Assembly: GCA_977017575.1 (NCBI GenBank)
Contig: CDRNVI010000019.1
Span: 124,001 to 188,000, forward strand
DNA from: Paramoeba atlantica
Taxonomy: Eukaryota; Protista; Discosea
Length of the DNA: 64,000 nt
Direction of reading: 5' to 3'
Shown here piece after piece: positions 1-64,000 of this stretch. How positions within the stretch are numbered: the stretch's first letter is position 1; every line of letters starts with the position of its first letter. The notes beneath the pieces are model-generated. The model did not search any database. It worked only from the letters and a program-made list of their open reading frames with translations, and had not been told where the DNA came from. Made by a program: the position numbers and the translations under genes.

Positions 1-294
1 ACAGTTCTGAACCACACGGCCCGCTGAGTTATTATTTCCGTAGGTTGTAAATGACATGCTCTTTGGAACAGAATAAATTTCTTACGCGAAATCAATGTTT
101 TATTAGAATTGTTTTGTTCGTCACTCCCCTATTTTCAACTTAACCCCATATTTTCATTAGGTTTCATTAGAACTTTGGTTCTAATATTAAGAAACAGGCT
201 CATTTGGTATACTATTGACTCAGTCAATTCGACTGTTGAAAGGATAACCTTGTAACTTTAGTTTACAGAGAAGAATTGTCCTGAGCTTCACACA

Positions 295-864
295 TTATTT
301 ACAGTTCAAAAGTAAGAAGCTAGTCAGAAAGGCGCCACAAGTAGTCAAACATATCGTTGAGTATGTTACCCAGAGAAAGTCTTCTCGACGCCCTGTTGGG
401 ATTTCTGTTATTATTGTATTGTTCGGCTGCCTCACTCCTACTTGTTTTACTCCCACGTAGGCCTGAAAGTTAGGTGAAATATACCTTGTTGCTGAATGTG
501 CAGAGGTATCTGGATCAGCGTAACGAAAATGAATGGGAAGACTGACATCAAAAGTACCGTTTGTATTACATAACGGCATTATACGAACCTCATACAATTG
601 TGTTGCTTCATTTTCAGACCGCTCGATGTCTATCGGAGTATTAGCCTCGATCGCACTTGCTTCAATACCTCCCTCACTAGTATCAATATAAAATTGTCTG
701 GATAAAGGCATTATCAGCGAAAGTGAGTTACACGACTTGTATAAGTAATGTGAGGTCGCACAAGCATTTCTATTCGCAGAAGCATTCAAATCTCCGTGAA
801 TGCGAAGCTGGCGATGAAAACCGATGCCTATTAAACTCCAGGCGATTGCCACGATTATACTCAT
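295..864 (-). CDS. PIGX: PIG-X/PBN1-like GPI mannosyltransferase I subunit
   Basis: SLPIHFRYADP motif and C-terminal EIPTG...VTYST transmembrane segment typical of PIG-X. Confidence 0.7.
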   Translation of the reverse strand: MSIIVAIAWSLIGIGFHRQLRIHGDLNASANRNACATSHYLYKSCNSLSLIMPLSRQFYIDTSEGGIEASAIEANTPIDIERSENEATQLYEVRIMPLCNTNGTFDVSLPIHFRYADPDTSAHSATRYISPNFQAYVGVKQVGVRQPNNTIITEIPTGRREDFLWVTYSTICLTTCGAFLTSFLLLNCK

Positions 865-1076
865 AAAAGGGCCGTCTTAAAACACGTATTGATTTGCAAA
901 AGCTACACTAACTGGACTTTGTACTCACTTTATAAAAAATAATGGGTCTCCTAAGGCTCACATAATACACATGTTGTCAAACAGAATGAGAGTAAGGCTA
1001 TAGATAGGAATCCGTTCAAGCAAAAATATGCATAGAAATAGAGAACACTAGTCACACATCTAAATCCGACTATCCA

Positions 1077-1733
1077 TTAGCCATTCTCTTCTACATCCCA
1101 CCTGACCAAGTCAACAAAAATATCTCTATGGGCGTGACGATGTTTTCGATACGATGCTGGGAGATCGTAACGCATTTCCGCAAGGAGGGTAGAAGTGATT
1201 TTACGCGTAGAAGTTGAACAACGTTCTGCCCATCGAGGAAAAAATTCCCTAGTTGATTTAAGATGCAGTGAATACACTCGTGGTGCTACACAGAGGGCTT
1301 CACTGACGAATAGCGTGTCTGCATGAGAACGCGACTTCGTGCCAAACGGAGGATTCATGATAGCTATATCGAAAGAAGAATGAAAGCACCGAGCAACTGA
1401 ACCGGGACGAACTTCATGTTTTATACCAGAAAATATTGAGCGCATTCCAATATCGTCCATGACGTTCTGCGCATGAGCCAGACTGCACTTGTCCACATCA
1501 ACTCCGACAACTGAGGCAGCTCCGAGCAAAGCGGATGCACAAGAAAGTGTCCCAGTACCGCATCCCAGATCTAAGATATGCAACCCTTCAAGCGACTGGT
1601 CTTCTTGTAGGCTCCATAGGCATCGAGCTGCAATATCCGGGGGTGTGAGATACTGTTCCAGTGTTATATCGGGGGATGAGAACTGGAAGTCTAACTCTCG
1701 AAGTGTGGCTTCAAGTTCCCACACACGGTACAT
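1077..1733 (-). CDS. METTL5: METTL5-like rRNA N6-adenine methyltransferase
   Basis: LEQYLTP, LDLGCGTG SAM-binding motif, NPPFGTK catalytic motif. Confidence 0.9.
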   Translation of the reverse strand: MYRVWELEATLRELDFQFSSPDITLEQYLTPPDIAARCLWSLQEDQSLEGLHILDLGCGTGTLSCASALLGAASVVGVDVDKCSLAHAQNVMDDIGMRSIFSGIKHEVRPGSVARCFHSSFDIAIMNPPFGTKSRSHADTLFVSEALCVAPRVYSLHLKSTREFFPRWAERCSTSTRKITSTLLAEMRYDLPASYRKHRHAHRDIFVDLVRWDVEENG

Positions 1734-2000
1734 TATCTCCTCGTATAAGTCAGTCTTGTCATTCAGTATTGTAGATAATAATGGACCTCCTTTGCTTTAA
1801 AGCTAAAGTCAAAAGTATGTGTTCTTTAAGCACTTCTCACATTTGTGTATTGTATCACTTATAAGGGACTTTCAACGCGCATACATTCTAAAAATTTAGT
1901 TTTCCATTTTATTAGTAAACATCTCGATCAACCGTGTGATAAACACGTTCGCCATCCTACTCTTGATTCTAAACTACATCCAATCCGCTCCGCCCCTTCC

Positions 2001-3101
2001 TCACCGCAGAACCGACTCCCCATGATGCGTCACACTTGCCGGTCGGTCCAAACCAAGGCCCCAATGAAGATCAGGCTCGTTGGTGCGGTAACTCGGCAAC
2101 CTCGGGGTGAGGTCCCGTCGGTCAAGCATCTCCCCCTCCTCCCCCCTCCCGGGGGTCATCTCCACCACCAGCTCCGGGGGGGCCTCCACGGCATGGGAAC
2201 ACCTCCCCTCGACCCCGGGCGTCATGTGGGCAATCCCACGGGTCTCCCAGGGCGCCACACGCCACCGGGCCCACACCTCCCGTGTGAGGATACACACAAA
2301 CACCACCACGCAGAACCCCGAGATCAGGTGCGCACTCACCAGTGCGGGGATCAAACACCGGTGGTGGTAACCCATCGAGGGGAGCAGGCGGGCCCATATC
2401 ACCCACAGCAGAAACCCCGGGAGCAGCAGCCGGAAGACGATCCAGGTAAGGTAGGTGAGGTAGAAACAGGCCACATAGGGCCACGTCTCGGCACGCCCTG
2501 TGCGCTCCAGCAGCACTTGACAGTTCAGGAAGAGCACCGGGAGCTCGACAAGGAGGAAGTTGGAGACGACAAAGGACCCGGCGCCGCATTGGGGGTTGAA
2601 GATGTGGACACAGAACGGGATGAGGGCCAGGATGTGGTGAACGACAAACACAAGCCACATCGGGACACGGTAAAGGATGATGATCGCGAGGTCGAGGAGG
2701 AAATAGGCCGTGGAGAACGCGACCAGGGCGTGCAGGGGAACGAGGTCGGACGTGCTGAGGGGCTCATAGTCGGATTTCCACTGGATCGTGGTTGTGGTTG
2801 CGATGAATCCAGGTACAACGACGAGGGCGTGCAGGGAGCTGTTGATGCGGCTACACCAATCCGCTTTGTAGCTCAAAGTGAATTTTGAGAAATAGGAGGA
2901 ACCGTAGCGTGCGGTGATGTACCAAGAAATGTAAAAAAGGAAAAGGAATGCGATTAGAGAACCTCCAAGTACAATAGCGTTGAACGTGATGCTGGGACTG
3001 TGACATCCAGGTGAGAGTGAGGCGTCGCACCGCTCGCTATCGTTGAGAAGCACCTGTGGGATAAACACACAAAGATATACGAACGAAAAAGCGAGTTTCA
3101 T
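2001..3101 (-). CDS. TLC (TRAM/LAG1/CLN8) domain membrane protein
   Basis: Multiple TM helices; SRINSSLHA, YFLLDL, FVVHH, LLVELPVLFLN motifs. Confidence 0.8.
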   Translation of the reverse strand: MKLAFSFVYLCVFIPQVLLNDSERCDASLSPGCHSPSITFNAIVLGGSLIAFLFLFYISWYITARYGSSYFSKFTLSYKADWCSRINSSLHALVVVPGFIATTTTIQWKSDYEPLSTSDLVPLHALVAFSTAYFLLDLAIIILYRVPMWLVFVVHHILALIPFCVHIFNPQCGAGSFVVSNFLLVELPVLFLNCQVLLERTGRAETWPYVACFYLTYLTWIVFRLLLPGFLLWVIWARLLPSMGYHHRCLIPALVSAHLISGFCVVVFVCILTREVWARWRVAPWETRGIAHMTPGVEGRCSHAVEAPPELVVEMTPGRGEEGEMLDRRDLTPRLPSYRTNEPDLHWGLGLDRPASVTHHGESVLR

Positions 3102-3495
3102 GCCTCGAATATTCGGTAAGGAGATTTTACTGTCTTGGGACGCACATCATTCCACTCATCACGGACAAATCGAAGGAAAACAAGGAAAGGATAACTACGT
3201 AAAATAACCGTATGTACTCGTGCCAGTTTGTTCAGAAAACTTAATAATGCTTGAGTATAATGTCCCCGTCCCAACTATTTATTAATAGTGTATAGGAAAG
3301 TACAGTGCAAGCAAAATGAAGCGTCTAGATGCCTTCGCCTGTTCGTTTTCGACCGATTTTCATCGATATGTCACAAAGAACGATAAGCAAGATGTAAAAT
3401 TATATACATACCGTCGCATCAATGCGATTAGAATAATCAGCGCTAGCCATGCGCGACGTTACAGTAACGATTGTCTGCGTCAGAATCAATAGATG

Positions 3496-5370
3496 CTAAA
3501 GAATAACGCTCGGATACGTTTTTCCAAGTACATCCTTGCCACTCGCATAATCAGTATCGATTGCCCATGGAATGTCCCTTGAGCTACCTGTACAGCTATG
3601 TTGATAGGGCAAAGGTGGCAGTTCGTACGGTAAGCACACACAAAAGTAGTGTGCTTTTTTGATTGTCTTATCCTCATGGCTTCGACTTGAAAGAGGAGAA
3701 TCTTCAGATGTACGTGTATTTGCATGCGTGCCGACGCTAGAATTTGAGAACGTGTAGTGATACGAACAGTTCAATATATCGAGAGACGACGCTGAACAGT
3801 GATGGGAACATGATTTAGGTAATTGCAATGGAAATTGCGGCGTGCAGCTAAAACAATCCCAATGTGAAAGAGTATGTTCTAGCCTGTGCGGTGTAAAAAG
3901 GACACCGAGTTCGTATGATCGAATACACAGTTGTGATGCATTGAGTTGCTCTTGCCCCCACGCAGCTTTCGAAAGATTAGCGCTAGTGAGCAAAACATAG
4001 TGCAGACGCACCGTTGTGGTATCTACGTGTATGCGGCCAACACCCTGTCCTGTATTGTCTTTTGCAGAATGACTTAGGTTTTCGTACACACAATAGGACT
4101 TTATATGCGGCATTGCTCTACATCGAATTTTATACGGACATACTGTATGCATGCCGGCGCAATGCCTTTCATCTTTGCTTCTTTTCGTTGTTCCATCGGA
4201 TAAACCGGAATCAGACCACCTGGACATCATGGAAGACATGAATAATTTGTGATTTTTTTGTGGCACTGGAAGAGATCCACCCGCACGCCATCCCTCGATG
4301 GAGTTCGCAACTTCCTTTACCGTTGGAAAGATAAGTTTCATGTGACTGAGGGAGGGAAAAATTCCAAATTTCTGTCCAAAATTCATCAACCATTTTTCAT
4401 CCATGGAGCCTAAACTTGAAAATTGGCATGATAAAGTGCGCGGCGGGGCTTTTGCGCCAGTGTCAAATTTCAAAGATTTTTCGTCTTGTTGCAAAATATG
4501 TTTCAAGCGCCATTGTCCCCATTCGCCCAGGGGTTCCGTATTCTGTCGCGTAAGAGATCCTTCCGCAGACTCTGTTACTGCTACGGATACCTTTCTTCGA
4601 TGATGCTTATGATAACCAGGAACTGAAGCAACTATATCTGCAGTTGCAAAGCGAAAGTCGTGTGCCATAATTCGACTTACGTTCCACCCGCCAATAAAAG
4701 AAAAGTATTCATAAAGATCATGACCAAAGTCTCGCAGATTGTTAACGTCACAGGAGCCCTTATAGGCCTCTGTGAGCTTTGGAAAATCTTGCACCCAAAT
4801 GCCTTGAGATTTTCCGTCCCAGTCGCTGCTCACGTAGTTAGCTGTATGTATGCAAACTCTCATTCCGCGCTCATTGAAGCATAAAACACTTTTCGTGTGA
4901 TGCGTGCCATATGAAATAGGCAGTGACGGAGCAACAATACGCACGTTTTCATATTTTGTCGCAGATTTCGGCAAGACAATGCAATGCGTCTCAATTCCTC
5001 TGTTCCCTGATAGAGAATCTCGAGATGTCGTACATCGCTTTCTAGCCTCGGAATAACAATCTCCCGTAATTACAACTATTTCCGGGACACAGGAGAAACA
5101 AGGATCACTGACTGTTTCCAGCCAATCTAAGTCTGTCATGTAGTTACTGAAAACTATAAGATCCCAATCAGGTAAGCCGGGTTTGTTGCAACCCAAAATA
5201 TCACGCAAGTGCAGCGTGTCTTCATTGGGATCACATAATACATCAGATTTTCTGATGTTGGAAGCATTCACATCTACAGTTTTTGTTCGCTTCTCTCCGT
5301 AAAGATGTTCGAAGGACTCAATGAAATTGTACCATAATGGAATGGGGCGACATTCAGAGTGATGGTTCAT
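3496..5370 (-). CDS. TDP1: Tyrosyl-DNA phosphodiesterase 1
   Basis: Two HKN-type motifs (GTHHTK, MPHIKSY), TSANLSKAAWG, SYELGVLF; first in-frame ATG at 5370. Confidence 0.92.
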   Translation of the reverse strand: MNHHSECRPIPLWYNFIESFEHLYGEKRTKTVDVNASNIRKSDVLCDPNEDTLHLRDILGCNKPGLPDWDLIVFSNYMTDLDWLETVSDPCFSCVPEIVVITGDCYSEARKRCTTSRDSLSGNRGIETHCIVLPKSATKYENVRIVAPSLPISYGTHHTKSVLCFNERGMRVCIHTANYVSSDWDGKSQGIWVQDFPKLTEAYKGSCDVNNLRDFGHDLYEYFSFIGGWNVSRIMAHDFRFATADIVASVPGYHKHHRRKVSVAVTESAEGSLTRQNTEPLGEWGQWRLKHILQQDEKSLKFDTGAKAPPRTLSCQFSSLGSMDEKWLMNFGQKFGIFPSLSHMKLIFPTVKEVANSIEGWRAGGSLPVPQKNHKLFMSSMMSRWSDSGLSDGTTKRSKDERHCAGMHTVCPYKIRCRAMPHIKSYCVYENLSHSAKDNTGQGVGRIHVDTTTVRLHYVLLTSANLSKAAWGQEQLNASQLCIRSYELGVLFTPHRLEHTLSHWDCFSCTPQFPLQLPKSCSHHCSASSLDILNCSYHYTFSNSSVGTHANTRTSEDSPLSSRSHEDKTIKKAHYFCVCLPYELPPLPYQHSCTGSSRDIPWAIDTDYASGKDVLGKTYPSVIL

Positions 5371-5403
5371 GCACCAATACAAGTTAATAACGAAATGCTG
5401 TTT

Positions 5404-6348
5404 TTAAAAGGAAAAATATATATAACTTATTCGTCGCATTGATTTCTTGTCTCTTATTACATCTGAAATCAATTTTGTAGCCGCGAATTGTACAGGATGC
5501 GTGTATCCGCTTACCATAAAAATCAAGGCATCGGCACGACGTGCTAAAAAAAAGTATGCTATTGCAAGGGTGAAAAGTATGTAACCAATCACTAACCACA
5601 CCTTACGTGGCAATCCAAAGTAAAAGACATCCAACTGTGCGGTGTATCGAGTAATATAATAATCGGAAGAATTTCCTGGACCGAATCCTGCCCAAGGAGG
5701 GTCTAAATAACCAGCACGTAGCACTTGCGGAAAAAGAGGGACAGCGCCAATGCCGGAAAGAATGATCCCAATAAAGAGAACGGGTGTGCCTTGAAAACCG
5801 TTCAAATCCTGGAGATGAACTTCGCAGTGCTTCATTAAAGAAGAAGTGCCGTTGCTTCCTTGACAAACATCTTCAAAAATTGCGTCACCATAAAGCGCAG
5901 TTCCGTAAACAACGTCAAGAACCGCGGGATTGGAAGCACGATAGGAGAGTACAAGTTGTAGGGTCATCTCTTCACTGGCTTGCGGTACTGCATACCAGCG
6001 CTCGTTCGGGAATGGTAGCGCTAGTAACCTACATGTATTTTCCATGTTCCCCCGACCTGCATCCTTGGTCCATAGTCGGCCTTCATTCAAAGAATTCCGG
6101 TCTATGGCCACCTCTTGACTCCACACGGGAGCGTCCAGTGAGAGAATCGTAAGTGGTCGGGAAAGGGCGCGCTGCAGTTGTTCACGTGACAAGGGTTGAT
6201 AAGGTGACGTGATCCAGTGTTGGTGAACATCCGAGCGAACAAAAGGAAAAAGCTGCAGAAAAAATACAAGAAAGAACCCTGTTCTCACTTGTGTTAGGAA
6301 TGGGGTACCAAGGTAGAGTTCAGAGCGGTTCATTTTGGTCAACAGCAT
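5404..6348 (-). CDS. Hypothetical type I membrane protein
   Basis: 314-aa ORF in cluster orientation; N-terminal hydrophobic segment and C-terminal TM helix. Confidence 0.6.
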   Translation of the reverse strand: MLLTKMNRSELYLGTPFLTQVRTGFFLVFFLQLFPFVRSDVHQHWITSPYQPLSREQLQRALSRPLTILSLDAPVWSQEVAIDRNSLNEGRLWTKDAGRGNMENTCRLLALPFPNERWYAVPQASEEMTLQLVLSYRASNPAVLDVVYGTALYGDAIFEDVCQGSNGTSSLMKHCEVHLQDLNGFQGTPVLFIGIILSGIGAVPLFPQVLRAGYLDPPWAGFGPGNSSDYYITRYTAQLDVFYFGLPRKVWLVIGYILFTLAIAYFFLARRADALIFMVSGYTHPVQFAATKLISDVIRDKKSMRRISYIYFSF

Positions 6349-6723
6349 AAATAAGTTGCACAGACATGCATGTATAGTGATAGAAAATAAGCATTCATGT
6401 ATTATGCAAAAAATAGTAGCGACGCATCCATGAGGGTATGGGTGAGATTAAAATCTACATGTAATTTAATTGTACTATGAACGTCACTTGTATCGTTTGC
6501 GAAGACATTGTTTAATTAAAAGGAACCTATTGAAAACGTGTCTAAAGTATTTTTCCGGCCTCTCATATATCGTAACGTACTACATTTCGCTATTCAAAAT
6601 ATGTACAAAGAACCCTGCCCAAAATTGTAAGCTTTCATTGCATAATGTTTTCAATTCACATCGAAAACAAGTCAACGAAATAAACAAGCAATTCAAAAAA
6701 TATCGATTTTTTTTCATAATTGT

Positions 6724-7302
6724 CTAAACAAAACCTTTCGTGGGCTCCGTTGAAAAATCATTCATATCTGAATCAAATTCCCGATTCTCTTCATCAAAAT
6801 CACTTTCAGCAACATCCTCCTCACCCACTTCATCTTCCTCCACGTCTCCCCTCTCCCCTCCCTCTTCCGCGTTCCGTATCTCCTCCATCCGTTTCGACAA
6901 ACTCTCCACGCCCCCTTTGTTTACGAAACCACGAAGCCCCGCGAGGGCACCCGCCCCGACCATCCCCAACGGCCCCCCTGCCACAAACCCCGCCGCGGCC
7001 CCTTTCACCGCCTCATTCGCGGCATGGTGCGCGCTCTTATCTGTGAGCACCGCGTGGCCGAACCGTTTGAGATGTTTCACTACCCCCTCCATGGGATCCT
7101 CCAAGGCGGGGGAGCTCTCCTCATCCTCATCGTCCTCCTCATGCTCTTCCTCATCGTCCCACACGTTACCGGCAGAGGACTTGGATTTCGTAGCTGAATA
7201 CTTTTCTAGGCTTTGGACTTCTCTTGGATTGCGTTCTGTGCGAGCGGTGACACCCAGGAGAGCGATGAAGAGGAAGAGAAGGAGTGTGAGCGAATGTCGC
7301 AT
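6724..7302 (-). CDS. Secreted acidic protein with glycine-zipper segment
   Basis: Signal peptide MRHSLTLLLFLFIALLGVTA; D/E tracts; GAAAGFVAGGPLGMVGAGALAG. Confidence 0.65.
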   Translation of the reverse strand: MRHSLTLLLFLFIALLGVTARTERNPREVQSLEKYSATKSKSSAGNVWDDEEEHEEDDEDEESSPALEDPMEGVVKHLKRFGHAVLTDKSAHHAANEAVKGAAAGFVAGGPLGMVGAGALAGLRGFVNKGGVESLSKRMEEIRNAEEGGERGDVEEDEVGEEDVAESDFDEENREFDSDMNDFSTEPTKGFV

Positions 7303-7721
7303 GAGATCGGACGGGGGTACCAGTAGGGAAGGGTGGTGTTGCGAAGTAGAAGGGAGGGTAGAAAGTAGAAAATAGGAAAAAAAAGAGCGGCTAGGGTAGA
7401 AATAAGAGTCATCGAGTAGGTATACAACGGAACACGAAAGGTAAACGAGAGGTTGAAGGAAATCAGGATAAAATAACGTGGCGTGCTTTGTAATGTTGAC
7501 GTGTTGGATAAAAAAGGTTGAATATGCGCGTGACTATGAGATATACACTTAACACAGTAAATTCTCATTAGATAACAATCCTTTACATATAGAAATTACA
7601 TGAGAAGTTCACATACGTATGATAAATGCTCTTGACATTATTTTACAGTGGAAGGAATCTTTTTTGCAAGACAAAAATCTTCTCAGAATACTAAGTATCG
7701 AGCAAGTAATACTTGCTCGAG

Positions 7722-8363
7722 CTAAGCTGAATCGATGGAGAAAATATTTAGTACAGTATCAGGTATTTTAATCCCTTTGTTGCGCAATAATTTAGGAGCA
7801 ATATCGGCGAGAAACCAGTATACATGACCGATGATAATACCGAGAAATTCATCTCGAATCGGTTGATTCATCACTAGTGATAGTAGCAAGAACACGTAAG
7901 GGATGTATGGCGCCGCTACAGGAAATAGTCCCAACACGTGAAGCTGTTCGTATGGATGACGTCGACACCAGACATACAGAACATACAATAACATTGGAGA
8001 GCTGAGAAAGAAAATGTTGAGAAAATATGCTGCGGTGAGCATTAAGATGGCCCCGAAAAGCAGCATGCAAATGAAACCAACAGTCCGATTTCGATAGTAG
8101 TGTTCCTCTAAGCGACAAAAATACATGTACAAGAAGTGCATGTGAAAAAAGAAGTTTAGTCCGAACCCTTCGAAGAATGTAAAGGTAGTTACCAAGCGCC
8201 AATACTCGTTTCGCGCAAAAACCTGTGCAAAATTTAAGTACAGCGAAAGTGGAGTAACAAAACGAAATGTAATCGCTGCGGCAGTGAGGCAACATGCTGT
8301 TACGTAAGTTCGAGTCACGACGGGCATATCGTAGTACCATGTATCCAACTGCACGTCGGCCAT
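7722..8363 (-). CDS. DER1: Derlin (Der1-like ERAD protein)
   Basis: DMPVVTR, EYWRLVTTF, APYIPY, GIIIGHVYWFL motifs; likely start MADVQ at 8363, the longer ORF-track N-terminus looks spurious. Confidence 0.9.
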   Translation of the reverse strand: MADVQLDTWYYDMPVVTRTYVTACCLTAAAITFRFVTPLSLYLNFAQVFARNEYWRLVTTFTFFEGFGLNFFFHMHFLYMYFCRLEEHYYRNRTVGFICMLLFGAILMLTAAYFLNIFFLSSPMLLYVLYVWCRRHPYEQLHVLGLFPVAAPYIPYVFLLLSLVMNQPIRDEFLGIIIGHVYWFLADIAPKLLRNKGIKIPDTVLNIFSIDSA

Positions 8364-8502
8364 GTAGATATAGAATAATAAAGGAGAAGAGTGTGAATAT
8401 TTCGAACACATGTGAGTACTTTTTAGTGAAGTTAAATAAGCGCCTTGTGCTAAATGATGACTTTCTTTTCTCAACATCGCTGACGGATTCATAAAACCAA
8501 AA

Positions 8503-9675
8503 TCAAGCATCCGCCAGCGGAGAATGATTCTGCTTTCCAAGATTGACGCTGATTTCCTCAGAATAAATATGCCACAGGGAATTTAAACTTACAACTAATC
8601 GGCATACTCTTGTAGTAAAGTCCTTGGACTGCAGAGAAGAGTAAAAACACCACAAGACACGTTCGCACAAGAACTCGCATAATACTTCTTGCTCGTGACT
8701 AACGTCTCTTGATTGTTCCAGAAAGTGACAGGCATTGATTACCTGTAACGCACGCTCTTGATTCATCAGTTCAGGGCATATAGAACGGAGGTTATCACGC
8801 TCCACATCGAAATCGGTATTTAAGAGTTGCAGAATATTATTCCTCTCGGAAGCAAACATCTGCGCCGCAGCAGACTTTATAGGAGAGTATTGAGTTATAC
8901 AGTAGGAACAGAGTACGCTAGACGGAAGTGTCACAATCAACATGCCCAGCAGGATAAAAACAATTCCCAGTGCCTGCCCTGCTGCGGTACGGGGAACAAG
9001 GTCTCCATAACCCACCGTACAGAGAGTGGAGACAACCCAATAAACCCCGTCAAAGATAGACTGGTACGGCGTAGAGAAAGATTCTCCCACGACGTTCGTA
9101 CCATTCCAGGAAGATGAAAACGAGTCAAAACGGGATGTGAGATTCTCAACATAGAACGTGAGTACACCCCCAACGAATCCCGCCATCAGGAGAGCAGCCA
9201 GGCCTACCAGCAGTACGGGACCCGACAAATTCAAAATCCGCACCAATGCTTCATACTGTGAATGCAGTGCAGTAAGACGTAGTAATCGCAGTAGACGCAG
9301 ACTCGACAGAATACGAAGGCCAGGACTGTGCTGAAAGTCGGCGCTGTGCGTTATGAAACAGCAAAGAATTTCATAGAGAAAAGGCAGAAGACATAGAAAT
9401 CGACAGAGAAATGCCTTAACATTGAACGGCGTTTGTTTCTTAAAATTCGGAAAAACGAGTTCCAGTAGAAAAGCAATTTCCGTGAACCATAGGATGTACA
9501 GTGTGGGGCATATTCTGCTGTTGTCAAGCACACAGGCATATATTGCAGGATCTGTCTCAGCAAGGCTCACGGTACAGTTTATTAAGATGAGAGCGGCATT
9601 TACATAGATTCCAAAATGCAATGGATTAGGACTTCCTTCGGAGTCTCCTCTTCCGTGTTGAGAATTATTGGACAT
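8503..9675 (-). CDS. Voltage-gated-type potassium channel subunit
   Basis: S4-like LRILSSLRLLRLLRL; selectivity filter TVGYGD. Confidence 0.85.
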   Translation of the reverse strand: MSNNSQHGRGDSEGSPNPLHFGIYVNAALILINCTVSLAETDPAIYACVLDNSRICPTLYILWFTEIAFLLELVFPNFKKQTPFNVKAFLCRFLCLLPFLYEILCCFITHSADFQHSPGLRILSSLRLLRLLRLTALHSQYEALVRILNLSGPVLLVGLAALLMAGFVGGVLTFYVENLTSRFDSFSSSWNGTNVVGESFSTPYQSIFDGVYWVVSTLCTVGYGDLVPRTAAGQALGIVFILLGMLIVTLPSSVLCSYCITQYSPIKSAAAQMFASERNNILQLLNTDFDVERDNLRSICPELMNQERALQVINACHFLEQSRDVSHEQEVLCEFLCERVLWCFYSSLQSKDFTTRVCRLVVSLNSLWHIYSEEISVNLGKQNHSPLADA

Positions 9676-10068
9676 AATTGCTAAGCATGAAATTATATTC
9701 AGACCGATGCATGTATCTGGACCCTGTCGAGCTCAAGGTAAACTCAGGAACATTGAATACTAAAATCACATGATGCAAATATAAATATATTAATACGACA
9801 AACATCTAAGTTTGCGTGACCGAAGTACTGACAAGCGAACCAATGCAGCACTAGTAAAAGGAAGTAGACCCAAGAGAGGGTAAATAGTCCCAATATCGCA
9901 CATACAATACTAAATGTAGCGCCAATAACAATATTTTTTTTGGAGCATCTGTATGATGCATGTGGTCTATAGCTACATTCGTCTATAGGTAGTATCAGAT
10001 TCTTTAAATCAAATTGGCTGCATACTTACGGGGTAATGACCTATTCGTGAAGCAAATGATTTACAAAC

Positions 10069-11628
10069 TTAACACGGAGCTACCCTTCCCTCGGGAAGAA
10101 TCTGAAATCTTTTTGCTGCAATGCTTTTGCGACCAGACTTTTGTGTGCGTTTGGAGATCTCCTTAGTCATAGAGCACATCATATTTAACCGCTCAGTGTA
10201 CGATTGTACCAAGGAAATTTGTTGAGCATATTCTCCAAGAACAACGCGAAGCGGTGATAAAGAGCTGTACATCTGGGGCAGCTTCTTTATTGTTGCACCG
10301 TGGTATCGAAGAATATGACGAATCCATATCAATAGCCGAGTAATCGCATCCGGGGACACATCCGCGCGCAGAAACTCCATAGCACACTCGCGTAAGAATA
10401 CAGAGGCATGAATAGAGGCAATGCTTCTCACAGTATCCTCAATTTGCGAGCTGTCAAAGTCGTACACAATTTTGCGCAACGTTGTGGTATCGGCGGCGCG
10501 TAAGGCATGTGTGATTAGCAGTGTTATGGACGTTGTGTGTAGGCTTGAGGAATCTGTATTCACCAAAGCTTGAGTCAAATCTAATCCGTACTTGTTCGGT
10601 TTCGGTATTCCGGAAGATAAAGTTTCTGTCGATTGCTGTATAAAGCGAATTTCTTTGCCAGGCATGTTTGCTATTGCATTAGAGAGCTCGTGGTCTTTGT
10701 CGCACCTTTTACAGGAATCGATAAAATGAAAAGATGGCGTAGCTTTGTCAATAGTTACTAGAAACACTTTTCCTTCGTCGATCCATGTCGCACGTGTGAT
10801 ATTCGTCAGATTCGGAATTCGCATATAAGGGGTAAGTTCTACTGAATTAACAAGTTCCCAGATGTTCGCACTCCCATCAACGTGCACGGAAAGAATGCGA
10901 TTAGTGAAAACTTGTACGTCTTTAACAACACTCTCTGCAGCGATAGCTGACCTGCACGCTGCCCCTGAATCGTTTCCTTCGGGTCCTTGCATTACGTTCC
11001 ACAACATAAGAGTAGGAATTCGGGAATCACAAGTGAGCAAATTTCCATCTTTTAAAAACGTCATAGCACTCGGGGCGGCCGTGTGTCCCGCGAAGGACTG
11101 TTGCTGCTTAAGAGTAACAAAACCATCCTCGGGTGTGGGTTCCCATAGGGTAACAGTTTGTGATGTGCTGATAGCCAGTTGACTTCCTGCTTCACTGCAA
11201 CATAGTTTTTCCATTTCTTGCCGGTCTGGAGTTCGAAGTAGAAAGGACAAAGTCATGTGCTGGACATCTAATGAATATACAGCATGGGCGCAGAGACATA
11301 CGCAGCGCGCTGATTTACCTATTGGTGCTATGGCGCGTATTTGTTGCGAAGAATTCGCATGCTTTGCTCTAAGTTGTGTTTGTAGAGTTCCTCGAAGTTC
11401 CTGTTGCTTTACATTCCATACCCGTAGTTCCCCAATATTAGTACCGAACGAAAGAAAAGCATCGTTTACCCAACAAAGTGCAGTAATTACGCTCTTTTCT
11501 TTTGAGGATCGATTCGATTTTTCGCACTTTACGATATCGCATCCTGTATTTTGTGGTGACCAAAGTTCAATCTCTGTGCCGCGAGAACGACAAAGGGCCA
11601 AATGTGTGGTGGATAATTCGGATAGCAT
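10069..11628 (-). CDS. UTP5: WD40 + Utp12-domain SSU processome protein (UTP5/WDR43-like)
   Basis: N-terminal WD repeats; C-terminal LLIWIRHILRYHG helical domain. Confidence 0.7.
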   Translation of the reverse strand: MLSELSTTHLALCRSRGTEIELWSPQNTGCDIVKCEKSNRSSKEKSVITALCWVNDAFLSFGTNIGELRVWNVKQQELRGTLQTQLRAKHANSSQQIRAIAPIGKSARCVCLCAHAVYSLDVQHMTLSFLLRTPDRQEMEKLCCSEAGSQLAISTSQTVTLWEPTPEDGFVTLKQQQSFAGHTAAPSAMTFLKDGNLLTCDSRIPTLMLWNVMQGPEGNDSGAACRSAIAAESVVKDVQVFTNRILSVHVDGSANIWELVNSVELTPYMRIPNLTNITRATWIDEGKVFLVTIDKATPSFHFIDSCKRCDKDHELSNAIANMPGKEIRFIQQSTETLSSGIPKPNKYGLDLTQALVNTDSSSLHTTSITLLITHALRAADTTTLRKIVYDFDSSQIEDTVRSIASIHASVFLRECAMEFLRADVSPDAITRLLIWIRHILRYHGATIKKLPQMYSSLSPLRVVLGEYAQQISLVQSYTERLNMMCSMTKEISKRTQKSGRKSIAAKRFQILPEGRVAPC

Positions 11629-11802
11629 CTCAGAAATAAGACACTAGAAAAAGGGTACAAGGAAAAGTAATAAATGGCACACGTTTTTATATCAGTTTCC
11701 CAATGTTTCATACACTTATTTCGTGAAAGTATTACAAAAATCGAAGAAATATAATTGGGCATCAACCATGAATTAGGTCAGATATACACAAGATATATCA
11801 AT

Positions 11803-13356
11803 TCAATAAATTTGAGTAGTAGTTGTTGTAAAGTTTCCATCAGTTGACACCGTTCCCTCACGACTTGTAAACACCCAACCACGTTCATCGACAAGTTCCG
11901 TCATGAGCCCCGCGTGATTGTAGAAGAAAGAGGTGATATGGGGTCCTCGAAGTCTTAGGTTTCCCCTGGTATTGCGAACAAGAATCTTGGCATCGACAGT
12001 GCCTCTATCGCCCACTACTTTAATCTGAGCATGTGACACGAGTGAACAACTCCTTGCAAGGCTTCGCCATGACAGTAGACCACAACTTTCTGTTGTTCCA
12101 CGAAATACGTAAATCTCAGAGGCACCGAATGCTACTTTTGCGTTTGAAAGAGTCTGAACATCTGTGTATGGCTCAGATGCAGATTCCATGATTGCCACCC
12201 AGTCTACGTTCCTTTCACCCGTATCAAGTTTTTCGACGTATGTTTTCAATATATTCAAATCACAAAGTCGCATCAAAACACCATTAATCCTCTTTTCCTT
12301 CAGAGACTCCATCCATCTTTTCCACTGCTCCGCGTTACTTGGAAGATGTGTATCGGAGTACACCAGCGTTGCTCCAGAGCATAAACTGGCAAAGTGGGCT
12401 AAGATTGGTCCAATGTGATCTGTTTCTCTGGATGGAAAAATTGTGAAACGTTTCCCATGGGTTAAATTCACTATGCTCGAGAAACATTGCCCGGCATTCA
12501 TGCAGTTTCGATGAGTGTATACCACACAAACTTTATCCTCCAATGCGGGGTTGGGATCATTCAAAATCAAAATAGGATCATCAGGGTGAGACAGCAAACT
12601 GTGCCTTCTCAATCTATGTTCTCTGTATGAGAATGGTCCCCAGAGTGGTAGCGGTGTCGTGGAATTGGACGCCGAAGGAATTGTTTTTGCATCATTTAGG
12701 GTATCTATAAAGATGCATTGCTGTAAATATGGAAATTCTCTCGATTGAATCCACTGCATAGTTTGTCCCGGATAGGAATAGCCCAGCTCTGGTAAGACTT
12801 CGTACAAAATATCACGAAAAGATATGGATCGGTAGGTTGTTTCCTTGCCCTTATTCTCCGAAATTGAGTACGTTTCACACGCAACAAGGAATCGGGGCTG
12901 AAACTGGTTGAGGGCCAAACGTATTTTATCCGCTGTGACCCATCGTTCAGGAAGTAGCGCAAGAATGGCTCCGACCTTTGAAACTGCCAATTGCAATAAA
13001 AACATTTCACTTCGCATTGGAAGAAAGGCAACAACCAAATCTGCTGGACGCATTCCTTGTGAAATAAGTCCTTCGGCAAACGCATCAGAAAACATTTGCA
13101 CCTCCTCGTACGTTAATTGGTTTTGGCAGCTCTGGGAAGGCATCTCCAGTGCAACATCTGCGTGACGCTGTCTTCGTAACAAGCGGGTGTAGTGACTTAT
13201 AACCTGATCATTAATGTTGATATCTTGCGGACCAGCGAGTTCGCTATATACAGGGTTTAGTCTTGAATTTCCCATACACAAGGAAGTTTTCCCCCCACGG
13301 GGCTGTTGCAGCCTTGACCGAGAAGAAAAAAGAAGCAGTCTTCGAACCGCTTTCAT
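11803..13356 (-). CDS. AMP-binding (acyl-CoA synthetase/ANL) fold protein, probably mitochondrial, degenerate active site
   Basis: LTYEEV...FAEGL...GMRPADLV, KVGAILA, GNLRLRGP, ERGWVFT; likely start MKAVRRLL at 13356. Confidence 0.7.
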   Translation of the reverse strand: MKAVRRLLLFSSRSRLQQPRGGKTSLCMGNSRLNPVYSELAGPQDININDQVISHYTRLLRRQRHADVALEMPSQSCQNQLTYEEVQMFSDAFAEGLISQGMRPADLVVAFLPMRSEMFLLQLAVSKVGAILALLPERWVTADKIRLALNQFQPRFLVACETYSISENKGKETTYRSISFRDILYEVLPELGYSYPGQTMQWIQSREFPYLQQCIFIDTLNDAKTIPSASNSTTPLPLWGPFSYREHRLRRHSLLSHPDDPILILNDPNPALEDKVCVVYTHRNCMNAGQCFSSIVNLTHGKRFTIFPSRETDHIGPILAHFASLCSGATLVYSDTHLPSNAEQWKRWMESLKEKRINGVLMRLCDLNILKTYVEKLDTGERNVDWVAIMESASEPYTDVQTLSNAKVAFGASEIYVFRGTTESCGLLSWRSLARSCSLVSHAQIKVVGDRGTVDAKILVRNTRGNLRLRGPHITSFFYNHAGLMTELVDERGWVFTSREGTVSTDGNFTTTTTQIY

Positions 13357-13435
13357 GTGCGCAAATTGTACAATTTTTATGCCATGTACTTCGAAACCAA
13401 GAAGGGGGTTAATTGTTCTACAAATACAAATAGTA

Positions 13436-13773
13436 CCGTATACCCCCCCCAGTAAGGTACCCCCCCAAGAGAGATTTGGCCCTTTTTGGGCTGACCCCCC
13501 AGTAAGAGAGATTTGGCTCGGGAGCCCCACAGGAGGCGTATAGGGGGTAGAGGGTAGGGGGTGGGTGTCTGCATGTTGGGGGACTCGGGGGTAACCCAAA
13601 GAAGCGTTTTAAGTTAATACGTGTTAAATTAACACGTTTTCACAAGAAAAAATAGAAAAAATAGTCAAAAAAGTTGAGAGAAAAGAGGAAACTGGCGAAA
13701 AAAGCATACCCCCCCAGTAAGAGAGATTTGGCCATTTCGATCCAAAACCCATTCTCTTACTGGGGGTATACGG
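13436..13773. mobile_element. 338-bp MITE, pogo/Tc1-mariner type, TA TSD
   Basis: TA|CCGTATACCCCC(CCC)AGTAAG ... CTTACTGGGGGTATACGG|TA; internal direct copies of CCCCCC(AGT)AAGAGAGATTTGG near 13460, 13495 and 13709. Confidence 0.85.
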
Positions 13774-14129
13774 TATTAGCTACGTAAAAGTTTTCAAGGT
13801 AGTCAAACGAAGGTCCTATGCCGGATATGCACAAAACGACTAACCCGATTAAAAACTGCACATATACAACGAAAAAGTAATAGTAAGATCATCATACGCA
13901 TGTCTTACAGGGGCATCCCGATTTTATACTGTATGTATCGCACCTTCAGATGCACATTGTATTCCTATGGAGAACATAGGGAAGTATTCTACTTTTCAGC
14001 TAAGAGTCCTACAAATCGTCTCGTAATTGCCAGCGCGTGACAAAGTAATCAATAGTTCCGGTACCATGTACTCTTTAAAAATATATATACAGATATACGC
14101 AGTTGAAAACGAAGAATAATGTTTGACTG

Positions 14130-16805
14130 CTATTCCACCAAACGTCCTTCTTGTTCTAGCTCTTTTAAAACATCTTCAAACGGAACTGCAGTGTGATCAA
14201 TATCAGGTACTGAACCGATTAGTTTTCTAGTAGAACTGTGTATCGAGTCTTGTGCATCTGGAACTGGACCTGAAGGAGCCGACGAGTCAACTGGCTCGTC
14301 AACAAGTCGTATGAGCGTCTCTGGCTTGGCATTTTTTGAATACTTACCATGACAGCATCGGCTAGAAGGAATTCTACCCCACGGATGCGCCCGAATCGTT
14401 CTATAATTAGGATGTCGAGCTTTAAACAAGAGCTTTCGCCACATGAGATCTTTATAACGTAACGGAGGTCTCACGCCGAATTCCATACTGTTGTGAGCAC
14501 GAACACGAAGTACCACGTCAGCACTGGGAGAGTAAAATGTAATCCACCCTAATCCATTGAAATATATGTCAGCTTTCGGATAGTTAATGTTGTCGTCACA
14601 TTCAAACAAAAACTTTTTTGTCTTTTTTAAGCCTTCCCGTACTGCATTAGGGTCATAAGGGGGCTTAAGTAGTGTTCCCGTATGCTGTCGCCACGTGTCT
14701 TCAGCCAGTTCTGTCTCAATTCGAAGGTGGGACACATCACGCGAGCAATAAACACCTGCAAGTAAACCATGATGACTGCACCTTATCACATCTATGGCCA
14801 CTAACCCACTCAAAAACAGTGTAAATTCCTGTGCAAGCTTATAGTACGTTGGTTTGAGTCGCTTTCGAGAGGGGACCTGCATTGAACACTGTGCTTGCTC
14901 GCGAAGGTTCAGTACTGTTCGATGTTGCCAGCGCGGGATTACCCCAGGCGTGTCATATAGTGTGACATTCGCCGTCTTTGCAGCTAGGGGGATACCGACC
15001 ATTCGTATCGTTGTACCGGGTATAGGGGACGTTGTGACTACTTTGGGTATTCGCATACGATTCGTGCCAAGAGGAATCCGCGGCATGTCCGCCGGGGAGG
15101 CATGAGGAGGAATTTTCCATTTCGCCTCAAGTCGTGTCGTTCCGTCCACTTGAGCACGAAGGGAGTACTCCTTTGTGGCTCCTGGGTGGGGTGGCTGGGG
15201 AGCCGCATAGTAGCGCATGAGTGCATTCATCACGGAGGACTTGCCCACATTCGTGCAACCGACCAGGTAGGCATTGGTAGGTGCTCCCGGCAAGGAGCGA
15301 GTTATGTTTGTCAGCTGATCGATGCGATTTGCAAGTTGCTCCATATACCATCCATGCCGCGCGGATACAACCATAATGTCTTTTAAATGTTTGGGCTGTA
15401 CACGTAGGGGTCGGAGTTGGTCGTAGATCCATGCCCGGTAGTAGGAGTGACTCTGTGCTACTTTGCGGTATAGTTCCTGAGAGGTTTCCATCGGTGTTCG
15501 TTGAATGAGATCCAGTTTGTTCGCCACAAGAAGAATAGGATTATTCATACTGATTAAGCTAGGGAGGTCCTGAATTAACGTACCATTGAAATTCGATAAG
15601 TCCGTAACAAGAACTATAAGACCCTTTTCGTCTCGAAGAGCGCTGAGCTGTTCTCGAAAGTCTTGAGCGGACATTATAGTGTCTTCTGTTGATGTGCGGT
15701 AATTCTTCAGGGCTCGACATCGTGAGCATACAACCGGATATAATTTACTAAAATGCATAGAACGAAATTCTTGATCAGTCATAAAGTCCAACCACTCTTC
15801 TCCATATTGCTTTCCGTTCTCGGCCCAGTGGCAGAGTAAGCGATACCTGCGTTCAGCATATTCTGTGCGGTCTTTCATTGTCATGCTGTACTTTGTGAGC
15901 CAGTCGTGTATATGGCGATGCGTAAGGTACCCGAATTCTTGTTCATTTTCGGATTGAAAAGCGGCACCACATCCAGGACAGGCGTCTACACCTATGGTAG
16001 GTATTTCAAAATGCGGTGTTGAAAAAGTAAGCACACTGCTTTTTTCTGCCTGTTGCTTTTCCATTTCACTGGCTGCCGCGTAATCGATTCTTTGGCGCCC
16101 ACCCCAAACAGAAAACCAGGATTCAAATTTACATTTAGCAGCTTGCAATTTGTTTGCTCTGGCGAACTCGTCATCGTCCAGCGTTGTCATTAAAACACCC
16201 TTCTCAAACTTGGATTCTAGGCTCTCCGCGTTTTTAGGCGTCGCGGGATCACGATTCACGCAAAGATGCATGATTTTATTGTACAAGGAGTTTAAGTGTT
16301 TATTTAACGGTTGAAGAGCGTCCCGCTGCTCGTCCTTCATAAGATAGTACTCAAGACCTTCAGGTATGATCTGGCGCTTTGATGGTACAGAAGTGGCTTC
16401 AGGAAGAAGGGTGTGTGGTGATTTTTCTGCGAATGCTTGTAATTTCGATGACGCCCATTCTTGCACGGAAAGGGAGTCTGAGGCATCGCTAGATGGCCTG
16501 AGATCGTGTGTTGATTGCGATTGCATCGTATTTGAAGTGATCTCCTCGGGTATCCTTTGCTCCACTGGAGTTGAAGAAATGAGCGGAAGACTCTCTTGCG
16601 CGGATACCTGCCCCATATACAAGCTCACTGGAGTTGAACTGCTAGTTTTACGCTTAGAAAATGGGGTGGATGCGGTATTCATCCCTTTCTCCGCAATTGT
16701 TGCTGTGGTTACCATAGTGACTGCACGGGAAGAACGTCTGGAGCGAGGCTTTTTCGTAAAAGATGAGACATACTTACCAAGCTGTGTATGTCGCGACAGA
16801 AACAT
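14130..16805 (-). CDS. NOA1: Circularly permuted mitochondrial GTPase (NOA1/MTG3/YqeH family)
   Basis: CPGCG...CSRC zinc finger, NKLD (G4), VSA (G5), GCTNVGKSS (G1), DTPG (G3). Confidence 0.85.
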   Translation of the reverse strand: MFLSRHTQLGKYVSSFTKKPRSRRSSRAVTMVTTATIAEKGMNTASTPFSKRKTSSSTPVSLYMGQVSAQESLPLISSTPVEQRIPEEITSNTMQSQSTHDLRPSSDASDSLSVQEWASSKLQAFAEKSPHTLLPEATSVPSKRQIIPEGLEYYLMKDEQRDALQPLNKHLNSLYNKIMHLCVNRDPATPKNAESLESKFEKGVLMTTLDDDEFARANKLQAAKCKFESWFSVWGGRQRIDYAAASEMEKQQAEKSSVLTFSTPHFEIPTIGVDACPGCGAAFQSENEQEFGYLTHRHIHDWLTKYSMTMKDRTEYAERRYRLLCHWAENGKQYGEEWLDFMTDQEFRSMHFSKLYPVVCSRCRALKNYRTSTEDTIMSAQDFREQLSALRDEKGLIVLVTDLSNFNGTLIQDLPSLISMNNPILLVANKLDLIQRTPMETSQELYRKVAQSHSYYRAWIYDQLRPLRVQPKHLKDIMVVSARHGWYMEQLANRIDQLTNITRSLPGAPTNAYLVGCTNVGKSSVMNALMRYYAAPQPPHPGATKEYSLRAQVDGTTRLEAKWKIPPHASPADMPRIPLGTNRMRIPKVVTTSPIPGTTIRMVGIPLAAKTANVTLYDTPGVIPRWQHRTVLNLREQAQCSMQVPSRKRLKPTYYKLAQEFTLFLSGLVAIDVIRCSHHGLLAGVYCSRDVSHLRIETELAEDTWRQHTGTLLKPPYDPNAVREGLKKTKKFLFECDDNINYPKADIYFNGLGWITFYSPSADVVLRVRAHNSMEFGVRPPLRYKDLMWRKLLFKARHPNYRTIRAHPWGRIPSSRCCHGKYSKNAKPETLIRLVDEPVDSSAPSGPVPDAQDSIHSSTRKLIGSVPDIDHTAVPFEDVLKELEQEGRLVE

Positions 16806-17213
16806 CAAACAAAAAGAAGAATGGCACTCCTCTACTCAGTGATAGAATCTTATTAGCTACATGAAGAAATAATTTCAGCGACGCAATTAATTAATTAAGG
16901 CAATGATATAAATTAAGTCAATGATAGGTAAAAAAAACTTTGATATACAAATGCCACGAACGAAGCATCTTTATCGTACTGTAGAACTTAATTTGTTTTT
17001 AACTTTTAAGATTATGACTAGTCATCTCTGAAAATTAAGATAACGATTTATGTACATACACCGCGTATGTATAAATAAAATATGAATTACAGAGAAGTAT
17101 TTATTGCATAGATAAAAAAAGGAGGATACCCAAACATAGAACCGGGATAAAAACATGAGTTACCGCTTCTGGCATGCCCATTACTAAAGCTGATACGAGT
17201 ATTAAGAACACAG

Positions 17214-18497
17214 TTATGTTACGGAAACAAAGCCGGAAACAATACTCAGCACGCCACATACTATCCCCATGCTTATCACAATGTAGTTCAGTATTTTCGT
17301 TGATTTTGAGAGCTTGTTACTAAAAATACAAGTGTGGAATAGGGAAGGCAGTATGAATGCTGTGGAGGCGGTTAAACCACCTCCAATAGAACTTACAGGT
17401 CCGAACCCATGTGTGGCGAATGTAGCGCACACACCACTTGAGATCACTATGATCCATCTTACCAATGTCGTCACGTGGCGATACGTGCATATACGTGAGT
17501 ACAAAGCAGATATTCCACGTTTCCGTCCAGGAATAGAATCTACAGGCTTTGCAGGCTCAAAAACGTGGAACACGGGGTACATAACTAGAGGATATCCGCA
17601 AACCAACATAAGACTCACGCACATGCGCAGAACGCTAAGGACCGGGTTGTCATCAGGAAGGTTGAGAAAGAGCACCGCATTTGTGGATTCTCCGAATGCA
17701 GCGTAGACTAAAAAACTAAAGCCAACGAAAGACACGAAAGCAAGTAAGAAAGCCGACACTGCGGCAAATGCGTACCGCTTGCGAACATTCAAGGGCGTGT
17801 CTTGAATGAGCTCCAACGTTTCGACGTGTGCAGCGAACGCGAAAACCAGAATTCCGAATGCCTCAAAGGCACCTGTGAAAGTGGTATAAGGAGCGATGCG
17901 ATCAAACAAAACTCCATGTATCCGAAGCGCGTGGTACAAAACAGCACCTATGCCACTAAAGAAAGCAATATTTCCAAGAGCAGAAGTAAGGCTTAAATGC
18001 TTTGTTGACTTTGGCACACAGAGAAACATCTCTATCAGGGTAATTATTATCACCATAACCCTGTGGTCCCATTGAGGTGCAATGATGGGGGTGGAGTTTT
18101 CGGCAATGAATATAATGTACGTGACGCATGCAATCCATTGACAAGGAACAATGCAAAGAAAAGCAACGAGAGGTCCGGAAACTGAATTTTGAAACGATCG
18201 TCGCGCAAGCTCAACGTACCCAATGTGTGTGGTGTTGTTTAATGTTGAGGTTGTGTCGTACGTTGTGTTGCTAACTTCGCTGAGATGAGCTCTTTTTTCT
18301 ATCTCCTCATCTGATACCTTTAGGGCACAGGCACATACTTGCAGCACTGCACGTACGGTGCAAAGCCATACGATTGTGACAAGAAGAAGACCTACGGCCC
18401 ATCCAGCCCGCATGAAACAGTATGGCATAGCAAGAACTCCGGTTCCTGACACCGACTTAAAAATGCTCAAGAAAAGTCCAAATACAGAACCTTTCAT
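17214..18497 (-). CDS. Amino acid transporter (AAAP/Aa_trans family)
   Basis: KSVSGTGVLAMPY motif; about 11 TM helices. Confidence 0.88.
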   Translation of the reverse strand: MKGSVFGLFLSIFKSVSGTGVLAMPYCFMRAGWAVGLLLVTIVWLCTVRAVLQVCACALKVSDEEIEKRAHLSEVSNTTYDTTSTLNNTTHIGYVELARRSFQNSVSGPLVAFLCIVPCQWIACVTYIIFIAENSTPIIAPQWDHRVMVIIITLIEMFLCVPKSTKHLSLTSALGNIAFFSGIGAVLYHALRIHGVLFDRIAPYTTFTGAFEAFGILVFAFAAHVETLELIQDTPLNVRKRYAFAAVSAFLLAFVSFVGFSFLVYAAFGESTNAVLFLNLPDDNPVLSVLRMCVSLMLVCGYPLVMYPVFHVFEPAKPVDSIPGRKRGISALYSRICTYRHVTTLVRWIIVISSGVCATFATHGFGPVSSIGGGLTASTAFILPSLFHTCIFSNKLSKSTKILNYIVISMGIVCGVLSIVSGFVSVT

Positions 18498-18862
18498 TGG
18501 GGAAATTTAACTACAGTAAAAAAATGTATTGTTCCTATCAATATTTTCGTAACCACTTTGAGATGTGAGAAAAAGGTGAAAAAAATGAGCTGACCCTTTT
18601 AATAATCCCTTTGTACTTGACCCGTGCTACAACTTCGTAGGATTAATCATCTACCGTATACGTTGCGTTATTCTAGTGACATGGCCCGAAATTACAAATA
18701 CAACACAGCATGTCAACTTCAGTGAGTTGTTCTAGGAAAACAGATCTTTTTGAAAAGAGTATTTGTAGTAATAGAGAGATAGTCGAGTTCTTATAAATGA
18801 AATACGATAACGCAAAAGCTAATGAAATGTTTTTTGACCTGAGAAGGAATTTTCAATATTAG

Positions 18863-20533
18863 TCATACCTGCAAGCCAATACTTTCTATGCTGATTTTGG
18901 GAAGTACATCGTGCACTTCTTGGGCTATGCCCAGTAGATATTTGTCCATGACAACAGGAGGTAGATTTCCCACGTGCTGAAGTTTTTGAAAGGCTTCCGT
19001 GGGTGTGAAATAACCTATCCAAAGTAGAAGAGGCACCACGATGGTAGGAACGCTAATGTGAGGACATTCCTCGTGTGACAAAAGCTTATAAGCACGAACA
19101 AGAAGCCGAGTCACTGAAACAGTTCCTTGCTGAAGAATTATACAAAGGGCGTGAAGACTTCGCGAAAATAAGGAGAAAGAACGTACCGCGGGCAAAGTTA
19201 AGCAGCGCCTACCGGAGGCATTTACCACTCTGAGCAAAGTAGAGCATTTTCTGTTGTGAGAAATTGAAGTTGACAACGTACGTATTGTCCATGCGGACTG
19301 TAGCGTATTCTCCCCGCACGCGATAATATCTTCGTAGACAGTGGCAATCAGTACGTCGACCAACATTGCACTGCGTGCTTGAAGAATGCTTTTAGTGCTA
19401 TTTCCAAAATCAAAGTAAATATCCCAAACCTTCTTTTGCTGTAGTAAAGAGAGAATAATATTCTCTTCTTCGTTTGTCCACACAATCTGCAAGGACAGAG
19501 GATGCAGAACGCTTCCTGGTTTGTAACCTTCCGACTTTCGACAGGGCATCACAACATTCAAATATTTGGAGAAATGATGCTTTTCATCAAAGTCCTTACT
19601 GGAAAGAAGCTCAACCATATCATCCTTCTTTGGCTTAGAATGAGCTTGTAAATTTGAAGACCGAGGCCCAATCTCTTCATTCGTTCCTTTGCCAGTAGAA
19701 GAGAGTATGTCCACATTTCCTCGCCATAATATCTCATCTTCGGCTGCTGGAAGGATTGAAGTTAAGGGGTCACATTCAGGAATTTGGGATGTTAATAAAT
19801 TTACAACACTCTTTAAGTGTTTCGAGACATCATACTCGGTATCTTCGAGAATCGGCAAAGAATGCGACAAGAATTCACGTGATGGACATGTATCCGGTTG
19901 TTGGTGCAGTATGTACCATGGAATATACTCTTTAATAGCTCTATGTATTTCAGAAGTACCGTCATTATCACAACCCCCCAATTCATCACACCAGAAATGT
20001 TCAGTCGAAAAAGAAGCATCTTCCTCTTTTCTGCAAATTTCCTCTATTTTTGTTTCAGAGTCAATAATACTGTTACCACTAGCTTGATCATTGCGAGCAT
20101 GTGGTAGGAGCTCCATTCCGTTATCGAACCCGTAACGAGTAATTTCATCTGTTTCGATATTATTTTCTGAATGTGCACCTTGTTTACATGATTTTATAGT
20201 ATCATAAAGGCTATTTCCGAGAGAAGCACACCCAAACGAGTCTTCTTCCTTTTCGATAACACGATAAGTCACTCCAGACTGGGATTTAGCAACGCGCACC
20301 ACCACAGTTGCTCTATTTATGTTATACCACGCAAGCTCTCCAGCGCCTTCTAGCAATTCACCCCCGCTAAATATAAGATGGAGTGCACGAGACCCCCATC
20401 CAAAAACAAACTCATTATCTGCTATTTCGAATTGTGGATCCGAAAACTCCATGCCAACCTGAATGTACAAGTAAACGTACGTATCTGTCTGTGAACACCA
20501 CCAAAGCTGCGCTTTTTGATTTCCAAAACTCAT
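18863..20533 (-). CDS. SHQ1: SHQ1 H/ACA snoRNP assembly factor
   Basis: N-terminal CS-like domain (SQTDTYVYLYIQV); YGFD; SAWTIRTLS motif. Confidence 0.75.
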   Translation of the reverse strand: MSFGNQKAQLWWCSQTDTYVYLYIQVGMEFSDPQFEIADNEFVFGWGSRALHLIFSGGELLEGAGELAWYNINRATVVVRVAKSQSGVTYRVIEKEEDSFGCASLGNSLYDTIKSCKQGAHSENNIETDEITRYGFDNGMELLPHARNDQASGNSIIDSETKIEEICRKEEDASFSTEHFWCDELGGCDNDGTSEIHRAIKEYIPWYILHQQPDTCPSREFLSHSLPILEDTEYDVSKHLKSVVNLLTSQIPECDPLTSILPAAEDEILWRGNVDILSSTGKGTNEEIGPRSSNLQAHSKPKKDDMVELLSSKDFDEKHHFSKYLNVVMPCRKSEGYKPGSVLHPLSLQIVWTNEEENIILSLLQQKKVWDIYFDFGNSTKSILQARSAMLVDVLIATVYEDIIACGENTLQSAWTIRTLSTSISHNRKCSTLLRVVNASGRRCLTLPAVRSFSLFSRSLHALCIILQQGTVSVTRLLVRAYKLLSHEECPHISVPTIVVPLLLWIGYFTPTEAFQKLQHVGNLPPVVMDKYLLGIAQEVHDVLPKISIESIGLQV

Positions 20534-21002
20534 TGATTTTTTCGAGGTGAGATTAAAATTTGTGTTTCAATCACGCAAAGTTGGTTCACGCCTATTCCAA
20601 GACTGGTTGAAAAAGCTGGCGCAGCAGTGAAGTTACGTCATTCTAATAGAATCAAGATGTAGCATTCTAGGATCAACATGAAAGTATGCGTGCACGGACA
20701 CACATAATAATAAAACTTAATCGTATTCTTTGAATGGTCGCGTATTATTCCACATATACTAACATGTACTCTTTGCTTTTGCACAACAATCAGTCTTGTA
20801 ATAAAGAACGTTCGACTAAAAAGTATTATAAATCATGTGGTGGTGCAGCGGATAGACGTGTACGCCTGACACACGCGTATGGAACACATGACGTATTGTT
20901 CAACTGAACGTTCGTGCAAGCAAACGTGCATATGCAGTATACTACTCACAGAATCTCAAAAATCTACGACACGAAAAGGTATGTTTTCTATAATAATTTC
21001 AC

Positions 21003-22184
21003 TTAAGGAATTGTGTATTCATGTGATTGTCCTTCAAGCTTCTTGGTTTCTGCAATTTTTCGCACAGCTTGATTAAAGTCCTCATTTAACACATGGTCAC
21101 GTTCATCTCTTAGCGCGAACATGCCAGCTTCCGTGCATACATTGCGTAGATCCGCACCATTGAAACCTTCACTGAGACTGACGATTGACTCGTAATGGAT
21201 CTCACCTTTGATGTTCAACTTGGCAGCATGTATTTTCAAAATATCGTCTCTTGCGGACTCATGCGGAAGCGAAATTTCAATTTTTCTATCCAGTCTTCCA
21301 GGGCGAAGCAGAGCAGAATCTAGTACGTCGGGCCGATTCGTCGCCATGATTGTCTTCACTCGCCCCAAGGCGTCAAAACCATCCAACTGGTTCAACAACT
21401 CCATGAGTGTGCGTTGAATCTCACGATCGCTGCTTGTGCCTTCTATACGTTTCCCTCCGATGGCGTCAATCTCATCAATAAAAATCACACAGGGCTCATG
21501 ATCACGTGCATATGCAAACATTTCCCGCACAATACGCGCACTTTCTCCGATATATTTATCCACGATCGCACTGGCTACGACACGCAGAAAGCTTGCCTCA
21601 ATGTTACTCGCAATCGCTTTAGCCAACAACGTCTTTCCCGTTCCCGGGGGGCCGTACAACAAAACCCCTTTCGGAGGCATAATACCGACGCGTTTAAAAA
21701 GCTCCGGGTTCACTAAAGGAAGCTCAATAACCTCGCGGAGCTGCCGCAGCTGCGACTGGAGACCACCGACTTCACGAAAAGAAATATTGTCGACCGACTC
21801 CGCATGTTGAGACATTTTGTACACCAATGGATCAACCTCCCGGGGAAGCGTACGCATCACGGTAAGTGTTGTAATATCCAGCGCAACACGAGTGCCTACT
21901 TTTAGTTTGGTCTTATCCACGTTAGCACGGATCCCGACCACGTAGCGTGGCCCACTAGAGGCTTTTACCATGGCCTGCTCGTCGGATAGCACCCGCATAA
22001 TCTCACCGGTAATTTGTCCGACACTTTGTAGGCTCTTTACATGCTCCTCACTTTGATCGTACTCACCTTTAGCATTTTTTATATTGTTCCGTAGAGTTTT
22101 CAAGCGCGTTTCAATAAGGTGGTGATCCTCCATCTTTTTGCGTAGTGCAACCACGGCTTCGTTTCTGGCAACCTCTTCCGGCAT
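21003..22184 (-). CDS. RPT4: 26S proteasome AAA-ATPase subunit RPT4 (PSMC6)
   Basis: [37 protein letters not shown]. Confidence 0.95.
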
Positions 22185-22324
22185 GTTCTAATAGTATGTT
22201 AGTTGATTACCAATATTACACAACTAAAAGTCAATAGAATAGAGAGTTCTATACGGCAGGTAAGTGTTCGAACAAAAAAAAAGTTTACGAAATAATGTAA
22301 CATCGCACACTGATCTTGAGTACC

Positions 22325-23236
22325 TCACATTTGCACTGTGTGATCCTGATGAAAAGCACATATGTTTTCAAACTTCATGTCGATCTCGCCATCAGTCGTC
22401 ATGTTTGATAATCTACATGGATAGTCTCCGCGCGCGTCTCTTCTTATACGAATTTTGGCAGTCGCCGTGATGAGATTCTTCTGAACAACTTCACCAAGGG
22501 CTGTTGTCTCCAATTGTTGTTTATTGGGTTGTAAGTCCTCATTGTTCATTGAATAATATTGAATAATTTTTACTAAGGAGCCTGAATTGCCAATGACTGT
22601 GTCCAAACATTCGACTCTTGAAATAACTATGGAGGGCTCGAGTGGGTTGTTCATCTTTTGCACCGCTTCAAGCAGCGCGTATCCTTCATCCAACAGATGT
22701 AGAACCATGTATTTAGCGTTCTCTACGACAGAATCGCTTTTTTCTCCCCTAGCACGGACTATTAATCCTGGTGTGAGCCACTTACAATGCTTTTGAATTT
22801 CTGCCTTCATGCTTCGTAGTTCGCCGAATGCAACACGTCGCAGATTGTTGGCATGGACGTGAATAAACGATGCTGATGTGGATACTGTCCCTGGAGAAGA
22901 CAGGACTTTAACCCATGTGCTGCGTAGCCAGGGAGTCAGTCGAATGCACACGGTGCCCTCACCAGCGTTGCTCTTAGACCTCACAACAGTTCCTTGCAAA
23001 CCTGTATACGTGCCGTCCGTCACTTTCACACACTGGCCGGGAGTGCGAATCGAGATTTCTGTAGGAGCCCCCAATCCAAGTCCCTGTGGCCTTGCGGAAG
23101 GCGCTTTACTTTCCAACTCCTTGCTCTCATTCGAGATTTGTGCATTGGCGTAGCACTCTCGAGTTGATTTTTTCTTCAGTCTAGCAAAGAGATTGGCACC
23201 AAATTCCGCCTGCTTAACTTCATCGGAACTCTTCAT
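22325..23236 (-). CDS. G-patch/KOW protein (Spp2/GPKOW-like)
   Basis: FGANLF...RPQGLGLGA G-patch; KOW-like VKVTDGTYTGLQGTV; KWLTPGLIVR. Confidence 0.65.
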   Translation of the reverse strand: MKSSDEVKQAEFGANLFARLKKKSTRECYANAQISNESKELESKAPSARPQGLGLGAPTEISIRTPGQCVKVTDGTYTGLQGTVVRSKSNAGEGTVCIRLTPWLRSTWVKVLSSPGTVSTSASFIHVHANNLRRVAFGELRSMKAEIQKHCKWLTPGLIVRARGEKSDSVVENAKYMVLHLLDEGYALLEAVQKMNNPLEPSIVISRVECLDTVIGNSGSLVKIIQYYSMNNEDLQPNKQQLETTALGEVVQKNLITATAKIRIRRDARGDYPCRLSNMTTDGEIDMKFENICAFHQDHTVQM

Positions 23237-23666
23237 ACGTATGACATAAACTCACGCATATTATACACATTGTACTTACTACGTGTTATTACGCCAAAGA
23301 AGATACTTGTGTACTAGTAATTTTAAAATTTAAATTTTAATACTTTTCCATCAATACTAAATTCTATCTAATTACTGTAGATTTAAACAAATTTAAGAGA
23401 AGCCCTGAGAGAGTAAGAGCAGGTTTTGTAAGATTTGGGTTATAAACTTTATGCTTAGTAGTACACTACCTAGTATACTGTACGATACGATGCTAGAATT
23501 CTAAAACTAGTGCTATTGTAACATGACCAACGCACAATTGCTGGTAAGGCAGAAGAATGTTATAAATTCCCCCCTTCCAAGGTTTTTCAACAGCGCAGCA
23601 GCAAAAAAATACTCGACGTGCCGAACTTTTCGCAAGATTTGCGTAGGCCACCTTCGTTGAGCCACT

Positions 23667-24998
23667 TCAGTTCTTCGTATATCTTTTGCTCTGGCGTGTG
23701 TGAGGACCTCTCTCTGCGTAGTGGTGACGAATCTTGTGGTGATTCGGTCCATGAGCCTTCTTCAGCCTGTAAATATGCTCCTTAAGGGTCGGTAAGCGAA
23801 TGGGGACCAATGAGTTCAAATAAGCTTGTGCGGAGTCGATATTGAAACAGAATGAGTGCAATAGAGCATCAAATCGATTATTCTTTCGTCTGCATAGCCT
23901 TTCGAATTCAGCCTTTAAAGCGGATGAACATAGCTCCGCCTCTATCTCATATAAGATTTCCGGAGGTCCAAGCTCTTTACTATTATTGTTCTTTAAATGC
24001 ATTCGGTAGTCTTGTGGCCGGTCGGACAAAGAGAATCTATTTTTACTGTCATTTGCTTCCCACTTCTTAACCTTTGTACAGTCGAATTGCATAAAATTCC
24101 CAATTCTATACGTAATTCTGTGTTTGCTCCGTACTGCCTTCAAAGAACCGAATTCTGGGTGAATCTTTAAATATTTATCTCTTTCTAAATAAAGTGAAGT
24201 TGTAGAACTGGGATTCGCTTTGTTTGTCCCACCCTCAGCAGATACTGCTCTGTTTTCATTTGCTGTCAAGCTAATATATTCCTCTGTAGACACTTGATAA
24301 CGTAAGCAACTCGACGAAATCGCATGCGTTTTCACAAGTGGAGCCATTAAAGCATTTTTCTCGCTTTTAGATAATGACTTGGCGTATTTGTTGTCCGGTT
24401 CAAATCTTTTTTTACGAATTATTGCTACACGATTACCGTCTGAATCGTGAATGACACGGACTCCGTCTTCGTATATAAAATCTATTGAATCTGTTTCCAG
24501 GCGACGAACACTCGGTGTAACACGACCAGTAGTGCGCCTTGACATTTTCGTAGTTCGATTTCGAAACTTCATTTTGTTATACCCAGTTCGTCGTAGACGT
24601 TGACGGCCACACGTTTGTAGTGATGCAAGTAAACTCCTTACAAAATTTCGCGGTATGGAAGTGTTAAGTCGGAGGCACTGAGGCAGGGGACAAAAAACGG
24701 TACTGCTTGCGAAAGGCATTCTGGACGATTCTAAATGCGTACTTACTAACCTTGCAAATCGAGCTTCTACTTCAATAGACGCAGCTTTATTCAGGAGTAG
24801 TGCGAGGATAACTCTTTTGCGAAGGATTGACAAAACCGTATATGATTCATCGCTGCAGTCGCTTTTTGATGAGTTAACCTGTCGTACTGGAACGCAAGTC
24901 GTATTGGCACCACCTCGGCTCGGTCTCCCCGAAAAAGAGTAACTTCGTGAAAATCGCATGAGAGGCGAGCATAACATTCGTGTCGCCGAACCACTCAT
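23667..24998 (-). CDS. CET1: Triphosphate tunnel metalloenzyme, mRNA 5'-triphosphatase CET1-like
   Basis: Motif A EVEARF, RSKHRITY, motif C YEIEAEL. Confidence 0.75.
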   Translation of the reverse strand: MSGSATRMLCSPLMRFSRSYSFSGRPSRGGANTTCVPVRQVNSSKSDCSDESYTVLSILRKRVILALLLNKAASIEVEARFARLVSTHLESSRMPFASSTVFCPLPQCLRLNTSIPRNFVRSLLASLQTCGRQRLRRTGYNKMKFRNRTTKMSRRTTGRVTPSVRRLETDSIDFIYEDGVRVIHDSDGNRVAIIRKKRFEPDNKYAKSLSKSEKNALMAPLVKTHAISSSCLRYQVSTEEYISLTANENRAVSAEGGTNKANPSSTTSLYLERDKYLKIHPEFGSLKAVRSKHRITYRIGNFMQFDCTKVKKWEANDSKNRFSLSDRPQDYRMHLKNNNSKELGPPEILYEIEAELCSSALKAEFERLCRRKNNRFDALLHSFCFNIDSAQAYLNSLVPIRLPTLKEHIYRLKKAHGPNHHKIRHHYAERGPHTRQSKRYTKN

Positions 24999-25402
24999 TA
25001 GAAAGCAGTATTACGTTCTCTAGTATTCAGGATGAGTTATTTGGAGACTTGTACTAGAAAATCATTTTATAAACGAACTTCAGAATATCTTGCTTTAAAA
25101 ACTACCTTACACATTACAAAGCGTTTCACTCAAAATTAATATTGAAACTAATATAACAATGGTGTAACATACACCCAACTAGCTAGCACTTTAGTTCAGT
25201 ATTCAAAGATGTCCCAAGCTCAAAACTATAATGAGATCACCTCAAAGCATGTGTATGTGTCAAACGTTCTCGGGTTCGAAACTTAGAATTCGACTTGTGC
25301 AAACAGCCCAATCAAAACAAAAATTAAATGCAAGGTTAGAAGTTCAGTCGTATTGCAAACCCATCAATTCAGGATAGTTCAAATTTTTCTTCGTTGTCCG
25401 CA

Positions 25403-28400
25403 CTAGCCTGACTTGGTAGTTATTTTTCCCTTTATTTCAGATAACAGACGCGTAATGTACTTTAGCATCTCGTCAAGAATAATGACGGGGAAACTCAAAG
25501 CGAAGATGAGTTTCCATTCCAAGAAATCCGTAGGCCACAACAGCGTAGAAGACACCTCGAGTATTTGGCGTGGGTTCACTCCGGCGACACCAAGTGGGGC
25601 AACGTTGAAAAGGTAACACAGAGCTGGGACGTACATTATCAAATAATGTAAAACTAAGGAGCTGAGAACAGCTAAAATTAACCACGGGTTCCTGAAAGGA
25701 GGACATTGTAACATTGACTCATTTTCACTTATGGCATTGAGCGCGTTGAACATCTCAACCAACACAAGAATGCTGAGAGCCACGGCACGCGCCTCACGTG
25801 GGTCACGTAACCTCTCACACCGCGCCACATCTCCAGTACAAAGCGAGGGGTCCATCAACTCTTCCATTCCATACCCATGGACGTGAAACCACCACAAATA
25901 GCCCATCACCGTTGCGAACCCGACATAGGCCCCGATGATGAGATAGCGCGCAAACAGCCACCCGTTCACAATGGGTTCCTCCGTACGTCGTGGTGGCTCC
26001 CGCATCAAGTCGCCGTCCGGGGGGTTGAACCCCAGAGCGGTGGCCGGGAGCCCATCGGTGACAAGATTCACCCACAGCAGCTGGACCGGCTCCAGCGCAT
26101 CCGGTACCCCCAGCACCCCTGTCGCGAACACACACACCACCTCCCCAATATTACTGCTGATCAGGTAGCGAATAAACTGCTTGGTGTTGTTGTAGATCGC
26201 TCGACCCTCGGCAATAGCACTTACGATCGTGTTAAAATTGTCATCGGCTAGAATCATCGCGCTGGTGCCTTTAGCAACCTCGGTGCCAGAACCCATCGCA
26301 ACCCCAATGTCCGCTTTCTTAAGCGCCGGTGCATCGTTGACTCCGTCCCCTGTCATGGCACATATGAAGTTCTGAGATTGCAGCAGGGTAACGAGGTGAC
26401 TCTTCAGAGAGGGGTCCGCTCGGCTGTAGAGCTGTTTCGATAATACGGCGCTCATTTGCTCTTCATGTGATAACGCTTCAAAATCACACCCGTTGATGCT
26501 CATTTGTTCAGCCTGTTCCGACGTAGTGAAAAGTTGGATTTGCCTACATACAGATTGGGCAGTATCCTTACTATCGCCGGTAATTACAATGACGCGTATT
26601 CCTGCTTTATGACACTCTTGTACCGCTTGCGTGACCTCAGTACGAGGGGGATCCAGCATACCAACCAGACCGCAGAATACTAGACCTGCTTCAATTGAAT
26701 CGAAATTCTTAGGATTTGTTAAACTCAATGATTCTACTCTATCACACTCCTTATATGCCGCTGCGAGGCAACGAAGCGTCGGGGGACCCTGAGTCATTTC
26801 ATGTAGCTCAGCTTCCATTTGGCGTCGTATTGCTGACGTAAGTTTCCTTAGCTTTCCGGAGCTCGAAATTATGTGCGTGGACCTTCTTAGCAAGGCTTCA
26901 GGGGCTCCTTTCACTAGGAGTAAATGCTTCTTTTTTGATGTAACGTGAACACTCATTGATTTACGTTCTCTAGTAAACTCCAACGTTGCATTGACGCTAA
27001 AAATATTCCGCCAAAACGATCGCACTGCGCTGACGCCCTCTGACGAAGTGCAGGGAGGTGAAGCATTAGGAATGGGCATTCCCAGCTTTTCCACCATAAC
27101 AAGAAGCGCTGCTTCCGTAGCCTCTCCCAACCTATCAACTGCTCCCGTCTCCGTCAAGAACTCCAGGCTGGCGTCATTGCATAAAGAAGAAATGTAAGAA
27201 ATGCGCTCCAATGCCTTGTCGGTCAGCAACGGTGCAGAAATTTCATGCTCGTTCTCGTCTGAAACGGTCGAGGTTTCTATATTAAACTTGGTATCTTTCA
27301 AAAAATATCGATTAACGCCATCAGACCCATCACTTGTAACTACAGTGGCAACACTCATCATATTCGTAGTCAACGTTCCCGTTTTATCTGTGCAAATGAC
27401 ACTACAGCACCCCAATGTTTCGACGCTCGGCAGATTGCGTACAATGGCTTTTTTTCTGGCCATGCGTCGCGCGCCCAACGCGAGGCACGTTGTTACCACT
27501 GCGGGAAGTCCTTCGGGTATAGCTGCAACGGCCAGTGAAACAGCAATTTTAAGACTATTGATTATCCAAGGAAGTACATTTTGATTCTCACCTTTCTGCC
27601 ACCCACGAACCAGGTTCACTATGAATACCAGAACGCAAATCACTCCGATGGCGTGACTGAGCAGTACACTAAAGTCATCAAGTTTCCGCTGCAGGGGTGT
27701 TTTTTCAGCTTCCGTTGACCTCACTTGGGCTTCCACACGACCAATCTCTGTGTTGATCCCAGTAGCTGTTACGACGCCCCGCACTTTTCCGTACGTCACA
27801 CTTGTACCACGGAACATCATGTTCGAGGGGAACCTTTCGTTTTCTTCACACAATTCACTGTGTTTCAACACCTCGTTTGATTCTCCCGTGAGTGAACTCT
27901 GATTTACGCGAACAGTGGTGGAGCAAAGTTTGAGAACGCGCAGGTCCGCCGCGATGCGGTCTCCTACAGCCAGTTCTATGATGTCACCCGGAACGAGTTC
28001 CAAGCTATCGATTGTACCCAGTTGTCCTTCACGCAATACGGAAGATCGATTGGGGACCAGAACTTGGAGAGCCTGGATAGCCTCCTCAGCGCTGCTCTCC
28101 TGCCAGGCACCTATGATACCATTTGCCAAGAGTATCAAAAGTATGACAAAGGGCTCAACTAAGTCGTGCCCAACGCCAGAAAAGATAGCCATACCGAACG
28201 ACAGGACGGCCGCTGCCAGTAAAATTTGAACTAAGCGGTCATCGAACGTCTTGAAAAGCAGCATTAACCATGAATCAGGTGGCTCACATGGCAATTCGTT
28301 TTTTCCATACTTCTCAAGACGCTTATGAGCTTCGGATGTCGTTAAGCCCTGGTTCGGATCAACATCTCCTTCCTTACACACAACATTAGCAGATTTTTTA

Positions 28401-28417
28401 TGCGGTGTCGCGAACAT
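25403..28417 (-). CDS. SERCA-type P2A Ca2+-ATPase
   Basis: SLTGES, IPEGLP, DKTGTLT, KGAPE, MTGDGVNDAP. Confidence 0.96.
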   Translation of the reverse strand: MFATPHKKSANVVCKEGDVDPNQGLTTSEAHKRLEKYGKNELPCEPPDSWLMLLFKTFDDRLVQILLAAAVLSFGMAIFSGVGHDLVEPFVILLILLANGIIGAWQESSAEEAIQALQVLVPNRSSVLREGQLGTIDSLELVPGDIIELAVGDRIAADLRVLKLCSTTVRVNQSSLTGESNEVLKHSELCEENERFPSNMMFRGTSVTYGKVRGVVTATGINTEIGRVEAQVRSTEAEKTPLQRKLDDFSVLLSHAIGVICVLVFIVNLVRGWQKGENQNVLPWIINSLKIAVSLAVAAIPEGLPAVVTTCLALGARRMARKKAIVRNLPSVETLGCCSVICTDKTGTLTTNMMSVATVVTSDGSDGVNRYFLKDTKFNIETSTVSDENEHEISAPLLTDKALERISYISSLCNDASLEFLTETGAVDRLGEATEAALLVMVEKLGMPIPNASPPCTSSEGVSAVRSFWRNIFSVNATLEFTRERKSMSVHVTSKKKHLLLVKGAPEALLRRSTHIISSSGKLRKLTSAIRRQMEAELHEMTQGPPTLRCLAAAYKECDRVESLSLTNPKNFDSIEAGLVFCGLVGMLDPPRTEVTQAVQECHKAGIRVIVITGDSKDTAQSVCRQIQLFTTSEQAEQMSINGCDFEALSHEEQMSAVLSKQLYSRADPSLKSHLVTLLQSQNFICAMTGDGVNDAPALKKADIGVAMGSGTEVAKGTSAMILADDNFNTIVSAIAEGRAIYNNTKQFIRYLISSNIGEVVCVFATGVLGVPDALEPVQLLWVNLVTDGLPATALGFNPPDGDLMREPPRRTEEPIVNGWLFARYLIIGAYVGFATVMGYLWWFHVHGYGMEELMDPSLCTGDVARCERLRDPREARAVALSILVLVEMFNALNAISENESMLQCPPFRNPWLILAVLSSLVLHYLIMYVPALCYLFNVAPLGVAGVNPRQILEVSSTLLWPTDFLEWKLIFALSFPVIILDEMLKYITRLLSEIKGKITTKSG

Positions 28418-28657
28418 TAACTATAATTACTTACAAGAATAATACTTTTCATGAAATCGAAAAGAGTATGTCACCGAAAATATTTATACTCTAGGTTCTT
28501 TTGCGGAAAAAATACATGACGAAGAGATCGAAGTTTCTCGGCGTCGCTTTTCATTGTTTTCCACAGCAAACAAGTGACGAATTAGACCAAGACATAGACG
28601 AATTATGGTCTCGCAGAAATTTATATCAATGAGCCCATCGGCAAATGCCGACTATTA

Positions 28658-29419
28658 TTATACCAATTTTTTCTTAAGAAGAAAGCCCTTCAGGCTACGG
28701 TATTGATAGATCGCGAGCCCGCCAGCTGCCATGATAGACAAAAAAGCCATAATGTAGACGCGTTCATAGGTGTCCTCACTCGTTGCACGGAACCGTAGAA
28801 ACCGCCTACGAAAAATTGACGCGGTAGCACGGGCCTCTGCGATTTGCTGCCGAATGTTGTACAGCTCGCGATGAATGCGGTTTAGGAACGTCTTAGTGCG
28901 CAAAGTGTCCTTGACCTGACCGTCACTGTCCATGAAAGACATCACCTCCATATCCACACCGTGTTCGGTGACTTGCTGCCGTGTGATCTGGGGCTCTGGA
29001 TCCTCAATACGATCCTGTCGGTTGCGTGTGTCAATGGAAAGTGCAAAATCGACGAAATCCGCACCCGAGCCAGCCGCCGAGAGGCAGATGTCGTACTCTC
29101 CCAACATCTCACCCTTTGTGCGAAAACTAAATGTCCCATTACGTGCCTCGAGGGTCGATGTTTGTAGCACTTTCCGATTCGGAGCGTAGATCTGAACGAG
29201 TGTATTGAATGATGTCCGCGGTGAGTTCTCCGGTGCCCTTTGGGCGTAATCCACGATCACTAATTCGTTGGGTGCGACGATTTCCTCGGGAAAGCAAAGC
29301 TTTTTTCCAGGACCAAGGCGGAAATAATACCCGTGCACCCCGCTACACATGTAGCACAAGCCGAGGCAAAGTACGTACCAGAGGCGAAGCCACGAACACG
29401 TGGGATCACGGCGGAGCAT
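28658..29419 (-). CDS. emp24/gp25L/p24 (TMED) cargo receptor
   Basis: Signal peptide, GOLD domain, coiled coil, TM, C-terminal FLLKKKLV; likely start MLRRD at 29419. Confidence 0.9.
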   Translation of the reverse strand: MLRRDPTCSWLRLWYVLCLGLCYMCSGVHGYYFRLGPGKKLCFPEEIVAPNELVIVDYAQRAPENSPRTSFNTLVQIYAPNRKVLQTSTLEARNGTFSFRTKGEMLGEYDICLSAAGSGADFVDFALSIDTRNRQDRIEDPEPQITRQQVTEHGVDMEVMSFMDSDGQVKDTLRTKTFLNRIHRELYNIRQQIAEARATASIFRRRFLRFRATSEDTYERVYIMAFLSIMAAGGLAIYQYRSLKGFLLKKKLV

Positions 29420-29707
29420 AAGGATTAAATCTTGAAAACAAATTATTTGATTCCGTACGGAAAAACTAACAAAATAAAATTGTATCCACCGGAAGTACAC
29501 ATTTTGATACACACATTGAAGAAAAGAAACGGTGTTTGAGCAGCCAAGAAAGACGCATTTACGTCCGTGAGCTCATCATTCCGCACTGTTCATGCAAAGA
29601 AGGCTAAAATGATAAAGATAAGATGAGGAGCATGAGCTTGGGTCCAGCAGCCTAGATAGTACGTAAACGAGCTCCACAAGTATCTCACCATCCTTTTCAA
29701 ATTGTTC

Positions 29708-30496
29708 TCATTTGGAGTGGTAGAGCGCTCGTTTTGTTTTGGACATGCGATGCAAAGGAAGCATACCTCGACGCCGCTGTGGCACTGCTGTGAAAGAAGG
29801 CGGTTCCTTGTTCGTTTGTTCCAAACGTGGAGGTTTCTCCAACGCAGGGGTGTTCTCCTCTAAGGAGATAGAATCCAATTGCGCATTTCGCCCCGAGTTC
29901 ACATCACTCGAGCTTCTACGCCACGTTTTCAAGGCTTGAAGCATATCAAGCTTCGATTCGACACTGTGGAGCACGTTTACTTCCAAAGAAGCTTGATTTA
30001 CCTCTTCTAAGTCACTTTCTTCAAGCGGAGAAGCACTCGGCAATCTGTCGTCAACGGAGTCTTCATATTCATCATGTTCATTGTGCATGTCTTTCAGCCA
30101 CAGGAGCGCATCACGTAGATCATCTTCGAGAACCGAAGTCACACTTTCGCCATGAGAGTTACTATTTAAAGCATGAGATGAAGATACTGCATGTTTCATA
30201 TCATGATTCTTTTCTTCCTGCTCTGGAGGATTCGCTACTTGCACTAAAGGCTGTACATCAGAAACTCTTTTGTGGGATTCGACTTTCTTGATGTCACGCG
30301 AATCATTCGGAGTCGGATTTACCGAACGCGTATGGCGAATCAAATCAGCTACGAATTGCATTCGTTTGGAGCAGTGATCATTTTCCTCAGCTTCTATTCG
30401 CCGCTTCATTTTATCAGTAAGTGTATTGTGCTTACGGTGGTTGTGCATTTCGGGAGGACTCATTAATGCCACATTCCGACTTTTGTTATGTGTCAT
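29708..30496 (-). CDS. Hypothetical low-complexity protein
   Basis: 262-aa ATG-initiated ORF in cluster orientation; no motif recognised. Confidence 0.5.
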   Translation of the reverse strand: MTHNKSRNVALMSPPEMHNHRKHNTLTDKMKRRIEAEENDHCSKRMQFVADLIRHTRSVNPTPNDSRDIKKVESHKRVSDVQPLVQVANPPEQEEKNHDMKHAVSSSHALNSNSHGESVTSVLEDDLRDALLWLKDMHNEHDEYEDSVDDRLPSASPLEESDLEEVNQASLEVNVLHSVESKLDMLQALKTWRRSSSDVNSGRNAQLDSISLEENTPALEKPPRLEQTNKEPPSFTAVPQRRRGMLPLHRMSKTKRALYHSK

Positions 30497-30669
30497 AAAA
30501 CGTGCTGGACGAGGGAACCAAATCGTTAAATACCTCCAAATAGTAAGTCATACATTAATATTGCGACCAGGGGGGTATCTACTGACGCGACAGTCCACTG
30601 CCGCTACACACTGTCCTATAGTAGTAGGATTACAGGGGTAATATTGCGCCCTTTCTAAAAAAACATGAT

Positions 30670-31008
30670 TTACATTTGATTACACTTTTTTCGATTTTCA
30701 GGTCTACAGTGTGTACAGACACACAAAACTCTGGAACAAGCTTCTTTCTTCGTCTTCGTCCTGTACGTGTAAACTTTCTTCACACATTTTCTCGTCCCCA
30801 GTTTCACATTCATGGCTCCCACCAATATTCGGCAGGCACTTTGTTTCACACCTAACTCGCCCTCTAAATGGGGGGGGATGTGGTAGTTGTGAGGTATGGA
30901 AGCCTTCACGCAATTCCGGGGCCTCAAAAATCGTGCTAAATTCGTGTAAAAGCGTGATCCGTTCTTTAACGCAATCTTGTTGGGGAATATCTTTTGTGAA
31001 AAGTCCAT
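30670..31008 (-). CDS. Small basic Cys-rich protein, weak Rpr2/Rpp21-like resemblance
   Basis: SRFYTNLAR, CRILVGAMNVK, VLCVCTHC; only part of the expected zinc ligands present. Confidence 0.3.
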   Translation of the reverse strand: MDFSQKIFPNKIALKNGSRFYTNLARFLRPRNCVKASIPHNYHIPPHLEGELGVKQSACRILVGAMNVKLGTRKCVKKVYTYRTKTKKEACSRVLCVCTHCRPENRKKCNQM

Positions 31009-31038
31009 CGAATCTCCGTAAAACCAATTCGCTCAGCG

Positions 31039-31908
31039 TCACAAAATTACGTCCGAAAATTCTACGGCGTTTTCTACAGCTCTAGAAATAGGTAGTGTGG
31101 CATCTTCGTGATCAAGCCTAGTAAGCGTGTTTCGGTCTTCCGATTTTCGACATAAGAGGAATCTCGCATCAAAAGCAGCCGTCCACGGTTCTATAATGGG
31201 GACAAATATAGACTCCCTTTGACGTAGGTTGGTTATCAGCAGGACAGCGACATTGAATATGCGTGAGATTTCTCTAATGGACCTACCCAGATAACACAAC
31301 GCCGAAATGCGAGAGCGAGCGCTCAACGACAAAGAAGAAATGGAGTTTGCTGGCTGAGAGTCAGGTGGCTCCGTATAACTAGTGTCATTTTCAGAACGCG
31401 TTCTAGAGGCATCATAATCTTCTAACGTGAGTGAGTTGATCACAACCACACGTATGTTCTGATCCTCTTGCAAAAGTTGAGGTAAGGAATCAACTATTGC
31501 AATCAGCTGACCCAACGAACTAATGCGGTACAAATGTACATTATTCAACAAATCAATAGGGGTGATTGTGGAAACAGTTCTACTAATGCACGAAGCGCTA
31601 TTTATTGCTCGTCGCAATACGTATTTGCACGTGTCCAGCACCATTGTGGGGTCTACTGCGCCACGAGTGTCTACGTAAACGCTTCGCGCAGAGTGACCAC
31701 CCATATGCTTCGGCAGGGCCGCCTGTGCTACAAAAAGGAGTGAGAGTGCTGTTCGACCACTACCTGGAATTCCTGAAATGTCAATAACCTTTCGAGCCTG
31801 CACACCGCTACGATCCAGAAAGGCATCGAGTACTGGTATATTAGAGACAAAAGTACCCGATAATTTCTCGTCCGAAAGATCTTCATTGGACAATTTGATA
31901 TGCCCCAT
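31039..31908 (-). CDS. RAD51 paralog (RAD51C/XRCC3-like)
   Basis: Walker A-like GIPGSGRT, SVYVDTRG, VVVINSL, AVLLITN. Confidence 0.8.
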   Translation of the reverse strand: MGHIKLSNEDLSDEKLSGTFVSNIPVLDAFLDRSGVQARKVIDISGIPGSGRTALSLLFVAQAALPKHMGGHSARSVYVDTRGAVDPTMVLDTCKYVLRRAINSASCISRTVSTITPIDLLNNVHLYRISSLGQLIAIVDSLPQLLQEDQNIRVVVINSLTLEDYDASRTRSENDTSYTEPPDSQPANSISSLSLSARSRISALCYLGRSIREISRIFNVAVLLITNLRQRESIFVPIIEPWTAAFDARFLLCRKSEDRNTLTRLDHEDATLPISRAVENAVEFSDVIL

Positions 31909-32387
31909 TTCTGTGTGTAGCCAAGCGAGTTACATCAAAAACGTCGTGTAGTTATACAACAAGAAAAAAGACCTTTTTCTGGATCAAATCCCTAAAATAA
32001 ATCTTTAGTGCAACTCTACTGAAGAACTGTAGACTTCTTCGGCAATTGATCTCGAATATCTAAATTGGAATATCTAATCTACTGTTGTTGAAATTTTGAA
32101 AATGATACAAAGTTACAGTAATTAATAATTTCAAATTAATGTCGCAACCCACCATTTCCGAATCGTGAAATGAGCGTTTATGACGATATCATAAGGCACA
32201 TATCGTGATCATAATGTTGATATCATAGTACACTTATCTTGACAGGAAGAAAATTTAATATAAGCAAAGGAATTGAAGTCTTCCGTATAAGGGATACGTC
32301 CCAAATTCTGAACAATAAAGTACAAGACATAAAAAAATGTAACAACAATAGATTTAGTTAACAACAATCGATTGAATACCGAGCTAA

Positions 32388-35255
32388 TCAGCTGCTCAAG
32401 GTTTTGCGAACAATTTCAGCAACGTTTTTCGATAGCCCTTCTGTTTGCCCTATCATCTGCAAAAGTCCACGAATCGCAGCTTGTCGCCCTGGCGTATAAT
32501 ATCGAAGAAGTGCGAAAGCATTGACAACTCTCGCAGCAACCTGAGCGTTAAATTTGTCCAAACTAAGCACGTGCCGTGCCATGAAGGCGTATCCACTGTA
32601 GCTTGCATCATGGAAATTCACATGACTCCCTTCAAATGCTGCAATTAGTGAATATATACTGTTTGGATTCGTCTTCACAAAGCTCGAACTGTTATAAATG
32701 CTTTCAAGCTGTCCAATGTTATTCGGAACGTTCGCGGTGGCGTGCGCCCTGTACCATTTCAGGATCACGAGAGGTTCGTTCTTCCACTTTTCGTGAAACT
32801 CATCGAACGCTACGGATCGACTAGAACAGTTATAATTCAAAGATTGCAATGCAGCGATCTCATCTGTCATGTTCGTTGCTGATCGAAATCTCTGTAACAA
32901 TCGCTTCTCAAATTGAGTATCTTCCAGACGAGCCAGCATTTCATAGGCTTTATTTACTATCGCCCTTCGTGCTACCTCGGCCGGTTTAGTGCTGTATACC
33001 ACTGGACCAGTCTCTATATTATCGATAATTTGTTCCAAATGCCCTCGAAGTCGAAAAGAGAGCTCGGAATTTAGGAATTTGGTGACATGGTGAAACAGGG
33101 GTGGGTCAAGAGTAGCGTGAGGAAACTCTGAGATCAATTCGTTTAGAACAGGTAGCGAGATAGCATGTGCTTTGAACTTGTTATCAATTTTTTCATCAGT
33201 CAATATCGACTGAAAGCCTTTGACAACACAATCCTCAAAGAGATAAGAAAGTCTGCCGTCCTCGGAAAACAAAAGTTCTCGTAATACTTCATTGGATAAC
33301 TGTTTCGCAGAGTTTACCCCAAATTCCGACGCTAGACCATGAAATTGTAAGAAATGTTGTCTTGCCTTTCGATATAATCCTAAGATAATTTCACGGCATA
33401 AACTTTGCCCTGCATCATACCGCACAAATTCATCGGTATCATGACGGAGCAAAGTCATCAGATCTGTATCCTTTTGATTCTTTATTCGGCATTGCACGGG
33501 GGCGCTAAAACCTCGTAGAGAGGATATAACGGGAGTACACGCTCCACTATTGCTTAAGTGAAAAGTAAAGTAATTCTCCTTATTGTCGACGCGAAGAACA
33601 GTTTCAATAGTCTGCTCACACGAACTTGTTTGTCCATCAGCTTTCAAAATGAAAGAGAGTAGGTCGCCTGTTTTGGGGTGAAGGAATGCAATTCGAATAG
33701 GAATCAGAAGAGGTGTGGACTTTTCTGCGGTGTCTTTTAAGCCCGACGAAATGTTTTGAGTAACTTTTAAAATAAGTATTTCATTGGTAGAATCATAAGA
33801 GGGCTCCATTTCTACCATGGGTGTGCCAGCCGTAGAATACCACGAGCGAAACTGAGATAAGTCTTCTTCATTTGCGTCTGCCATTGCTGACAGGAAATCT
33901 TCACATGTCACCGCTTGCCCATCGTGCCTTTGAAAATAGAGATCCATGCCCTTGCGAAACCCTTGTCTCCCGAGCAGTGTTTCGTACATGCGCACCACCT
34001 CGGCTCCCTTTTCGTACACCGTAGTGGTATAAAAATTATCAATGGTTTCGTATACATCTGGGCGCACAGGGTGAGACATGGGACTTTGATCTTGAGCAAA
34101 TTGGCGAGAACGCACGACAGATATATTGCCCAATCTGGTTACGGCTCTGGAATTCATGTCACAGGAAAATTCTCCATCTCTATAAACGGTCAAGCCCTCC
34201 TTTAATGTCAACTGAAACCAATCGCGACAGGTTACTCGGTTTCCCGTCCAATTGTGAAAGTATTCATGACCTACTACCCCCTCAATGTACTCGTAGTCAA
34301 AGTCCGTGGCAGTTTTTGAGTCAGCAACTATAACCTTCGTATTGAAAATGTTCAAAGATTTATTCTCCATTGCTCCCATATTGAAATCGTCCACAGCGAC
34401 AACATTGAACAAGTCTAAATCGTATTCTCGACCGAAGGTTACCTCGTCCCATTTCATTGCCTTCTTTAGAGATGCCATTGCGTGATCAAGTCTATTTAAA
34501 TAGCGTTCATCTGAGTACATGTGAAGGGCTACATTTCTACCGGACATAGTTTCGAAACTGTCGGTCTTCCTGGATAATTTGCCAGCAACGATCGCAAACA
34601 GGTAAGTGGGTTTAGGAAAAGGATCAACCCATCTTGTAAAGTGAAATCCTGGACGGCCTTGCATTTTCCCTGATTCGGAAAGATTTCCATTGCACAACAA
34701 GACCGGATATCGACTTTCTTCTGCAATCAAAAGCGCATCAAACTTAGATAATACGTCAGGTCGATCAAAGGCATAAGTAATGGCACGAAACCCCTCGGCT
34801 TCGCACTGCGTACAAAAGGTCCCTCCGCTCTTATACAAACCTTCAAGCTCTGTATTCTTTTGTGGCTGAATACAAACTTCAGTTGAAAGCTTCCACACAT
34901 CAATAGTTGAATCCTTTTCTTGATGTAGTAAATTGGGGGAGAGGTGGAGATTTTGATTTATTAGTTTATAGTTTTCTCCACGCTTCAGGACATAACCATT
35001 CAGCTTAATTTCATTTAATTGTAGCATTTTGTGGCCATGAAGTAGCAATCCATGTTCCTTAACGTATTGAAGAGGAGTACGTCCGTGTGCTTCAAGAAAT
35101 GCGATGTCGGTGTGATCTTTCAAAACTATTTCTGTCGCACATTTTACAAGCGTAGACTCCTCGCCCAGTTCTATGTTCAAGGATATCTTCTGCACCTTAA
35201 TGGGCAATGGTTTATATTCTTTGCGGTAAGTCAGCTTCGCGATGTCCGCACACAT
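32388..35255 (-). CDS. pepN: M1 alanyl aminopeptidase, PepN type with DUF3458-like C-terminus
   Basis: TQCEAEGFR, GAMENK, HEYFH...E zinc motif, YEKGAEVVRM. Confidence 0.95.
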   Translation of the reverse strand: MCADIAKLTYRKEYKPLPIKVQKISLNIELGEESTLVKCATEIVLKDHTDIAFLEAHGRTPLQYVKEHGLLLHGHKMLQLNEIKLNGYVLKRGENYKLINQNLHLSPNLLHQEKDSTIDVWKLSTEVCIQPQKNTELEGLYKSGGTFCTQCEAEGFRAITYAFDRPDVLSKFDALLIAEESRYPVLLCNGNLSESGKMQGRPGFHFTRWVDPFPKPTYLFAIVAGKLSRKTDSFETMSGRNVALHMYSDERYLNRLDHAMASLKKAMKWDEVTFGREYDLDLFNVVAVDDFNMGAMENKSLNIFNTKVIVADSKTATDFDYEYIEGVVGHEYFHNWTGNRVTCRDWFQLTLKEGLTVYRDGEFSCDMNSRAVTRLGNISVVRSRQFAQDQSPMSHPVRPDVYETIDNFYTTTVYEKGAEVVRMYETLLGRQGFRKGMDLYFQRHDGQAVTCEDFLSAMADANEEDLSQFRSWYSTAGTPMVEMEPSYDSTNEILILKVTQNISSGLKDTAEKSTPLLIPIRIAFLHPKTGDLLSFILKADGQTSSCEQTIETVLRVDNKENYFTFHLSNSGACTPVISSLRGFSAPVQCRIKNQKDTDLMTLLRHDTDEFVRYDAGQSLCREIILGLYRKARQHFLQFHGLASEFGVNSAKQLSNEVLRELLFSEDGRLSYLFEDCVVKGFQSILTDEKIDNKFKAHAISLPVLNELISEFPHATLDPPLFHHVTKFLNSELSFRLRGHLEQIIDNIETGPVVYSTKPAEVARRAIVNKAYEMLARLEDTQFEKRLLQRFRSATNMTDEIAALQSLNYNCSSRSVAFDEFHEKWKNEPLVILKWYRAHATANVPNNIGQLESIYNSSSFVKTNPNSIYSLIAAFEGSHVNFHDASYSGYAFMARHVLSLDKFNAQVAARVVNAFALLRYYTPGRQAAIRGLLQMIGQTEGLSKNVAEIVRKTLSS

Positions 35256-35419
35256 TTTTTCAAAAGAAAAGTAAGAAATGCAGGATGGAAAATGAATAAC
35301 AAGCGTATTTTTGTGAAAGTGAATAGCAAAATTCTTCCGTGTTTAGACAAGAGCCCAAAAAGCAAAATAAAACCAATCCTCGAATCTATAACAGTTATAG
35401 ATTCCATCATAAAATGATA

Positions 35420-36745
35420 TGTTAACCCCCCTAGGCCCACCGGAAGCATACCGCCCCACCCCCTTCGTCCTACCCCCGAACCCCGCAGCGGTACCAGTCC
35501 TGTACCGCCGCCTGCACAATCTGGGCATTCCCTCTCTGGATGGCCACCCCGATGGCCATTAAGAGATGGGCGAGACACCCATTCTTGTCCGATGAGTGGG
35601 CCCGGGCCACCTTGTTGAGGAAGGTCAAGGTTTCTGGGCCCGGGATCCCGTACGTGGAGAAGGCCAGAGGGTGGAATTCCATGCCCCTCACCAGCGCCAT
35701 CTCCTCATGAGAGCGCCTTTTGTTGGCCTCAGCCATCCTCAGCGTGTGAGATGGCTCCGCGGCCTCCTTCTCCACGTACGACGGGGCCAGTGGGTTCACA
35801 ACTGTGACGTCAACCAGGACGATCTTCCGTCCCAGCTGGAAACAGATGTCTGGCCCCCGTCCATTGTCGAACCTCGGCTCGTGGAGGTCCGGGTTGAACC
35901 CATAATGGACCAAGAGGTTCCGAAACGTCTCTTTGACTTCCTTATGGCGGGAGGCCTGAGTTTTCCCCTTCACCTTGCAGTCCAGTGCGTGTACGCAAAA
36001 CTCCTCATTGCTGAGGGTTGCACCGCACACGCACTGGAGCTCAGGCTCCGAGGTCGGGGCGACCAGGTACCGGAGGCGGGCCGCAGTCTCACACTGCGGA
36101 TCCCGCATGTAGTACTCCGGCCTATTTGGCAGGGCACTCATCCACTTGGTGGAGTGCACATTCTGGATCTGTCGCATGCAGACCAGTTGGGTTGCCGTTG
36201 GGGCGTTCCCCAGGGCTGCCGCACAAAGGTTGCGTCGTAGATCCTTGGCAGAAATTCCAGGTGCTATGCCTTGAAGGGCGTTTTTTGCCTTAACCTGCAT
36301 ATCCTGGGCCTTGTGCTCGAAGGGGATGGTCCCCAGGAAATCTACCGTAAAAAGGTTATTAGTAAACGGCGTTTTCCCCAGGGAACCCATCCCCCCGAGC
36401 AGGGCCTCGGCACATGCCATGACGGCCTTATCAACCTGGTCGTTGGCCTTTTTGGTTACCGGAGGCTCATGCGTCCTCACAATGAAGTTCCATCTGGGGC
36501 TTCCGCAGAGCCTCAGGAGGGGCATGGCGCATTGCCTGCTGATCTCCTTCAATTTCTCGAGGAAGGAGATCACCTTGGGGGTCCTGGAAAGAACCCAATC
36601 CTCCTCCTTGTCCTCGGACTCCCCGATGTACGCCCCCAGGAGTTTTAACCCCCCTGGGGAATGTATCATCCGAGTCCCAGAGAACTCCGTGAAGAATTTT
36701 TCGTGCCTTGTGGCAACTTTACACTTGGCGGCGTTCAGCCGTAGC
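35420..36745 (-). mobile_element. 5'-truncated CRE/SLACS-clade non-LTR retrotransposon (RT C-terminus + RLE endonuclease; ORF 35470-36745)
   Basis: RLNAAKCKV and GLKLLGAYIG (RT end); CxC...HALDC knuckle; RH; EP...PDI; DVTV; FHPLAFSTYG; AIQRGNA; visibly GC-rich against AT-rich flanks. Confidence 0.88.
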
Positions 36746-37022
36746 AAAACATGTAAAATGACATTGCTAAAAAACACATTTTATCTCTGTCCTCGTATAA
36801 AAAGGGAACCGAAATCAGGGTCCACGCAAGACATACTTTATTACCCAGCACCATGTCTCCCTTACAGTAAATACTAAGCTTAGATGCAACTTTACGCAAC
36901 AAAATCAGTTTGACGTGCAATGTTGATATCATAAGATTTGATCAATGGATTGACAGATAAGGGTTTTTCATCAGAGAGTTATTTCGCCTGGAGGATATAC
37001 TCTACTAGGCTTCGTCGAAAAG

Positions 37023-37072
37023 GACAAATAAGTGGGGGGTGGAGCTGTGACAAATAAGTGGGGGGGGCACAG
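37023..37072 (-). repeat. Solo transposon end related to the pogo-like family
   Basis: Two direct GACAAATAAGTGGGGGG copies ending CACAG|TA; reverse complement reads TA|CTGTG-C-run like the 38590 end; no partner end found. Confidence 0.6.
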
Positions 37073-37220
37073 TACATCAATCTATCTCATTGCAGATGAT
37101 GAATCAGCATCCCCGTTAACATGTACACTTCCGTCCAAGAATACATGTATTTTACATGTTGTACATGTTGTACATTTTATTGAAAAATGTCCATCCAAAA
37201 AATGGCACCGTTCTGCGGCT

Positions 37221-37266
37221 CATGATCGGGAAGTACACTTCCTCATGATTGGGAAGTAAACTTCCT
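37221..37266. repeat. Two tandem 23-bp units, each with a GGAAGT-N2-ACTTCC palindrome
   Basis: catgatcgggaagtacacttcct / catgattgggaagtaaacttcct. Confidence 0.8.
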
Positions 37267-37568
37267 CACTTGGCTGAGCATACCCCTTCCCGAAAACTGG
37301 CGCGATGCCTAGCAGATGAAGTCGCGGTATAAAATTGAAAGTATGAAAGAGGACTTCACGTAAGACAGGGCAGTGCCCAATGAACTTCATTGAATGAAGC
37401 GAAAACGTGTGCAGAATTAAAGAAATCGATGGCTAGAAGAAAATTACGGACTTCTTTATCTTTTTTTATCTCCCCTCCCTCAAATCGCGAACAAGTACAA
37501 TTACATAATTCCCATGATTGACAACAAGACTCGTACAGCACCGTCCCAACAGACAGTTTTCGTGCATA

Positions 37569-38314
37569 CACCCATGGACAGAAGTGTGCCCCCGGCCTGG
37601 CAAATGTCGATTTTTTTACCCGTTTTTTCTCATTTTTGCAGCATTCGAGAGATCTCGTTCCCCTAGCGAAGAGTTTTGCCGCCTTTGCTTCATAGGGACC
37701 CCCTGGTACCCCCTGTTTCCAAAAAACATGGTTTAATTGCCCGTTTTTTTGGAACACAGTCAATTTCTCTAGTATATTATCTTTTTTTCTCCCTGTTTTT
37801 TCTTCATGAGGACCCTGCCTCGCATAAATCATAAACGAAACATCGTTTTGTCGATTTCGGAGCGAACAGAGATAGTCAAACAGCATAAATCCACATAACT
37901 TTGTAGTTTTAAGCCACACAACTATGTAACCCTGACAAAGGCCACAGGAAAGGCGTTTAATGCTCTAAAACGTGCCCCACATAGATAGAAAGTGTTGAAT
38001 TCCATCAAATCTGTTCCTAAACGTATGCAAATAGTTATTCAGACCAATGGGGAGCATTGCGGATATTGATACTTCTTCCTTTTTTCTCATTTTCTCATTG
38101 AAAGGGTGATTTTTTTTCTAGATGTCTAATGCACCATTTTTTGTTTTTGGTCTACTTCGGGGTCACCACCAGAGCACCAGGGGGTCCCTATGAAAAAAAG
38201 GCGGCAAAGCTCTTCGCTAGGGGAACGAGATCACTCGAATGCTGCAAAAATGAGAAAAAACGGATAAAAAAAATGGCATTTGCCAGGCCGGGGGCACACT
38301 TCTGTCCATGGGTG
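37569..38314 (+). mobile_element. 746-bp internally deleted Tc1-like element, 139-bp TIRs, TA TSD
   Basis: TIRs 37569-37707 and 38176-38314 (CACCCATGGACAGAAGTGTG...); TA on both sides; transposase C-terminal remnant inside. Confidence 0.92.
37911..38069 (+). pseudogene. Tc1-like transposase C-terminal remnant
   Basis: KPHNYVTLTKATGKAFNALKRAPHR*KVLNSIKSVPKRMQIVIQTNGEHCGY* matches the Tc1 end pattern SMPRRL-AVI---GG-T-Y; one internal stop. Confidence 0.7.
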
Positions 38315-38589
38315 TATAACGGCGTACAAACAAGATCTCGTAGGCATCTAAAGGTGAACCACGAAACGGAGGGCTAATCGACGATGGCTTTTGCGTTTGA
38401 ACGAAAATTCTTTTGCAAATTCATCAGAGGCTATGTACTGTTTCAGAAAAAAAATCTTTTTTCGGCGGGTTTTGAGTGCTTATGGTGCGCTTTTTGCTTC
38501 ATTTACTACGAACTTTCGGCTCCTCACTTATTTACGGAGCAAGTTGCAGCGACCATGCGCACACGCTTGGCATAAATAATTTTGATTTA

Positions 38590-41458
38590 CTGTGACCCCC
38601 CCTTTAATATGGACAGGGGGTATTCCCCCCCTTTATTATGGACAAATCCGACCGGGCGCCGCGCAGCGGCGCAAATCTTTTTGGCGTACCCTTTTTTTTT
38701 TGTCTCTTTTTTTCTGTTTTTTAGGGTATCTGTAGCTAGATAATTTTGTCAGCTTTCACATACGTAGTTCTTTCACATATGTAGTTCGTCATGTTCATAT
38801 AATTCAGTCATTTTTCAACCTAATGAATTCCGTGGAAGGACCCTTAACCTCTTGGATTAAGGCAACACCCCCAAAGCCACAGGTAGGTAATCCAACAATG
38901 TTGATTACAAATGAGCGCAATGTCCACGCTTCTTTAGATATCCACGTAAAGGAGAAAAGGGGACGAACTGAGCTTAATATATACGAGAAGCGCGAAATCT
39001 GCCGATCGACTCTCTCGGTAAAAAGAATCCGAGAAAAATTGCGGAATTTCGCGAAGCGGAGTATATGAAATCCGTAGCCACGGTATGAGCTACTTTCAAA
39101 AACTCATTGATCGTTCCATGGGGAACAACCACAGGAATCGTGCTTTTAACGTTCGAGGAGGCGACTACAATGATCCCGAAGCAGTCTGCTACAACAAGTC
39201 TGAGGCAATGGAACGGGTACACTGCTCCTGCGTCCAAGCTTCCTCGTTATGGTGTCCCCTCACCAGAAATATCGTCATCGACATGATACGACAAAATACG
39301 GGATTGACTTCAATTAGTGCTTTGGAAGACACTTATGCGAAGTTCAGACGGTACTATGGTTGGGTGTGGTGGCGGTGGGGCAGAATACAGTGCTTAGCCC
39401 CCGCTGATGTGAACTTCAGAATTTCTCGTTGGGCTGAAAAGCTCTACGTTCAAAACACAGTCCGTTGCTACCGTTTCGCGTTTTTCGGGGATGAACCCGC
39501 CATGTTTGTCAATGGAGAGGTGCAAGGGCACACACTTGCTCCGGTAGGGTGCCCGCAACCTAAGGTAGTGGATACAAACCCAAAGGAAACAGTAACGGCA
39601 TTTCTTGCGGGCGTCTATGATTTAGGGGCCGACGAAGTTTACCCGCTCCACCCGACTGTAATTTTTGAGCACGGAGCGAAGCGCAGAGAAAGCTCAACAA
39701 TTTATTCGGAAATGACGAGTTACGCGAATAAATTGAAAGGAATATTTATTGATGTGAGCTCTTCTGGATGGGTGCGAGATGATATATATCCCCGCATGAT
39801 GCACTGTGACCCGCACACAATTCCGGTCGGGTGCACGAAAGCGATCCAAATTCACGACCGTGTATTCAATCGCCTATTTAAGAGGGCGTACAATGAGTTG
39901 CTCAGTGCATGGCGAATACAGAACTCTTCGTGTAAGGTAACTCTTTATTTGGTGCTGGAGTGGATAAAAGAGGCCCATTCGAGAGTGTGGGTAAAGCATC
40001 ACAACACTATTCTTAACGCCGCCCGCAGGTACATCAAGCAATCAGCTACAGAGTATCCAAAGGGCGAGAAGGATCCCGAAAGTGAACCAACCAGAAAAGC
40101 GAAAGTTGAGATAAAAGTCCGTGAGGAAATTTCACCACAAATAGAGTCTTCACGAAATGAGCCGATTGTTGTGCCGGAAACAGAGGAGACTCCTCCCACC
40201 CTGGTTGATACGTGGAAAAAAATTCGACGTCCCAAAAGCTGTCTTACCACGCACGCGGTGGATCAGCTCTTCCAAAACGTAATGGAGGTATATCGGGAAT
40301 TGCCTAATGTAGACAGGCATCTCATGTTCCTAAATACCGGACAGACGCAGTTGATGTTAGGCCTGGGCCGCAAGCCAAAACAGCATATTACATCGGTTCG
40401 TCGAATAGCCGCGGCTTTAATTTTTAATGGGCATTTTATCCTTGTCAATTTCCAGAGGTTTGGGCTAACTGTTTTCGACAGTTACGAAACATATTGTCCC
40501 TCTGCTCGATCTGATTTTCTGAACAGCATCATGATTCACATGCGTCCACTGATAGGTTTCTCTGCGGAGATGAAGATTAAATACGCCGCAGTGCCGCAAC
40601 AGCAACCAATGACGAATGAATGCGGGCTCCATTTGGTAAACAATCTGTGTAACTTGCTTTTTTTGGTTCCCGTGGAGAACAAGCTCACACGCAAAAACAT
40701 CTCAAAAACATGGCGACCATGCGTTCCCGGTACTCTGTCTCATCGTCCTGCCCTCACTGAAGAGCTTCACGATGAGGAAATAATTGACACTCAAGATTGT
40801 TTAGGGCAACTAATGCTTCATCCAGACAATGACCGCGGGGACATGGACACAGAGGGGTGGGATCAGTCAGTAGCGTATGATGATACTTTTGAATTGTAAA
40901 AGGGCTATTATTTTATTTTGTTATGATAAGTTTACGTGGGGGTTTTTCCGTGAGCTCTTAACGTTAGTCTTGTTTTTTCCCGTTGTGAACGTAAGTTCTT
41001 TCTTTCCACCTTTAGTTCATTTGTGTGAAACTTTGTATGAGTAGGAAGTTTGGGATCGATTTTTACGTTAGAACATCTACAATTTAACTGAATGGAACCT
41101 TTATAGCTACACGGAATATAGAGCTGAATGTGAGCATGCATGATTTTTTGCTTGTTGTTAATTTTTTATTCCTAATTATAGTGTACATCAATAATGTATA
41201 TCCTCCATGTATCCTTCACCCTAATGAAGAAGTGCCCCTTCACTCCTCATTGATGCCCTCCTCCCCCGCCCTCTTCCTCTGCTCTCCTCGCCCTCTCTCC
41301 TGGACATGGATTTTACAATTTTGATTTTTTGTCGTATTATAAGTAAAAAAGGCGCCGCGAAGCGTCGCCATTTTTTTTTTCACACCCCTTTCATCGCCCC
41401 CCCCCTTTATTATGGACAAAAGCCGAAAAAGTGTCCATATTAAAAGGGGGGGTCACAG
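38590..41458 (+). mobile_element. 2869-bp pogo-like DNA transposon, 26/27-bp TIRs, TA TSD
   Basis: TA|CTGTGACCCCCCCTTTAATATGGACA ... TGTCCATATTAAAAGGGGGGGTCACAG|TA; encodes transposase-Ulp1 fusion. Confidence 0.92.
38823..40899 (+). pseudogene. pogo-family DDE_1 transposase fused to C-terminal Ulp1/C48 peptidase; +1 frameshift near 39020-39024
   Basis: HTH-like EKREIC...CGISRSGVYEIR across the frameshift; FGDE(D136), TLAPVG, KETVT, SSSGWV, IPVGCTKAIQIHD(D258), VLEWIKEAH; protease H450 (NGHFILV), D465 (FDSY), C513 (QQQPMTNECG); numbering from ATG 39085. Confidence 0.85.
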
Positions 41459-41460
41459 TA

Positions 41461-41765
41461 CTATCCCTTAATAGGGCTACGTGTCACCCCCCCTTTAATA
41501 GGGCCATTTTGCCTGGAAGGCCAAAAAAGATTTCAGGGAAAATGCGAAAAAAATTGTCGAATGCGCCGCGAAGCGGCGTATTTTCTTTTCCGCATCTACC
41601 CCAACAACCAAAAGTGTATCAAAAGGGAGTAGGACCTTGTTTGACAACGATAAAAAAGGCGCCGCGAAGCTGCGCCGATTTTTTTCTTTCATATTATTTT
41701 CCATGTCTCCCCCTTTATTAAGGCCTTTTGCCCAAAATCGGAGTCCTATTAAATAGGGGGGATAG
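41461..41765. mobile_element. 305-bp MITE related to the pogo-like element, abutting its right end
   Basis: TA|CTATCCCTTAATAGG ... CCTATTAAATAGGGGGGATAG|TA (imperfect TIR); subterminal CCCCCTTTA repeats; two GCGCCGC-GAA-GC hairpins. Confidence 0.7.
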
Positions 41766-42324
41766 TAACTAACTTAACAACGCAACACACTCGCTGGCTC
41801 AAGTACAGAAGACTATCCACAACAGCAGACGTTGAAAGCTCTGCGTGATCCTGGTCAGTGTCAATCTGTATTAGAAGAATTATTAAACAAATGTTATCTC
41901 CCAGTCGACTCCCGGCGCAGATTACCGAATTCCGCTGGGGTACCACCCTTGTACCGCGGCCTGTATCATCTACGCAGTCCCTTTGAATAGTCACCCCACG
42001 GCTATCACTAAAAGGGTTGAAACATCCCCAGCCGCACCCACCCGCACCCAGTCGCACACAGTGTATCTTCAACGGCAAAGACTTACGGCAAGCGAAATTT
42101 AGGAGATCCAGAAGGAACACGTTCGGGGTACTACTCCCCGAGATGATAACTTTTTCAGTTAATTTGTACGGGTGCTTCACCATGCGCGTATTTTTGCAGA
42201 ATACAACCCAAAAGAAAGTGAGACCCGTGTAGACTAAAAACCTTTCACAACATGAACTTTATGTCCTTACATTGACATAAAACTAACCCACAGTCCGGTT
42301 TATCCCAAGTGAGGTAAAAAAGAA

Positions 42325-42375
42325 CCTATAAAGGGGGAGAGGGGTCGAGGCTATTGTATAAACGGGGGAGTACAG
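42325..42375 (-). repeat. Second solo transposon end of the same type
   Basis: CCTATAAAGGGGG...TATAAACGGGGGAGTACAG|TA; reverse complement TA|CTGTACTCCCCCGTTTATA with a second direct CCCCCTTTATAGG. Confidence 0.55.
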
Positions 42376-42393
42376 TAATCATCAAAAAAATTG

Positions 42394-42421
42394 ATAAAGA
42401 TACAGTTTCTGTACCTTGTTG
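42394..42421 (+). other. Spliced-leader exon-like fragment (3' 28 nt), no intron donor
   Basis: ATAAAGATACAGTTTCTGTACCTTGTTG resembles the conserved kinetoplastid SL core CAGTTTCTGTAC-T-A-TTG; followed by ATTTATT rather than GTATG. Confidence 0.7.
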
Positions 42422-42804
42422 ATTTATTTTCTTAATCTCTCTCACGTTCCAAGGTTCTAACTCGCTCTAAAGCCAAACAGGAATCAAACTTTGATCGCGA
42501 AGCGGGAGCGCACAAGCTCGGTTCACGGGACCAATTTCAGGCAAAGACCTAGTTAAAGGCACTGGCACGTACGAGGAAGAGCTGTACACGACATCACTTC
42601 CGCCGGATTCTTCTTCAGAATTAGCACAGCGGGCCGAAGACATTGACCTCAGCATTACCAACTCTATCAAAGGTGTGACACCAGACACAGGGCGTCAGCA
42701 AACGAGCTCGGAAGAAGAATTATTTTCCAGTGTCCGTCCAACCGAGAATTCCCATTTCCAGTTTGAAGGGGCCGCCACTTCTTCACACAGCCAATCGAAA
42801 TCTA

Positions 42805-43185
42805 GGTCAGATTGAACGAAGTTTGCACACTTTGCAAAAAATTTCTAAAAGTGACTAAATATCAACGAATTCCAAAGAAAATCAAAATGATGCAGACAAG
42901 ACAATTTCCGCACAAAACAATGCCACGTCCAACAAAACTCTTACCAGCGGGCTTAGCCTCACTTAACCTCACTAAACGGAAGATGTGTGACATTTCAAGA
43001 CACCCACAACAAAACCCACTATCAAAGTGATTGACCATGATTTCACCAGTACCTGAGAGTGTAAAAAGGTCAAAGATACAAGCAAAGATTCTAAACTACA
43101 TCTTTGCAAGCAACAGAAAAATAATAATAATAGAGATCGTTTTTAATTTTTTTTGAAAAAGTGTGCAAACTTCGTTCAATTCCAC
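42805..43185. mobile_element. 381-bp MITE with possible 9-bp TSD (MULE-like)
   Basis: Inverted ATTGAACGAAGTTTGCACACTTT at 42811 and ending 43180; flanking direct repeat CGAAATCTA at 42796-42804 and 43186-43194. Confidence 0.6.
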
Positions 43186-43190
43186 CGAAA

Positions 43191-43248
43191 TCTATATATA
43201 TTTATAAATCTATAAACAAAAAATCTATATTTATAAATCTATAAACAA
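43191..43248. repeat. Short AT-rich tandem duplication
   Basis: TCTATATTTATAAATCTATAAACAA twice, immediately after the MULE-like element. Confidence 0.7.
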
Positions 43249-43630
43249 GGCTGTGAAGGAGAAATGCGAACGCCACATCTGGGGGTTAACTCGTACCAAA
43301 TACAACTATGATGACGAGAGGGTGTAAATCCATATTTCCCACCTCGGCCTTGAGGATGTGTGTTGAAAGGTGCACAGTACGCGTACGAACAAATTCCGCA
43401 CGATTCGTGCATGTTGCGTACGGATATTGAGCGAGCGATTGTATCAAAGCTTCGGCCCCAAAAGTTTTCCAAAGAGAAAAATATCCCCGTATCAGAAATT
43501 TATGTAGACGTCGACACGTCTCGTTCGATCAAAGGACGGCCTGTCGTGTGCCTTGTTAATCTTTGCCTGGAAAAAAAGATTACACACTTGTGATAAAAGA
43601 CGCCCTCGTCATCAAATAAAGAACGTTTTT

Positions 43631-43797
43631 TTTGGTGTGCCTGGATGGTGTGTCTGAACGGTGTACCTGGAGAAATCTTGGATTGCATATACATTGTAAT
43701 ATTCATTTGGTGTGCCAAATCCATTTGGTGTGCCTGGATGGTGTGTCTGAACGGTGTGCCTGGAGAAGTCTTGGATTGCATATACATTGCAATATTC
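43631..43797. repeat. Tandem duplication with 93-bp period built from 13-bp subrepeats
   Basis: Units start at 43631 and 43724; subunits GGTGTGCCTGGAT / GGTGTGTCTGAAC / GGTGT(A/G)CCTGGAG. Confidence 0.85.
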
Positions 43798-44306
43798 TAT
43801 TCTTTGTGTTGCTGCGTCAACGATTGGAGAAAAAGGGTATATTCTTAGGTCTTATACCCTAACCTAGTAGGACATCGCCGCGAAAGGCATATTTTCAGTG
43901 CGTAAGTGCAACTATGTTATTGAAAAGCTACCTAAAATTCGTATGGGGTAATAAAGATGCACGAATAAATATGCGTATGCAAAACAAAATCAACGTGAAA
44001 CAGATTTGATGCACCCCTGTACAGATACATAAAAAATGGCCAGCATACGTACAATGTTTGTCAAACGACCATAATAAATTCCATGAGAGAATTTCTCAGA
44101 GAAATACAGAAATATTACGTAAAAAGAATTCGTACCCCTTTTCAAATAGAATAGCCCAAACCTCTGCGGACTTCCTTGACACGCAAGACGCTAAATTATC
44201 CAATAAAGGAATAAGTATCAGAAAGGAACAAAAATTCTGGCAAACCGACTGCTAAGAAAAGAAAAGTACATACATTAAATGCAAAATATACTTGTAGGTA
44301 CGATGC

Positions 44307-45875
44307 CTAGAAATGAAATCGGGGTTGCTCAACACTCTGTCCCTCCGTGCTGGACTGCTCGAAGCCGTGTGCTTGAGATGGATCAGGTTCCATGTCGCCT
44401 CCTTCGCTCTCAAAATAATTCTCCAGTATTCCAAGGCACTGGTTGTATACATCATCGCTGTTATGACTTTGTAACTCATCTATCTTGCTAAGACCACCAC
44501 ATTCAATCACCTGTTGTGCATACATATTCGTACCCTCCACAACAGTACCGGTACGCACGTCCTTTCCTACGCGAAGTATGTTATCAAGTGCTTCCAGTGC
44601 CACCATAATAATCTTTGCATCAAATACGGAGAGCAGGTCGCAAAGAGGTGGAATGACATTCTGCGAAACTAAGTAGTGAATTTGCTCGTGAGTGCCTCCA
44701 GCCGTAAGATTGCTTACCGCCCAGGCAGCCTCCTTTCGTACCTCAAACTCGGAAGCGACAAGTTGTTTAATTACTGCGGGAATAAGCTCTGTCTCTATCA
44801 CAGCCTGTATCTGCTCCCGAGTCCCCGCCGTAACATTCGATATTGTCCAACAAACCTCCTTTCGAATGTTTCGCTTGCTGCTGGCCAAAAGGTAATGGAA
44901 GTTCGGCAGGGCACCTTGATTCACCACCGTTTGAGTCTGTGTGTCACTGCCTGTGACAATGTTCCCGATCGTTCGAATCGCGGGTGTTTGCAGTTGCGAC
45001 TTGTTCGTTGCCAGAAGCGACACCAAGCGGGGGACGGCACCACTTTCAATAACATTTTGGATGCGCTCATTAGGTCCATCACTGAGATAGCTCAGTGCCC
45101 AACAGGCATCCGCTAGTACCTCATCATCATGGTGATTTAACAACGAAACAAGCATCGGCATCAACACCCCCACCTTCTCCATATCCGGCACCGGTTTCCC
45201 GCGACACAGGTTCGACACCGCCCATATCGCATTCCGTACCATACTAATTTTTGTCCCGGGCTGGGCCACAATCCCCATCAGCGGACTCACCACCTCGAGA
45301 CCTAGAATATAGTCCCGGCACCGCGCGCTGTCCCCGGCAATATTCCCCAACGCCCACACGGACTGCTCCCGCACGTCCTCGTTCGGGGACGACAGCAGCT
45401 GCACGAACAGCGGCACCGCCCCGCTCTGGATCACCGCCATGGTGTGCTCGGAGGTCCCGGAGGCTACGTTGGTGAGGGCCCACGCGGCCTCGAACTGCAG
45501 CGTTGGGTTGTCGTGCTGGTGAAGGAACTCCACAAGCCGAGGCAACACCCCGGCGTGGATCACATTGTCAATCGGGGGGTTACTCTCCACAGAGAGCAGC
45601 TTGCGAATCAGCAACGTGCCTTTGCATTGTTCCTCGGTGTCGGTGCTGTTCACGAGATGGACCATCTGGGGGAGTTGTTGTAGGAGTTTCTCCACGGACT
45701 CCGTGGTGTCGAGAGTCTCCTCGGCGGGTGGTTCCCCCGCTTTGCGACGCTTCTCCAGGAGGTCATCGCGTTTTTTGGTGCGTAGGGAAAGGGACATCTC
45801 TTCACGGCGCCGGGGTGCTCGATCAAGATCCACACCTGCCTTGAGCGTTTTCTTTTTGTCTTGTCCTGCGAACAT
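44307..45875 (-). CDS. KPNA: Importin alpha
   Basis: IBB domain (RRREEMSLSLRTKKRDDLLEKRR); ARM repeats (FEAAWALTNVASG, EQSVWALGNIAGD); likely start MFAGQ at 45875. Confidence 0.96.
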   Translation of the reverse strand: MFAGQDKKKTLKAGVDLDRAPRRREEMSLSLRTKKRDDLLEKRRKAGEPPAEETLDTTESVEKLLQQLPQMVHLVNSTDTEEQCKGTLLIRKLLSVESNPPIDNVIHAGVLPRLVEFLHQHDNPTLQFEAAWALTNVASGTSEHTMAVIQSGAVPLFVQLLSSPNEDVREQSVWALGNIAGDSARCRDYILGLEVVSPLMGIVAQPGTKISMVRNAIWAVSNLCRGKPVPDMEKVGVLMPMLVSLLNHHDDEVLADACWALSYLSDGPNERIQNVIESGAVPRLVSLLATNKSQLQTPAIRTIGNIVTGSDTQTQTVVNQGALPNFHYLLASSKRNIRKEVCWTISNVTAGTREQIQAVIETELIPAVIKQLVASEFEVRKEAAWAVSNLTAGGTHEQIHYLVSQNVIPPLCDLLSVFDAKIIMVALEALDNILRVGKDVRTGTVVEGTNMYAQQVIECGGLSKIDELQSHNSDDVYNQCLGILENYFESEGGDMEPDPSQAHGFEQSSTEGQSVEQPRFHF

Positions 45876-46009
45876 AAAGAGAGGTGGGGTAAGGAAAGAA
45901 GTATAGATTCTAGAATTAAGATGTTTCGTCACGAATCCTATGGTATCATTTTATCCAATGTTAGATTACATACTCTGCATAATTATGATTCAGAGGATAC
46001 GTCTACTGA

Positions 46010-47023
46010 CTACGATTGCGTAGACATGATCTTGCGATTGCCGAGTTCGTTAAGAAATGACGATAAATAGTCATAGTAACCACCACATCGCTCCATCCAA
46101 CGCAACAAGATTCTGTTGAAAACTGTGGCTGTCGGTGGACAACATTGAGGCATACAAAAATGGGTGTGCACACTTTGTATCGGCTTCCCTGAATAAAGTA
46201 TTTTGGTGACAGACTTTGCAGTCGTGGTTGACAATTTTCCATTAGTGGTCGTCTGTAAAGAAAACTTCTTTATCGTCTTCATGGGATCTGAACTTTGAAA
46301 CAACCTCCAGTAGCCAAAATTACACTCCAAAGGCGCTGTCCATAAAAGTGGAGGTTCCACACCTTTGCTGCATTCGGATGCAAAGTTTTCCAACGCAGCT
46401 TGGTCATAATAACGCGAGTTGTGCGTGTAAGTACGCCACCGACTCGGAAGATCGCTGTCATTCGTAAACACCCACCCGCCGTTGTACTTCCCGAAAAGAA
46501 TTTCATCTTCTGTGCGGATGCTGTGCGGCGAAAGCCCAATAACTTTTTTGTCACTATTCATCTCTGCGTCGTAGTGCGGTAAAGGATCAAGGAGGACTAC
46601 ATCAGAGTCAAGCCACAGTGTATTCGCGTGATGCTTCAGTGCTAACGACATGGCAGTAGCTTTTTCCATCATGAAGTCCTCATGTTGTGTGCGGTAAATA
46701 CGTCCAGGTGTAATTTCCATTCGTTTTCGATTAATCGCGCCGTATTTGTCTAAGAATGAAAAGAAGAATGTATTATTGCCTTCCAAATTCAATCTGGTAT
46801 CCTTTTTGGATGCCCAAAATTCGCGCGCTTGAACCTCCAATGCCGTTGTGCATAATACGAATAACGACAATTTAGGTTGGTAATGTCGCAACGCATGATG
46901 AAACAGCAAGAATTCATCTATGCATTCTATAGTGGATATTGTGCAAACGCTTTCGATTCCCACTGCAATATGGCATAAGTATGATTTACTAAACATGAAG
47001 GCAATATGTGTGCGTGTATGCAT
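46010..47023 (-). CDS. GT-A fold nucleotide-diphospho-sugar transferase-like protein
   Basis: LWLDSDVVLL DxD motif, YNGGWVF, YYDQAALE; start uncertain (47023 or 46996). Confidence 0.6.
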   Translation of the reverse strand: MHTRTHIAFMFSKSYLCHIAVGIESVCTISTIECIDEFLLFHHALRHYQPKLSLFVLCTTALEVQAREFWASKKDTRLNLEGNNTFFFSFLDKYGAINRKRMEITPGRIYRTQHEDFMMEKATAMSLALKHHANTLWLDSDVVLLDPLPHYDAEMNSDKKVIGLSPHSIRTEDEILFGKYNGGWVFTNDSDLPSRWRTYTHNSRYYDQAALENFASECSKGVEPPLLWTAPLECNFGYWRLFQSSDPMKTIKKFSLQTTTNGKLSTTTAKSVTKILYSGKPIQSVHTHFCMPQCCPPTATVFNRILLRWMERCGGYYDYLSSFLNELGNRKIMSTQS

Positions 47024-48296
47024 ACACGTATGAAAGTTCACGTAAAGAATTCTGATATCACACTTGTAATCAACTGCTACACTGTATACTGTACTGTAAC
47101 TACTATACAGTACCTGTATTTGTTTTAGTGTAGGTCAATTCAAGTTTCATTACTAAAGGGGGTTTTTCTTCTTTACTAAAAGTATGCGGTGGGTGACTTT
47201 ATGCTGTCCACGAGGACTGTAACAATGCCGATCACAGTGCTGTACACCCTTGTTATTGGAATAAGCCCGTTTCTGTGACATAACGCGGCGGAAAGATAAA
47301 AAATAGAAGGAAAATACCTAAAAGAACGAAAAAATCGATGAAATTGAAGAAAATTGCAAGTTCCGAAGACTTACTTTTTTGTCCAAAATAAAAACATTTA
47401 AAAACACTGGAAACGCAATAGCAGGTGACACGTATCTCTGCAAGAGCTCTCGAATGCGGGGCTACTTTCCAAAATTGGATAATTTATACGATTTTTGACC
47501 CCCCCATATTTTCGTGCCACCCCATGTATGTTAGACATACTAAATCTATATTTATAAATTATTGTTGTATCTTCTGGTTCTATACATTTTATACGATACA
47601 TAAGTTCTGTCTCTTAATAACCACTCGGGTATTTTTAAAACGCGCTTGTAGAAAAATCCGTCTCTGATGATGAAGAACTCCATGGCTACATGTTACGAAT
47701 ACTTTCCTTGACACGGGTTCTCTGAACACAGTCGCAAACCGTATGAATTTTGCATTGCATTTCGCCTGCGCGCATTATTTTTCCTCCTTTCTTCTGTCGA
47801 ATACGGTATCCCACACGAAAATTTCCGCAGCGACGCGAATCTCCAGCTTTATGTTTTCGAACACCCGAATTTTTAAGTGTTCGCGCGTTTGAACGGCTTG
47901 AGTTTTGCGCCCGTTTTCGGATCCGAGCCTTCCACTTCTTTGCCATTTTGGTCAATAATCCGTGTTTTCTCACATACGAATAAGATTCACTTATTTAAAC
48001 GGAAAGCAAGAAGTAGAACACAATTTCTTTTGAACACGAAACGAGCAATGCAAAAATAATACGAAAGTGTAATACGATAACGAAAGAGTAATACAAGAGT
48101 AATACAATAGAAGCCCAATCTTAAGAATAAGTATCCCAAGAATTGGTATAACGTTTCCCGTTTCCTGTATTACAACGAACGTTTAGAGATTCCAGCAACA
48201 TTCAAGACTCCTGATAAGAGCGTAGTCAAATGGAATATTTTTCTGAATGAGCGAGTCCCTTCATCACTGGTGGACTCCATCAGTGAGCAATACGAA

Positions 48297-49445
48297 TTAT
48301 ACTGACCAGCTTTCAATGCGAAGATGAATAATTCCCCACTCTTCGTAAAAAAACTTAAAAAGAATTTGAGTTGCGCGACCTACATTACTGATACTCTTTC
48401 GAGTAGACTGATTTTCCTGTGTGACGAAGCGGTAGAATCGGCTCAATAATTGGACGGTTCGTAAAAGTCGTGGGGTTAAATATTCAAAGACAACAAAATC
48501 GGTCTCTATACATGACGTAATTCGTTTCGTTTCCATGAAATAGTCGCTCAGCGCGTTTATAGTATGCAAAGCTGGACGAAGGAAACAGTGAGGATTTGAG
48601 ATTTCATGATTACGTTGAGATTCCTCAAATTTCGATTCCGAAAATTTGGAATCAAGTAAAACTTGACGAAAGAAAGACGAATACTTTACATTATTATCAT
48701 AATGAAACACCGAAGAATGTACATGCAGTGCCTCATCAATCTGGCATGAAGGGTATTTATTCGTACTACGCTGAAAAGAGCCTAATTTCGAAGGACTGCG
48801 AGTGACACCCGCGCGAAGTCGATACAAACGAGCATTACGAGGCTTTAAGGCTGATGGAAAAATTAATCCGAGCCTTTGTGACGTAATAGAAGGATTCTGT
48901 AGCATCATATTAAAAGCCGATGAACCGGTATTCAATGTGTTCCCTTCAACGCGCGTCGTTGAATCCACCAGAAACTGGTTCTTGGTAACAAAAGAAGTAT
49001 ACCTCTCTGCAAGTTGAATATACGGATGCGTTCCACTTGTTAAACATGCATTTTTGTCTCTTGTAAAATATTCTGCAAAGGATATGTGCTCTGCAAGGTT
49101 CATAACACGTAGAAGCAGACGAGCAGAGGAAGATCCCAGCGAACGAAGATCAGAAATGTAACTCGCCTGGAGAACAACTGAACGTAGTTCTTTATGAAAA
49201 TCGCTCAAGGAAGAAAGTTGGAAAGGATCGACAAAGTACTCAAGTGCTGCAAACAAAATATCGCAGATAAGGTCAGCATAATTCTCATAAAAGAAACCCT
49301 GCAGCACATTGTTTATTTCACGATACGAATCAGAATCTGTAACTCGATAGGTCCTGTATAGATTTTTGAGCTGATAGTGACAAAATGAAACAACCGCACA
49401 AAGTGCATGGCGAAGGGTTGGAGGATTTAGTACATGATTCGACAT
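48297..49445 (-). CDS. Hypothetical protein
   Basis: 382-aa ATG-initiated ORF in cluster orientation. Confidence 0.55.
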   Translation of the reverse strand: MSNHVLNPPTLRHALCAVVSFCHYQLKNLYRTYRVTDSDSYREINNVLQGFFYENYADLICDILFAALEYFVDPFQLSSLSDFHKELRSVVLQASYISDLRSLGSSSARLLLRVMNLAEHISFAEYFTRDKNACLTSGTHPYIQLAERYTSFVTKNQFLVDSTTRVEGNTLNTGSSAFNMMLQNPSITSQRLGLIFPSALKPRNARLYRLRAGVTRSPSKLGSFQRSTNKYPSCQIDEALHVHSSVFHYDNNVKYSSFFRQVLLDSKFSESKFEESQRNHEISNPHCFLRPALHTINALSDYFMETKRITSCIETDFVVFEYLTPRLLRTVQLLSRFYRFVTQENQSTRKSISNVGRATQILFKFFYEEWGIIHLRIESWSV

Positions 49446-49968
49446 AAAACTAACGCCATCACAAGAGAATTATGCCGTGAAACACAAGGACGTCGACAGA
49501 TACCTCCTCGCGGCGATCCCCAAGAAAGCTATGTTGTTCATAAACTATGTTTTAAACAATAAGTGGAATAATTAGAAATTTGATTTGTTATTTTGTTTCA
49601 TACGTAGCACCATCCTATCAATGCTATAAAGGACCTTAGAAAATGTTTCCTTCTTAGAAAAGCATTTTATAGAAAATACCACCTGTACAAGAACGAAGTA
49701 ATATAATATAAGTTTTAAAATGTGTAGCATTCAGTTAAGTATTTACTGAATGATACACATTTTTTTCCTTAAGCACGTCATAAATTCCTTTGGCTTAATT
49801 ACACACAATATAGTTAATAGTATCTGGACTGTGTTGTTTACAGCTGCACATTAAGAAATGAGACCCCGACTACAGAAATTGCAACACATCCAGAATGTAC
49901 CCTACAAGAACATTTTAACGAAGTTGCGTTCGATTTAAAGAAAAAAATTGGGTTCAATCATGAAAATA

Positions 49969-50193
49969 TTAATCTGAATCGTTTAACGCACTCTCAGAGT
50001 CCATGGCTTCACATTTGCTTCGTACGCGATCCCACATTTCTTTTTGTGTGTGTCCAGCATTTGCTGCCATAAAGCCCTTGTCAACAACATCGTACATAGC
50101 GACGCGATATGCGAAAGGCAGGGTGACTATCAAAAACATCCGTACATAACCTACCCCGAATACGTTGTGAAAGACCGACCGCCAGATAGTCAT
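49969..50193 (-). CDS. Small single-TM mitochondrial protein, QCR9/UQCR10-like
   Basis: 74 aa; one hydrophobic helix followed by D..F...N.G...K.MWD.V pattern. Confidence 0.45.
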   Translation of the reverse strand: MTIWRSVFHNVFGVGYVRMFLIVTLPFAYRVAMYDVVDKGFMAANAGHTQKEMWDRVRSKCEAMDSESALNDSD

Positions 50194-50557
50194 AAAGTAA
50201 AGTGAATTACCTCCTATTGTATGGAGTAGATAAAGTGAAACTATCTCCTGTCGTATAGAGTATACATCTAAATCTTATATACATCTGTATATTTTCTACG
50301 ACCAGCATGAACGGATTTCAATTTGAATAGACCACACTCCACGTTTCTATGTGTAAGCATTCTGCGAAAACGCTTAACTGCAATCTAAACGTATGCGCTA
50401 TAGATAACATAAAGAGCTCACGAAATTTACAACATGCGTATTACATACAAAAACTAGTAGAATAATTCAGAATATAATGAGACGAAAGTTAGCGAACCGA
50501 GCTGCATTATTCAAGCGATAGATGCAAAATTGTAAAACGAACTAAAAGTGGGCTCCG

Positions 50558-50998
50558 CTACTTCGAGACTTCTCCGAATTTTTCTTTGCGTGCTCGAATA
50601 CGTTCTTCACTCATTTCGGGATCAGGATTTGTGTTAAATTTTTTACGACGAGCGGCAATGCGTTCAGACGTCATGGCTTCTGCGAGAGAGACATTGCTAT
50701 CAGTGGGATCATCATTATGTATTGGGGTGGCACTCTTCAAAGTTCCGAATTTATACATTCGCCTCAAAACTCTTTCTGCTTCCGAGTCGGGCGGAACGGG
50801 ATTATTTCCCAAATCACAGTGTTCGCGGAGCTCTGGGGACAGCGACTCCGCAAGAGAGTTAATAGTGTGTATTGTGACTCCTTGATCCGGTTCAAAAGTA
50901 GCAGGTGGGATCCAAGTGAAAGGCTTCGGAACACCACTCTTCGGTGTCTCCTCCGGAACGTTAGTGGTTATTACTCGGCGTAGACGGGCAAGATCCAT
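50558..50998 (-). CDS. Tho1/MOS11 C-terminal domain protein
   Basis: Repeated ERIAARRKKF / ERIRARKEKFG; likely start MDLAR at 50998. Confidence 0.55.
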   Translation of the reverse strand: MDLARLRRVITTNVPEETPKSGVPKPFTWIPPATFEPDQGVTIHTINSLAESLSPELREHCDLGNNPVPPDSEAERVLRRMYKFGTLKSATPIHNDDPTDSNVSLAEAMTSERIAARRKKFNTNPDPEMSEERIRARKEKFGEVSK

Positions 50999-51236
50999 GA
51001 GGTAATACAATAAATGAAATGAGAAATACTGGTGCGACATTACTGGTGTAATGAAATATGAGTCCCATACAATAGTGATAGAAATACTTCTGGGGATATG
51101 AAAATCTGTTGCTTTTAAATCGTAAAATAGATAATAACGCATTGGTTCCTGAAGCTCTAAGAGACTGAGTTTTGTGTGAGGACCCGGTTTTTGGGAACAA
51201 TGAGATGCACAAAAAATGAACGACGGAAGTAAGATA

Positions 51237-51602
51237 TCATTGACTTGCGTCTTGCGTAGTAGCTCTTCTGTGCTGCCTAGGTTTAGCAGAATCTAAGTCA
51301 AATCCTACATACGCGGCCGTCTTTCGTACTCTTTCCATATCAGATTGTTTCTGTCCATATCGACTGTGCTGGTTTCGCAAGTCGGCAATACACTCTCGTA
51401 AAAACGTGTAATCAGAACCGCGAAGAAATGAACTGTTATATTCTGGAGAAATGGGCATACACGTCTCTTGACGTACGTCCTTGCCTCCTTGTTCAAGTAC
51501 TTCTTTTTCGTTCGGATGCAACGTTTCCTTTGCTTTCTCCTGGAGTTCAGCAAATGGAATATTAACAGGGACGCGGCAACGCAACAGTCTGAAACGGAAC
51601 AT
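51237..51602 (-). CDS. Hypothetical protein with mitochondrial-type N-terminus
   Basis: MFRFRLLRCR presequence-like start; cluster orientation. Confidence 0.5.
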   Translation of the reverse strand: MFRFRLLRCRVPVNIPFAELQEKAKETLHPNEKEVLEQGGKDVRQETCMPISPEYNSSFLRGSDYTFLRECIADLRNQHSRYGQKQSDMERVRKTAAYVGFDLDSAKPRQHRRATTQDASQ

Positions 51603-51865
51603 TTACCTAAAATCTATCAAGCGTAGTAGTGTGCTACATACATTGATATTTCTATGACAGACACTAAAAGCGGCTCAGAACGAGCTGTAAAAAGCGGTTC
51701 TTTTAATAAATATTAGCAAGTGATACTTGATAAACTTTTTAGTCGCGGCTGCCAAAGAATTGGTGCTTTTCAGCATTGTAACCTTGCAGAGGAATATCAA
51801 CAATAATATCAATATTATTTAGGCAGTATTTCCAGAGAAAGCATGTAGAGTTGTCGTTTACCTCT

Positions 51866-53338
51866 TCAGTCTAACTCGCGTTCGATAAATGCTCTAAGAG
51901 TGCTGTCATGGTACCCATGCAGTCGTGTAGTTTCGGTGAGATTATAGAGAGGTGATGGATCAAAAGGAAACCATTGCAGACGACTCTTGATGGTTTCTTG
52001 ATCAGTGTCCAAAGAGTACTCGTTTTCGTTAGAAACCATGTTGCCAAAGTGACGTTTCGTTATGGAAGGGGCCAGAATTCGCCAATTTATGCGTCCCCAA
52101 AATCTTTTATCGGTGTTAGGAAAGATTTTCCCTAAGTCTTTACGACTCTCTGAATCTATTTCAGGGTGTGTTTCGTTTGGGCTTAAGTACAAATAACTTT
52201 GAACAGCTGCAGCCAAGGTACCAATCGGGCCCTTCGATTCATTTGTCCATTGTATAGAGCTTGTCAAGTCGTAAAACCATTGTGCACTTTTTTGCAAAGA
52301 ATCATGTGTCACGTGTGGAGATCGCATTAAAAATGATGAAAGAAAAAGTAGATAATTTTGTGCCTGATAAAAAGAACACTGTTGCAAGCTTTTTAGTACC
52401 GAGAGTTTTAGCTGTTTTATCAAAGCCGACGGATGAAGAAAGACGGTACTCAGGCAGACATGCATTGCAACAAAGTCTTTTGATGCGTCTGATGCAGCAA
52501 TCGCAGGGAGCAAGTCGAGTGCAGCGAGTGAAAGACTGCGGCGCAAAGAGGAGTGATTCAACACGGTAAGCACCAGTTTTGTGGAAAGATTATCCAGGCA
52601 CTGTGCATCACGATAGGAGATACATTCGTGCTCAATATTCAAAAAGAATTCCCATACAAGTTTTGAGATTTCAAACGCGGTACAACGAACATCTGTGCTT
52701 GAGTTACCAACAGTGAGCTGTGATGTCGAGCTAAGTTTTATTTTCTTTCTGTGCAATAACTCGTCAGGACAATGGGAAGAACCATGTTTACCAAGGCAAA
52801 CATTTTTTTCATATTCCAAAAATCTGATTAAAGTACTAACCAGAGTTTCAATTTGCAACAGGTATTGAATTTTCGAAGAGTGTCGAGTACTTATTACGAA
52901 ATTTCGCAGGTAGCTCATTGCATCTTTTGACACTATATTATTTTCATGAATTCTCATCTTTAAAAATATATTAGCAAGACAATCGCTAAGACGGATTCGA
53001 ACTTGTGCTAACCTTTGCGAGTCAATTATTTGACCATGCAAGCGCGTTACCTCATCCACCTGCAGTTCTTTAACACCAGAAAGTACTTGTTCCAAAATGC
53101 TTCGATAAATATCAACTCGCAAGAGCAACGCGCTGCTACATAATTGCTGTATTGACATCAAAAAGCTATTCATGTCATCTGGATCTAAGAGATTGAGGGT
53201 GCTCCATGGCAAAGCTGATAGGTTAGGAGTGTAAGATTCGTCCTCCGTCATATTTTTTGCAGCAGCCCGTCGTTGTATTTCAGTTTCTACGTTTTGTACC
53301 CATTCAAGGACATCATGAAGAGGTATTTTCGAAGCCAT
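51866..53338 (-). CDS. Helical-repeat protein, RRN3/TIF-IA-like
   Basis: YLLFLSSFLMRSPHV, GPIGTLAAAVQSYLY and WFPFDPSPL align by eye with RRN3 motifs (YL-SFLARA, H--FY-ACQA--Y, FFPFDP). Confidence 0.5.
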   Translation of the reverse strand: MASKIPLHDVLEWVQNVETEIQRRAAAKNMTEDESYTPNLSALPWSTLNLLDPDDMNSFLMSIQQLCSSALLLRVDIYRSILEQVLSGVKELQVDEVTRLHGQIIDSQRLAQVRIRLSDCLANIFLKMRIHENNIVSKDAMSYLRNFVISTRHSSKIQYLLQIETLVSTLIRFLEYEKNVCLGKHGSSHCPDELLHRKKIKLSSTSQLTVGNSSTDVRCTAFEISKLVWEFFLNIEHECISYRDAQCLDNLSTKLVLTVLNHSSLRRSLSLAALDLLPAIAASDASKDFVAMHVCLSTVFLHPSALIKQLKLSVLKSLQQCSFYQAQNYLLFLSSFLMRSPHVTHDSLQKSAQWFYDLTSSIQWTNESKGPIGTLAAAVQSYLYLSPNETHPEIDSESRKDLGKIFPNTDKRFWGRINWRILAPSITKRHFGNMVSNENEYSLDTDQETIKSRLQWFPFDPSPLYNLTETTRLHGYHDSTLRAFIERELD

Positions 53339-53648
53339 CGAACAATTTGAGATAACGTTTCAGGGGACTTACAAGCCCATTATTGGAAGAATGATGTAAT
53401 AAAATAATTGGCCAAGTATTAAAATTTTTATACCCCCCAGATCGGGCTGATCCCCCCTGTATATCACTGTGCAGCACATCATTGCGTTCCTACACAAATT
53501 GCTGTGTAATACCTATACAGCGTACCTATCTAGCGTATACTCTAGATACGCTATTATACATTTCCCTCAACTTTCTTTGAACTACTAGCAGCAGCTCCTA
53601 CCTAAAGAGGCTAATGCGCCCCCTTTACTAAAGTTCATAGAAACACCT

Positions 53649-54497
53649 TTACAAGAAGACAATGTTCTTCCACTCTTTTGGTACCGTGCAAGAAAGCTGG
53701 TTGGCACTCAAATCAATAGAAAAACATTCTTGAGGAGGAAAGTCATCCAGAAAAATGACTTCACCATCGAATGCGTTGTGCGAGAGGTCAATTTGCATCA
53801 CGGTTTCGGGTAGATTGGCAAATGTGAGATCACCTTGTAACGCGTTATGATCGAGAAACAACTGCTGTAGAACAGGGGGTAAAGACGAAACAATAATGGA
53901 ACCATTCAGACGATTGTTGTTTACGCTAATGCATTGTAACGCAGCCGGCAGAGATGAGAGATCAATTGACCCAGTAATGTCGTTGTGTGAAACAAAAAGC
54001 CGCTCTAAAGGCGGCGGCAGGGTCTGTAGCTCTAAACTGCCGCTAAAACGATTTCTTTGTAGTAAACATCGGTACATTTGAGGCGGAAGAGAAGTAAGAT
54101 CTGTGTTCCCAATAAACTTGTTGCAGTGCAATGTTAATGCTACAAGAAACGATGGAAGTGCATCGAGAAAAGCATTCCCACTTAATTCGTTGTTGTCCAA
54201 ATGAAGTTTCAACAGAGTGGAAGGTAATAGTGACCACGTAATGTTGCCTTTCAGATCCATAGAACTCCAGTTAATTTGTGTGATTACCGTCCCATTGCTA
54301 CAAGAGATTCCTTTCCACTTACATTGAGGTGTTTTCTTCGTCCACGAAGAATGCTTTTTGTGCAACAGAGAAACTATGTGTGCCAATGCCGCTTCTTGAG
54401 ATATCAGAGAAGCGCTGACCTTCTTCGGCCGTATTTTGTCATGGGTTTGTAGTGTGAACAGTGGCCAAGATCCAAGAAGACCAAGACAGAACATCAT
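53649..54497 (-). CDS. Leucine-rich repeat protein
   Basis: LRR N-cap (CKWKGISC) and repeats of L.L..N..SG...L..LP. Confidence 0.88.
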   Translation of the reverse strand: MMFCLGLLGSWPLFTLQTHDKIRPKKVSASLISQEAALAHIVSLLHKKHSSWTKKTPQCKWKGISCSNGTVITQINWSSMDLKGNITWSLLPSTLLKLHLDNNELSGNAFLDALPSFLVALTLHCNKFIGNTDLTSLPPQMYRCLLQRNRFSGSLELQTLPPPLERLFVSHNDITGSIDLSSLPAALQCISVNNNRLNGSIIVSSLPPVLQQLFLDHNALQGDLTFANLPETVMQIDLSHNAFDGEVIFLDDFPPQECFSIDLSANQLSCTVPKEWKNIVFL

Positions 54498-54646
54498 GTA
54501 AAAATATGGTTAGTATACGTATGAAATATAGACCAAACCAATATTTAGTTATTGATAGTAATGCTCTCTTACTCGGGTAAATAAACTGATTCATGAATAT
54601 AGTGCAACACGAAAACTGATTAGCTATCCGATCAGCTGGAGTTTTA

Positions 54647-56608
54647 TCACTCTTTGATACGTTTCCGTACTTTTTGACTAAGCCGTCGAATTTCTTTCTG
54701 AAATGAATTCCATTCACTCTGATGTAGAGGGGATGATGAAATGGAATTATATGAAATCCCGTCAAATACATGTCGCGTTATCTTATAATCTTCACCATTG
54801 TACGTAACGCGCCGGGTCATAAAATCCCATGGTCGGTACAAGCCAGGAGGAGTACTGAAATCTTCTCCGTGTTGGTTTCTTGAAGAATCGTTGGATTGAA
54901 GCATAAACTGAGAGAAGTTAGGTGCTCGACCGACATCGGCAATACAAAACAGAACATTACCATGCCACGAAGTTTGCCTACCGCTCAGTACGTGGAAGCC
55001 TCCTGCAGAGCCTCCCAAAATGATCATTGAAGTGGGAATATCCACAAACGTCCCGCAACAGACTTCTTCCTCTCCGATGCAGGTATGAAGTAGTATGTCA
55101 CATGTACGCACTGGAGAAGAAAAGGTTGTCCCACCTTTTCTTAAATTTGTTGATTTATTAAGCCTGCTACCTGGACGAACAAGATATACGCCGTTGTGTG
55201 CTGTGCCAAACAGAATGCATTGCGGCGCGTGGTAAGAACATGGGAGAGAACGTACCAACATGCATTGAGTTTCTCCAGGAATATCAAAAATACTGTGAAG
55301 GGTAAGATCATGACCGTTTATCAGATTACCAGAATAGTATTCCCAGAAAGAGATGAAAACTTTCGGGTTATAGACAGTTTCATCATTTACAGTTGCAATT
55401 GTTACCAAGAACCGTCGGTTACTTGTCCAAGTGTGCTCATAATGGAATATGTCAAAAGAGAAGTTTGAGCATCTGTCATCACTCGAGATCTGTTTAGAGT
55501 TCGTAGAATCTACGATCCTCTTTTTCCACTGTTGCGAACGTGATTCCAAAAAGATAAGCTCGGTGTAGCTGTCCAATACCACGGGGTTTAGTGAAACTGA
55601 TGTGACCAAAATTCCAACATATTCTAACGAGTTGGAGAAGGTTTGTAAACCATGAGAAAGAGTTTTGCAAATTGATCGGATAGGAAAGCGTCTGTCGTGC
55701 TTCTCCGGCATGGGATCTTCAGCCTGGAAACTAGTGAGTAGGCGTACTGATCCCACACTCGGAGTACAGCTGAGAGCTAGTGACGCTAAAAACGTCACGG
55801 TGAGTGGACCTTGCGCAGTAAGCTTAATTTCGAAAAGACCTACGGCAGCGTCGTAGCCTATGGCTACGAGATGAGTGTCCAGAGTTCCCTCCACTGAAAA
55901 TACATTTCTTGTCTGTGCTTGCACCTTTTTTAACAAACATATTGTATGAGTGGTGCCTTTGAAGATGTTTGGCAACGATGGAGTAAAAAGAACTTCACAG
56001 TGCCTCATGGCTTCTGGCGTGTTGATATTCCTCCGTAAAATAATACTGGAAACGCCATTGTATGGATGACAGCTAATGAGTGTATTGGCACTAAGCCACC
56101 GGACGTATGCGTCACCCATCCAGTCGTAGGATGCATAAGATTTGTTTGATTGTAATCGATTCCTGTGAGCGACGTCGTGAGATGGATGTAACTCCCATCT
56201 ATATACGAATTCCATTGTTTCAATGTTCACTACCCACCCATGATGAAAGGTGATGATGCAAAGATATTTGCTTGACGAACCAATTAGTATTTCATATATT
56301 GATTCTCCAAGATTAAGAAAACAAGCATTGCGCCAGCTGTCAAAATTCTGAACGCGAAATACCTTAATGATACCCGCATCATCTCCAGTTACGATAACCG
56401 CACCTCCTGGTGGATCGATAAAAGAATCGCAACATGTGATTTCGCTATTGTGTAAAGCGCATGACGATGTTCCAGCAAAGTCTAATGTCGAAGCACACCA
56501 TTTTCCGTAAGACTCACATTCGGTCGTGGGAAGCGAGCTAGTAGAGTGTGGCTGAAGAAAAGGTAGTCTCCCGTGCAGCGATACGTGATCCAGAAATGAG
56601 GTTATCAT
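54647..56608 (-). CDS. WD40/beta-propeller protein
   Basis: VTGDDAGIIKVF, ILGGSAGGFHV; first in-frame ATG at 56608. Confidence 0.6.
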   Translation of the reverse strand: MITSFLDHVSLHGRLPFLQPHSTSSLPTTECESYGKWCASTLDFAGTSSCALHNSEITCCDSFIDPPGGAVIVTGDDAGIIKVFRVQNFDSWRNACFLNLGESIYEILIGSSSKYLCIITFHHGWVVNIETMEFVYRWELHPSHDVAHRNRLQSNKSYASYDWMGDAYVRWLSANTLISCHPYNGVSSIILRRNINTPEAMRHCEVLFTPSLPNIFKGTTHTICLLKKVQAQTRNVFSVEGTLDTHLVAIGYDAAVGLFEIKLTAQGPLTVTFLASLALSCTPSVGSVRLLTSFQAEDPMPEKHDRRFPIRSICKTLSHGLQTFSNSLEYVGILVTSVSLNPVVLDSYTELIFLESRSQQWKKRIVDSTNSKQISSDDRCSNFSFDIFHYEHTWTSNRRFLVTIATVNDETVYNPKVFISFWEYYSGNLINGHDLTLHSIFDIPGETQCMLVRSLPCSYHAPQCILFGTAHNGVYLVRPGSRLNKSTNLRKGGTTFSSPVRTCDILLHTCIGEEEVCCGTFVDIPTSMIILGGSAGGFHVLSGRQTSWHGNVLFCIADVGRAPNFSQFMLQSNDSSRNQHGEDFSTPPGLYRPWDFMTRRVTYNGEDYKITRHVFDGISYNSISSSPLHQSEWNSFQKEIRRLSQKVRKRIKE

Positions 56609-56825
56609 GTGACATAAACACAAACCATGAACCCCACATAAGTGATGTACTACTAAAAAACTTTACCAGAACTACTAAAAATGTATCGATAATGAAACAG
56701 TGCTACAATATCTTGATTTTAGAATAAAAAGCGGTACGTGAATGAAGTTTCCCAACAACGAACGTTTCGATTCGTCAAAAGAACAGAAACGGATGAAAGA
56801 TTGAACGTCCCTACGGGAAGACACC

Positions 56826-57557
56826 TCAGAAGGGGTGTACAGAGGTCGGTAAACATGTAAAAACCTCATTCGCTATCGCATCTACCGAAGCCATGGCGCC
56901 GACTCCGAAATCTCCACATGCTAAAACTTTGGTCACCGGGGGAACAACAACAATCCCAAGCTCTTGCGTCAAAATGTTCAGATGCTTTGTTGTGAGAGGA
57001 TGACAGTACATTGCTGTGTTCATGGCGGGTGCCACGATAAATGCCTTCTGGCGAATTGGCCATGCACGAGCAATGCAGGTTAGCAAATTGTCGGCCATGC
57101 CGTTTGCTATTTTAGACATTGTATTGGCGCTTAGCGGGGCAATAACAAATAAATCGGCCCAATTTCGCAAAGTGATGTGCAAAACGGAATCGCCAACGCG
57201 TTTCCATTCTTCTGTTTCACTCGAATCGTCATACACCCCCTCAACACTGAAAGCAGGTCTATTCGGCAGATGTTGCATGTTATAACAACCAAACTCACGG
57301 ATGTCATCGGTCGTGGAATTTGTGCGGCGTATTTCCATTATCACGCGGTCACACTGTTCTTTTGAAACGAAATCGTAAGCATGAGAAGTGAAGACAATAC
57401 GCACGCTTAGTGAGACGAGTTCAGACCTCAGTGAACTTTCGTTTTGTTTATAGAACCTTTCACGTATTGACGTAAGAAAGTTCTGTAGTTTAATAGCCGC
57501 AACGCTTCCAGTGATTCCCACAAGAAGATGTTGTGTCTTGTCAGGATAACTTTCCAT
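56826..57557 (-). CDS. PPCDC: Phosphopantothenoylcysteine decarboxylase (HAL3/Cab3 flavoprotein)
   Basis: LVGITGSVAA, VLHITLRNWAD, APLSANT, PAMNTAMY, LACGDFGVGAM. Confidence 0.92.
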   Translation of the reverse strand: MESYPDKTQHLLVGITGSVAAIKLQNFLTSIRERFYKQNESSLRSELVSLSVRIVFTSHAYDFVSKEQCDRVIMEIRRTNSTTDDIREFGCYNMQHLPNRPAFSVEGVYDDSSETEEWKRVGDSVLHITLRNWADLFVIAPLSANTMSKIANGMADNLLTCIARAWPIRQKAFIVAPAMNTAMYCHPLTTKHLNILTQELGIVVVPPVTKVLACGDFGVGAMASVDAIANEVFTCLPTSVHPF

Positions 57558-57905
57558 TACATTAAACCTCCACGTTTTATGAATTTCATATTCTCATAAT
57601 AATGATTTTCGTTAGTTCTAGACGCTTTTTACATGGGTGATTAGGTAATAATACTACGGACTTCGATTGGTATTTAGCCGATTAGTTGAACATTTTGTAG
57701 ATACAATTTGATTCTTCTTCTTCCACCTCGAATGTGCAAGTTTCATTTCACTTTAGAAGTACAAATACACAAATTTCTTTTGTGCTGTTGCACATGGTCC
57801 TTAAAATCTCCGTCGATTGGGAAACTGCTCTGGTTTAAAGCTACTTTAAAGAACTAAGACGATGTTTCAGCAGCCGGATGTATATTTACATGTAGGCGCT
57901 TTAGT

Positions 57906-58877
57906 TCAAATAGCTTCCAGAAGAAGTACTCCTAGAGAGGAGAAAATGCCAATACCGTAAGACCCTGTGAGCATCAATATAACAGTGCCTGCGCACATTG
58001 AAAAATAGAGTTCCATGAGGCGTAAAAATCTTTCTGGAAAGATCCAGATGATACCCAGGATAAAGGCGAATTTGGAGATAAATGGACACAACAGAGGTAG
58101 GACGTGGCATGGAGGCAACCTTTTTTGTATCACGTTCTCTGAGAGACTTGAATTACCTAATGTATTCTTCTGACGCACTGTTTTAGGAAGGACATCAAGT
58201 GACTCTCTCAGTTGTTTAGCTTCTCCACTTTTCGTTGTTGAAAGATCTCCACCGCTCTCGAGTCGATACGAGGGAGGAGGGGTTACAGACATAAACTGAA
58301 CCGGAGGACTTTCCCATTTGAGGCGTTGGTTTGATGAGAGTGGAGTCGGAGGAATGCTACGACTTTTAATATCATACGATACAAAAAGCTTGATTTTAAC
58401 ACAGCTCATCAGCCAAATGAATTCCATTAGATTGCGATATAGAAAAACTGTCGTGAGTGGCCACAAGTTTGTAATTTGGGTATTTATAACCGCACACACA
58501 TCCGTTTTACGTATAACATCCGTAGTGCATAGCCAGATGGACAGTGCATCACACACTGGAGAAAGTGCATATTCACTCGGTATGAATATTCCCACCAATA
58601 GAAACAAATAAAGCCTCGCCCCACAATTCGTCATTGCGACATAGGAACTCGAAATGATTTCATTCGCGCGCCAAACGAAGTTCTGCCGGTTGTAAATTAT
58701 ATGCGCCCAGGCCTGGGGACGCAACAACAGTACATCCAGAAGCACGATCGGGGTATCATACTCAATATAGGGATCGCAAGTATGAAAGCATGAAGGGCAG
58801 GAGCTGAGTCTTATAAAGGCCTCGTCGTCGTCTTGAAGACGTTCAACTACGCTGTTGCATTCGATGCAAATTGGCAT
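57906..58877 (-). CDS. ARV1: ARV1 family protein
   Basis: MPICIEC...CPSC...CDPYIEYD zinc motif, LLDVLLLRPQAWAHIIYN; likely start 58877. Confidence 0.85.
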   Translation of the reverse strand: MPICIECNSVVERLQDDDEAFIRLSSCPSCFHTCDPYIEYDTPIVLLDVLLLRPQAWAHIIYNRQNFVWRANEIISSSYVAMTNCGARLYLFLLVGIFIPSEYALSPVCDALSIWLCTTDVIRKTDVCAVINTQITNLWPLTTVFLYRNLMEFIWLMSCVKIKLFVSYDIKSRSIPPTPLSSNQRLKWESPPVQFMSVTPPPSYRLESGGDLSTTKSGEAKQLRESLDVLPKTVRQKNTLGNSSLSENVIQKRLPPCHVLPLLCPFISKFAFILGIIWIFPERFLRLMELYFSMCAGTVILMLTGSYGIGIFSSLGVLLLEAI

Positions 58878-59081
58878 CCGACATGACTTAATAATAAGTT
58901 TATTGGAAATAGGCGATACAAACAAATGTAGAAAGTGCAATGCGGCACTACAAAACGAACCGTGTTGCAATCAATACCCATTCGTAAAGCCTACTCGCTC
59001 TATTAAAACATTTTGTTTAGTAGCACTTCAGTATAAAGTTCGAAAAACTATAATAGAAAAAAAGAAATGTGTCCTGGTTAC

Positions 59082-60401
59082 CTAGATCTTTCCTACTTTG
59101 GACCCTACAAACAGATATCCACTGTGAGGATTAGACTGTACTGTTGGATGCGTTCGTGACGGAAGTATTTGATATTCCCGCACATTGCATTCCATAACAT
59201 GGCATTGCACAGGAACTCCATCGCATCCATGTGATGCGGTGCGGGTTCTCATTTCTGTCCTTGCATTTTCACGAAAAACAATGGAATCCCAACATCGCCG
59301 GACGTGAAAAAATAACTTTTCAAGATTTGTTATACTCGGAGAAAAAATACAAAAACATCCCCCCGATGCCAAATACGGAAAGAAAGCATCGAATAGATCA
59401 ATATGATCCCACTTGGAGGCAATGACTAAACTTGTGGGCAAGCCTTGAGAATAATCATTTTCGTCTACGTCACTTTGCAAGCACAAATTAGACATGGCCT
59501 TGTCTGTAGCTTGACCAGGTTCACCGAGCAAAGACCACATGGTATTATTTTCACTATTGACGTGTCGAATGCAATGATTTCCTTGAAAGGCAAAAGCAGA
59601 TACTACTTTCCATACGTTTTTTCCGGAAGTTAAACCCAAAGCTTTTGCCACAAAGGTTTTAGGAGTTGACTCTCTCGAAAGAATCTGATACATTTTTGCT
59701 TCTCCAGACTTGTTTGACTGTAGGCGATGCAAGATGGCTGCTGGAAGGATGCCTTGACTTTCGTCATATATGAGAACGCGTGAATCGAACATGACATGAG
59801 CATGATCAAGAATCCGTTGGACCGTATCAGTACTAAGGTAAATGGGAGACTTCCTTTGGGCGTATTCTGTGCAAAAATCAGCAAGACACGGCCTTCGTAT
59901 TTGATAGATCTGGCTCCAGCGCTCTGCTTTTTTCTGCACGTACTTCATTTGAGCCATTTTTGTTTTAGAGGAAAAAGTTGAACTATTCTGAACAAGCTCG
60001 TCTACCATGGATACCACACCTTCATCCGTGGCTTTTCTTTTCGTAATGATTTTGTTGTCCAACTTTTGCGCTGTTGATGTATCGATCAAGTTCCTGTTGT
60101 CGGCAGTCTCATTTATTATTTCACCCTGCGTGTTTGGATTAGACGTGTCGTCCCAGATATCTTCAGATTTTGGCTTTTCGGCTTTTTTAAATATTTTGTT
60201 ATTCATACTATATTCAACGAAGCTATTGTAAGGTAAACCGACTAGCTCAGTTGCTTTCACTTTACCTACGTGACGTAATTTAAGCTGACCATACTCAGTC
60301 ACGTGAACAACAGCATTCGATGAACTACCATGAAAATATACGTAGTCGCCATGCTGAACCTGGTAATCGGTAGGTACGGTACGAGGCTCTGTCGTCTGCA
60401 T
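59082..60401 (-). CDS. TRM6: tRNA m1A58 methyltransferase non-catalytic subunit
   Basis: DNRNLID, LVQNSSTFSSKTKMAQMKY, REYQILPSRTHP...HSGYL. Confidence 0.88.
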   Translation of the reverse strand: MQTTEPRTVPTDYQVQHGDYVYFHGSSSNAVVHVTEYGQLKLRHVGKVKATELVGLPYNSFVEYSMNNKIFKKAEKPKSEDIWDDTSNPNTQGEIINETADNRNLIDTSTAQKLDNKIITKRKATDEGVVSMVDELVQNSSTFSSKTKMAQMKYVQKKAERWSQIYQIRRPCLADFCTEYAQRKSPIYLSTDTVQRILDHAHVMFDSRVLIYDESQGILPAAILHRLQSNKSGEAKMYQILSRESTPKTFVAKALGLTSGKNVWKVVSAFAFQGNHCIRHVNSENNTMWSLLGEPGQATDKAMSNLCLQSDVDENDYSQGLPTSLVIASKWDHIDLFDAFFPYLASGGCFCIFSPSITNLEKLFFHVRRCWDSIVFRENARTEMRTRTASHGCDGVPVQCHVMECNVREYQILPSRTHPTVQSNPHSGYLFVGSKVGKI

Positions 60402-60737
60402 TTGATACAGTAAATGACAGTGTATGTAGAAAACTTATTTCATAGCACTTCTGTCTCTACGATTAATACTGTGATTAGTAATGTTTAATGACTGTATCAG
60501 TCCATTACACACGCAACAAGTATCTATTTTATGTAGATGTCTTGTAGTTTGCTGTCTACGTGAGTGATTTTTACGTACCTGTATGCACATGAACTTATTA
60601 CACGTGTATGCACATACAGTTCAAGAAATAAAGTTTGCTTAACAGTTTTTTATATGCGCATCCACGGGCTTGTGGTATACATTGTACAACTTGAAAATAA
60701 CTTATATAACTCGAAAATTTTAAGGAGACAATTGGGA

Positions 60738-61175
60738 TCAGCGCATTTTAATAATGGGTGCGCGGTAGTCTTCTATATAGTCATCCGAGAGTTCGGCTCT
60801 TTGGTTAACCAGTGATCTACAATTTTCTGCATTACACTGCGTTTTCCAATATGCACCATAGGAAAGATACATGACGTATGACAATGCGAATAAATACAAC
60901 CAGTTGAAGATGCGAATGTCAATATTCCCTGTCGAAGAACGAAATTGCATATAGTGAGGAAGTACATGCTTCAGGTAAGCTCTGTCTTCTTCTGGAAACT
61001 GATCAAAGCTAACTCGACCTTTGTTTCGAGTAGCCTGTTTCACAATTTTCCTTAGATAACCGTATTGGCGCTGTGTACGTCTTAAATTGCGGAAATATGT
61101 AAGAAACAGATAAAGTGAATCAATCAATGTTTCATTGATCCGCCGTATGATCACAGATCGGAGAGCCTTTGACAT
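60738..61175 (-). CDS. Small single-TM protein, possibly mitochondrial
   Basis: One hydrophobic helix (IFNWLYLFALSYVMYL); first ATG at 61175. Confidence 0.5.
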   Translation of the reverse strand: MSKALRSVIIRRINETLIDSLYLFLTYFRNLRRTQRQYGYLRKIVKQATRNKGRVSFDQFPEEDRAYLKHVLPHYMQFRSSTGNIDIRIFNWLYLFALSYVMYLSYGAYWKTQCNAENCRSLVNQRAELSDDYIEDYRAPIIKMR

Positions 61176-61496
61176 TATGATAAGCACCCTAAAAAACAAA
61201 CAATCTTCTTTTATGTAAAGCTCCGCAGTGCGTCAGCACTGCTACATTTCGCTGCAATCCGCTAACATTTCTATGAAGTGCAATTATGTACTAGTAAACA
61301 AAAAAAAATTTGTTGTTGAACTATAATGATATGCCAACTGGAAAATATTATAGGACATGATTCATAATTATGGCGTACCGATATAAAACAAAAAAATGTA
61401 AAATATCTCAGTAAACCACGTTTGCCGTGCTTTCAACCAGTAGCACCGATTCGGTTATGTAGTAGCGAAAAGCTGAGAACGAAGCCTACCCCTGGT

Positions 61497-62834
61497 TTAC
61501 TCCTGGTCACCTCGCCGTCCCTCGGCAACGGGACTACTGTCTTCACCATCTTGCGTGACATGGGTGCATGTGGTATCAGGGCTTATTGCCTCGTTGCCCG
61601 GCGCCGAATCTACATTCTTTGATGCCTCTTCAGAGGCATCCGAGCCCTCCGTACCCGCCTCCCCTGCCGTGCTCTCCTGTGGAACTTCTGTGGGTGGAGG
61701 TACCGCCTCAGTTGGGGTAGCAGGAAGAGAAGGGGGAGGTGGGGGAGGAGGCGGTGGAGGGGGAGGAGGCGGTGGAGGTGCTCCAAATAAATGTGTCTTC
61801 TGCCCCCAGGAAGCGATACCCTTTCCTCCACGACTAATGTCAATGGTGCCCATCCCTTTGGCTCGAAACCCCAGGCGGGGAGCATTGGCTGTTTTCAAAA
61901 ACTTGAGCACTAGCACACAAGCACGCATGGAGACCCCTAGCTTGTCGAGCTCGGACCACTGGATAGGGACGGGGTTTAACCCGGCCTGCGCGATGGCCTC
62001 CACAGATTTGTCGTAGCCCCGCTGTACTAGGACGTCAAATTTTGTCTCGGTGGTGTAAAAAGATAAAAAATGACACCCAGGGTCCAAATAGACAATTTGT
62101 AAGTCATCATGAGGGCGTGCCCGCTTGTACTGGTCCACGGCAAAAAGACCGTGTTCATCCTTCCAGGCAAGAATCACATTTTCTCCGGCGAACCCAAAGT
62201 AGTCGCCCAACGCCGGAGCGTCACTCTCTTGCTCAATAGTCACCACCTCAAAACTGTTAGTGTCACGCAGGGAGAACAAATTCTTAATTGTCTGCTGCGC
62301 CAGCATGTTCGTTCGACTCCCATGGGCGAGTGCTATGCCACTGGGAAGCATCACAAAGTCACCCGAGGCGCAACGACAGCTTTCCACGTCTTGCATGTAG
62401 GTTGTGGTAGAGGTGTTCGCCCCGCTGGCGCGAATATACCGCAGGGTCTCCTGAAATTCCGGAATGCGATGTTCCAGCCCCAAGGTGGGCATAGAAACAA
62501 ACGAGGCTCCGATGGACACCATGCTGTCCGCGGTACGAATGGCGTCAATGTGCGGAAGCTCTGCCATGACGTGTAGTTCATCCACAAGGGTACTGCTGGA
62601 TAAAATACGATAAAACCCACGAAACTGGCTCATGAGCATGTCACGATTCACTACAATGCCGTTTGGACCCGTGGTCGGGACGGTGTGATACGCGGGGGGT
62701 CGTACGTAGGCATGGACGACAGTTCTCTTCGGGCTGCTGAACAGAACTCCCCTGCTCGGTAGGGAAGCCAGATTTCTAGGATGTACAGAGAGAGATCGCA
62801 GAAACGACACGCTTCGGAACGCAGTAAAGGGCAT
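61497..62834 (-). CDS. Amidinotransferase/DDAH (pentein)-fold protein with presequence and polyproline tail
   Basis: SGDFVM, HGSRTN, ELDKLGVSMRACVL pattern; 14-Pro tract near the C-terminus. Confidence 0.6.
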   Translation of the reverse strand: MPFTAFRSVSFLRSLSVHPRNLASLPSRGVLFSSPKRTVVHAYVRPPAYHTVPTTGPNGIVVNRDMLMSQFRGFYRILSSSTLVDELHVMAELPHIDAIRTADSMVSIGASFVSMPTLGLEHRIPEFQETLRYIRASGANTSTTTYMQDVESCRCASGDFVMLPSGIALAHGSRTNMLAQQTIKNLFSLRDTNSFEVVTIEQESDAPALGDYFGFAGENVILAWKDEHGLFAVDQYKRARPHDDLQIVYLDPGCHFLSFYTTETKFDVLVQRGYDKSVEAIAQAGLNPVPIQWSELDKLGVSMRACVLVLKFLKTANAPRLGFRAKGMGTIDISRGGKGIASWGQKTHLFGAPPPPPPPPPPPPPPPPSLPATPTEAVPPPTEVPQESTAGEAGTEGSDASEEASKNVDSAPGNEAISPDTTCTHVTQDGEDSSPVAEGRRGDQE

Positions 62835-63158
62835 ATTCTGTTTCTATACAGTTAAACTCTCTTCTAATTTACAATGAATAAGCTATTTCGCAGGTAACTC
62901 AGGCTGAAATAAGTTACTTCTACTGAAGCATGTTCGTTTTCTACTATATTTGTACATAACAAACATTCAATAGGGCACATGACGCTTGAGCTTCCCCCCT
63001 ACTGTAGTGTACATGCCCACGTGTCTAAAAATTCCCTTCTCACATACCGTTATGGACATTTTTTTAAGTTAAAAACGGATTCTTACCAAAACAAATAGGT
63101 TCTTACCCTCATTTTTTGGGTTCCACACCCCGTAGGACAATCAGCAAGCTTGCAATTA

Positions 63159-64000
63159 CTAAGTCCGTGCGTCATTCCTTGCCGTGTCGGTGGAAGTTCT
63201 TTCTTCATGGGACAGTGATACAATCGTTTCCTGGTGATGCGATGAATTCGCTTCATCTAGTTTCGAATTATAAGCTTGTATTTTGTTCAATAGAATCTTT
63301 TTAGCTTGTTCCCAGACGTCACGCTGGTATTTTCGGTGGTCCAACGCAAGTTCGTCTTGCAGCGGCTCATAAAATTCGTATGCTTTCTTCAACTCCGTAA
63401 CAAAATGAGATTCCAAAGCGGCCAATTTCTTCTGGACTAATTCATCTAACTCACTCTCATCGTATGTATCCTCCACCGCAGTGAGTACAGGAGTATCCAG
63501 TACGGGATCACCTTCAGGGAGGTGTCTCAACTTTTTCGCTGGTATAGGCAGAATCCAACCACTATCCGTAGATACCCGAGCTTCTACCAAGCTTCCATCC
63601 TCTTGCTTTATTTTAATCAGACGGAGTGAACACAACGAGTTGGTTTTTTCATCTACGTGCTTCACACAAGTAACGTCGATCGGCCATGGATTGTGTAAAA
63701 TCTGCTTGGGCCGATCCTCCTGCGCGGGTATTTCTTCCTCCTGTACGTTCACTCCCTCCACAATAATTTGATTTTTGTACGCTAGAACGTTTCGTATGCG
63801 ACCCCGCTGGCCACGGTGAATGCCGGTGACTACTTCAACCAAATCTCCAGGATACCACACCCACGGTGATATCTGGTATCCGGGTGTCATCCACACGTAA
63901 TTTTTCTTTAGTTCACTGAGCTGTCTTTTGTTCAGGTCTCGCTTCTCCCATTGGGAATGATACGTGTGATCTTGATAAAAATCCAGTTCTGAGGGATGTC
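63159..64000 (-). CDS. MRPL24: Mitochondrial ribosomal protein uL24m (5' end beyond window)
   Basis: KOW motif PGDLVEVVTGIHRGQRG, NQIIVEGVN; frame stays open to the window edge. Confidence 0.88.
   Translation of the reverse strand, partial: HPSELDFYQDHTYHSQWEKRDLNKRQLSELKKNYVWMTPGYQISPWVWYPGDLVEVVTGIHRGQRGRIRNVLAYKNQIIVEGVNVQEEEIPAQEDRPKQILHNPWPIDVTCVKHVDEKTNSLCSLRLIKIKQEDGSLVEARVSTDSGWILPIPAKKLRHLPEGDPVLDTPVLTAVEDTYDESELDELVQKKLAALESHFVTELKKAYEFYEPLQDELALDHRKYQRDVWEQAKKILLNKIQAYNSKLDEANSSHHQETIVSLSHEERTSTDTARNDART

Follow-up and report, generated by a model that had tools for sequence, protein, structure and literature searches.

Asymmetric four-site ends in a diversified group of pogo-type transposons and their MITEs

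Introduction

Why should a transposon have two ends that are built differently? The question is raised by several TA-flanked elements in a 64-kb stretch of DNA from Paramoeba atlantica (the window, meaning the whole stretch analysed here). An earlier note had described an asymmetric end grammar in three of them (38590-41458, 41461-41765 and 13436-13773), based on a C-run followed by a motif that varies from element to element. The description holds: all three are flanked by TA, their left sites are direct repeats, their right ends combine one direct and one inverted site, and the motif after the C-run differs element by element as listed there. Two solo ends with two direct copies each (37023-37072 and 42325-42375) are likewise real, and both are truncated left ends of multi-copy families, lying on the minus strand.

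The interpretation that we favour, with a probability of about 70%, is that the lopsided ends represent a conserved four-site architecture of a diversified pogo group, in which the C-run and motif form a putative transposase site, the two ends are non-equivalent, and each lineage has its own specificity.

Elements of the Window

The elements and their sites are as follows.

38588..41460, plus strand: defective 2.9-kb pogo-type transposon of family A, TAs included (element 38590-41458, TA at 38588-89 and 41459-60)
38596..38615, plus strand: family A left-outer site, C7 + TTTAATATGGACA, within the 28-bp terminal inverted repeat
38625..38644, plus strand: family A left-inner site, C7 + TTTATTATGGACA, direct
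41397..41418, plus strand: family A right-inner site, C9 + TTTATTATGGACA, oriented like the left-end sites (direct)
41432..41452, minus strand: family A right-outer site, inverted, within the right terminal inverted repeat
38823..40899, plus strand: broken family A gene for a predicted transposase/Ulp1-like protease, split over two frames (38823-39068 and 39085-40899)
41459..41767, plus strand: MITE M2 (MITE2), 305 bp (41461-41765) plus flanking TA
41465-41477 (plus), 41487-41505 (plus), 41709-41725 (plus) and 41743-41761 (minus): M2 sites
13434..13775, plus strand: MITE M1, 338 bp (13436-13773) plus flanking TA, with the terminus TACCGTATA + C-run + AGTAAGAGAGATTTGG
13443-57, 13460-81 and 13495-517, plus strand: three M1 left sites, all direct
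13709-33 (plus, direct) and 13748-66 (minus, inverted, terminal): M1 right sites
37004..37074, minus strand: truncated left end of family G, C-run + ACTTATTTGTC, two direct sites at 37022-37067, TA at 37073-74
42316..42377, minus strand: truncated left end of family H, direct pair at 42325-42370, TA at 42376-77

The 2.9-kb element and M2 abut so closely that a single TA at 41459-60 serves as the right flank of the former and the left flank of the latter. An 18-nt pattern of the family A site (at most two mismatches) matches five times in the window, at the four sites of the element itself and at an M2 inner site that differs from it by two mismatches; 0.01 matches are expected in shuffled sequence, and 0 of 100 shuffles reached five. 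In family H, the outer site reads GTTTATA(A/C)AATAGCC and the inner site TTTATAGG.

Family A is present in more than 30 full or partial copies in the genome. The window copy is 97.7% identical to an intact one (L001:403-3341) and carries two lesions. A 1-base insertion at 39039 shifts the frame within the first helix-turn-helix, and the second catalytic Asp is lost to a 90-bp deletion at 39803. Intact relatives elsewhere encode proteins of 721-771 aa (L001:620-2785 and, on the minus strand, L002:811-3126). The small elements are not single-copy, a point on which the earlier note had made its interpretation depend: at least 40 copies were scored for M2 (74-98% identity, out of 84 first-look candidates) and at least 40 for M1 (out of 335). 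Both are MITEs, being 305-338 bp long, non-coding and numerous, with inverted-repeat ends and flanks that differ between copies.

The solo ends are remnants. That of family G consists of only the first 71 bp of a 1263-bp element (L029:134-1396; a shorter copy elsewhere is 563 bp) and is found at a minimum of 30 genome loci, whereas that of family H consists of the first 60-62 bp of 311-338-bp elements (L034:54-364 and L036:50-387) and is found at 18 loci or more. About 60 bp are enough to assign a solo end to a family and a side (left or right). Genome-wide, the terminus pattern TACTGT-N0-3-C6 has 511 forward and 1100 reverse matches, compared to 15 and 9 for a control; the reverse count is inflated by overlaps, and the real figure is about 500 termini per strand.

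A Fixed Geometry

The end consensus consists of TA and C(T/C)(G/A)T, followed by 5-10 C and a motif of 12-13 bp. A second unit lies 28 bp further inward on the left, pointing the same way, and 38-40 bp inward on the right, opposed to the right-outer unit, so that both inner units point along the element in the direction of the transposase gene. Every TA-flanked element named in the earlier note has the same order of sites: left-outer, left-inner and right-inner, all facing right, and right-outer, facing left.

This geometry was tabulated for 30 elements from 11 motif families. In ten families, the motifs start at L+14..18, L+42..46, R-54..57 (direct) and R-15..17 (inverted); MITE M1, the sole exception, has the same orientations with different spacings. 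The right-inner site is direct in all 11 families, and the inverted repeat is confined to about 28 bp. The M2 layout recurs in five further copies and the M1 layout in four. With a cruder classifier, each of 13 complete elements had one direct-type and one inverted-type end and none had two of a kind, and the direct-type end lay upstream of the gene in all six transposase-bearing lineages. The number of inner sites is less constant. One lineage has three sites on the left and six direct inner copies on the right, indicating that inner arrays expand and contract, and on the other haplotype, the family A left-inner region (38625..38644) is 42 bp longer and contains extra partial site copies. The repeated layout reflects the shared descent of the families, not 11 independent events.

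The Transposase–Ulp1-Like Protein

The encoded protein combines a DD30D transposase of the pogo type (Pfam DDE_1) with a predicted Ulp1-like cysteine-protease domain at its C-terminus. In order, it has a short conserved motif at the N-terminus, two predicted helix-turn-helix units, the DD30D core and the Ulp1-like domain. DDE_1 was matched by the L002 protein with 29.1 bits (cut-off 22) and by a piece of the protein from L004 with 21.2; the window copy gave no match due to the 90-bp deletion. Nine relatives all keep D223, D344 and D375, a DD30D spacing that lies inside the pogo range of DD29-56D. The N-terminus matches Pfam families weakly (CENP-B_N, E 0.041; HTH_28, E 0.15). Residues 53-86 and 125-178 each form a three-helix bundle in an AlphaFold model (pLDDT about 85-90), and CENP-B(1-129) ranked third in a Foldseek search with the N-terminal model (E 0.38).

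The protease assignment is suggested by H47, D62, Q102/Q103 and C110, which occur in catalytic order and are invariant in six diverged copies. Only one of six copies matched Peptidase_C48, weakly (E 0.071), and a profile of the domain found Ulp2 (5lnb) in the PDB with E 0.039. The best Foldseek matches were SENP5, ChlaDUB, NEDP1 and Ulp1 (E 0.01-0.1), with a probability of 0.99 and a TM score of 0.43 for Ulp1 and a model core of pLDDT 65-85. A full HMM search collected 203 protein relatives, one of them from Neobodo designis, and a protease-like tail is also present in two relatives, P0003 and P0024. In a word-based protein search, the only match was a protein with 100% identity to the query across half its length, and a metagenome scan for relatives found nothing.

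Motif Lineages

Six transposase-bearing lineages each have their own motif at all four sites: TTTAATATGGAC, TTTAATATGCAC, ACTTATGCGCAA, GTTTAAGCGCAC, TTTAATAGAGAC and ACTTATAGTGCC. Between lineages, the four sites change in concert and their positions stay fixed. The earlier note had spoken of direct and inverted copies. The sites of an element do share the layout of C-run and motif, but inner and outer sites are not identical and fall into two classes: for 9 of the 11 elements compared, the inner sites resemble each other more than any outer site. The N-terminal helix-turn-helix regions, whose comparison that note had proposed, diverge alongside the motifs, from 64% down to 28% identity, but the differences between families A and B show no concentration in the predicted recognition helix.

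Judged by their sequences, the window elements and their relatives make up one diversified pogo-type (IS630-Tc1-mariner) transposon group together with its non-autonomous derivatives. The transposase/MITE system that had been proposed is supported as far as it concerns a single diversified group and six transposase-bearing lineages with motifs of their own, but its pairing with the MITEs is not: DNA and profile searches, in which only the best candidates were scored, gave no autonomous element with ends like those of M1, M2, G, H or I among the scored matches. The scored matches in the M1 and M2 DNA searches were all MITE-sized, and the strongest 63 of 540 candidates in a profile search of the genome added no new clade.

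Related Systems

Tc1-like elements of the IR-DR type, such as Sleeping Beauty and Tc3, have two transposase sites per end, of which the inner one is accessory, and target TA. The elements described here also have two sites per end. However, IR-DR ends are mirror images within inverted repeats of about 200 bp, whereas in the present elements the right-inner site faces the other way, and the inverted repeat spans only about 28 bp. Bacterial Mu and Tn7 have unequal numbers and spacings of left and right transposase sites that make their ends functionally distinct, but their sites at each end point one way, and they are prokaryotic elements with different transposase families.

The closest parallel is the Arabidopsis pogo-like element Lemi1 and its MITE Emigrant, in which the subterminal motifs share the orientation of the inverted repeat at one end and are opposed to it at the other (Loot et al. 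2006; PMC1636448). The Lemi1 pogo-like protein gives footprints on the inverted repeat and on the subterminal motifs alike (PMC1636448). The present elements have in common with Lemi1/Emigrant the pogo type, the TA flanks and a short inverted repeat of which parts recur subterminally, and their MITEs keep the layout; in both systems the inner motifs are reversed at one end and hence form direct repeats across the element. The layout is thus not new in kind. In contrast to Lemi1/Emigrant, the site here consists of a poly-C run and a 12-13-bp motif, and each end usually has a single inner site, offset by a constant 28 bp or 38-40 bp. One geometry is shared by at least 11 motif classes, the transposase carries an Ulp1-like domain, and the host is kinetoplastid-like. 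The Lemi1 motifs were footprinted experimentally, whereas the present sites are predicted from sequence. The occurrence of such a layout also in a pogo element of a plant, for which binding was proven, suggests that the asymmetry of the ends is selected and not an accident of a single element.

The pogo superfamily is defined by a DDE_1 core, a DD29-56D triad, TA duplication and an inverted repeat of at most 40 bp (Gao et al. 2020; PMC7386202). The present group agrees in its DDE_1 core, its three catalytic Asp, of which the last two are 30 residues apart, its TA duplication, as seen for a related MITE, and its inverted repeat of about 28 bp. Kinetoplastids, fused proteases and subterminal repeats are not mentioned in that survey (PMC7386202), and a 2021 survey of 89 kinetoplastid genomes recorded only Merlin among DNA transposons (PMC8101967). 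The roughly 1000 termini of one pogo-type group in a kinetoplastid-like genome are therefore of interest for host range.

How the Ends May Work

Judging by its co-variation between lineages and by the Lemi1/Emigrant precedent, the unit of C-run and motif most probably binds the transposase. The outer unit, inside the inverted repeat, would position cleavage at the TA, and the inner units would be accessory binding sites that render the two ends non-equivalent. Bound protein would form head-to-tail arrays on the left and head-to-head arrays on the right; with ends distinct in array geometry, a productive complex would therefore require one left and one right end. Lineages may have split into separate specificities through co-evolution of the DNA-binding region with all four sites, in which case mobilization would be lineage-specific. 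With one geometry and at least 11 motifs, the group is a natural experiment in the co-evolution of transposase and DNA, and because each lineage pairs one protein with its own four sites, it lends itself to swapping specificities and to testing what the orientation of the sites does.

A different possibility is that one or a few transposases read the shared TA-CTGT-poly-C and cross-mobilize all the small elements, the variable motif being largely neutral. The terminus and C-run are indeed common to all families, the scored matches include no cognate autonomous element for five of the MITE families, and the M2 inner site nearly matches that of family A. However, each family keeps its motif at four sites and families differ from one another, which neutral drift would not produce, and six transposase lineages each have their own motif. 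We consider this explanation rather unlikely.

The inner sites could also be inherited baggage, or their sole function could be control of the transposase gene (such as autorepression close to the 5' end of the gene), so that the asymmetry would play no role in synapsis. All lineages come from one ancestor that already had the layout, the direct-type end always adjoins the 5' end of the gene, and inner arrays vary, as in the lineage with three left and six right sites and the 42-bp expansion on one haplotype. Gene-less MITEs nevertheless retain both inner sites at the same distances, and in every lineage, the inner sites co-vary with the outer ones and show no decay. The subterminal motifs of Lemi1/Emigrant, moreover, are bound cooperatively and alter the complexes formed (PMC1636448). 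This makes a purely regulatory or vestigial role distinctly improbable.

Finally, the right-end site pair might work through nucleic-acid structure, either as a cruciform or hairpin in the DNA or as an RNA hairpin, and the asymmetry would serve to place a single hairpin at the element's 3' end. Right ends do fold far better than shuffled sequences (z of -4.7 in A, -5.8 in M1, -8.9 in D, -3.5 in C and -7.8 in F), left ends stay near the shuffled level throughout (z -1.1 to +1.0), and the M1 right end has weak hairpin-type (miRNA precursor) matches in Rfam, which had no match at the gathering score anywhere in the window. Yet M2 (z 0.0) and H (z -1.1) keep the layout with no better-than-random hairpin, systematic differences between inner and outer sites would amount to conserved mismatches, and neither the direct repeats on the left nor the six direct inner copies on the right in some lineages are explained, which leaves this the least credible of the proposals.

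The four-site interpretation can be taken further, though only tentatively and with the odds against it. The inner sites might be a code that discriminates left from right ends, derived from an ancestor shared with the plant Lemi1/Emigrant elements, and the genome might maintain a dozen or more orthogonal transposase/site pairs on one fixed geometry. If so, such a series could be used to learn how two-part sites are recognized by a paired helix-turn-helix domain and how cross-mobilization is prevented.

Haplotypes and Target Sites

Empty-site alleles, which the earlier note had asked for, did not turn up for any C-run element in the window haplotypes or at three further MITE loci. All three window elements are present on both the window and its sister haplotype (C43, 70 kb). 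At the additional loci, searched with their flanks, the L047 allele was occupied, the L041 flanks were repetitive, and L048 was without a second haplotype. The sole element missing from the other haplotype in this comparison was an unrelated Tc1-like element of 745 bp.

As the examined elements were chosen by a TA-anchored terminus pattern, their TA flanks are not an independent test of TA duplication. Two other observations bear on it. The 2.9-kb element and M2 have one TA between them (41459-60), and a paralogous empty site is available for a related element: a TACCGTAGA-type MITE is inserted in a copy of MITE2, and uninterrupted MITE2 copies represent the empty site. The TA is duplicated at this insertion, with one adjoining mismatch, which demonstrates TA target-site duplication for the TACCGTAGA-type MITE, as distinct from the 2.9-kb family itself.

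Terminal Organization of the C-Run Elements

The ends of the C-run elements are built from sites that consist of a C-run followed by a motif. The earlier note had described an asymmetric arrangement of such sites at five places in the window, and at all five the end layouts are as claimed. In family A, a 2.9-kb pogo-type element bounded by TA at 38588-89 and 41459-60, the two left sites run in the same direction (a direct-type end), while the right end has one direct inner site and one inverted outer site (an inverted-type end):

38596-38615, + strand, family A left-outer site
38625-38644, + strand, family A left-inner site
41397-41418, + strand, family A right-inner site
41432-41452, - strand, family A right-outer site

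An 18-nt pattern of this site has five matches in the 64 kb, namely the four family A sites and the inner site of the neighboring MITE2, where 0.01 is expected from shuffled sequences. The small elements MITE2 (41461-41765) and M1 (13436-13773) have the same arrow order as family A, and the two solo ends, which are truncated left ends of families G (37004-37074) and H (42316-42377), carry two direct copies when read on the minus strand. The asymmetric end layout is genuine and far exceeds what chance would give.

GC-rich mini-hairpins of the GCGCCGCGAAGCGGCGC type, with GAA, GCA or TTC loops and with A- and T-runs on either side, are found immediately internal to both ends in several C-run families (38655-38680, 41350-41375, 41563-41585 and 41655-41690, and the ends of the genomic loci L014 and L022). 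They look like bacterial terminators. About 100 bp upstream of the ATG of the transposase (38823) lies a long polypyrimidine tract with a terminal AG (38690-38724). It resembles the trans-splice acceptors of kinetoplastids, and the family A element may therefore carry its own mRNA-processing signal.

Copy Number and Mobility

The small elements were proposed to be MITEs, and both are indeed multi-copy, with at least 40 scored copies each from 84 (MITE2) and 335 (M1) first-look candidates. The copies are 74-100% identical and have unrelated flanks. Elsewhere, family G is 1263 bp long, with one shorter copy of 563 bp, and family H measures 311-338 bp; the solo ends correspond to the left 60-71 bp of these families, and such ends occur at no fewer than 30 (G) and 18 (H) loci. 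Genome-wide, the terminus pattern TACTGT-N0-3-C6 has 511 forward and 1100 reverse matches, the reverse count being inflated by overlaps, against 15 forward and 9 reverse matches for the reversed pattern used as a control. Duplication of the TA is seen where a TACCGTAGA-type MITE lies inside a MITE2 copy, uninterrupted MITE2 copies providing the empty site, and the adjoining 2.9-kb element and MITE2 share a single TA. For MITEs with no known partner, cross-mobilization through the common poly-C part is a possible but less likely alternative to separate specificities.

A separate TA-flanked family that lacks the poly-C tract, with the terminus TAAACGGGGATGC + GGATTATTATTGCA, lies within a MITE2 copy with the TA duplicated (locus L056:287-680, contig G000:C22). 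It has the same asymmetry: one of its ends has seven direct sites, and the opposite end combines one or two direct sites with a single inverted terminal site. At locus L060 (G000:C69:210600-211700), M1 matches overlap within the roughly 730 bp that separate a single pair of termini, which suggests a tandem or nested M1 cluster.

Conservation of the Layout

The analysis was extended to 62 loci of the genome. All transposase-bearing elements were oriented by their gene, and the motif of each family was then mapped by script, yielding a table of 30 elements in 11 motif families. In 10 of the 11 families, the motifs at the left end start at +14..18 and +42..46, each in direct orientation, and those at the right end at -54..57 (direct) and -15..17 (inverted). 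M1, the eleventh family, keeps the orientations with different spacings (L+16/+32/+68, R-61..65, R-14..18). The MITE at L025:4366-4699, an apparent exception, is merely in the flipped orientation.

A family-blind classifier, cruder than motif mapping, was applied to all termini obtained. It called 26 direct-type, 31 inverted-type and 3 ambiguous ends and left 38 unclassified, these being either variants of the inner site or fortuitous hits of the loose pattern. Every complete element with both ends classified (13/13) has one end of each type, and the direct-type end is upstream of the gene in all six lineages with transposase sequence. Since the families share descent, the recurring layout represents conservation and not repeated invention.

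The arrays are expanded in some lineages, to three direct sites at the left end and six direct and one inverted at the right. The left inner-site region of the sister haplotype (L052, G000:C43, ~313815-313858) is 42 bp longer than the window at 38644 through additional partial site copies, and the lineage of L005, L017, L018 and L025 has six inner sites in tandem at the right end; site arrays evidently grow by slippage. Locus L020 (G000:C37) has two tandem arrays of C8-12 + TGGA units (1576-1650 and 2427-2501), each with at least six copies and about 850 bp apart, that may be degenerate or extreme C-run site arrays.

Motif Turnover and Two Classes of Site

The motif has changed many times among the families (TTTAATATGGAC, TTTAATATGCAC, TTTAATAGAGAC, GTTTAAGCGCAC, ACTTATGCGCAA, ACTTATAGTGCC, ACTTATTTGTC, TTTATACTTCG and AGTAAGAGA are examples), with all four sites switching together and positions remaining constant. 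Inner and outer sites also differ from each other. In 9 of 11 elements compared, the left-inner and right-inner sites resemble each other more than either resembles an outer site. An A/T tract follows the inner sites, and family H has an inner motif (TTTATAGGTTC) clearly unlike its outer one (GTTTATAATAGCC). Given these two classes, each element consists of an inverted repeat of ~28 bp and two subterminal repeats in direct orientation.

Neutral inheritance or a purely gene-regulatory role of the inner sites is improbable, as it cannot account for inner sites that co-vary at fixed distances in MITEs that have no gene. The idea that the right end acts as a hairpin structure is slightly less probable still: five families fit it, but two that retain the layout do not, and the left end is left unexplained.

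The Transposase and a Model for Its Binding

Intact relatives of the family A element encode proteins of 721-771 aa that match Pfam DDE_1 (pogo/Tigger/CENP-B family) above the cut-off. The three Asp of the catalytic triad are invariant in nine relatives, and the 30 residues separating the last two fall inside the DD29-56D range reported for pogo (PMC7386202). The structure model has two three-helix bundles at the N-terminus, where the match to the CENP-B DNA-binding domain is only suggestive. The C-terminus has His, Asp, Gln-Gln and Cys in Ulp1 order, kept in six diverged copies, and its matches to clan-CE proteases are weak but consistent, by sequence and by fold. Compared with the intact copy, the window copy is defective: it has gained one base at 39039, and a deletion of 90 bp at 39803 takes out the second catalytic Asp.

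The N-terminal regions of lineages A and B share 64% identity, and the motifs of the two differ at one position; lineages C and D have a GCGCA half-site in common and are mutually closest relatives. Across the six lineages, the N-terminal regions diverge in step with the motifs, which for so few lineages is consistent with co-evolution but does not prove it.

In the favored model, the C-run plus motif unit is the predicted binding site, to which the two-part helix-turn-helix domain likely binds. The outer unit would set the catalytic core at the TA, and the inner units would create a head-to-tail pair at the left end and a head-to-head pair at the right. With ends made non-equivalent in this way, a working complex would require one left and one right end. 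The protein and its four sites would have co-evolved, giving rise to lineages with separate specificities.

Known Systems and Relatives

IR-DR elements, such as Sleeping Beauty, have mirror-symmetric ends and in this differ from the asymmetric C-run elements. The asymmetry of the latter is the same as in Lemi1/Emigrant, where the subterminal motifs share the direction of the inverted repeat at one end and are reversed and 22 bp away at the other, and where the inverted repeat and subterminal motifs were both footprinted, with different complexes at the two ends (PMC1636448). Two pogo surveys (PMC7386202 and one other) mention neither kinetoplastids, fused proteases nor subterminal repeats, and a survey from 2021 that covered 89 kinetoplastid genomes reported only Merlin among DNA transposons (PMC8101967).

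The sole hit of a word-based protein search was a protein that matches half the length of the query with full identity. With the full HMM search, 203 relatives emerged from 1.8 billion representatives, including one Neobodo designis DDE-1 protein; two others (unnamed proteins P0003 and P0024) also have a protease-like tail.

Genome Setting and Haplotypes

The assembly containing the window, which lies on its contig C19, is eukaryotic and 45.7 Mb in size. The genes in the window, such as those for an M1 aminopeptidase and importin alpha, have no introns and run on one strand, which is the kinetoplastid pattern. Two haplotypes of the region are present in the assembly. Identity between the window and the sister contig, C43, is ~99% for genes and flanks, and 97-98.6% across the stretch rich in transposons. 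The family A copy, M1 and MITE2 are found on both haplotypes and thus predate the haplotype split.

Beside the truncated family G end is a 435-aa open frame (35470-36777, - strand) that contains a Cys/His cluster and may have a nuclease-like tail. It has no significant match in Pfam and may belong to a retroelement. A Tc1-like deletion derivative of 745 bp (37567-38311), flanked by TA and with inverted repeats of roughly 140 bp, is missing from C43, which at this position has 8 additional bases (GTTTTTCG) that copy the neighboring flank. These look like an excision repair footprint, or else the insertion of the 745-bp element is polymorphic.

Follow-up and report, generated by a model that had tools for sequence, protein, structure and literature searches.

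A decayed, probably pogo-type DNA transposon copy with an Ulp1/SENP-like protease domain fused to its transposase

The stretch of DNA analyzed here (64,000 nt, hereafter the window) raises the question of whether an open reading frame (ORF) joining a transposase-like part to a protease-like C-terminus belongs to a mobile element, to which type this element would be assigned and whether the protease is a genuine part of it. The ORF encodes 604 aa and is, as initially annotated, the only long one on the plus strand: no other exceeds 350 aa there, the remaining plus-strand ORFs of the window ranging from 211 to 347 aa. Judged from sequence comparison, the segment around this ORF is very probably a pogo-type DNA transposon of the cut-and-paste class (IS630-Tc1-mariner group), represented here by a decayed, non-autonomous copy.

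The element spans 2869 bp (window positions 38590-41458, Table 1) and is delimited by terminal inverted repeats (TIRs) of 26 and 27 nt with TA on both sides, confirming the boundaries proposed in the initial annotation. The TIRs are identical at 26 of 27 positions, the exception being one indel in a T-run, and their core motif occurs three times in the window compared with 0.04 occurrences by chance. TA flanks were found at six independent insertions (window/L002, L003, L005, L006, L007, and the left end of L001), and TA borders every family copy with visible ends. At the left end, the internal repeat of the TIR core probably represents a second transposase binding site. Its counterpart at the right end is placed in plus orientation, so that it and the right TIR make up a local palindrome. 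GC hairpins comparable with the two subterminal ones of the window element are located close to the right end of L004 and close to both element ends of L010.

Table 1. Position of element features within the window and the observation on which each assignment is based.
Feature	Position	Strand	Basis
Left TA, one half of the target site duplication (TSD)	38588..38589	.	TA borders family copies with visible ends
Left TIR: CTGTGA, run of seven C, TTTAATATGGACA	38590..38615	+	Same terminus in L002, L005, L006, L007, L003, and L001
Inner direct copy of the TIR core: C-run, TTTATTATGGACAAA	38625..38646	+	Relatives with 2-3 such copies
Left subterminal GC hairpin: 7-bp stem, GCA loop	38656..38672	+	Sequence inspection
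Transposase N-terminus with putative HTH DNA-binding region, 81-aa ORF	38823..39068	+	Separated by a frameshift near 39040
604-aa ORF: DDE_1-type catalytic core, linker, Ulp1-like domain, acidic tail	39085..40899	+	ORF and family comparison
First catalytic Asp, D136, motif FFGDE	39490..39492	+	Invariant in the family alignment
Junction of a 30-codon deletion; second catalytic Asp (D-x4-H motif) lost	39801..39802	+	Comparison with relatives
Third catalytic Asp, D258, motif IQIHD	39856..39858	+	Family comparison
Predicted clan CE Ulp1/SENP-like cysteine protease domain, aa 376-552	40210..40740	+	Family profile and predicted fold
Catalytic His, H450	40432..40434	+	Family alignment, Ulp1 alignment
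Catalytic Asp, D465	40477..40479	+	Family alignment, Ulp1 alignment
Oxyanion-hole Gln, Q507, six residues ahead of the catalytic Cys as in Ulp1	40603..40605	+	Family alignment, Ulp1 alignment
Catalytic Cys, C513, motif NECG	40621..40623	+	Family alignment, Ulp1 alignment
Right subterminal GC hairpin: 8-bp stem, one mismatch, GAA loop, then T-run	41351..41369	+	Sequence inspection
Inner TIR-core copy, right end	41397..41421	+	Layout shared with subfamily B
Right TIR	41432..41458	-	Pairs with the left TIR
Right TA, other half of the TSD	41459..41460	.	TA borders family copies with visible ends

The coding part of this copy carries two lesions. The putative HTH region, attributed at first to the long ORF, is encoded in the separate 81-aa ORF upstream of it. 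The product of the allele (P0001) reads through the N-terminal part in a single frame, and the allele itself harbors a different frameshift. The segment deleted within the catalytic core is retained in P0002, L005, L007, P0010, P0019, and L010, leaving the window copy with the first and third catalytic Asp only. With its putative DNA-binding region severed by the frameshift and the second catalytic Asp lost in the deletion, this copy is, as predicted from these lesions, defective and cannot move itself. Both ends being intact, it could be moved in trans if an intact relative exists in the genome; no intact copy was found there, all nine copies seen being broken.

The window ORF matches no Pfam family at E-values up to 1 (DDE_1 included), nor does its C-terminal piece at E-values up to 10 (Peptidase_C48 included), and the assignment of both domains rests on relatives, the family profile, and the predicted fold. 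Of the DDE_1 motifs initially seen in the ORF, D136 and D258 stand, but the second Asp of the triad is missing. In the Pfam scan, three family members scored above the DDE_1 (PF03184) gathering score of 22 bits, namely P0002 (29.8 bits; 67% identity to the window ORF), P0010 (24.6 bits; 33% identity), and the ORF of L010 (40.0 bits), the latter match spanning profile positions 12-165 of 177. The triad is spaced by 120 residues between the first and the second Asp and by 30-31 residues between the second and the third (DD30D in P0002, DD31D in P0010), placing the family inside the range of DD29-56D given for the last spacing of the pogo DDD triad (PMC7386202). Together with the TA duplications at six insertions, these data uphold the original description of the element as pogo-like.

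Compared with the pogo groups surveyed by Gao et al. in 2020 (Tigger, pogoR, Lemi, Passer, Mover, and Fot; PMC7386202), the family shares the TA TSD, short TIRs, a DDE_1 core preceded by a putative N-terminal HTH region, and an all-Asp triad with a spacing in the range of Tigger, pogoR, and Lemi. It differs in being very diverged (24-40 bits to DDE_1), in ends built of C-run/TTTAAT repeats and subterminal GC hairpins, in its kinetoplastid-type host, and in the C-terminal Ulp1-type protease fused to the transposase. The divergence would also fit a transposase that belongs to a separate deep IS630-Tc1-mariner lineage, grazing the DDE_1 model from outside the pogo superfamily proper, which we consider unlikely. 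The low DDE_1 scores of the relatives and the lack of any Pfam match of the window ORF speak for such a lineage, as do the absence of an HTH_Tnp_Tc5 match in the Pfam scan of family members and the CENP-B_N scores of P0003 (16.6 bits) and P0019 (18.2 bits), both under the cut-off of 21.2; HTH_28 matches in relatives were likewise sub-threshold. A phmmer search against PDB sequences gave nothing for the window ORF, the N-terminal part of P0010, or the transposase profile, and homologues were found in two samples only, with word-indexed searches returning solely same-sample fragments. However, a separate lineage is at odds with an Asp as third catalytic residue, spaced as in Tigger, pogoR, and Lemi (30-31), with two motifs typical of DDE_1 (D-x4-H behind the second Asp and Q-x-H-D at the third), and with an L010 match covering nearly the whole DDE_1 profile. 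We retain the assignment to the pogo type as the more probable one.

The C-terminal region of approximately 180 aa is supported, on the basis of sequence profiles and modeling, as a cysteine protease of the clan CE Ulp1/SENP type, in line with its initial annotation as Ulp1-like. The residues H450, D465, and C513 named there proved exact in position and align with the catalytic residues of Ulp1; the order His, Asp, Gln, Cys, with the Gln six residues before the Cys, is conserved in the family alignment and aligns with the Ulp1/Ulp2 motifs. An exhaustive search with the C-terminal piece retrieved 13 relatives, among them the DDE_1-bearing P0010 (E 1.8e-12). The window domain itself lacks a Peptidase_C48 (PF02902) match. 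P0013, a relative that matches this domain at E 1e-5 and for which no parent contig was found, passes with 31.6 bits at a cut-off of 20.7 bits, and P0012 and P0014 score slightly under this cut-off. Searched against the PDB, the family profile matched Ulp2 (5lnb, E 5.9e-4) and Ulp1 (1euv, E 1.1e-3) with catalytic residues aligned. An AF2 model of the domain from a single sequence was unusable (pLDDT 35), so that a model from an alignment of only 13 rows was used instead, reaching a pLDDT of 86.6 and a pTM of 0.85. The best 50 Foldseek matches of this model were all CE-clan proteases (best E 8e-7), and VIA-align placed it at Z 13-15 over 150-170 residues with SENP5, NEDP1, SENP3, Ulp1, and Ulp2 (SENP5 and NEDP1 15.0; Ulp1 13.9-14.2).

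Whether this fold acts on host conjugates is a further question, as the domain might instead be a non-catalytic binding module for SUMO or a ubiquitin-like protein, or might cleave its own transposase at the linker. We regard this as rather improbable. None of the four residues (His, Asp, Gln, and Cys) is replaced in the window copy, P0010, P0012 to P0016, or P0005, and the copies in which the catalytic Asp is replaced by Asn (P0006 and P0008), which would suit a non-catalytic module, bear other inactivating lesions. The Phe following the catalytic His in place of the Trp of Ulp1/SENP and the long linker between the two domains point in the direction of such alternative functions, but the predicted fold is nearer to SENP/Ulp isopeptidases than to the maturation protease adenain (Z 8.6). 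A Ulp1/SENP-type protease, probably catalytic, remains our preferred reading of the domain.

The fusion itself is best seen in P0010, an intact protein of 784 aa from an unrelated sequencing run (Logan SRR22388338), in which a putative N-terminal HTH region, a DDE_1 core, a linker of ~60-100 aa, and the Ulp1/SENP-type clan CE domain follow each other. Within the same assembly as the window, subfamilies A to D all carry the fusion, including B (L007), C (P0019 and L009), and D (L010), and the piece P0011 bridges the transposase-protease junction. Occurrence in four diverged subfamilies as well as in P0010 indicates that the fusion is ancestral and did not arise by local capture; a protease region inserted separately and missing from other copies, the finding on which the initial annotation would have failed, is not what the family displays. 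Between subfamilies, synonymous sites are saturated (pS 0.80-0.92), which precludes dN/dS and leaves a comparison of pN with pS only; pN amounts to 0.17-0.20 in the transposase and to 0.30-0.36 in protease and linker. By this comparison, both domains were under purifying selection during subfamily divergence. Close copies differ by 9 synonymous and 18 non-synonymous substitutions in all, too few to be informative.

These data also bear on the view that the C-terminal domain is a captured host SENP fragment, specific to a copy or subfamily and without a role for the element. Capture of host fragments by transposons does occur, and several copies (L003 and L001) are devoid of the domain. These copies, however, are internal-deletion derivatives, L003 matching the full-length L007 at 97-98% on either side of its deletion, and the domain is fused at the same place in all four subfamilies (A to D) and also in P0010, despite the low overall identity of the latter, with a pN far under the saturated pS. 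Capture by a single copy was therefore rejected as largely refuted, and capture in general appears highly improbable. Least probable of all, and likewise rejected, is a domesticated host gene, for which the open 604-codon frame and the shared insertion site of the element in the two haplotype-like contigs could be quoted, but which is contradicted by the TIRs and TA duplication, the occurrence of several copies at dispersed sites that share 94-99% identity but differ in their internal deletions, the frameshift and the lost catalytic Asp, the differently frameshifted allele, and the few substitutions without clear constraint among close copies.

The fusion was compared with mobile elements known to carry related proteases. 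Literature searches retrieved Ulp1 domains from elements of the MULE, Ginger1, and Crypton type, with no example from pogo or Tc1/mariner; the survey of 2020 reports extra domains only for domesticated pogo-derived genes (CENPB, POGK, and POGZ) and never mentions a protease (PMC7386202). This agrees with the initial statement that no described pogo-Ulp1 fusion family was known. Ginger1 (Bao et al. 2010, PMC2836005) is similar in that some of its members bear a C-terminal Ulp1 (pfam02902-type) or OTU domain on a DDE transposase, for which its authors suggest a role of the ubiquitin/SUMO pathway in transposition, but its transposase is Gypsy-integrase-like and of a different DDE superfamily, and the elements are larger and reside in animals. 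Mutator-like KI-MULEs, CUMULE, and oomycete Cryptons with a C48 peptidase are also mobile and carry a clan CE Ulp1-like protease, differing in the enzyme of transposition (MuDR-type transposase or tyrosine recombinase). CryptonS encodes its protease as a protein of its own and not as a fused tail. The same separation is found in many MULEs.

In respect to the host, the only kinetoplastid cut-and-paste elements found in the literature were Merlin relics. No DNA transposons are reported from trypanosomatids, and for Bodo and Perkinsela the reports are limited to Merlin relics that are ancient and have no clear ends (2021, PMC8101967). Like the family described here, these relics represent DDE transposons in kinetoplastids other than trypanosomatids and often lie antisense to gene arrays, but they lack clear TIRs or TSDs and look ancient. 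In the kinetoplastid-type genome of the window, several subfamilies have sharply defined ends, TA duplications, and copies that are nearly identical; sharp TIRs, TA duplications, dispersed copies of such high identity, and deletion derivatives suggest that the family has moved recently. No empty-site allele was found for the family. A Pfam scan of 30 neighboring ORFs revealed general eukaryotic housekeeping domains only and no kinetoplastid-specific family.

As a working model, the transposase would bind the C-run/TTTAAT repeats at both ends, excise the element, and reinsert it at TA. The fused protease may remove SUMO or another ubiquitin-like tag, either from the transposase itself or from chromatin and repair proteins at the site, with the likely effect of relieving host repression or of helping repair after excision. 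A role in countering silencing or in polyprotein processing, as initially proposed, is a guess. Tentatively, and with more doubt than confidence, the family might be the first of the pogo type with a working SUMO/ubiquitin-like protease needed for transposition and, at the same time, the first cut-and-paste family clearly recently mobile in Kinetoplastea.

If true, this would offer a natural system for understanding why MULE, Ginger, Crypton, and now pogo elements repeatedly recruit Ulp1 domains. Mutator-like, Ginger1, and Crypton elements acquired Ulp1-type proteases independently, and the pogo-type family would represent a fourth, unrelated recruitment. That so small and simple an element of the pogo type carries the protease in frame with the transposase, apparently under purifying selection across very diverged subfamilies, would strengthen the case that removal of a SUMO-like tag helps DNA transposition, and the single ORF of 784 aa would provide a compact system for testing this. 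It would also change the picture of the kinetoplastids, a lineage thought to have almost no cut-and-paste elements.

Direct reading of both ends bore out the TA-flanked element with near-perfect terminal inverted repeats (TIRs) of the initial annotation: the repeats are identical at 26 of 27 positions, the single base difference lying within the T-run, and TA is found directly outside both ends. The same dinucleotide flanks the family element at every locus where both ends were seen. The TIR core consists of a C-run and then TTTAATA; the window has three occurrences, compared with 0.04 expected by chance, and C-run/TTTAAT motifs are present twice per end in the window copy. The two inner repeats share an identical orientation instead of being inverted, the right one thus pairing with the right TIR as a local palindrome; an equal asymmetry is seen in subfamily B. 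Subterminal GC hairpins with GNA loops recur with differing stem sequences: the L010 element has them close to either end, the L004 copy close to its right end.

Features of the window and of family copies (L001 to L010, contigs or loci with family copies or related sequence)
Feature	Sequence	Position	Size	Remarks
Family element	window	38590-41458	2869 bp	subfamily A; TA-flanked
Left / right TIR	window	38590-38615 / 41432-41458		
Left / right inner repeat	window	38625-38646 / 41397-41421		
Left / right GC hairpin	window	38656-38672 / 41351-41369		GNA loops
HTH ORF	window	38823-39068	81 codons	
Frameshift	window	near 39040		
Main ORF	window	39085-40899	604 codons	plus strand
Second TA-flanked element	window	37567-38314	748 bp	long inverted ends (CACCCATGGACAGAAGTGTGCCCCCGGCC...)
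Non-coding element	window	41461-41766	~306 bp	ends CTATCCCTTAATAGGG and CCTATTAAATAGGGGGGATAG
GC hairpins therein	window	~41563-41579, ~41659-41677		GAA loops
Spliced-leader-like sequence	window	42403-42421		CAGTTTCTGTACCTTGTTG
Overlapping long ORFs	window	1845-3101	+347 aa, -366 aa	both strands
Family element	L002		2889 bp	subfamily A; TA-flanked
Family element	L005		2123 bp	subfamily A; TA-flanked
Family element	L006		1727 bp	subfamily A; TA-flanked
Family element	L007		3082 bp	subfamily B; TA-flanked
Family element	L003		2000 bp	subfamily B; TA-flanked
Inner repeats	L003	6598-6727		
Family element	L001			subfamily B; left end alone seen
Family element	L009			subfamily C
Solitary left end	L009	3463		subfamily-A type; TA, then CTGTGACCCCCCCTTTAATTTAGACAGGGG
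Family element	L010			subfamily D
RVT_1 ORF	L003	6454-7764		
RVT_1 ORF	L007	9145-10546		
RVT_1 ORF	L008	3645-4886		

According to an ORF survey, the main ORF is the sole plus-strand ORF above 350 aa in the window, and its description as the only long one stands at this threshold. The helix-turn-helix (HTH) part assigned to it is present but resides in a separate ORF, parted from the main frame by a frameshift which is missing from the allelic product P0001. Similarly, the first and third catalytic Asp of the DDE_1 motifs were recovered but the second was not: the window copy lacks 30 residues kept in its relatives, including the D-x4-H motif, leaving D136 and D258 as sole catalytic Asp. The protease residues H450, D465, and C513 were found exactly as annotated. 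Because the DNA-binding region is disconnected by the frameshift and one catalytic Asp is deleted, the window copy is predicted to be unable to transpose alone, while retaining both ends. All family copies found in this genome are broken. The few substitutions among close copies (in total 9 synonymous and 18 non-synonymous) reveal no clear constraint, which fits decay after insertion.

The suggested Pfam check failed on the window sequence, as neither the 604-aa ORF (E up to 1) nor its C-terminal piece (E up to 10) matched any model, DDE_1 and Peptidase_C48 included. The DDE_1 assignment is instead carried by relatives scoring above the cut-off of 22 bits. A word-indexed search with the window ORF returned three relatives within the ENA assembly of L002, of which P0002 (67% identical) reached 29.8 bits. 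P0010, an intact protein of 784 aa from the unrelated Logan run SRR22388338 retrieved via exhaustive search with the C-terminal piece, scored 24.6 bits, and the L010 copy scored 40.0 bits, covering nearly the whole profile. Invariant motifs of the family alignment are FGDE (first Asp), D-x4-H (second), and Q-x-H-D (third), spaced by 120 and then 30 or 31 residues. This DD30D or DD31D triad lies inside the pogo range of DD29-56D and, in particular, the range of Tigger, pogoR, and Lemi (PMC7386202). CENP-B_N matches recur in the N-terminal region, all of them below threshold.

The C-terminal piece (aa 376-560), searched exhaustively with HMMER against 1.84 billion representatives, yielded 13 matches, among them residues 552-720 of P0010 (E 1.8e-12). 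Also among the 13, P0013 passed Peptidase_C48 (31.6 bits, cut-off 20.7), with P0012 and P0014 slightly under it. Retained in the family alignment are HF-x-LV around the His, DS at the Asp, a pair of Gln, and N-D/E-C-G/A, after which comes H-V-V-N-N-L. A family profile searched against all PDB sequences matched Ulp2 (E 5.9e-4) and Ulp1 (E 1.1e-3) best, followed by ChlaDub1, SENP5, and SENP8, with the four catalytic positions aligned, corroborating the annotated triad. The fold model improved from pLDDT 35 for the single sequence to pLDDT 86.6 and pTM 0.85 with the 13-row alignment, and its best 50 Foldseek matches in the PDB were all clan CE proteases (best E 8e-7). VIA-align Z scores were highest for SENP5 and NEDP1 (both 15.0), Ulp1 (13.9-14.2), and Ulp2 (13.9), compared with ~10 for bacterial CE effectors and 8.6 for adenain. 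Fold prediction and motifs together identify the domain as an Ulp1/SENP-type protease, in which, in contrast to Ulp1/SENP, the catalytic His is followed by Phe rather than Trp.

At least four subfamilies were found in the same assembly. Copies of subfamily A share 94-99% identity, and the internal deletion differs from copy to copy; L005 retains the second-Asp segment missing from the window copy. Subfamily B shares about 67% nucleotide identity with A and includes L007, which displays the complete HTH-DDE-linker-protease layout interrupted by frameshifts, L003 as its deletion derivative, and P0011, a protein covering the transposase-protease junction. A deletion in subfamily C (P0019) fuses the second-Asp region straight to the protease Cys motif, and subfamily D comprises a DDE_1 ORF followed by the protease ORF P0016 between C-run/TTTAAG inverted repeats. 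The layout is intact in P0010 at just 33% identity to the window ORF. Judged by these comparisons, the fusion is a property of the whole family. Between subfamilies, synonymous sites are saturated (pS 0.80-0.92) while pN remains far lower, at 0.17-0.20 for the transposase and 0.30-0.36 for protease and linker, arguing that both parts evolved as coding sequence under constraint. A protease insert missing from other copies was considered and rejected, as the domainless copies are deletion derivatives.

Ordinary eukaryotic genes fill the window as a dense, intron-less, one-directional array; importin alpha, a P-type ATPase, a proteasome ATPase, SHQ1, Tdp1, Der1, and Gcd10 are among them. The region has 31 long minus-strand ORFs. 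A further contig in the ENA assembly of L002 bears a family copy that adjoins a gene with the dsRBD family (PF26536) of REH2, a kinetoplastid RNA-editing helicase. The label "kinetoplastid-type" is well supported as referring to gene organisation. Antisense to the gene array lies a sequence similar, with two mismatches, to the euglenozoan spliced-leader exon in its 3' half; a retroelement associated with spliced leaders may have left it as a relic. The haplotype-like contig L002 (ERZ24900291 ctg3969l) matches the locus at 97-98.6% identity with the family element at the identical site. It is otherwise collinear and lacks the 748-bp element, its junction resembling an empty site with a few extra bases, which indicates a second Tc1/mariner-type element polymorphic for presence. 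The non-coding element abutting the right TA contains C-run/TTTAATAGGGCC motifs and looks like a MITE related to the pogo-like family. RVT_1 reverse-transcriptase ORFs lie beside or within the pogo-like copies, pointing to a clustering of different mobile elements at shared intergenic sites. In L009, the subfamily-C element has the solitary left end 1.3 kb upstream of it, suggesting insertions that are nested or adjacent. The overlapping ORFs at 1845-3101, with GC up to 51% compared with about 43% elsewhere, may mark a GC island.

Ulp1 domains are on record in Mutator-like elements, in Ginger1, whose transposase bears the domain at its C-terminus (PMC2836005), and in oomycete Cryptons (PMC3212892). 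In our full-text literature searches, no Ulp1 domain turned up in any pogo or Tc1/mariner element, and a systematic pogo survey nowhere mentions a protease (PMC7386202). The DNA transposons reported for kinetoplastids are limited to Merlin relics of Bodo and Perkinsela that lack clear ends (PMC8101967), and none is reported from 57 trypanosomatid genomes (PMC12278014). The annotated novelty thus agrees with the literature, although a curated, uncited Repbase/Dfam entry may exist. The element is real, and its interpretation as a decayed copy from a pogo-like family in which transposase and Ulp1 are fused holds; the family joins known kinds, pogo transposons and Ulp1-bearing transposons, and is not a new category. 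In an intact element, the HTH region would bind the repeated C-run/TTTAAT motifs at the ends, and the DDD core would excise the element and reinsert it at TA. Considering a predicted fold nearest to isopeptidases and the Ginger1/MULE parallel, the fused protease may strip off SUMO or a related tag, acting either on the transposase or on chromatin and repair factors.
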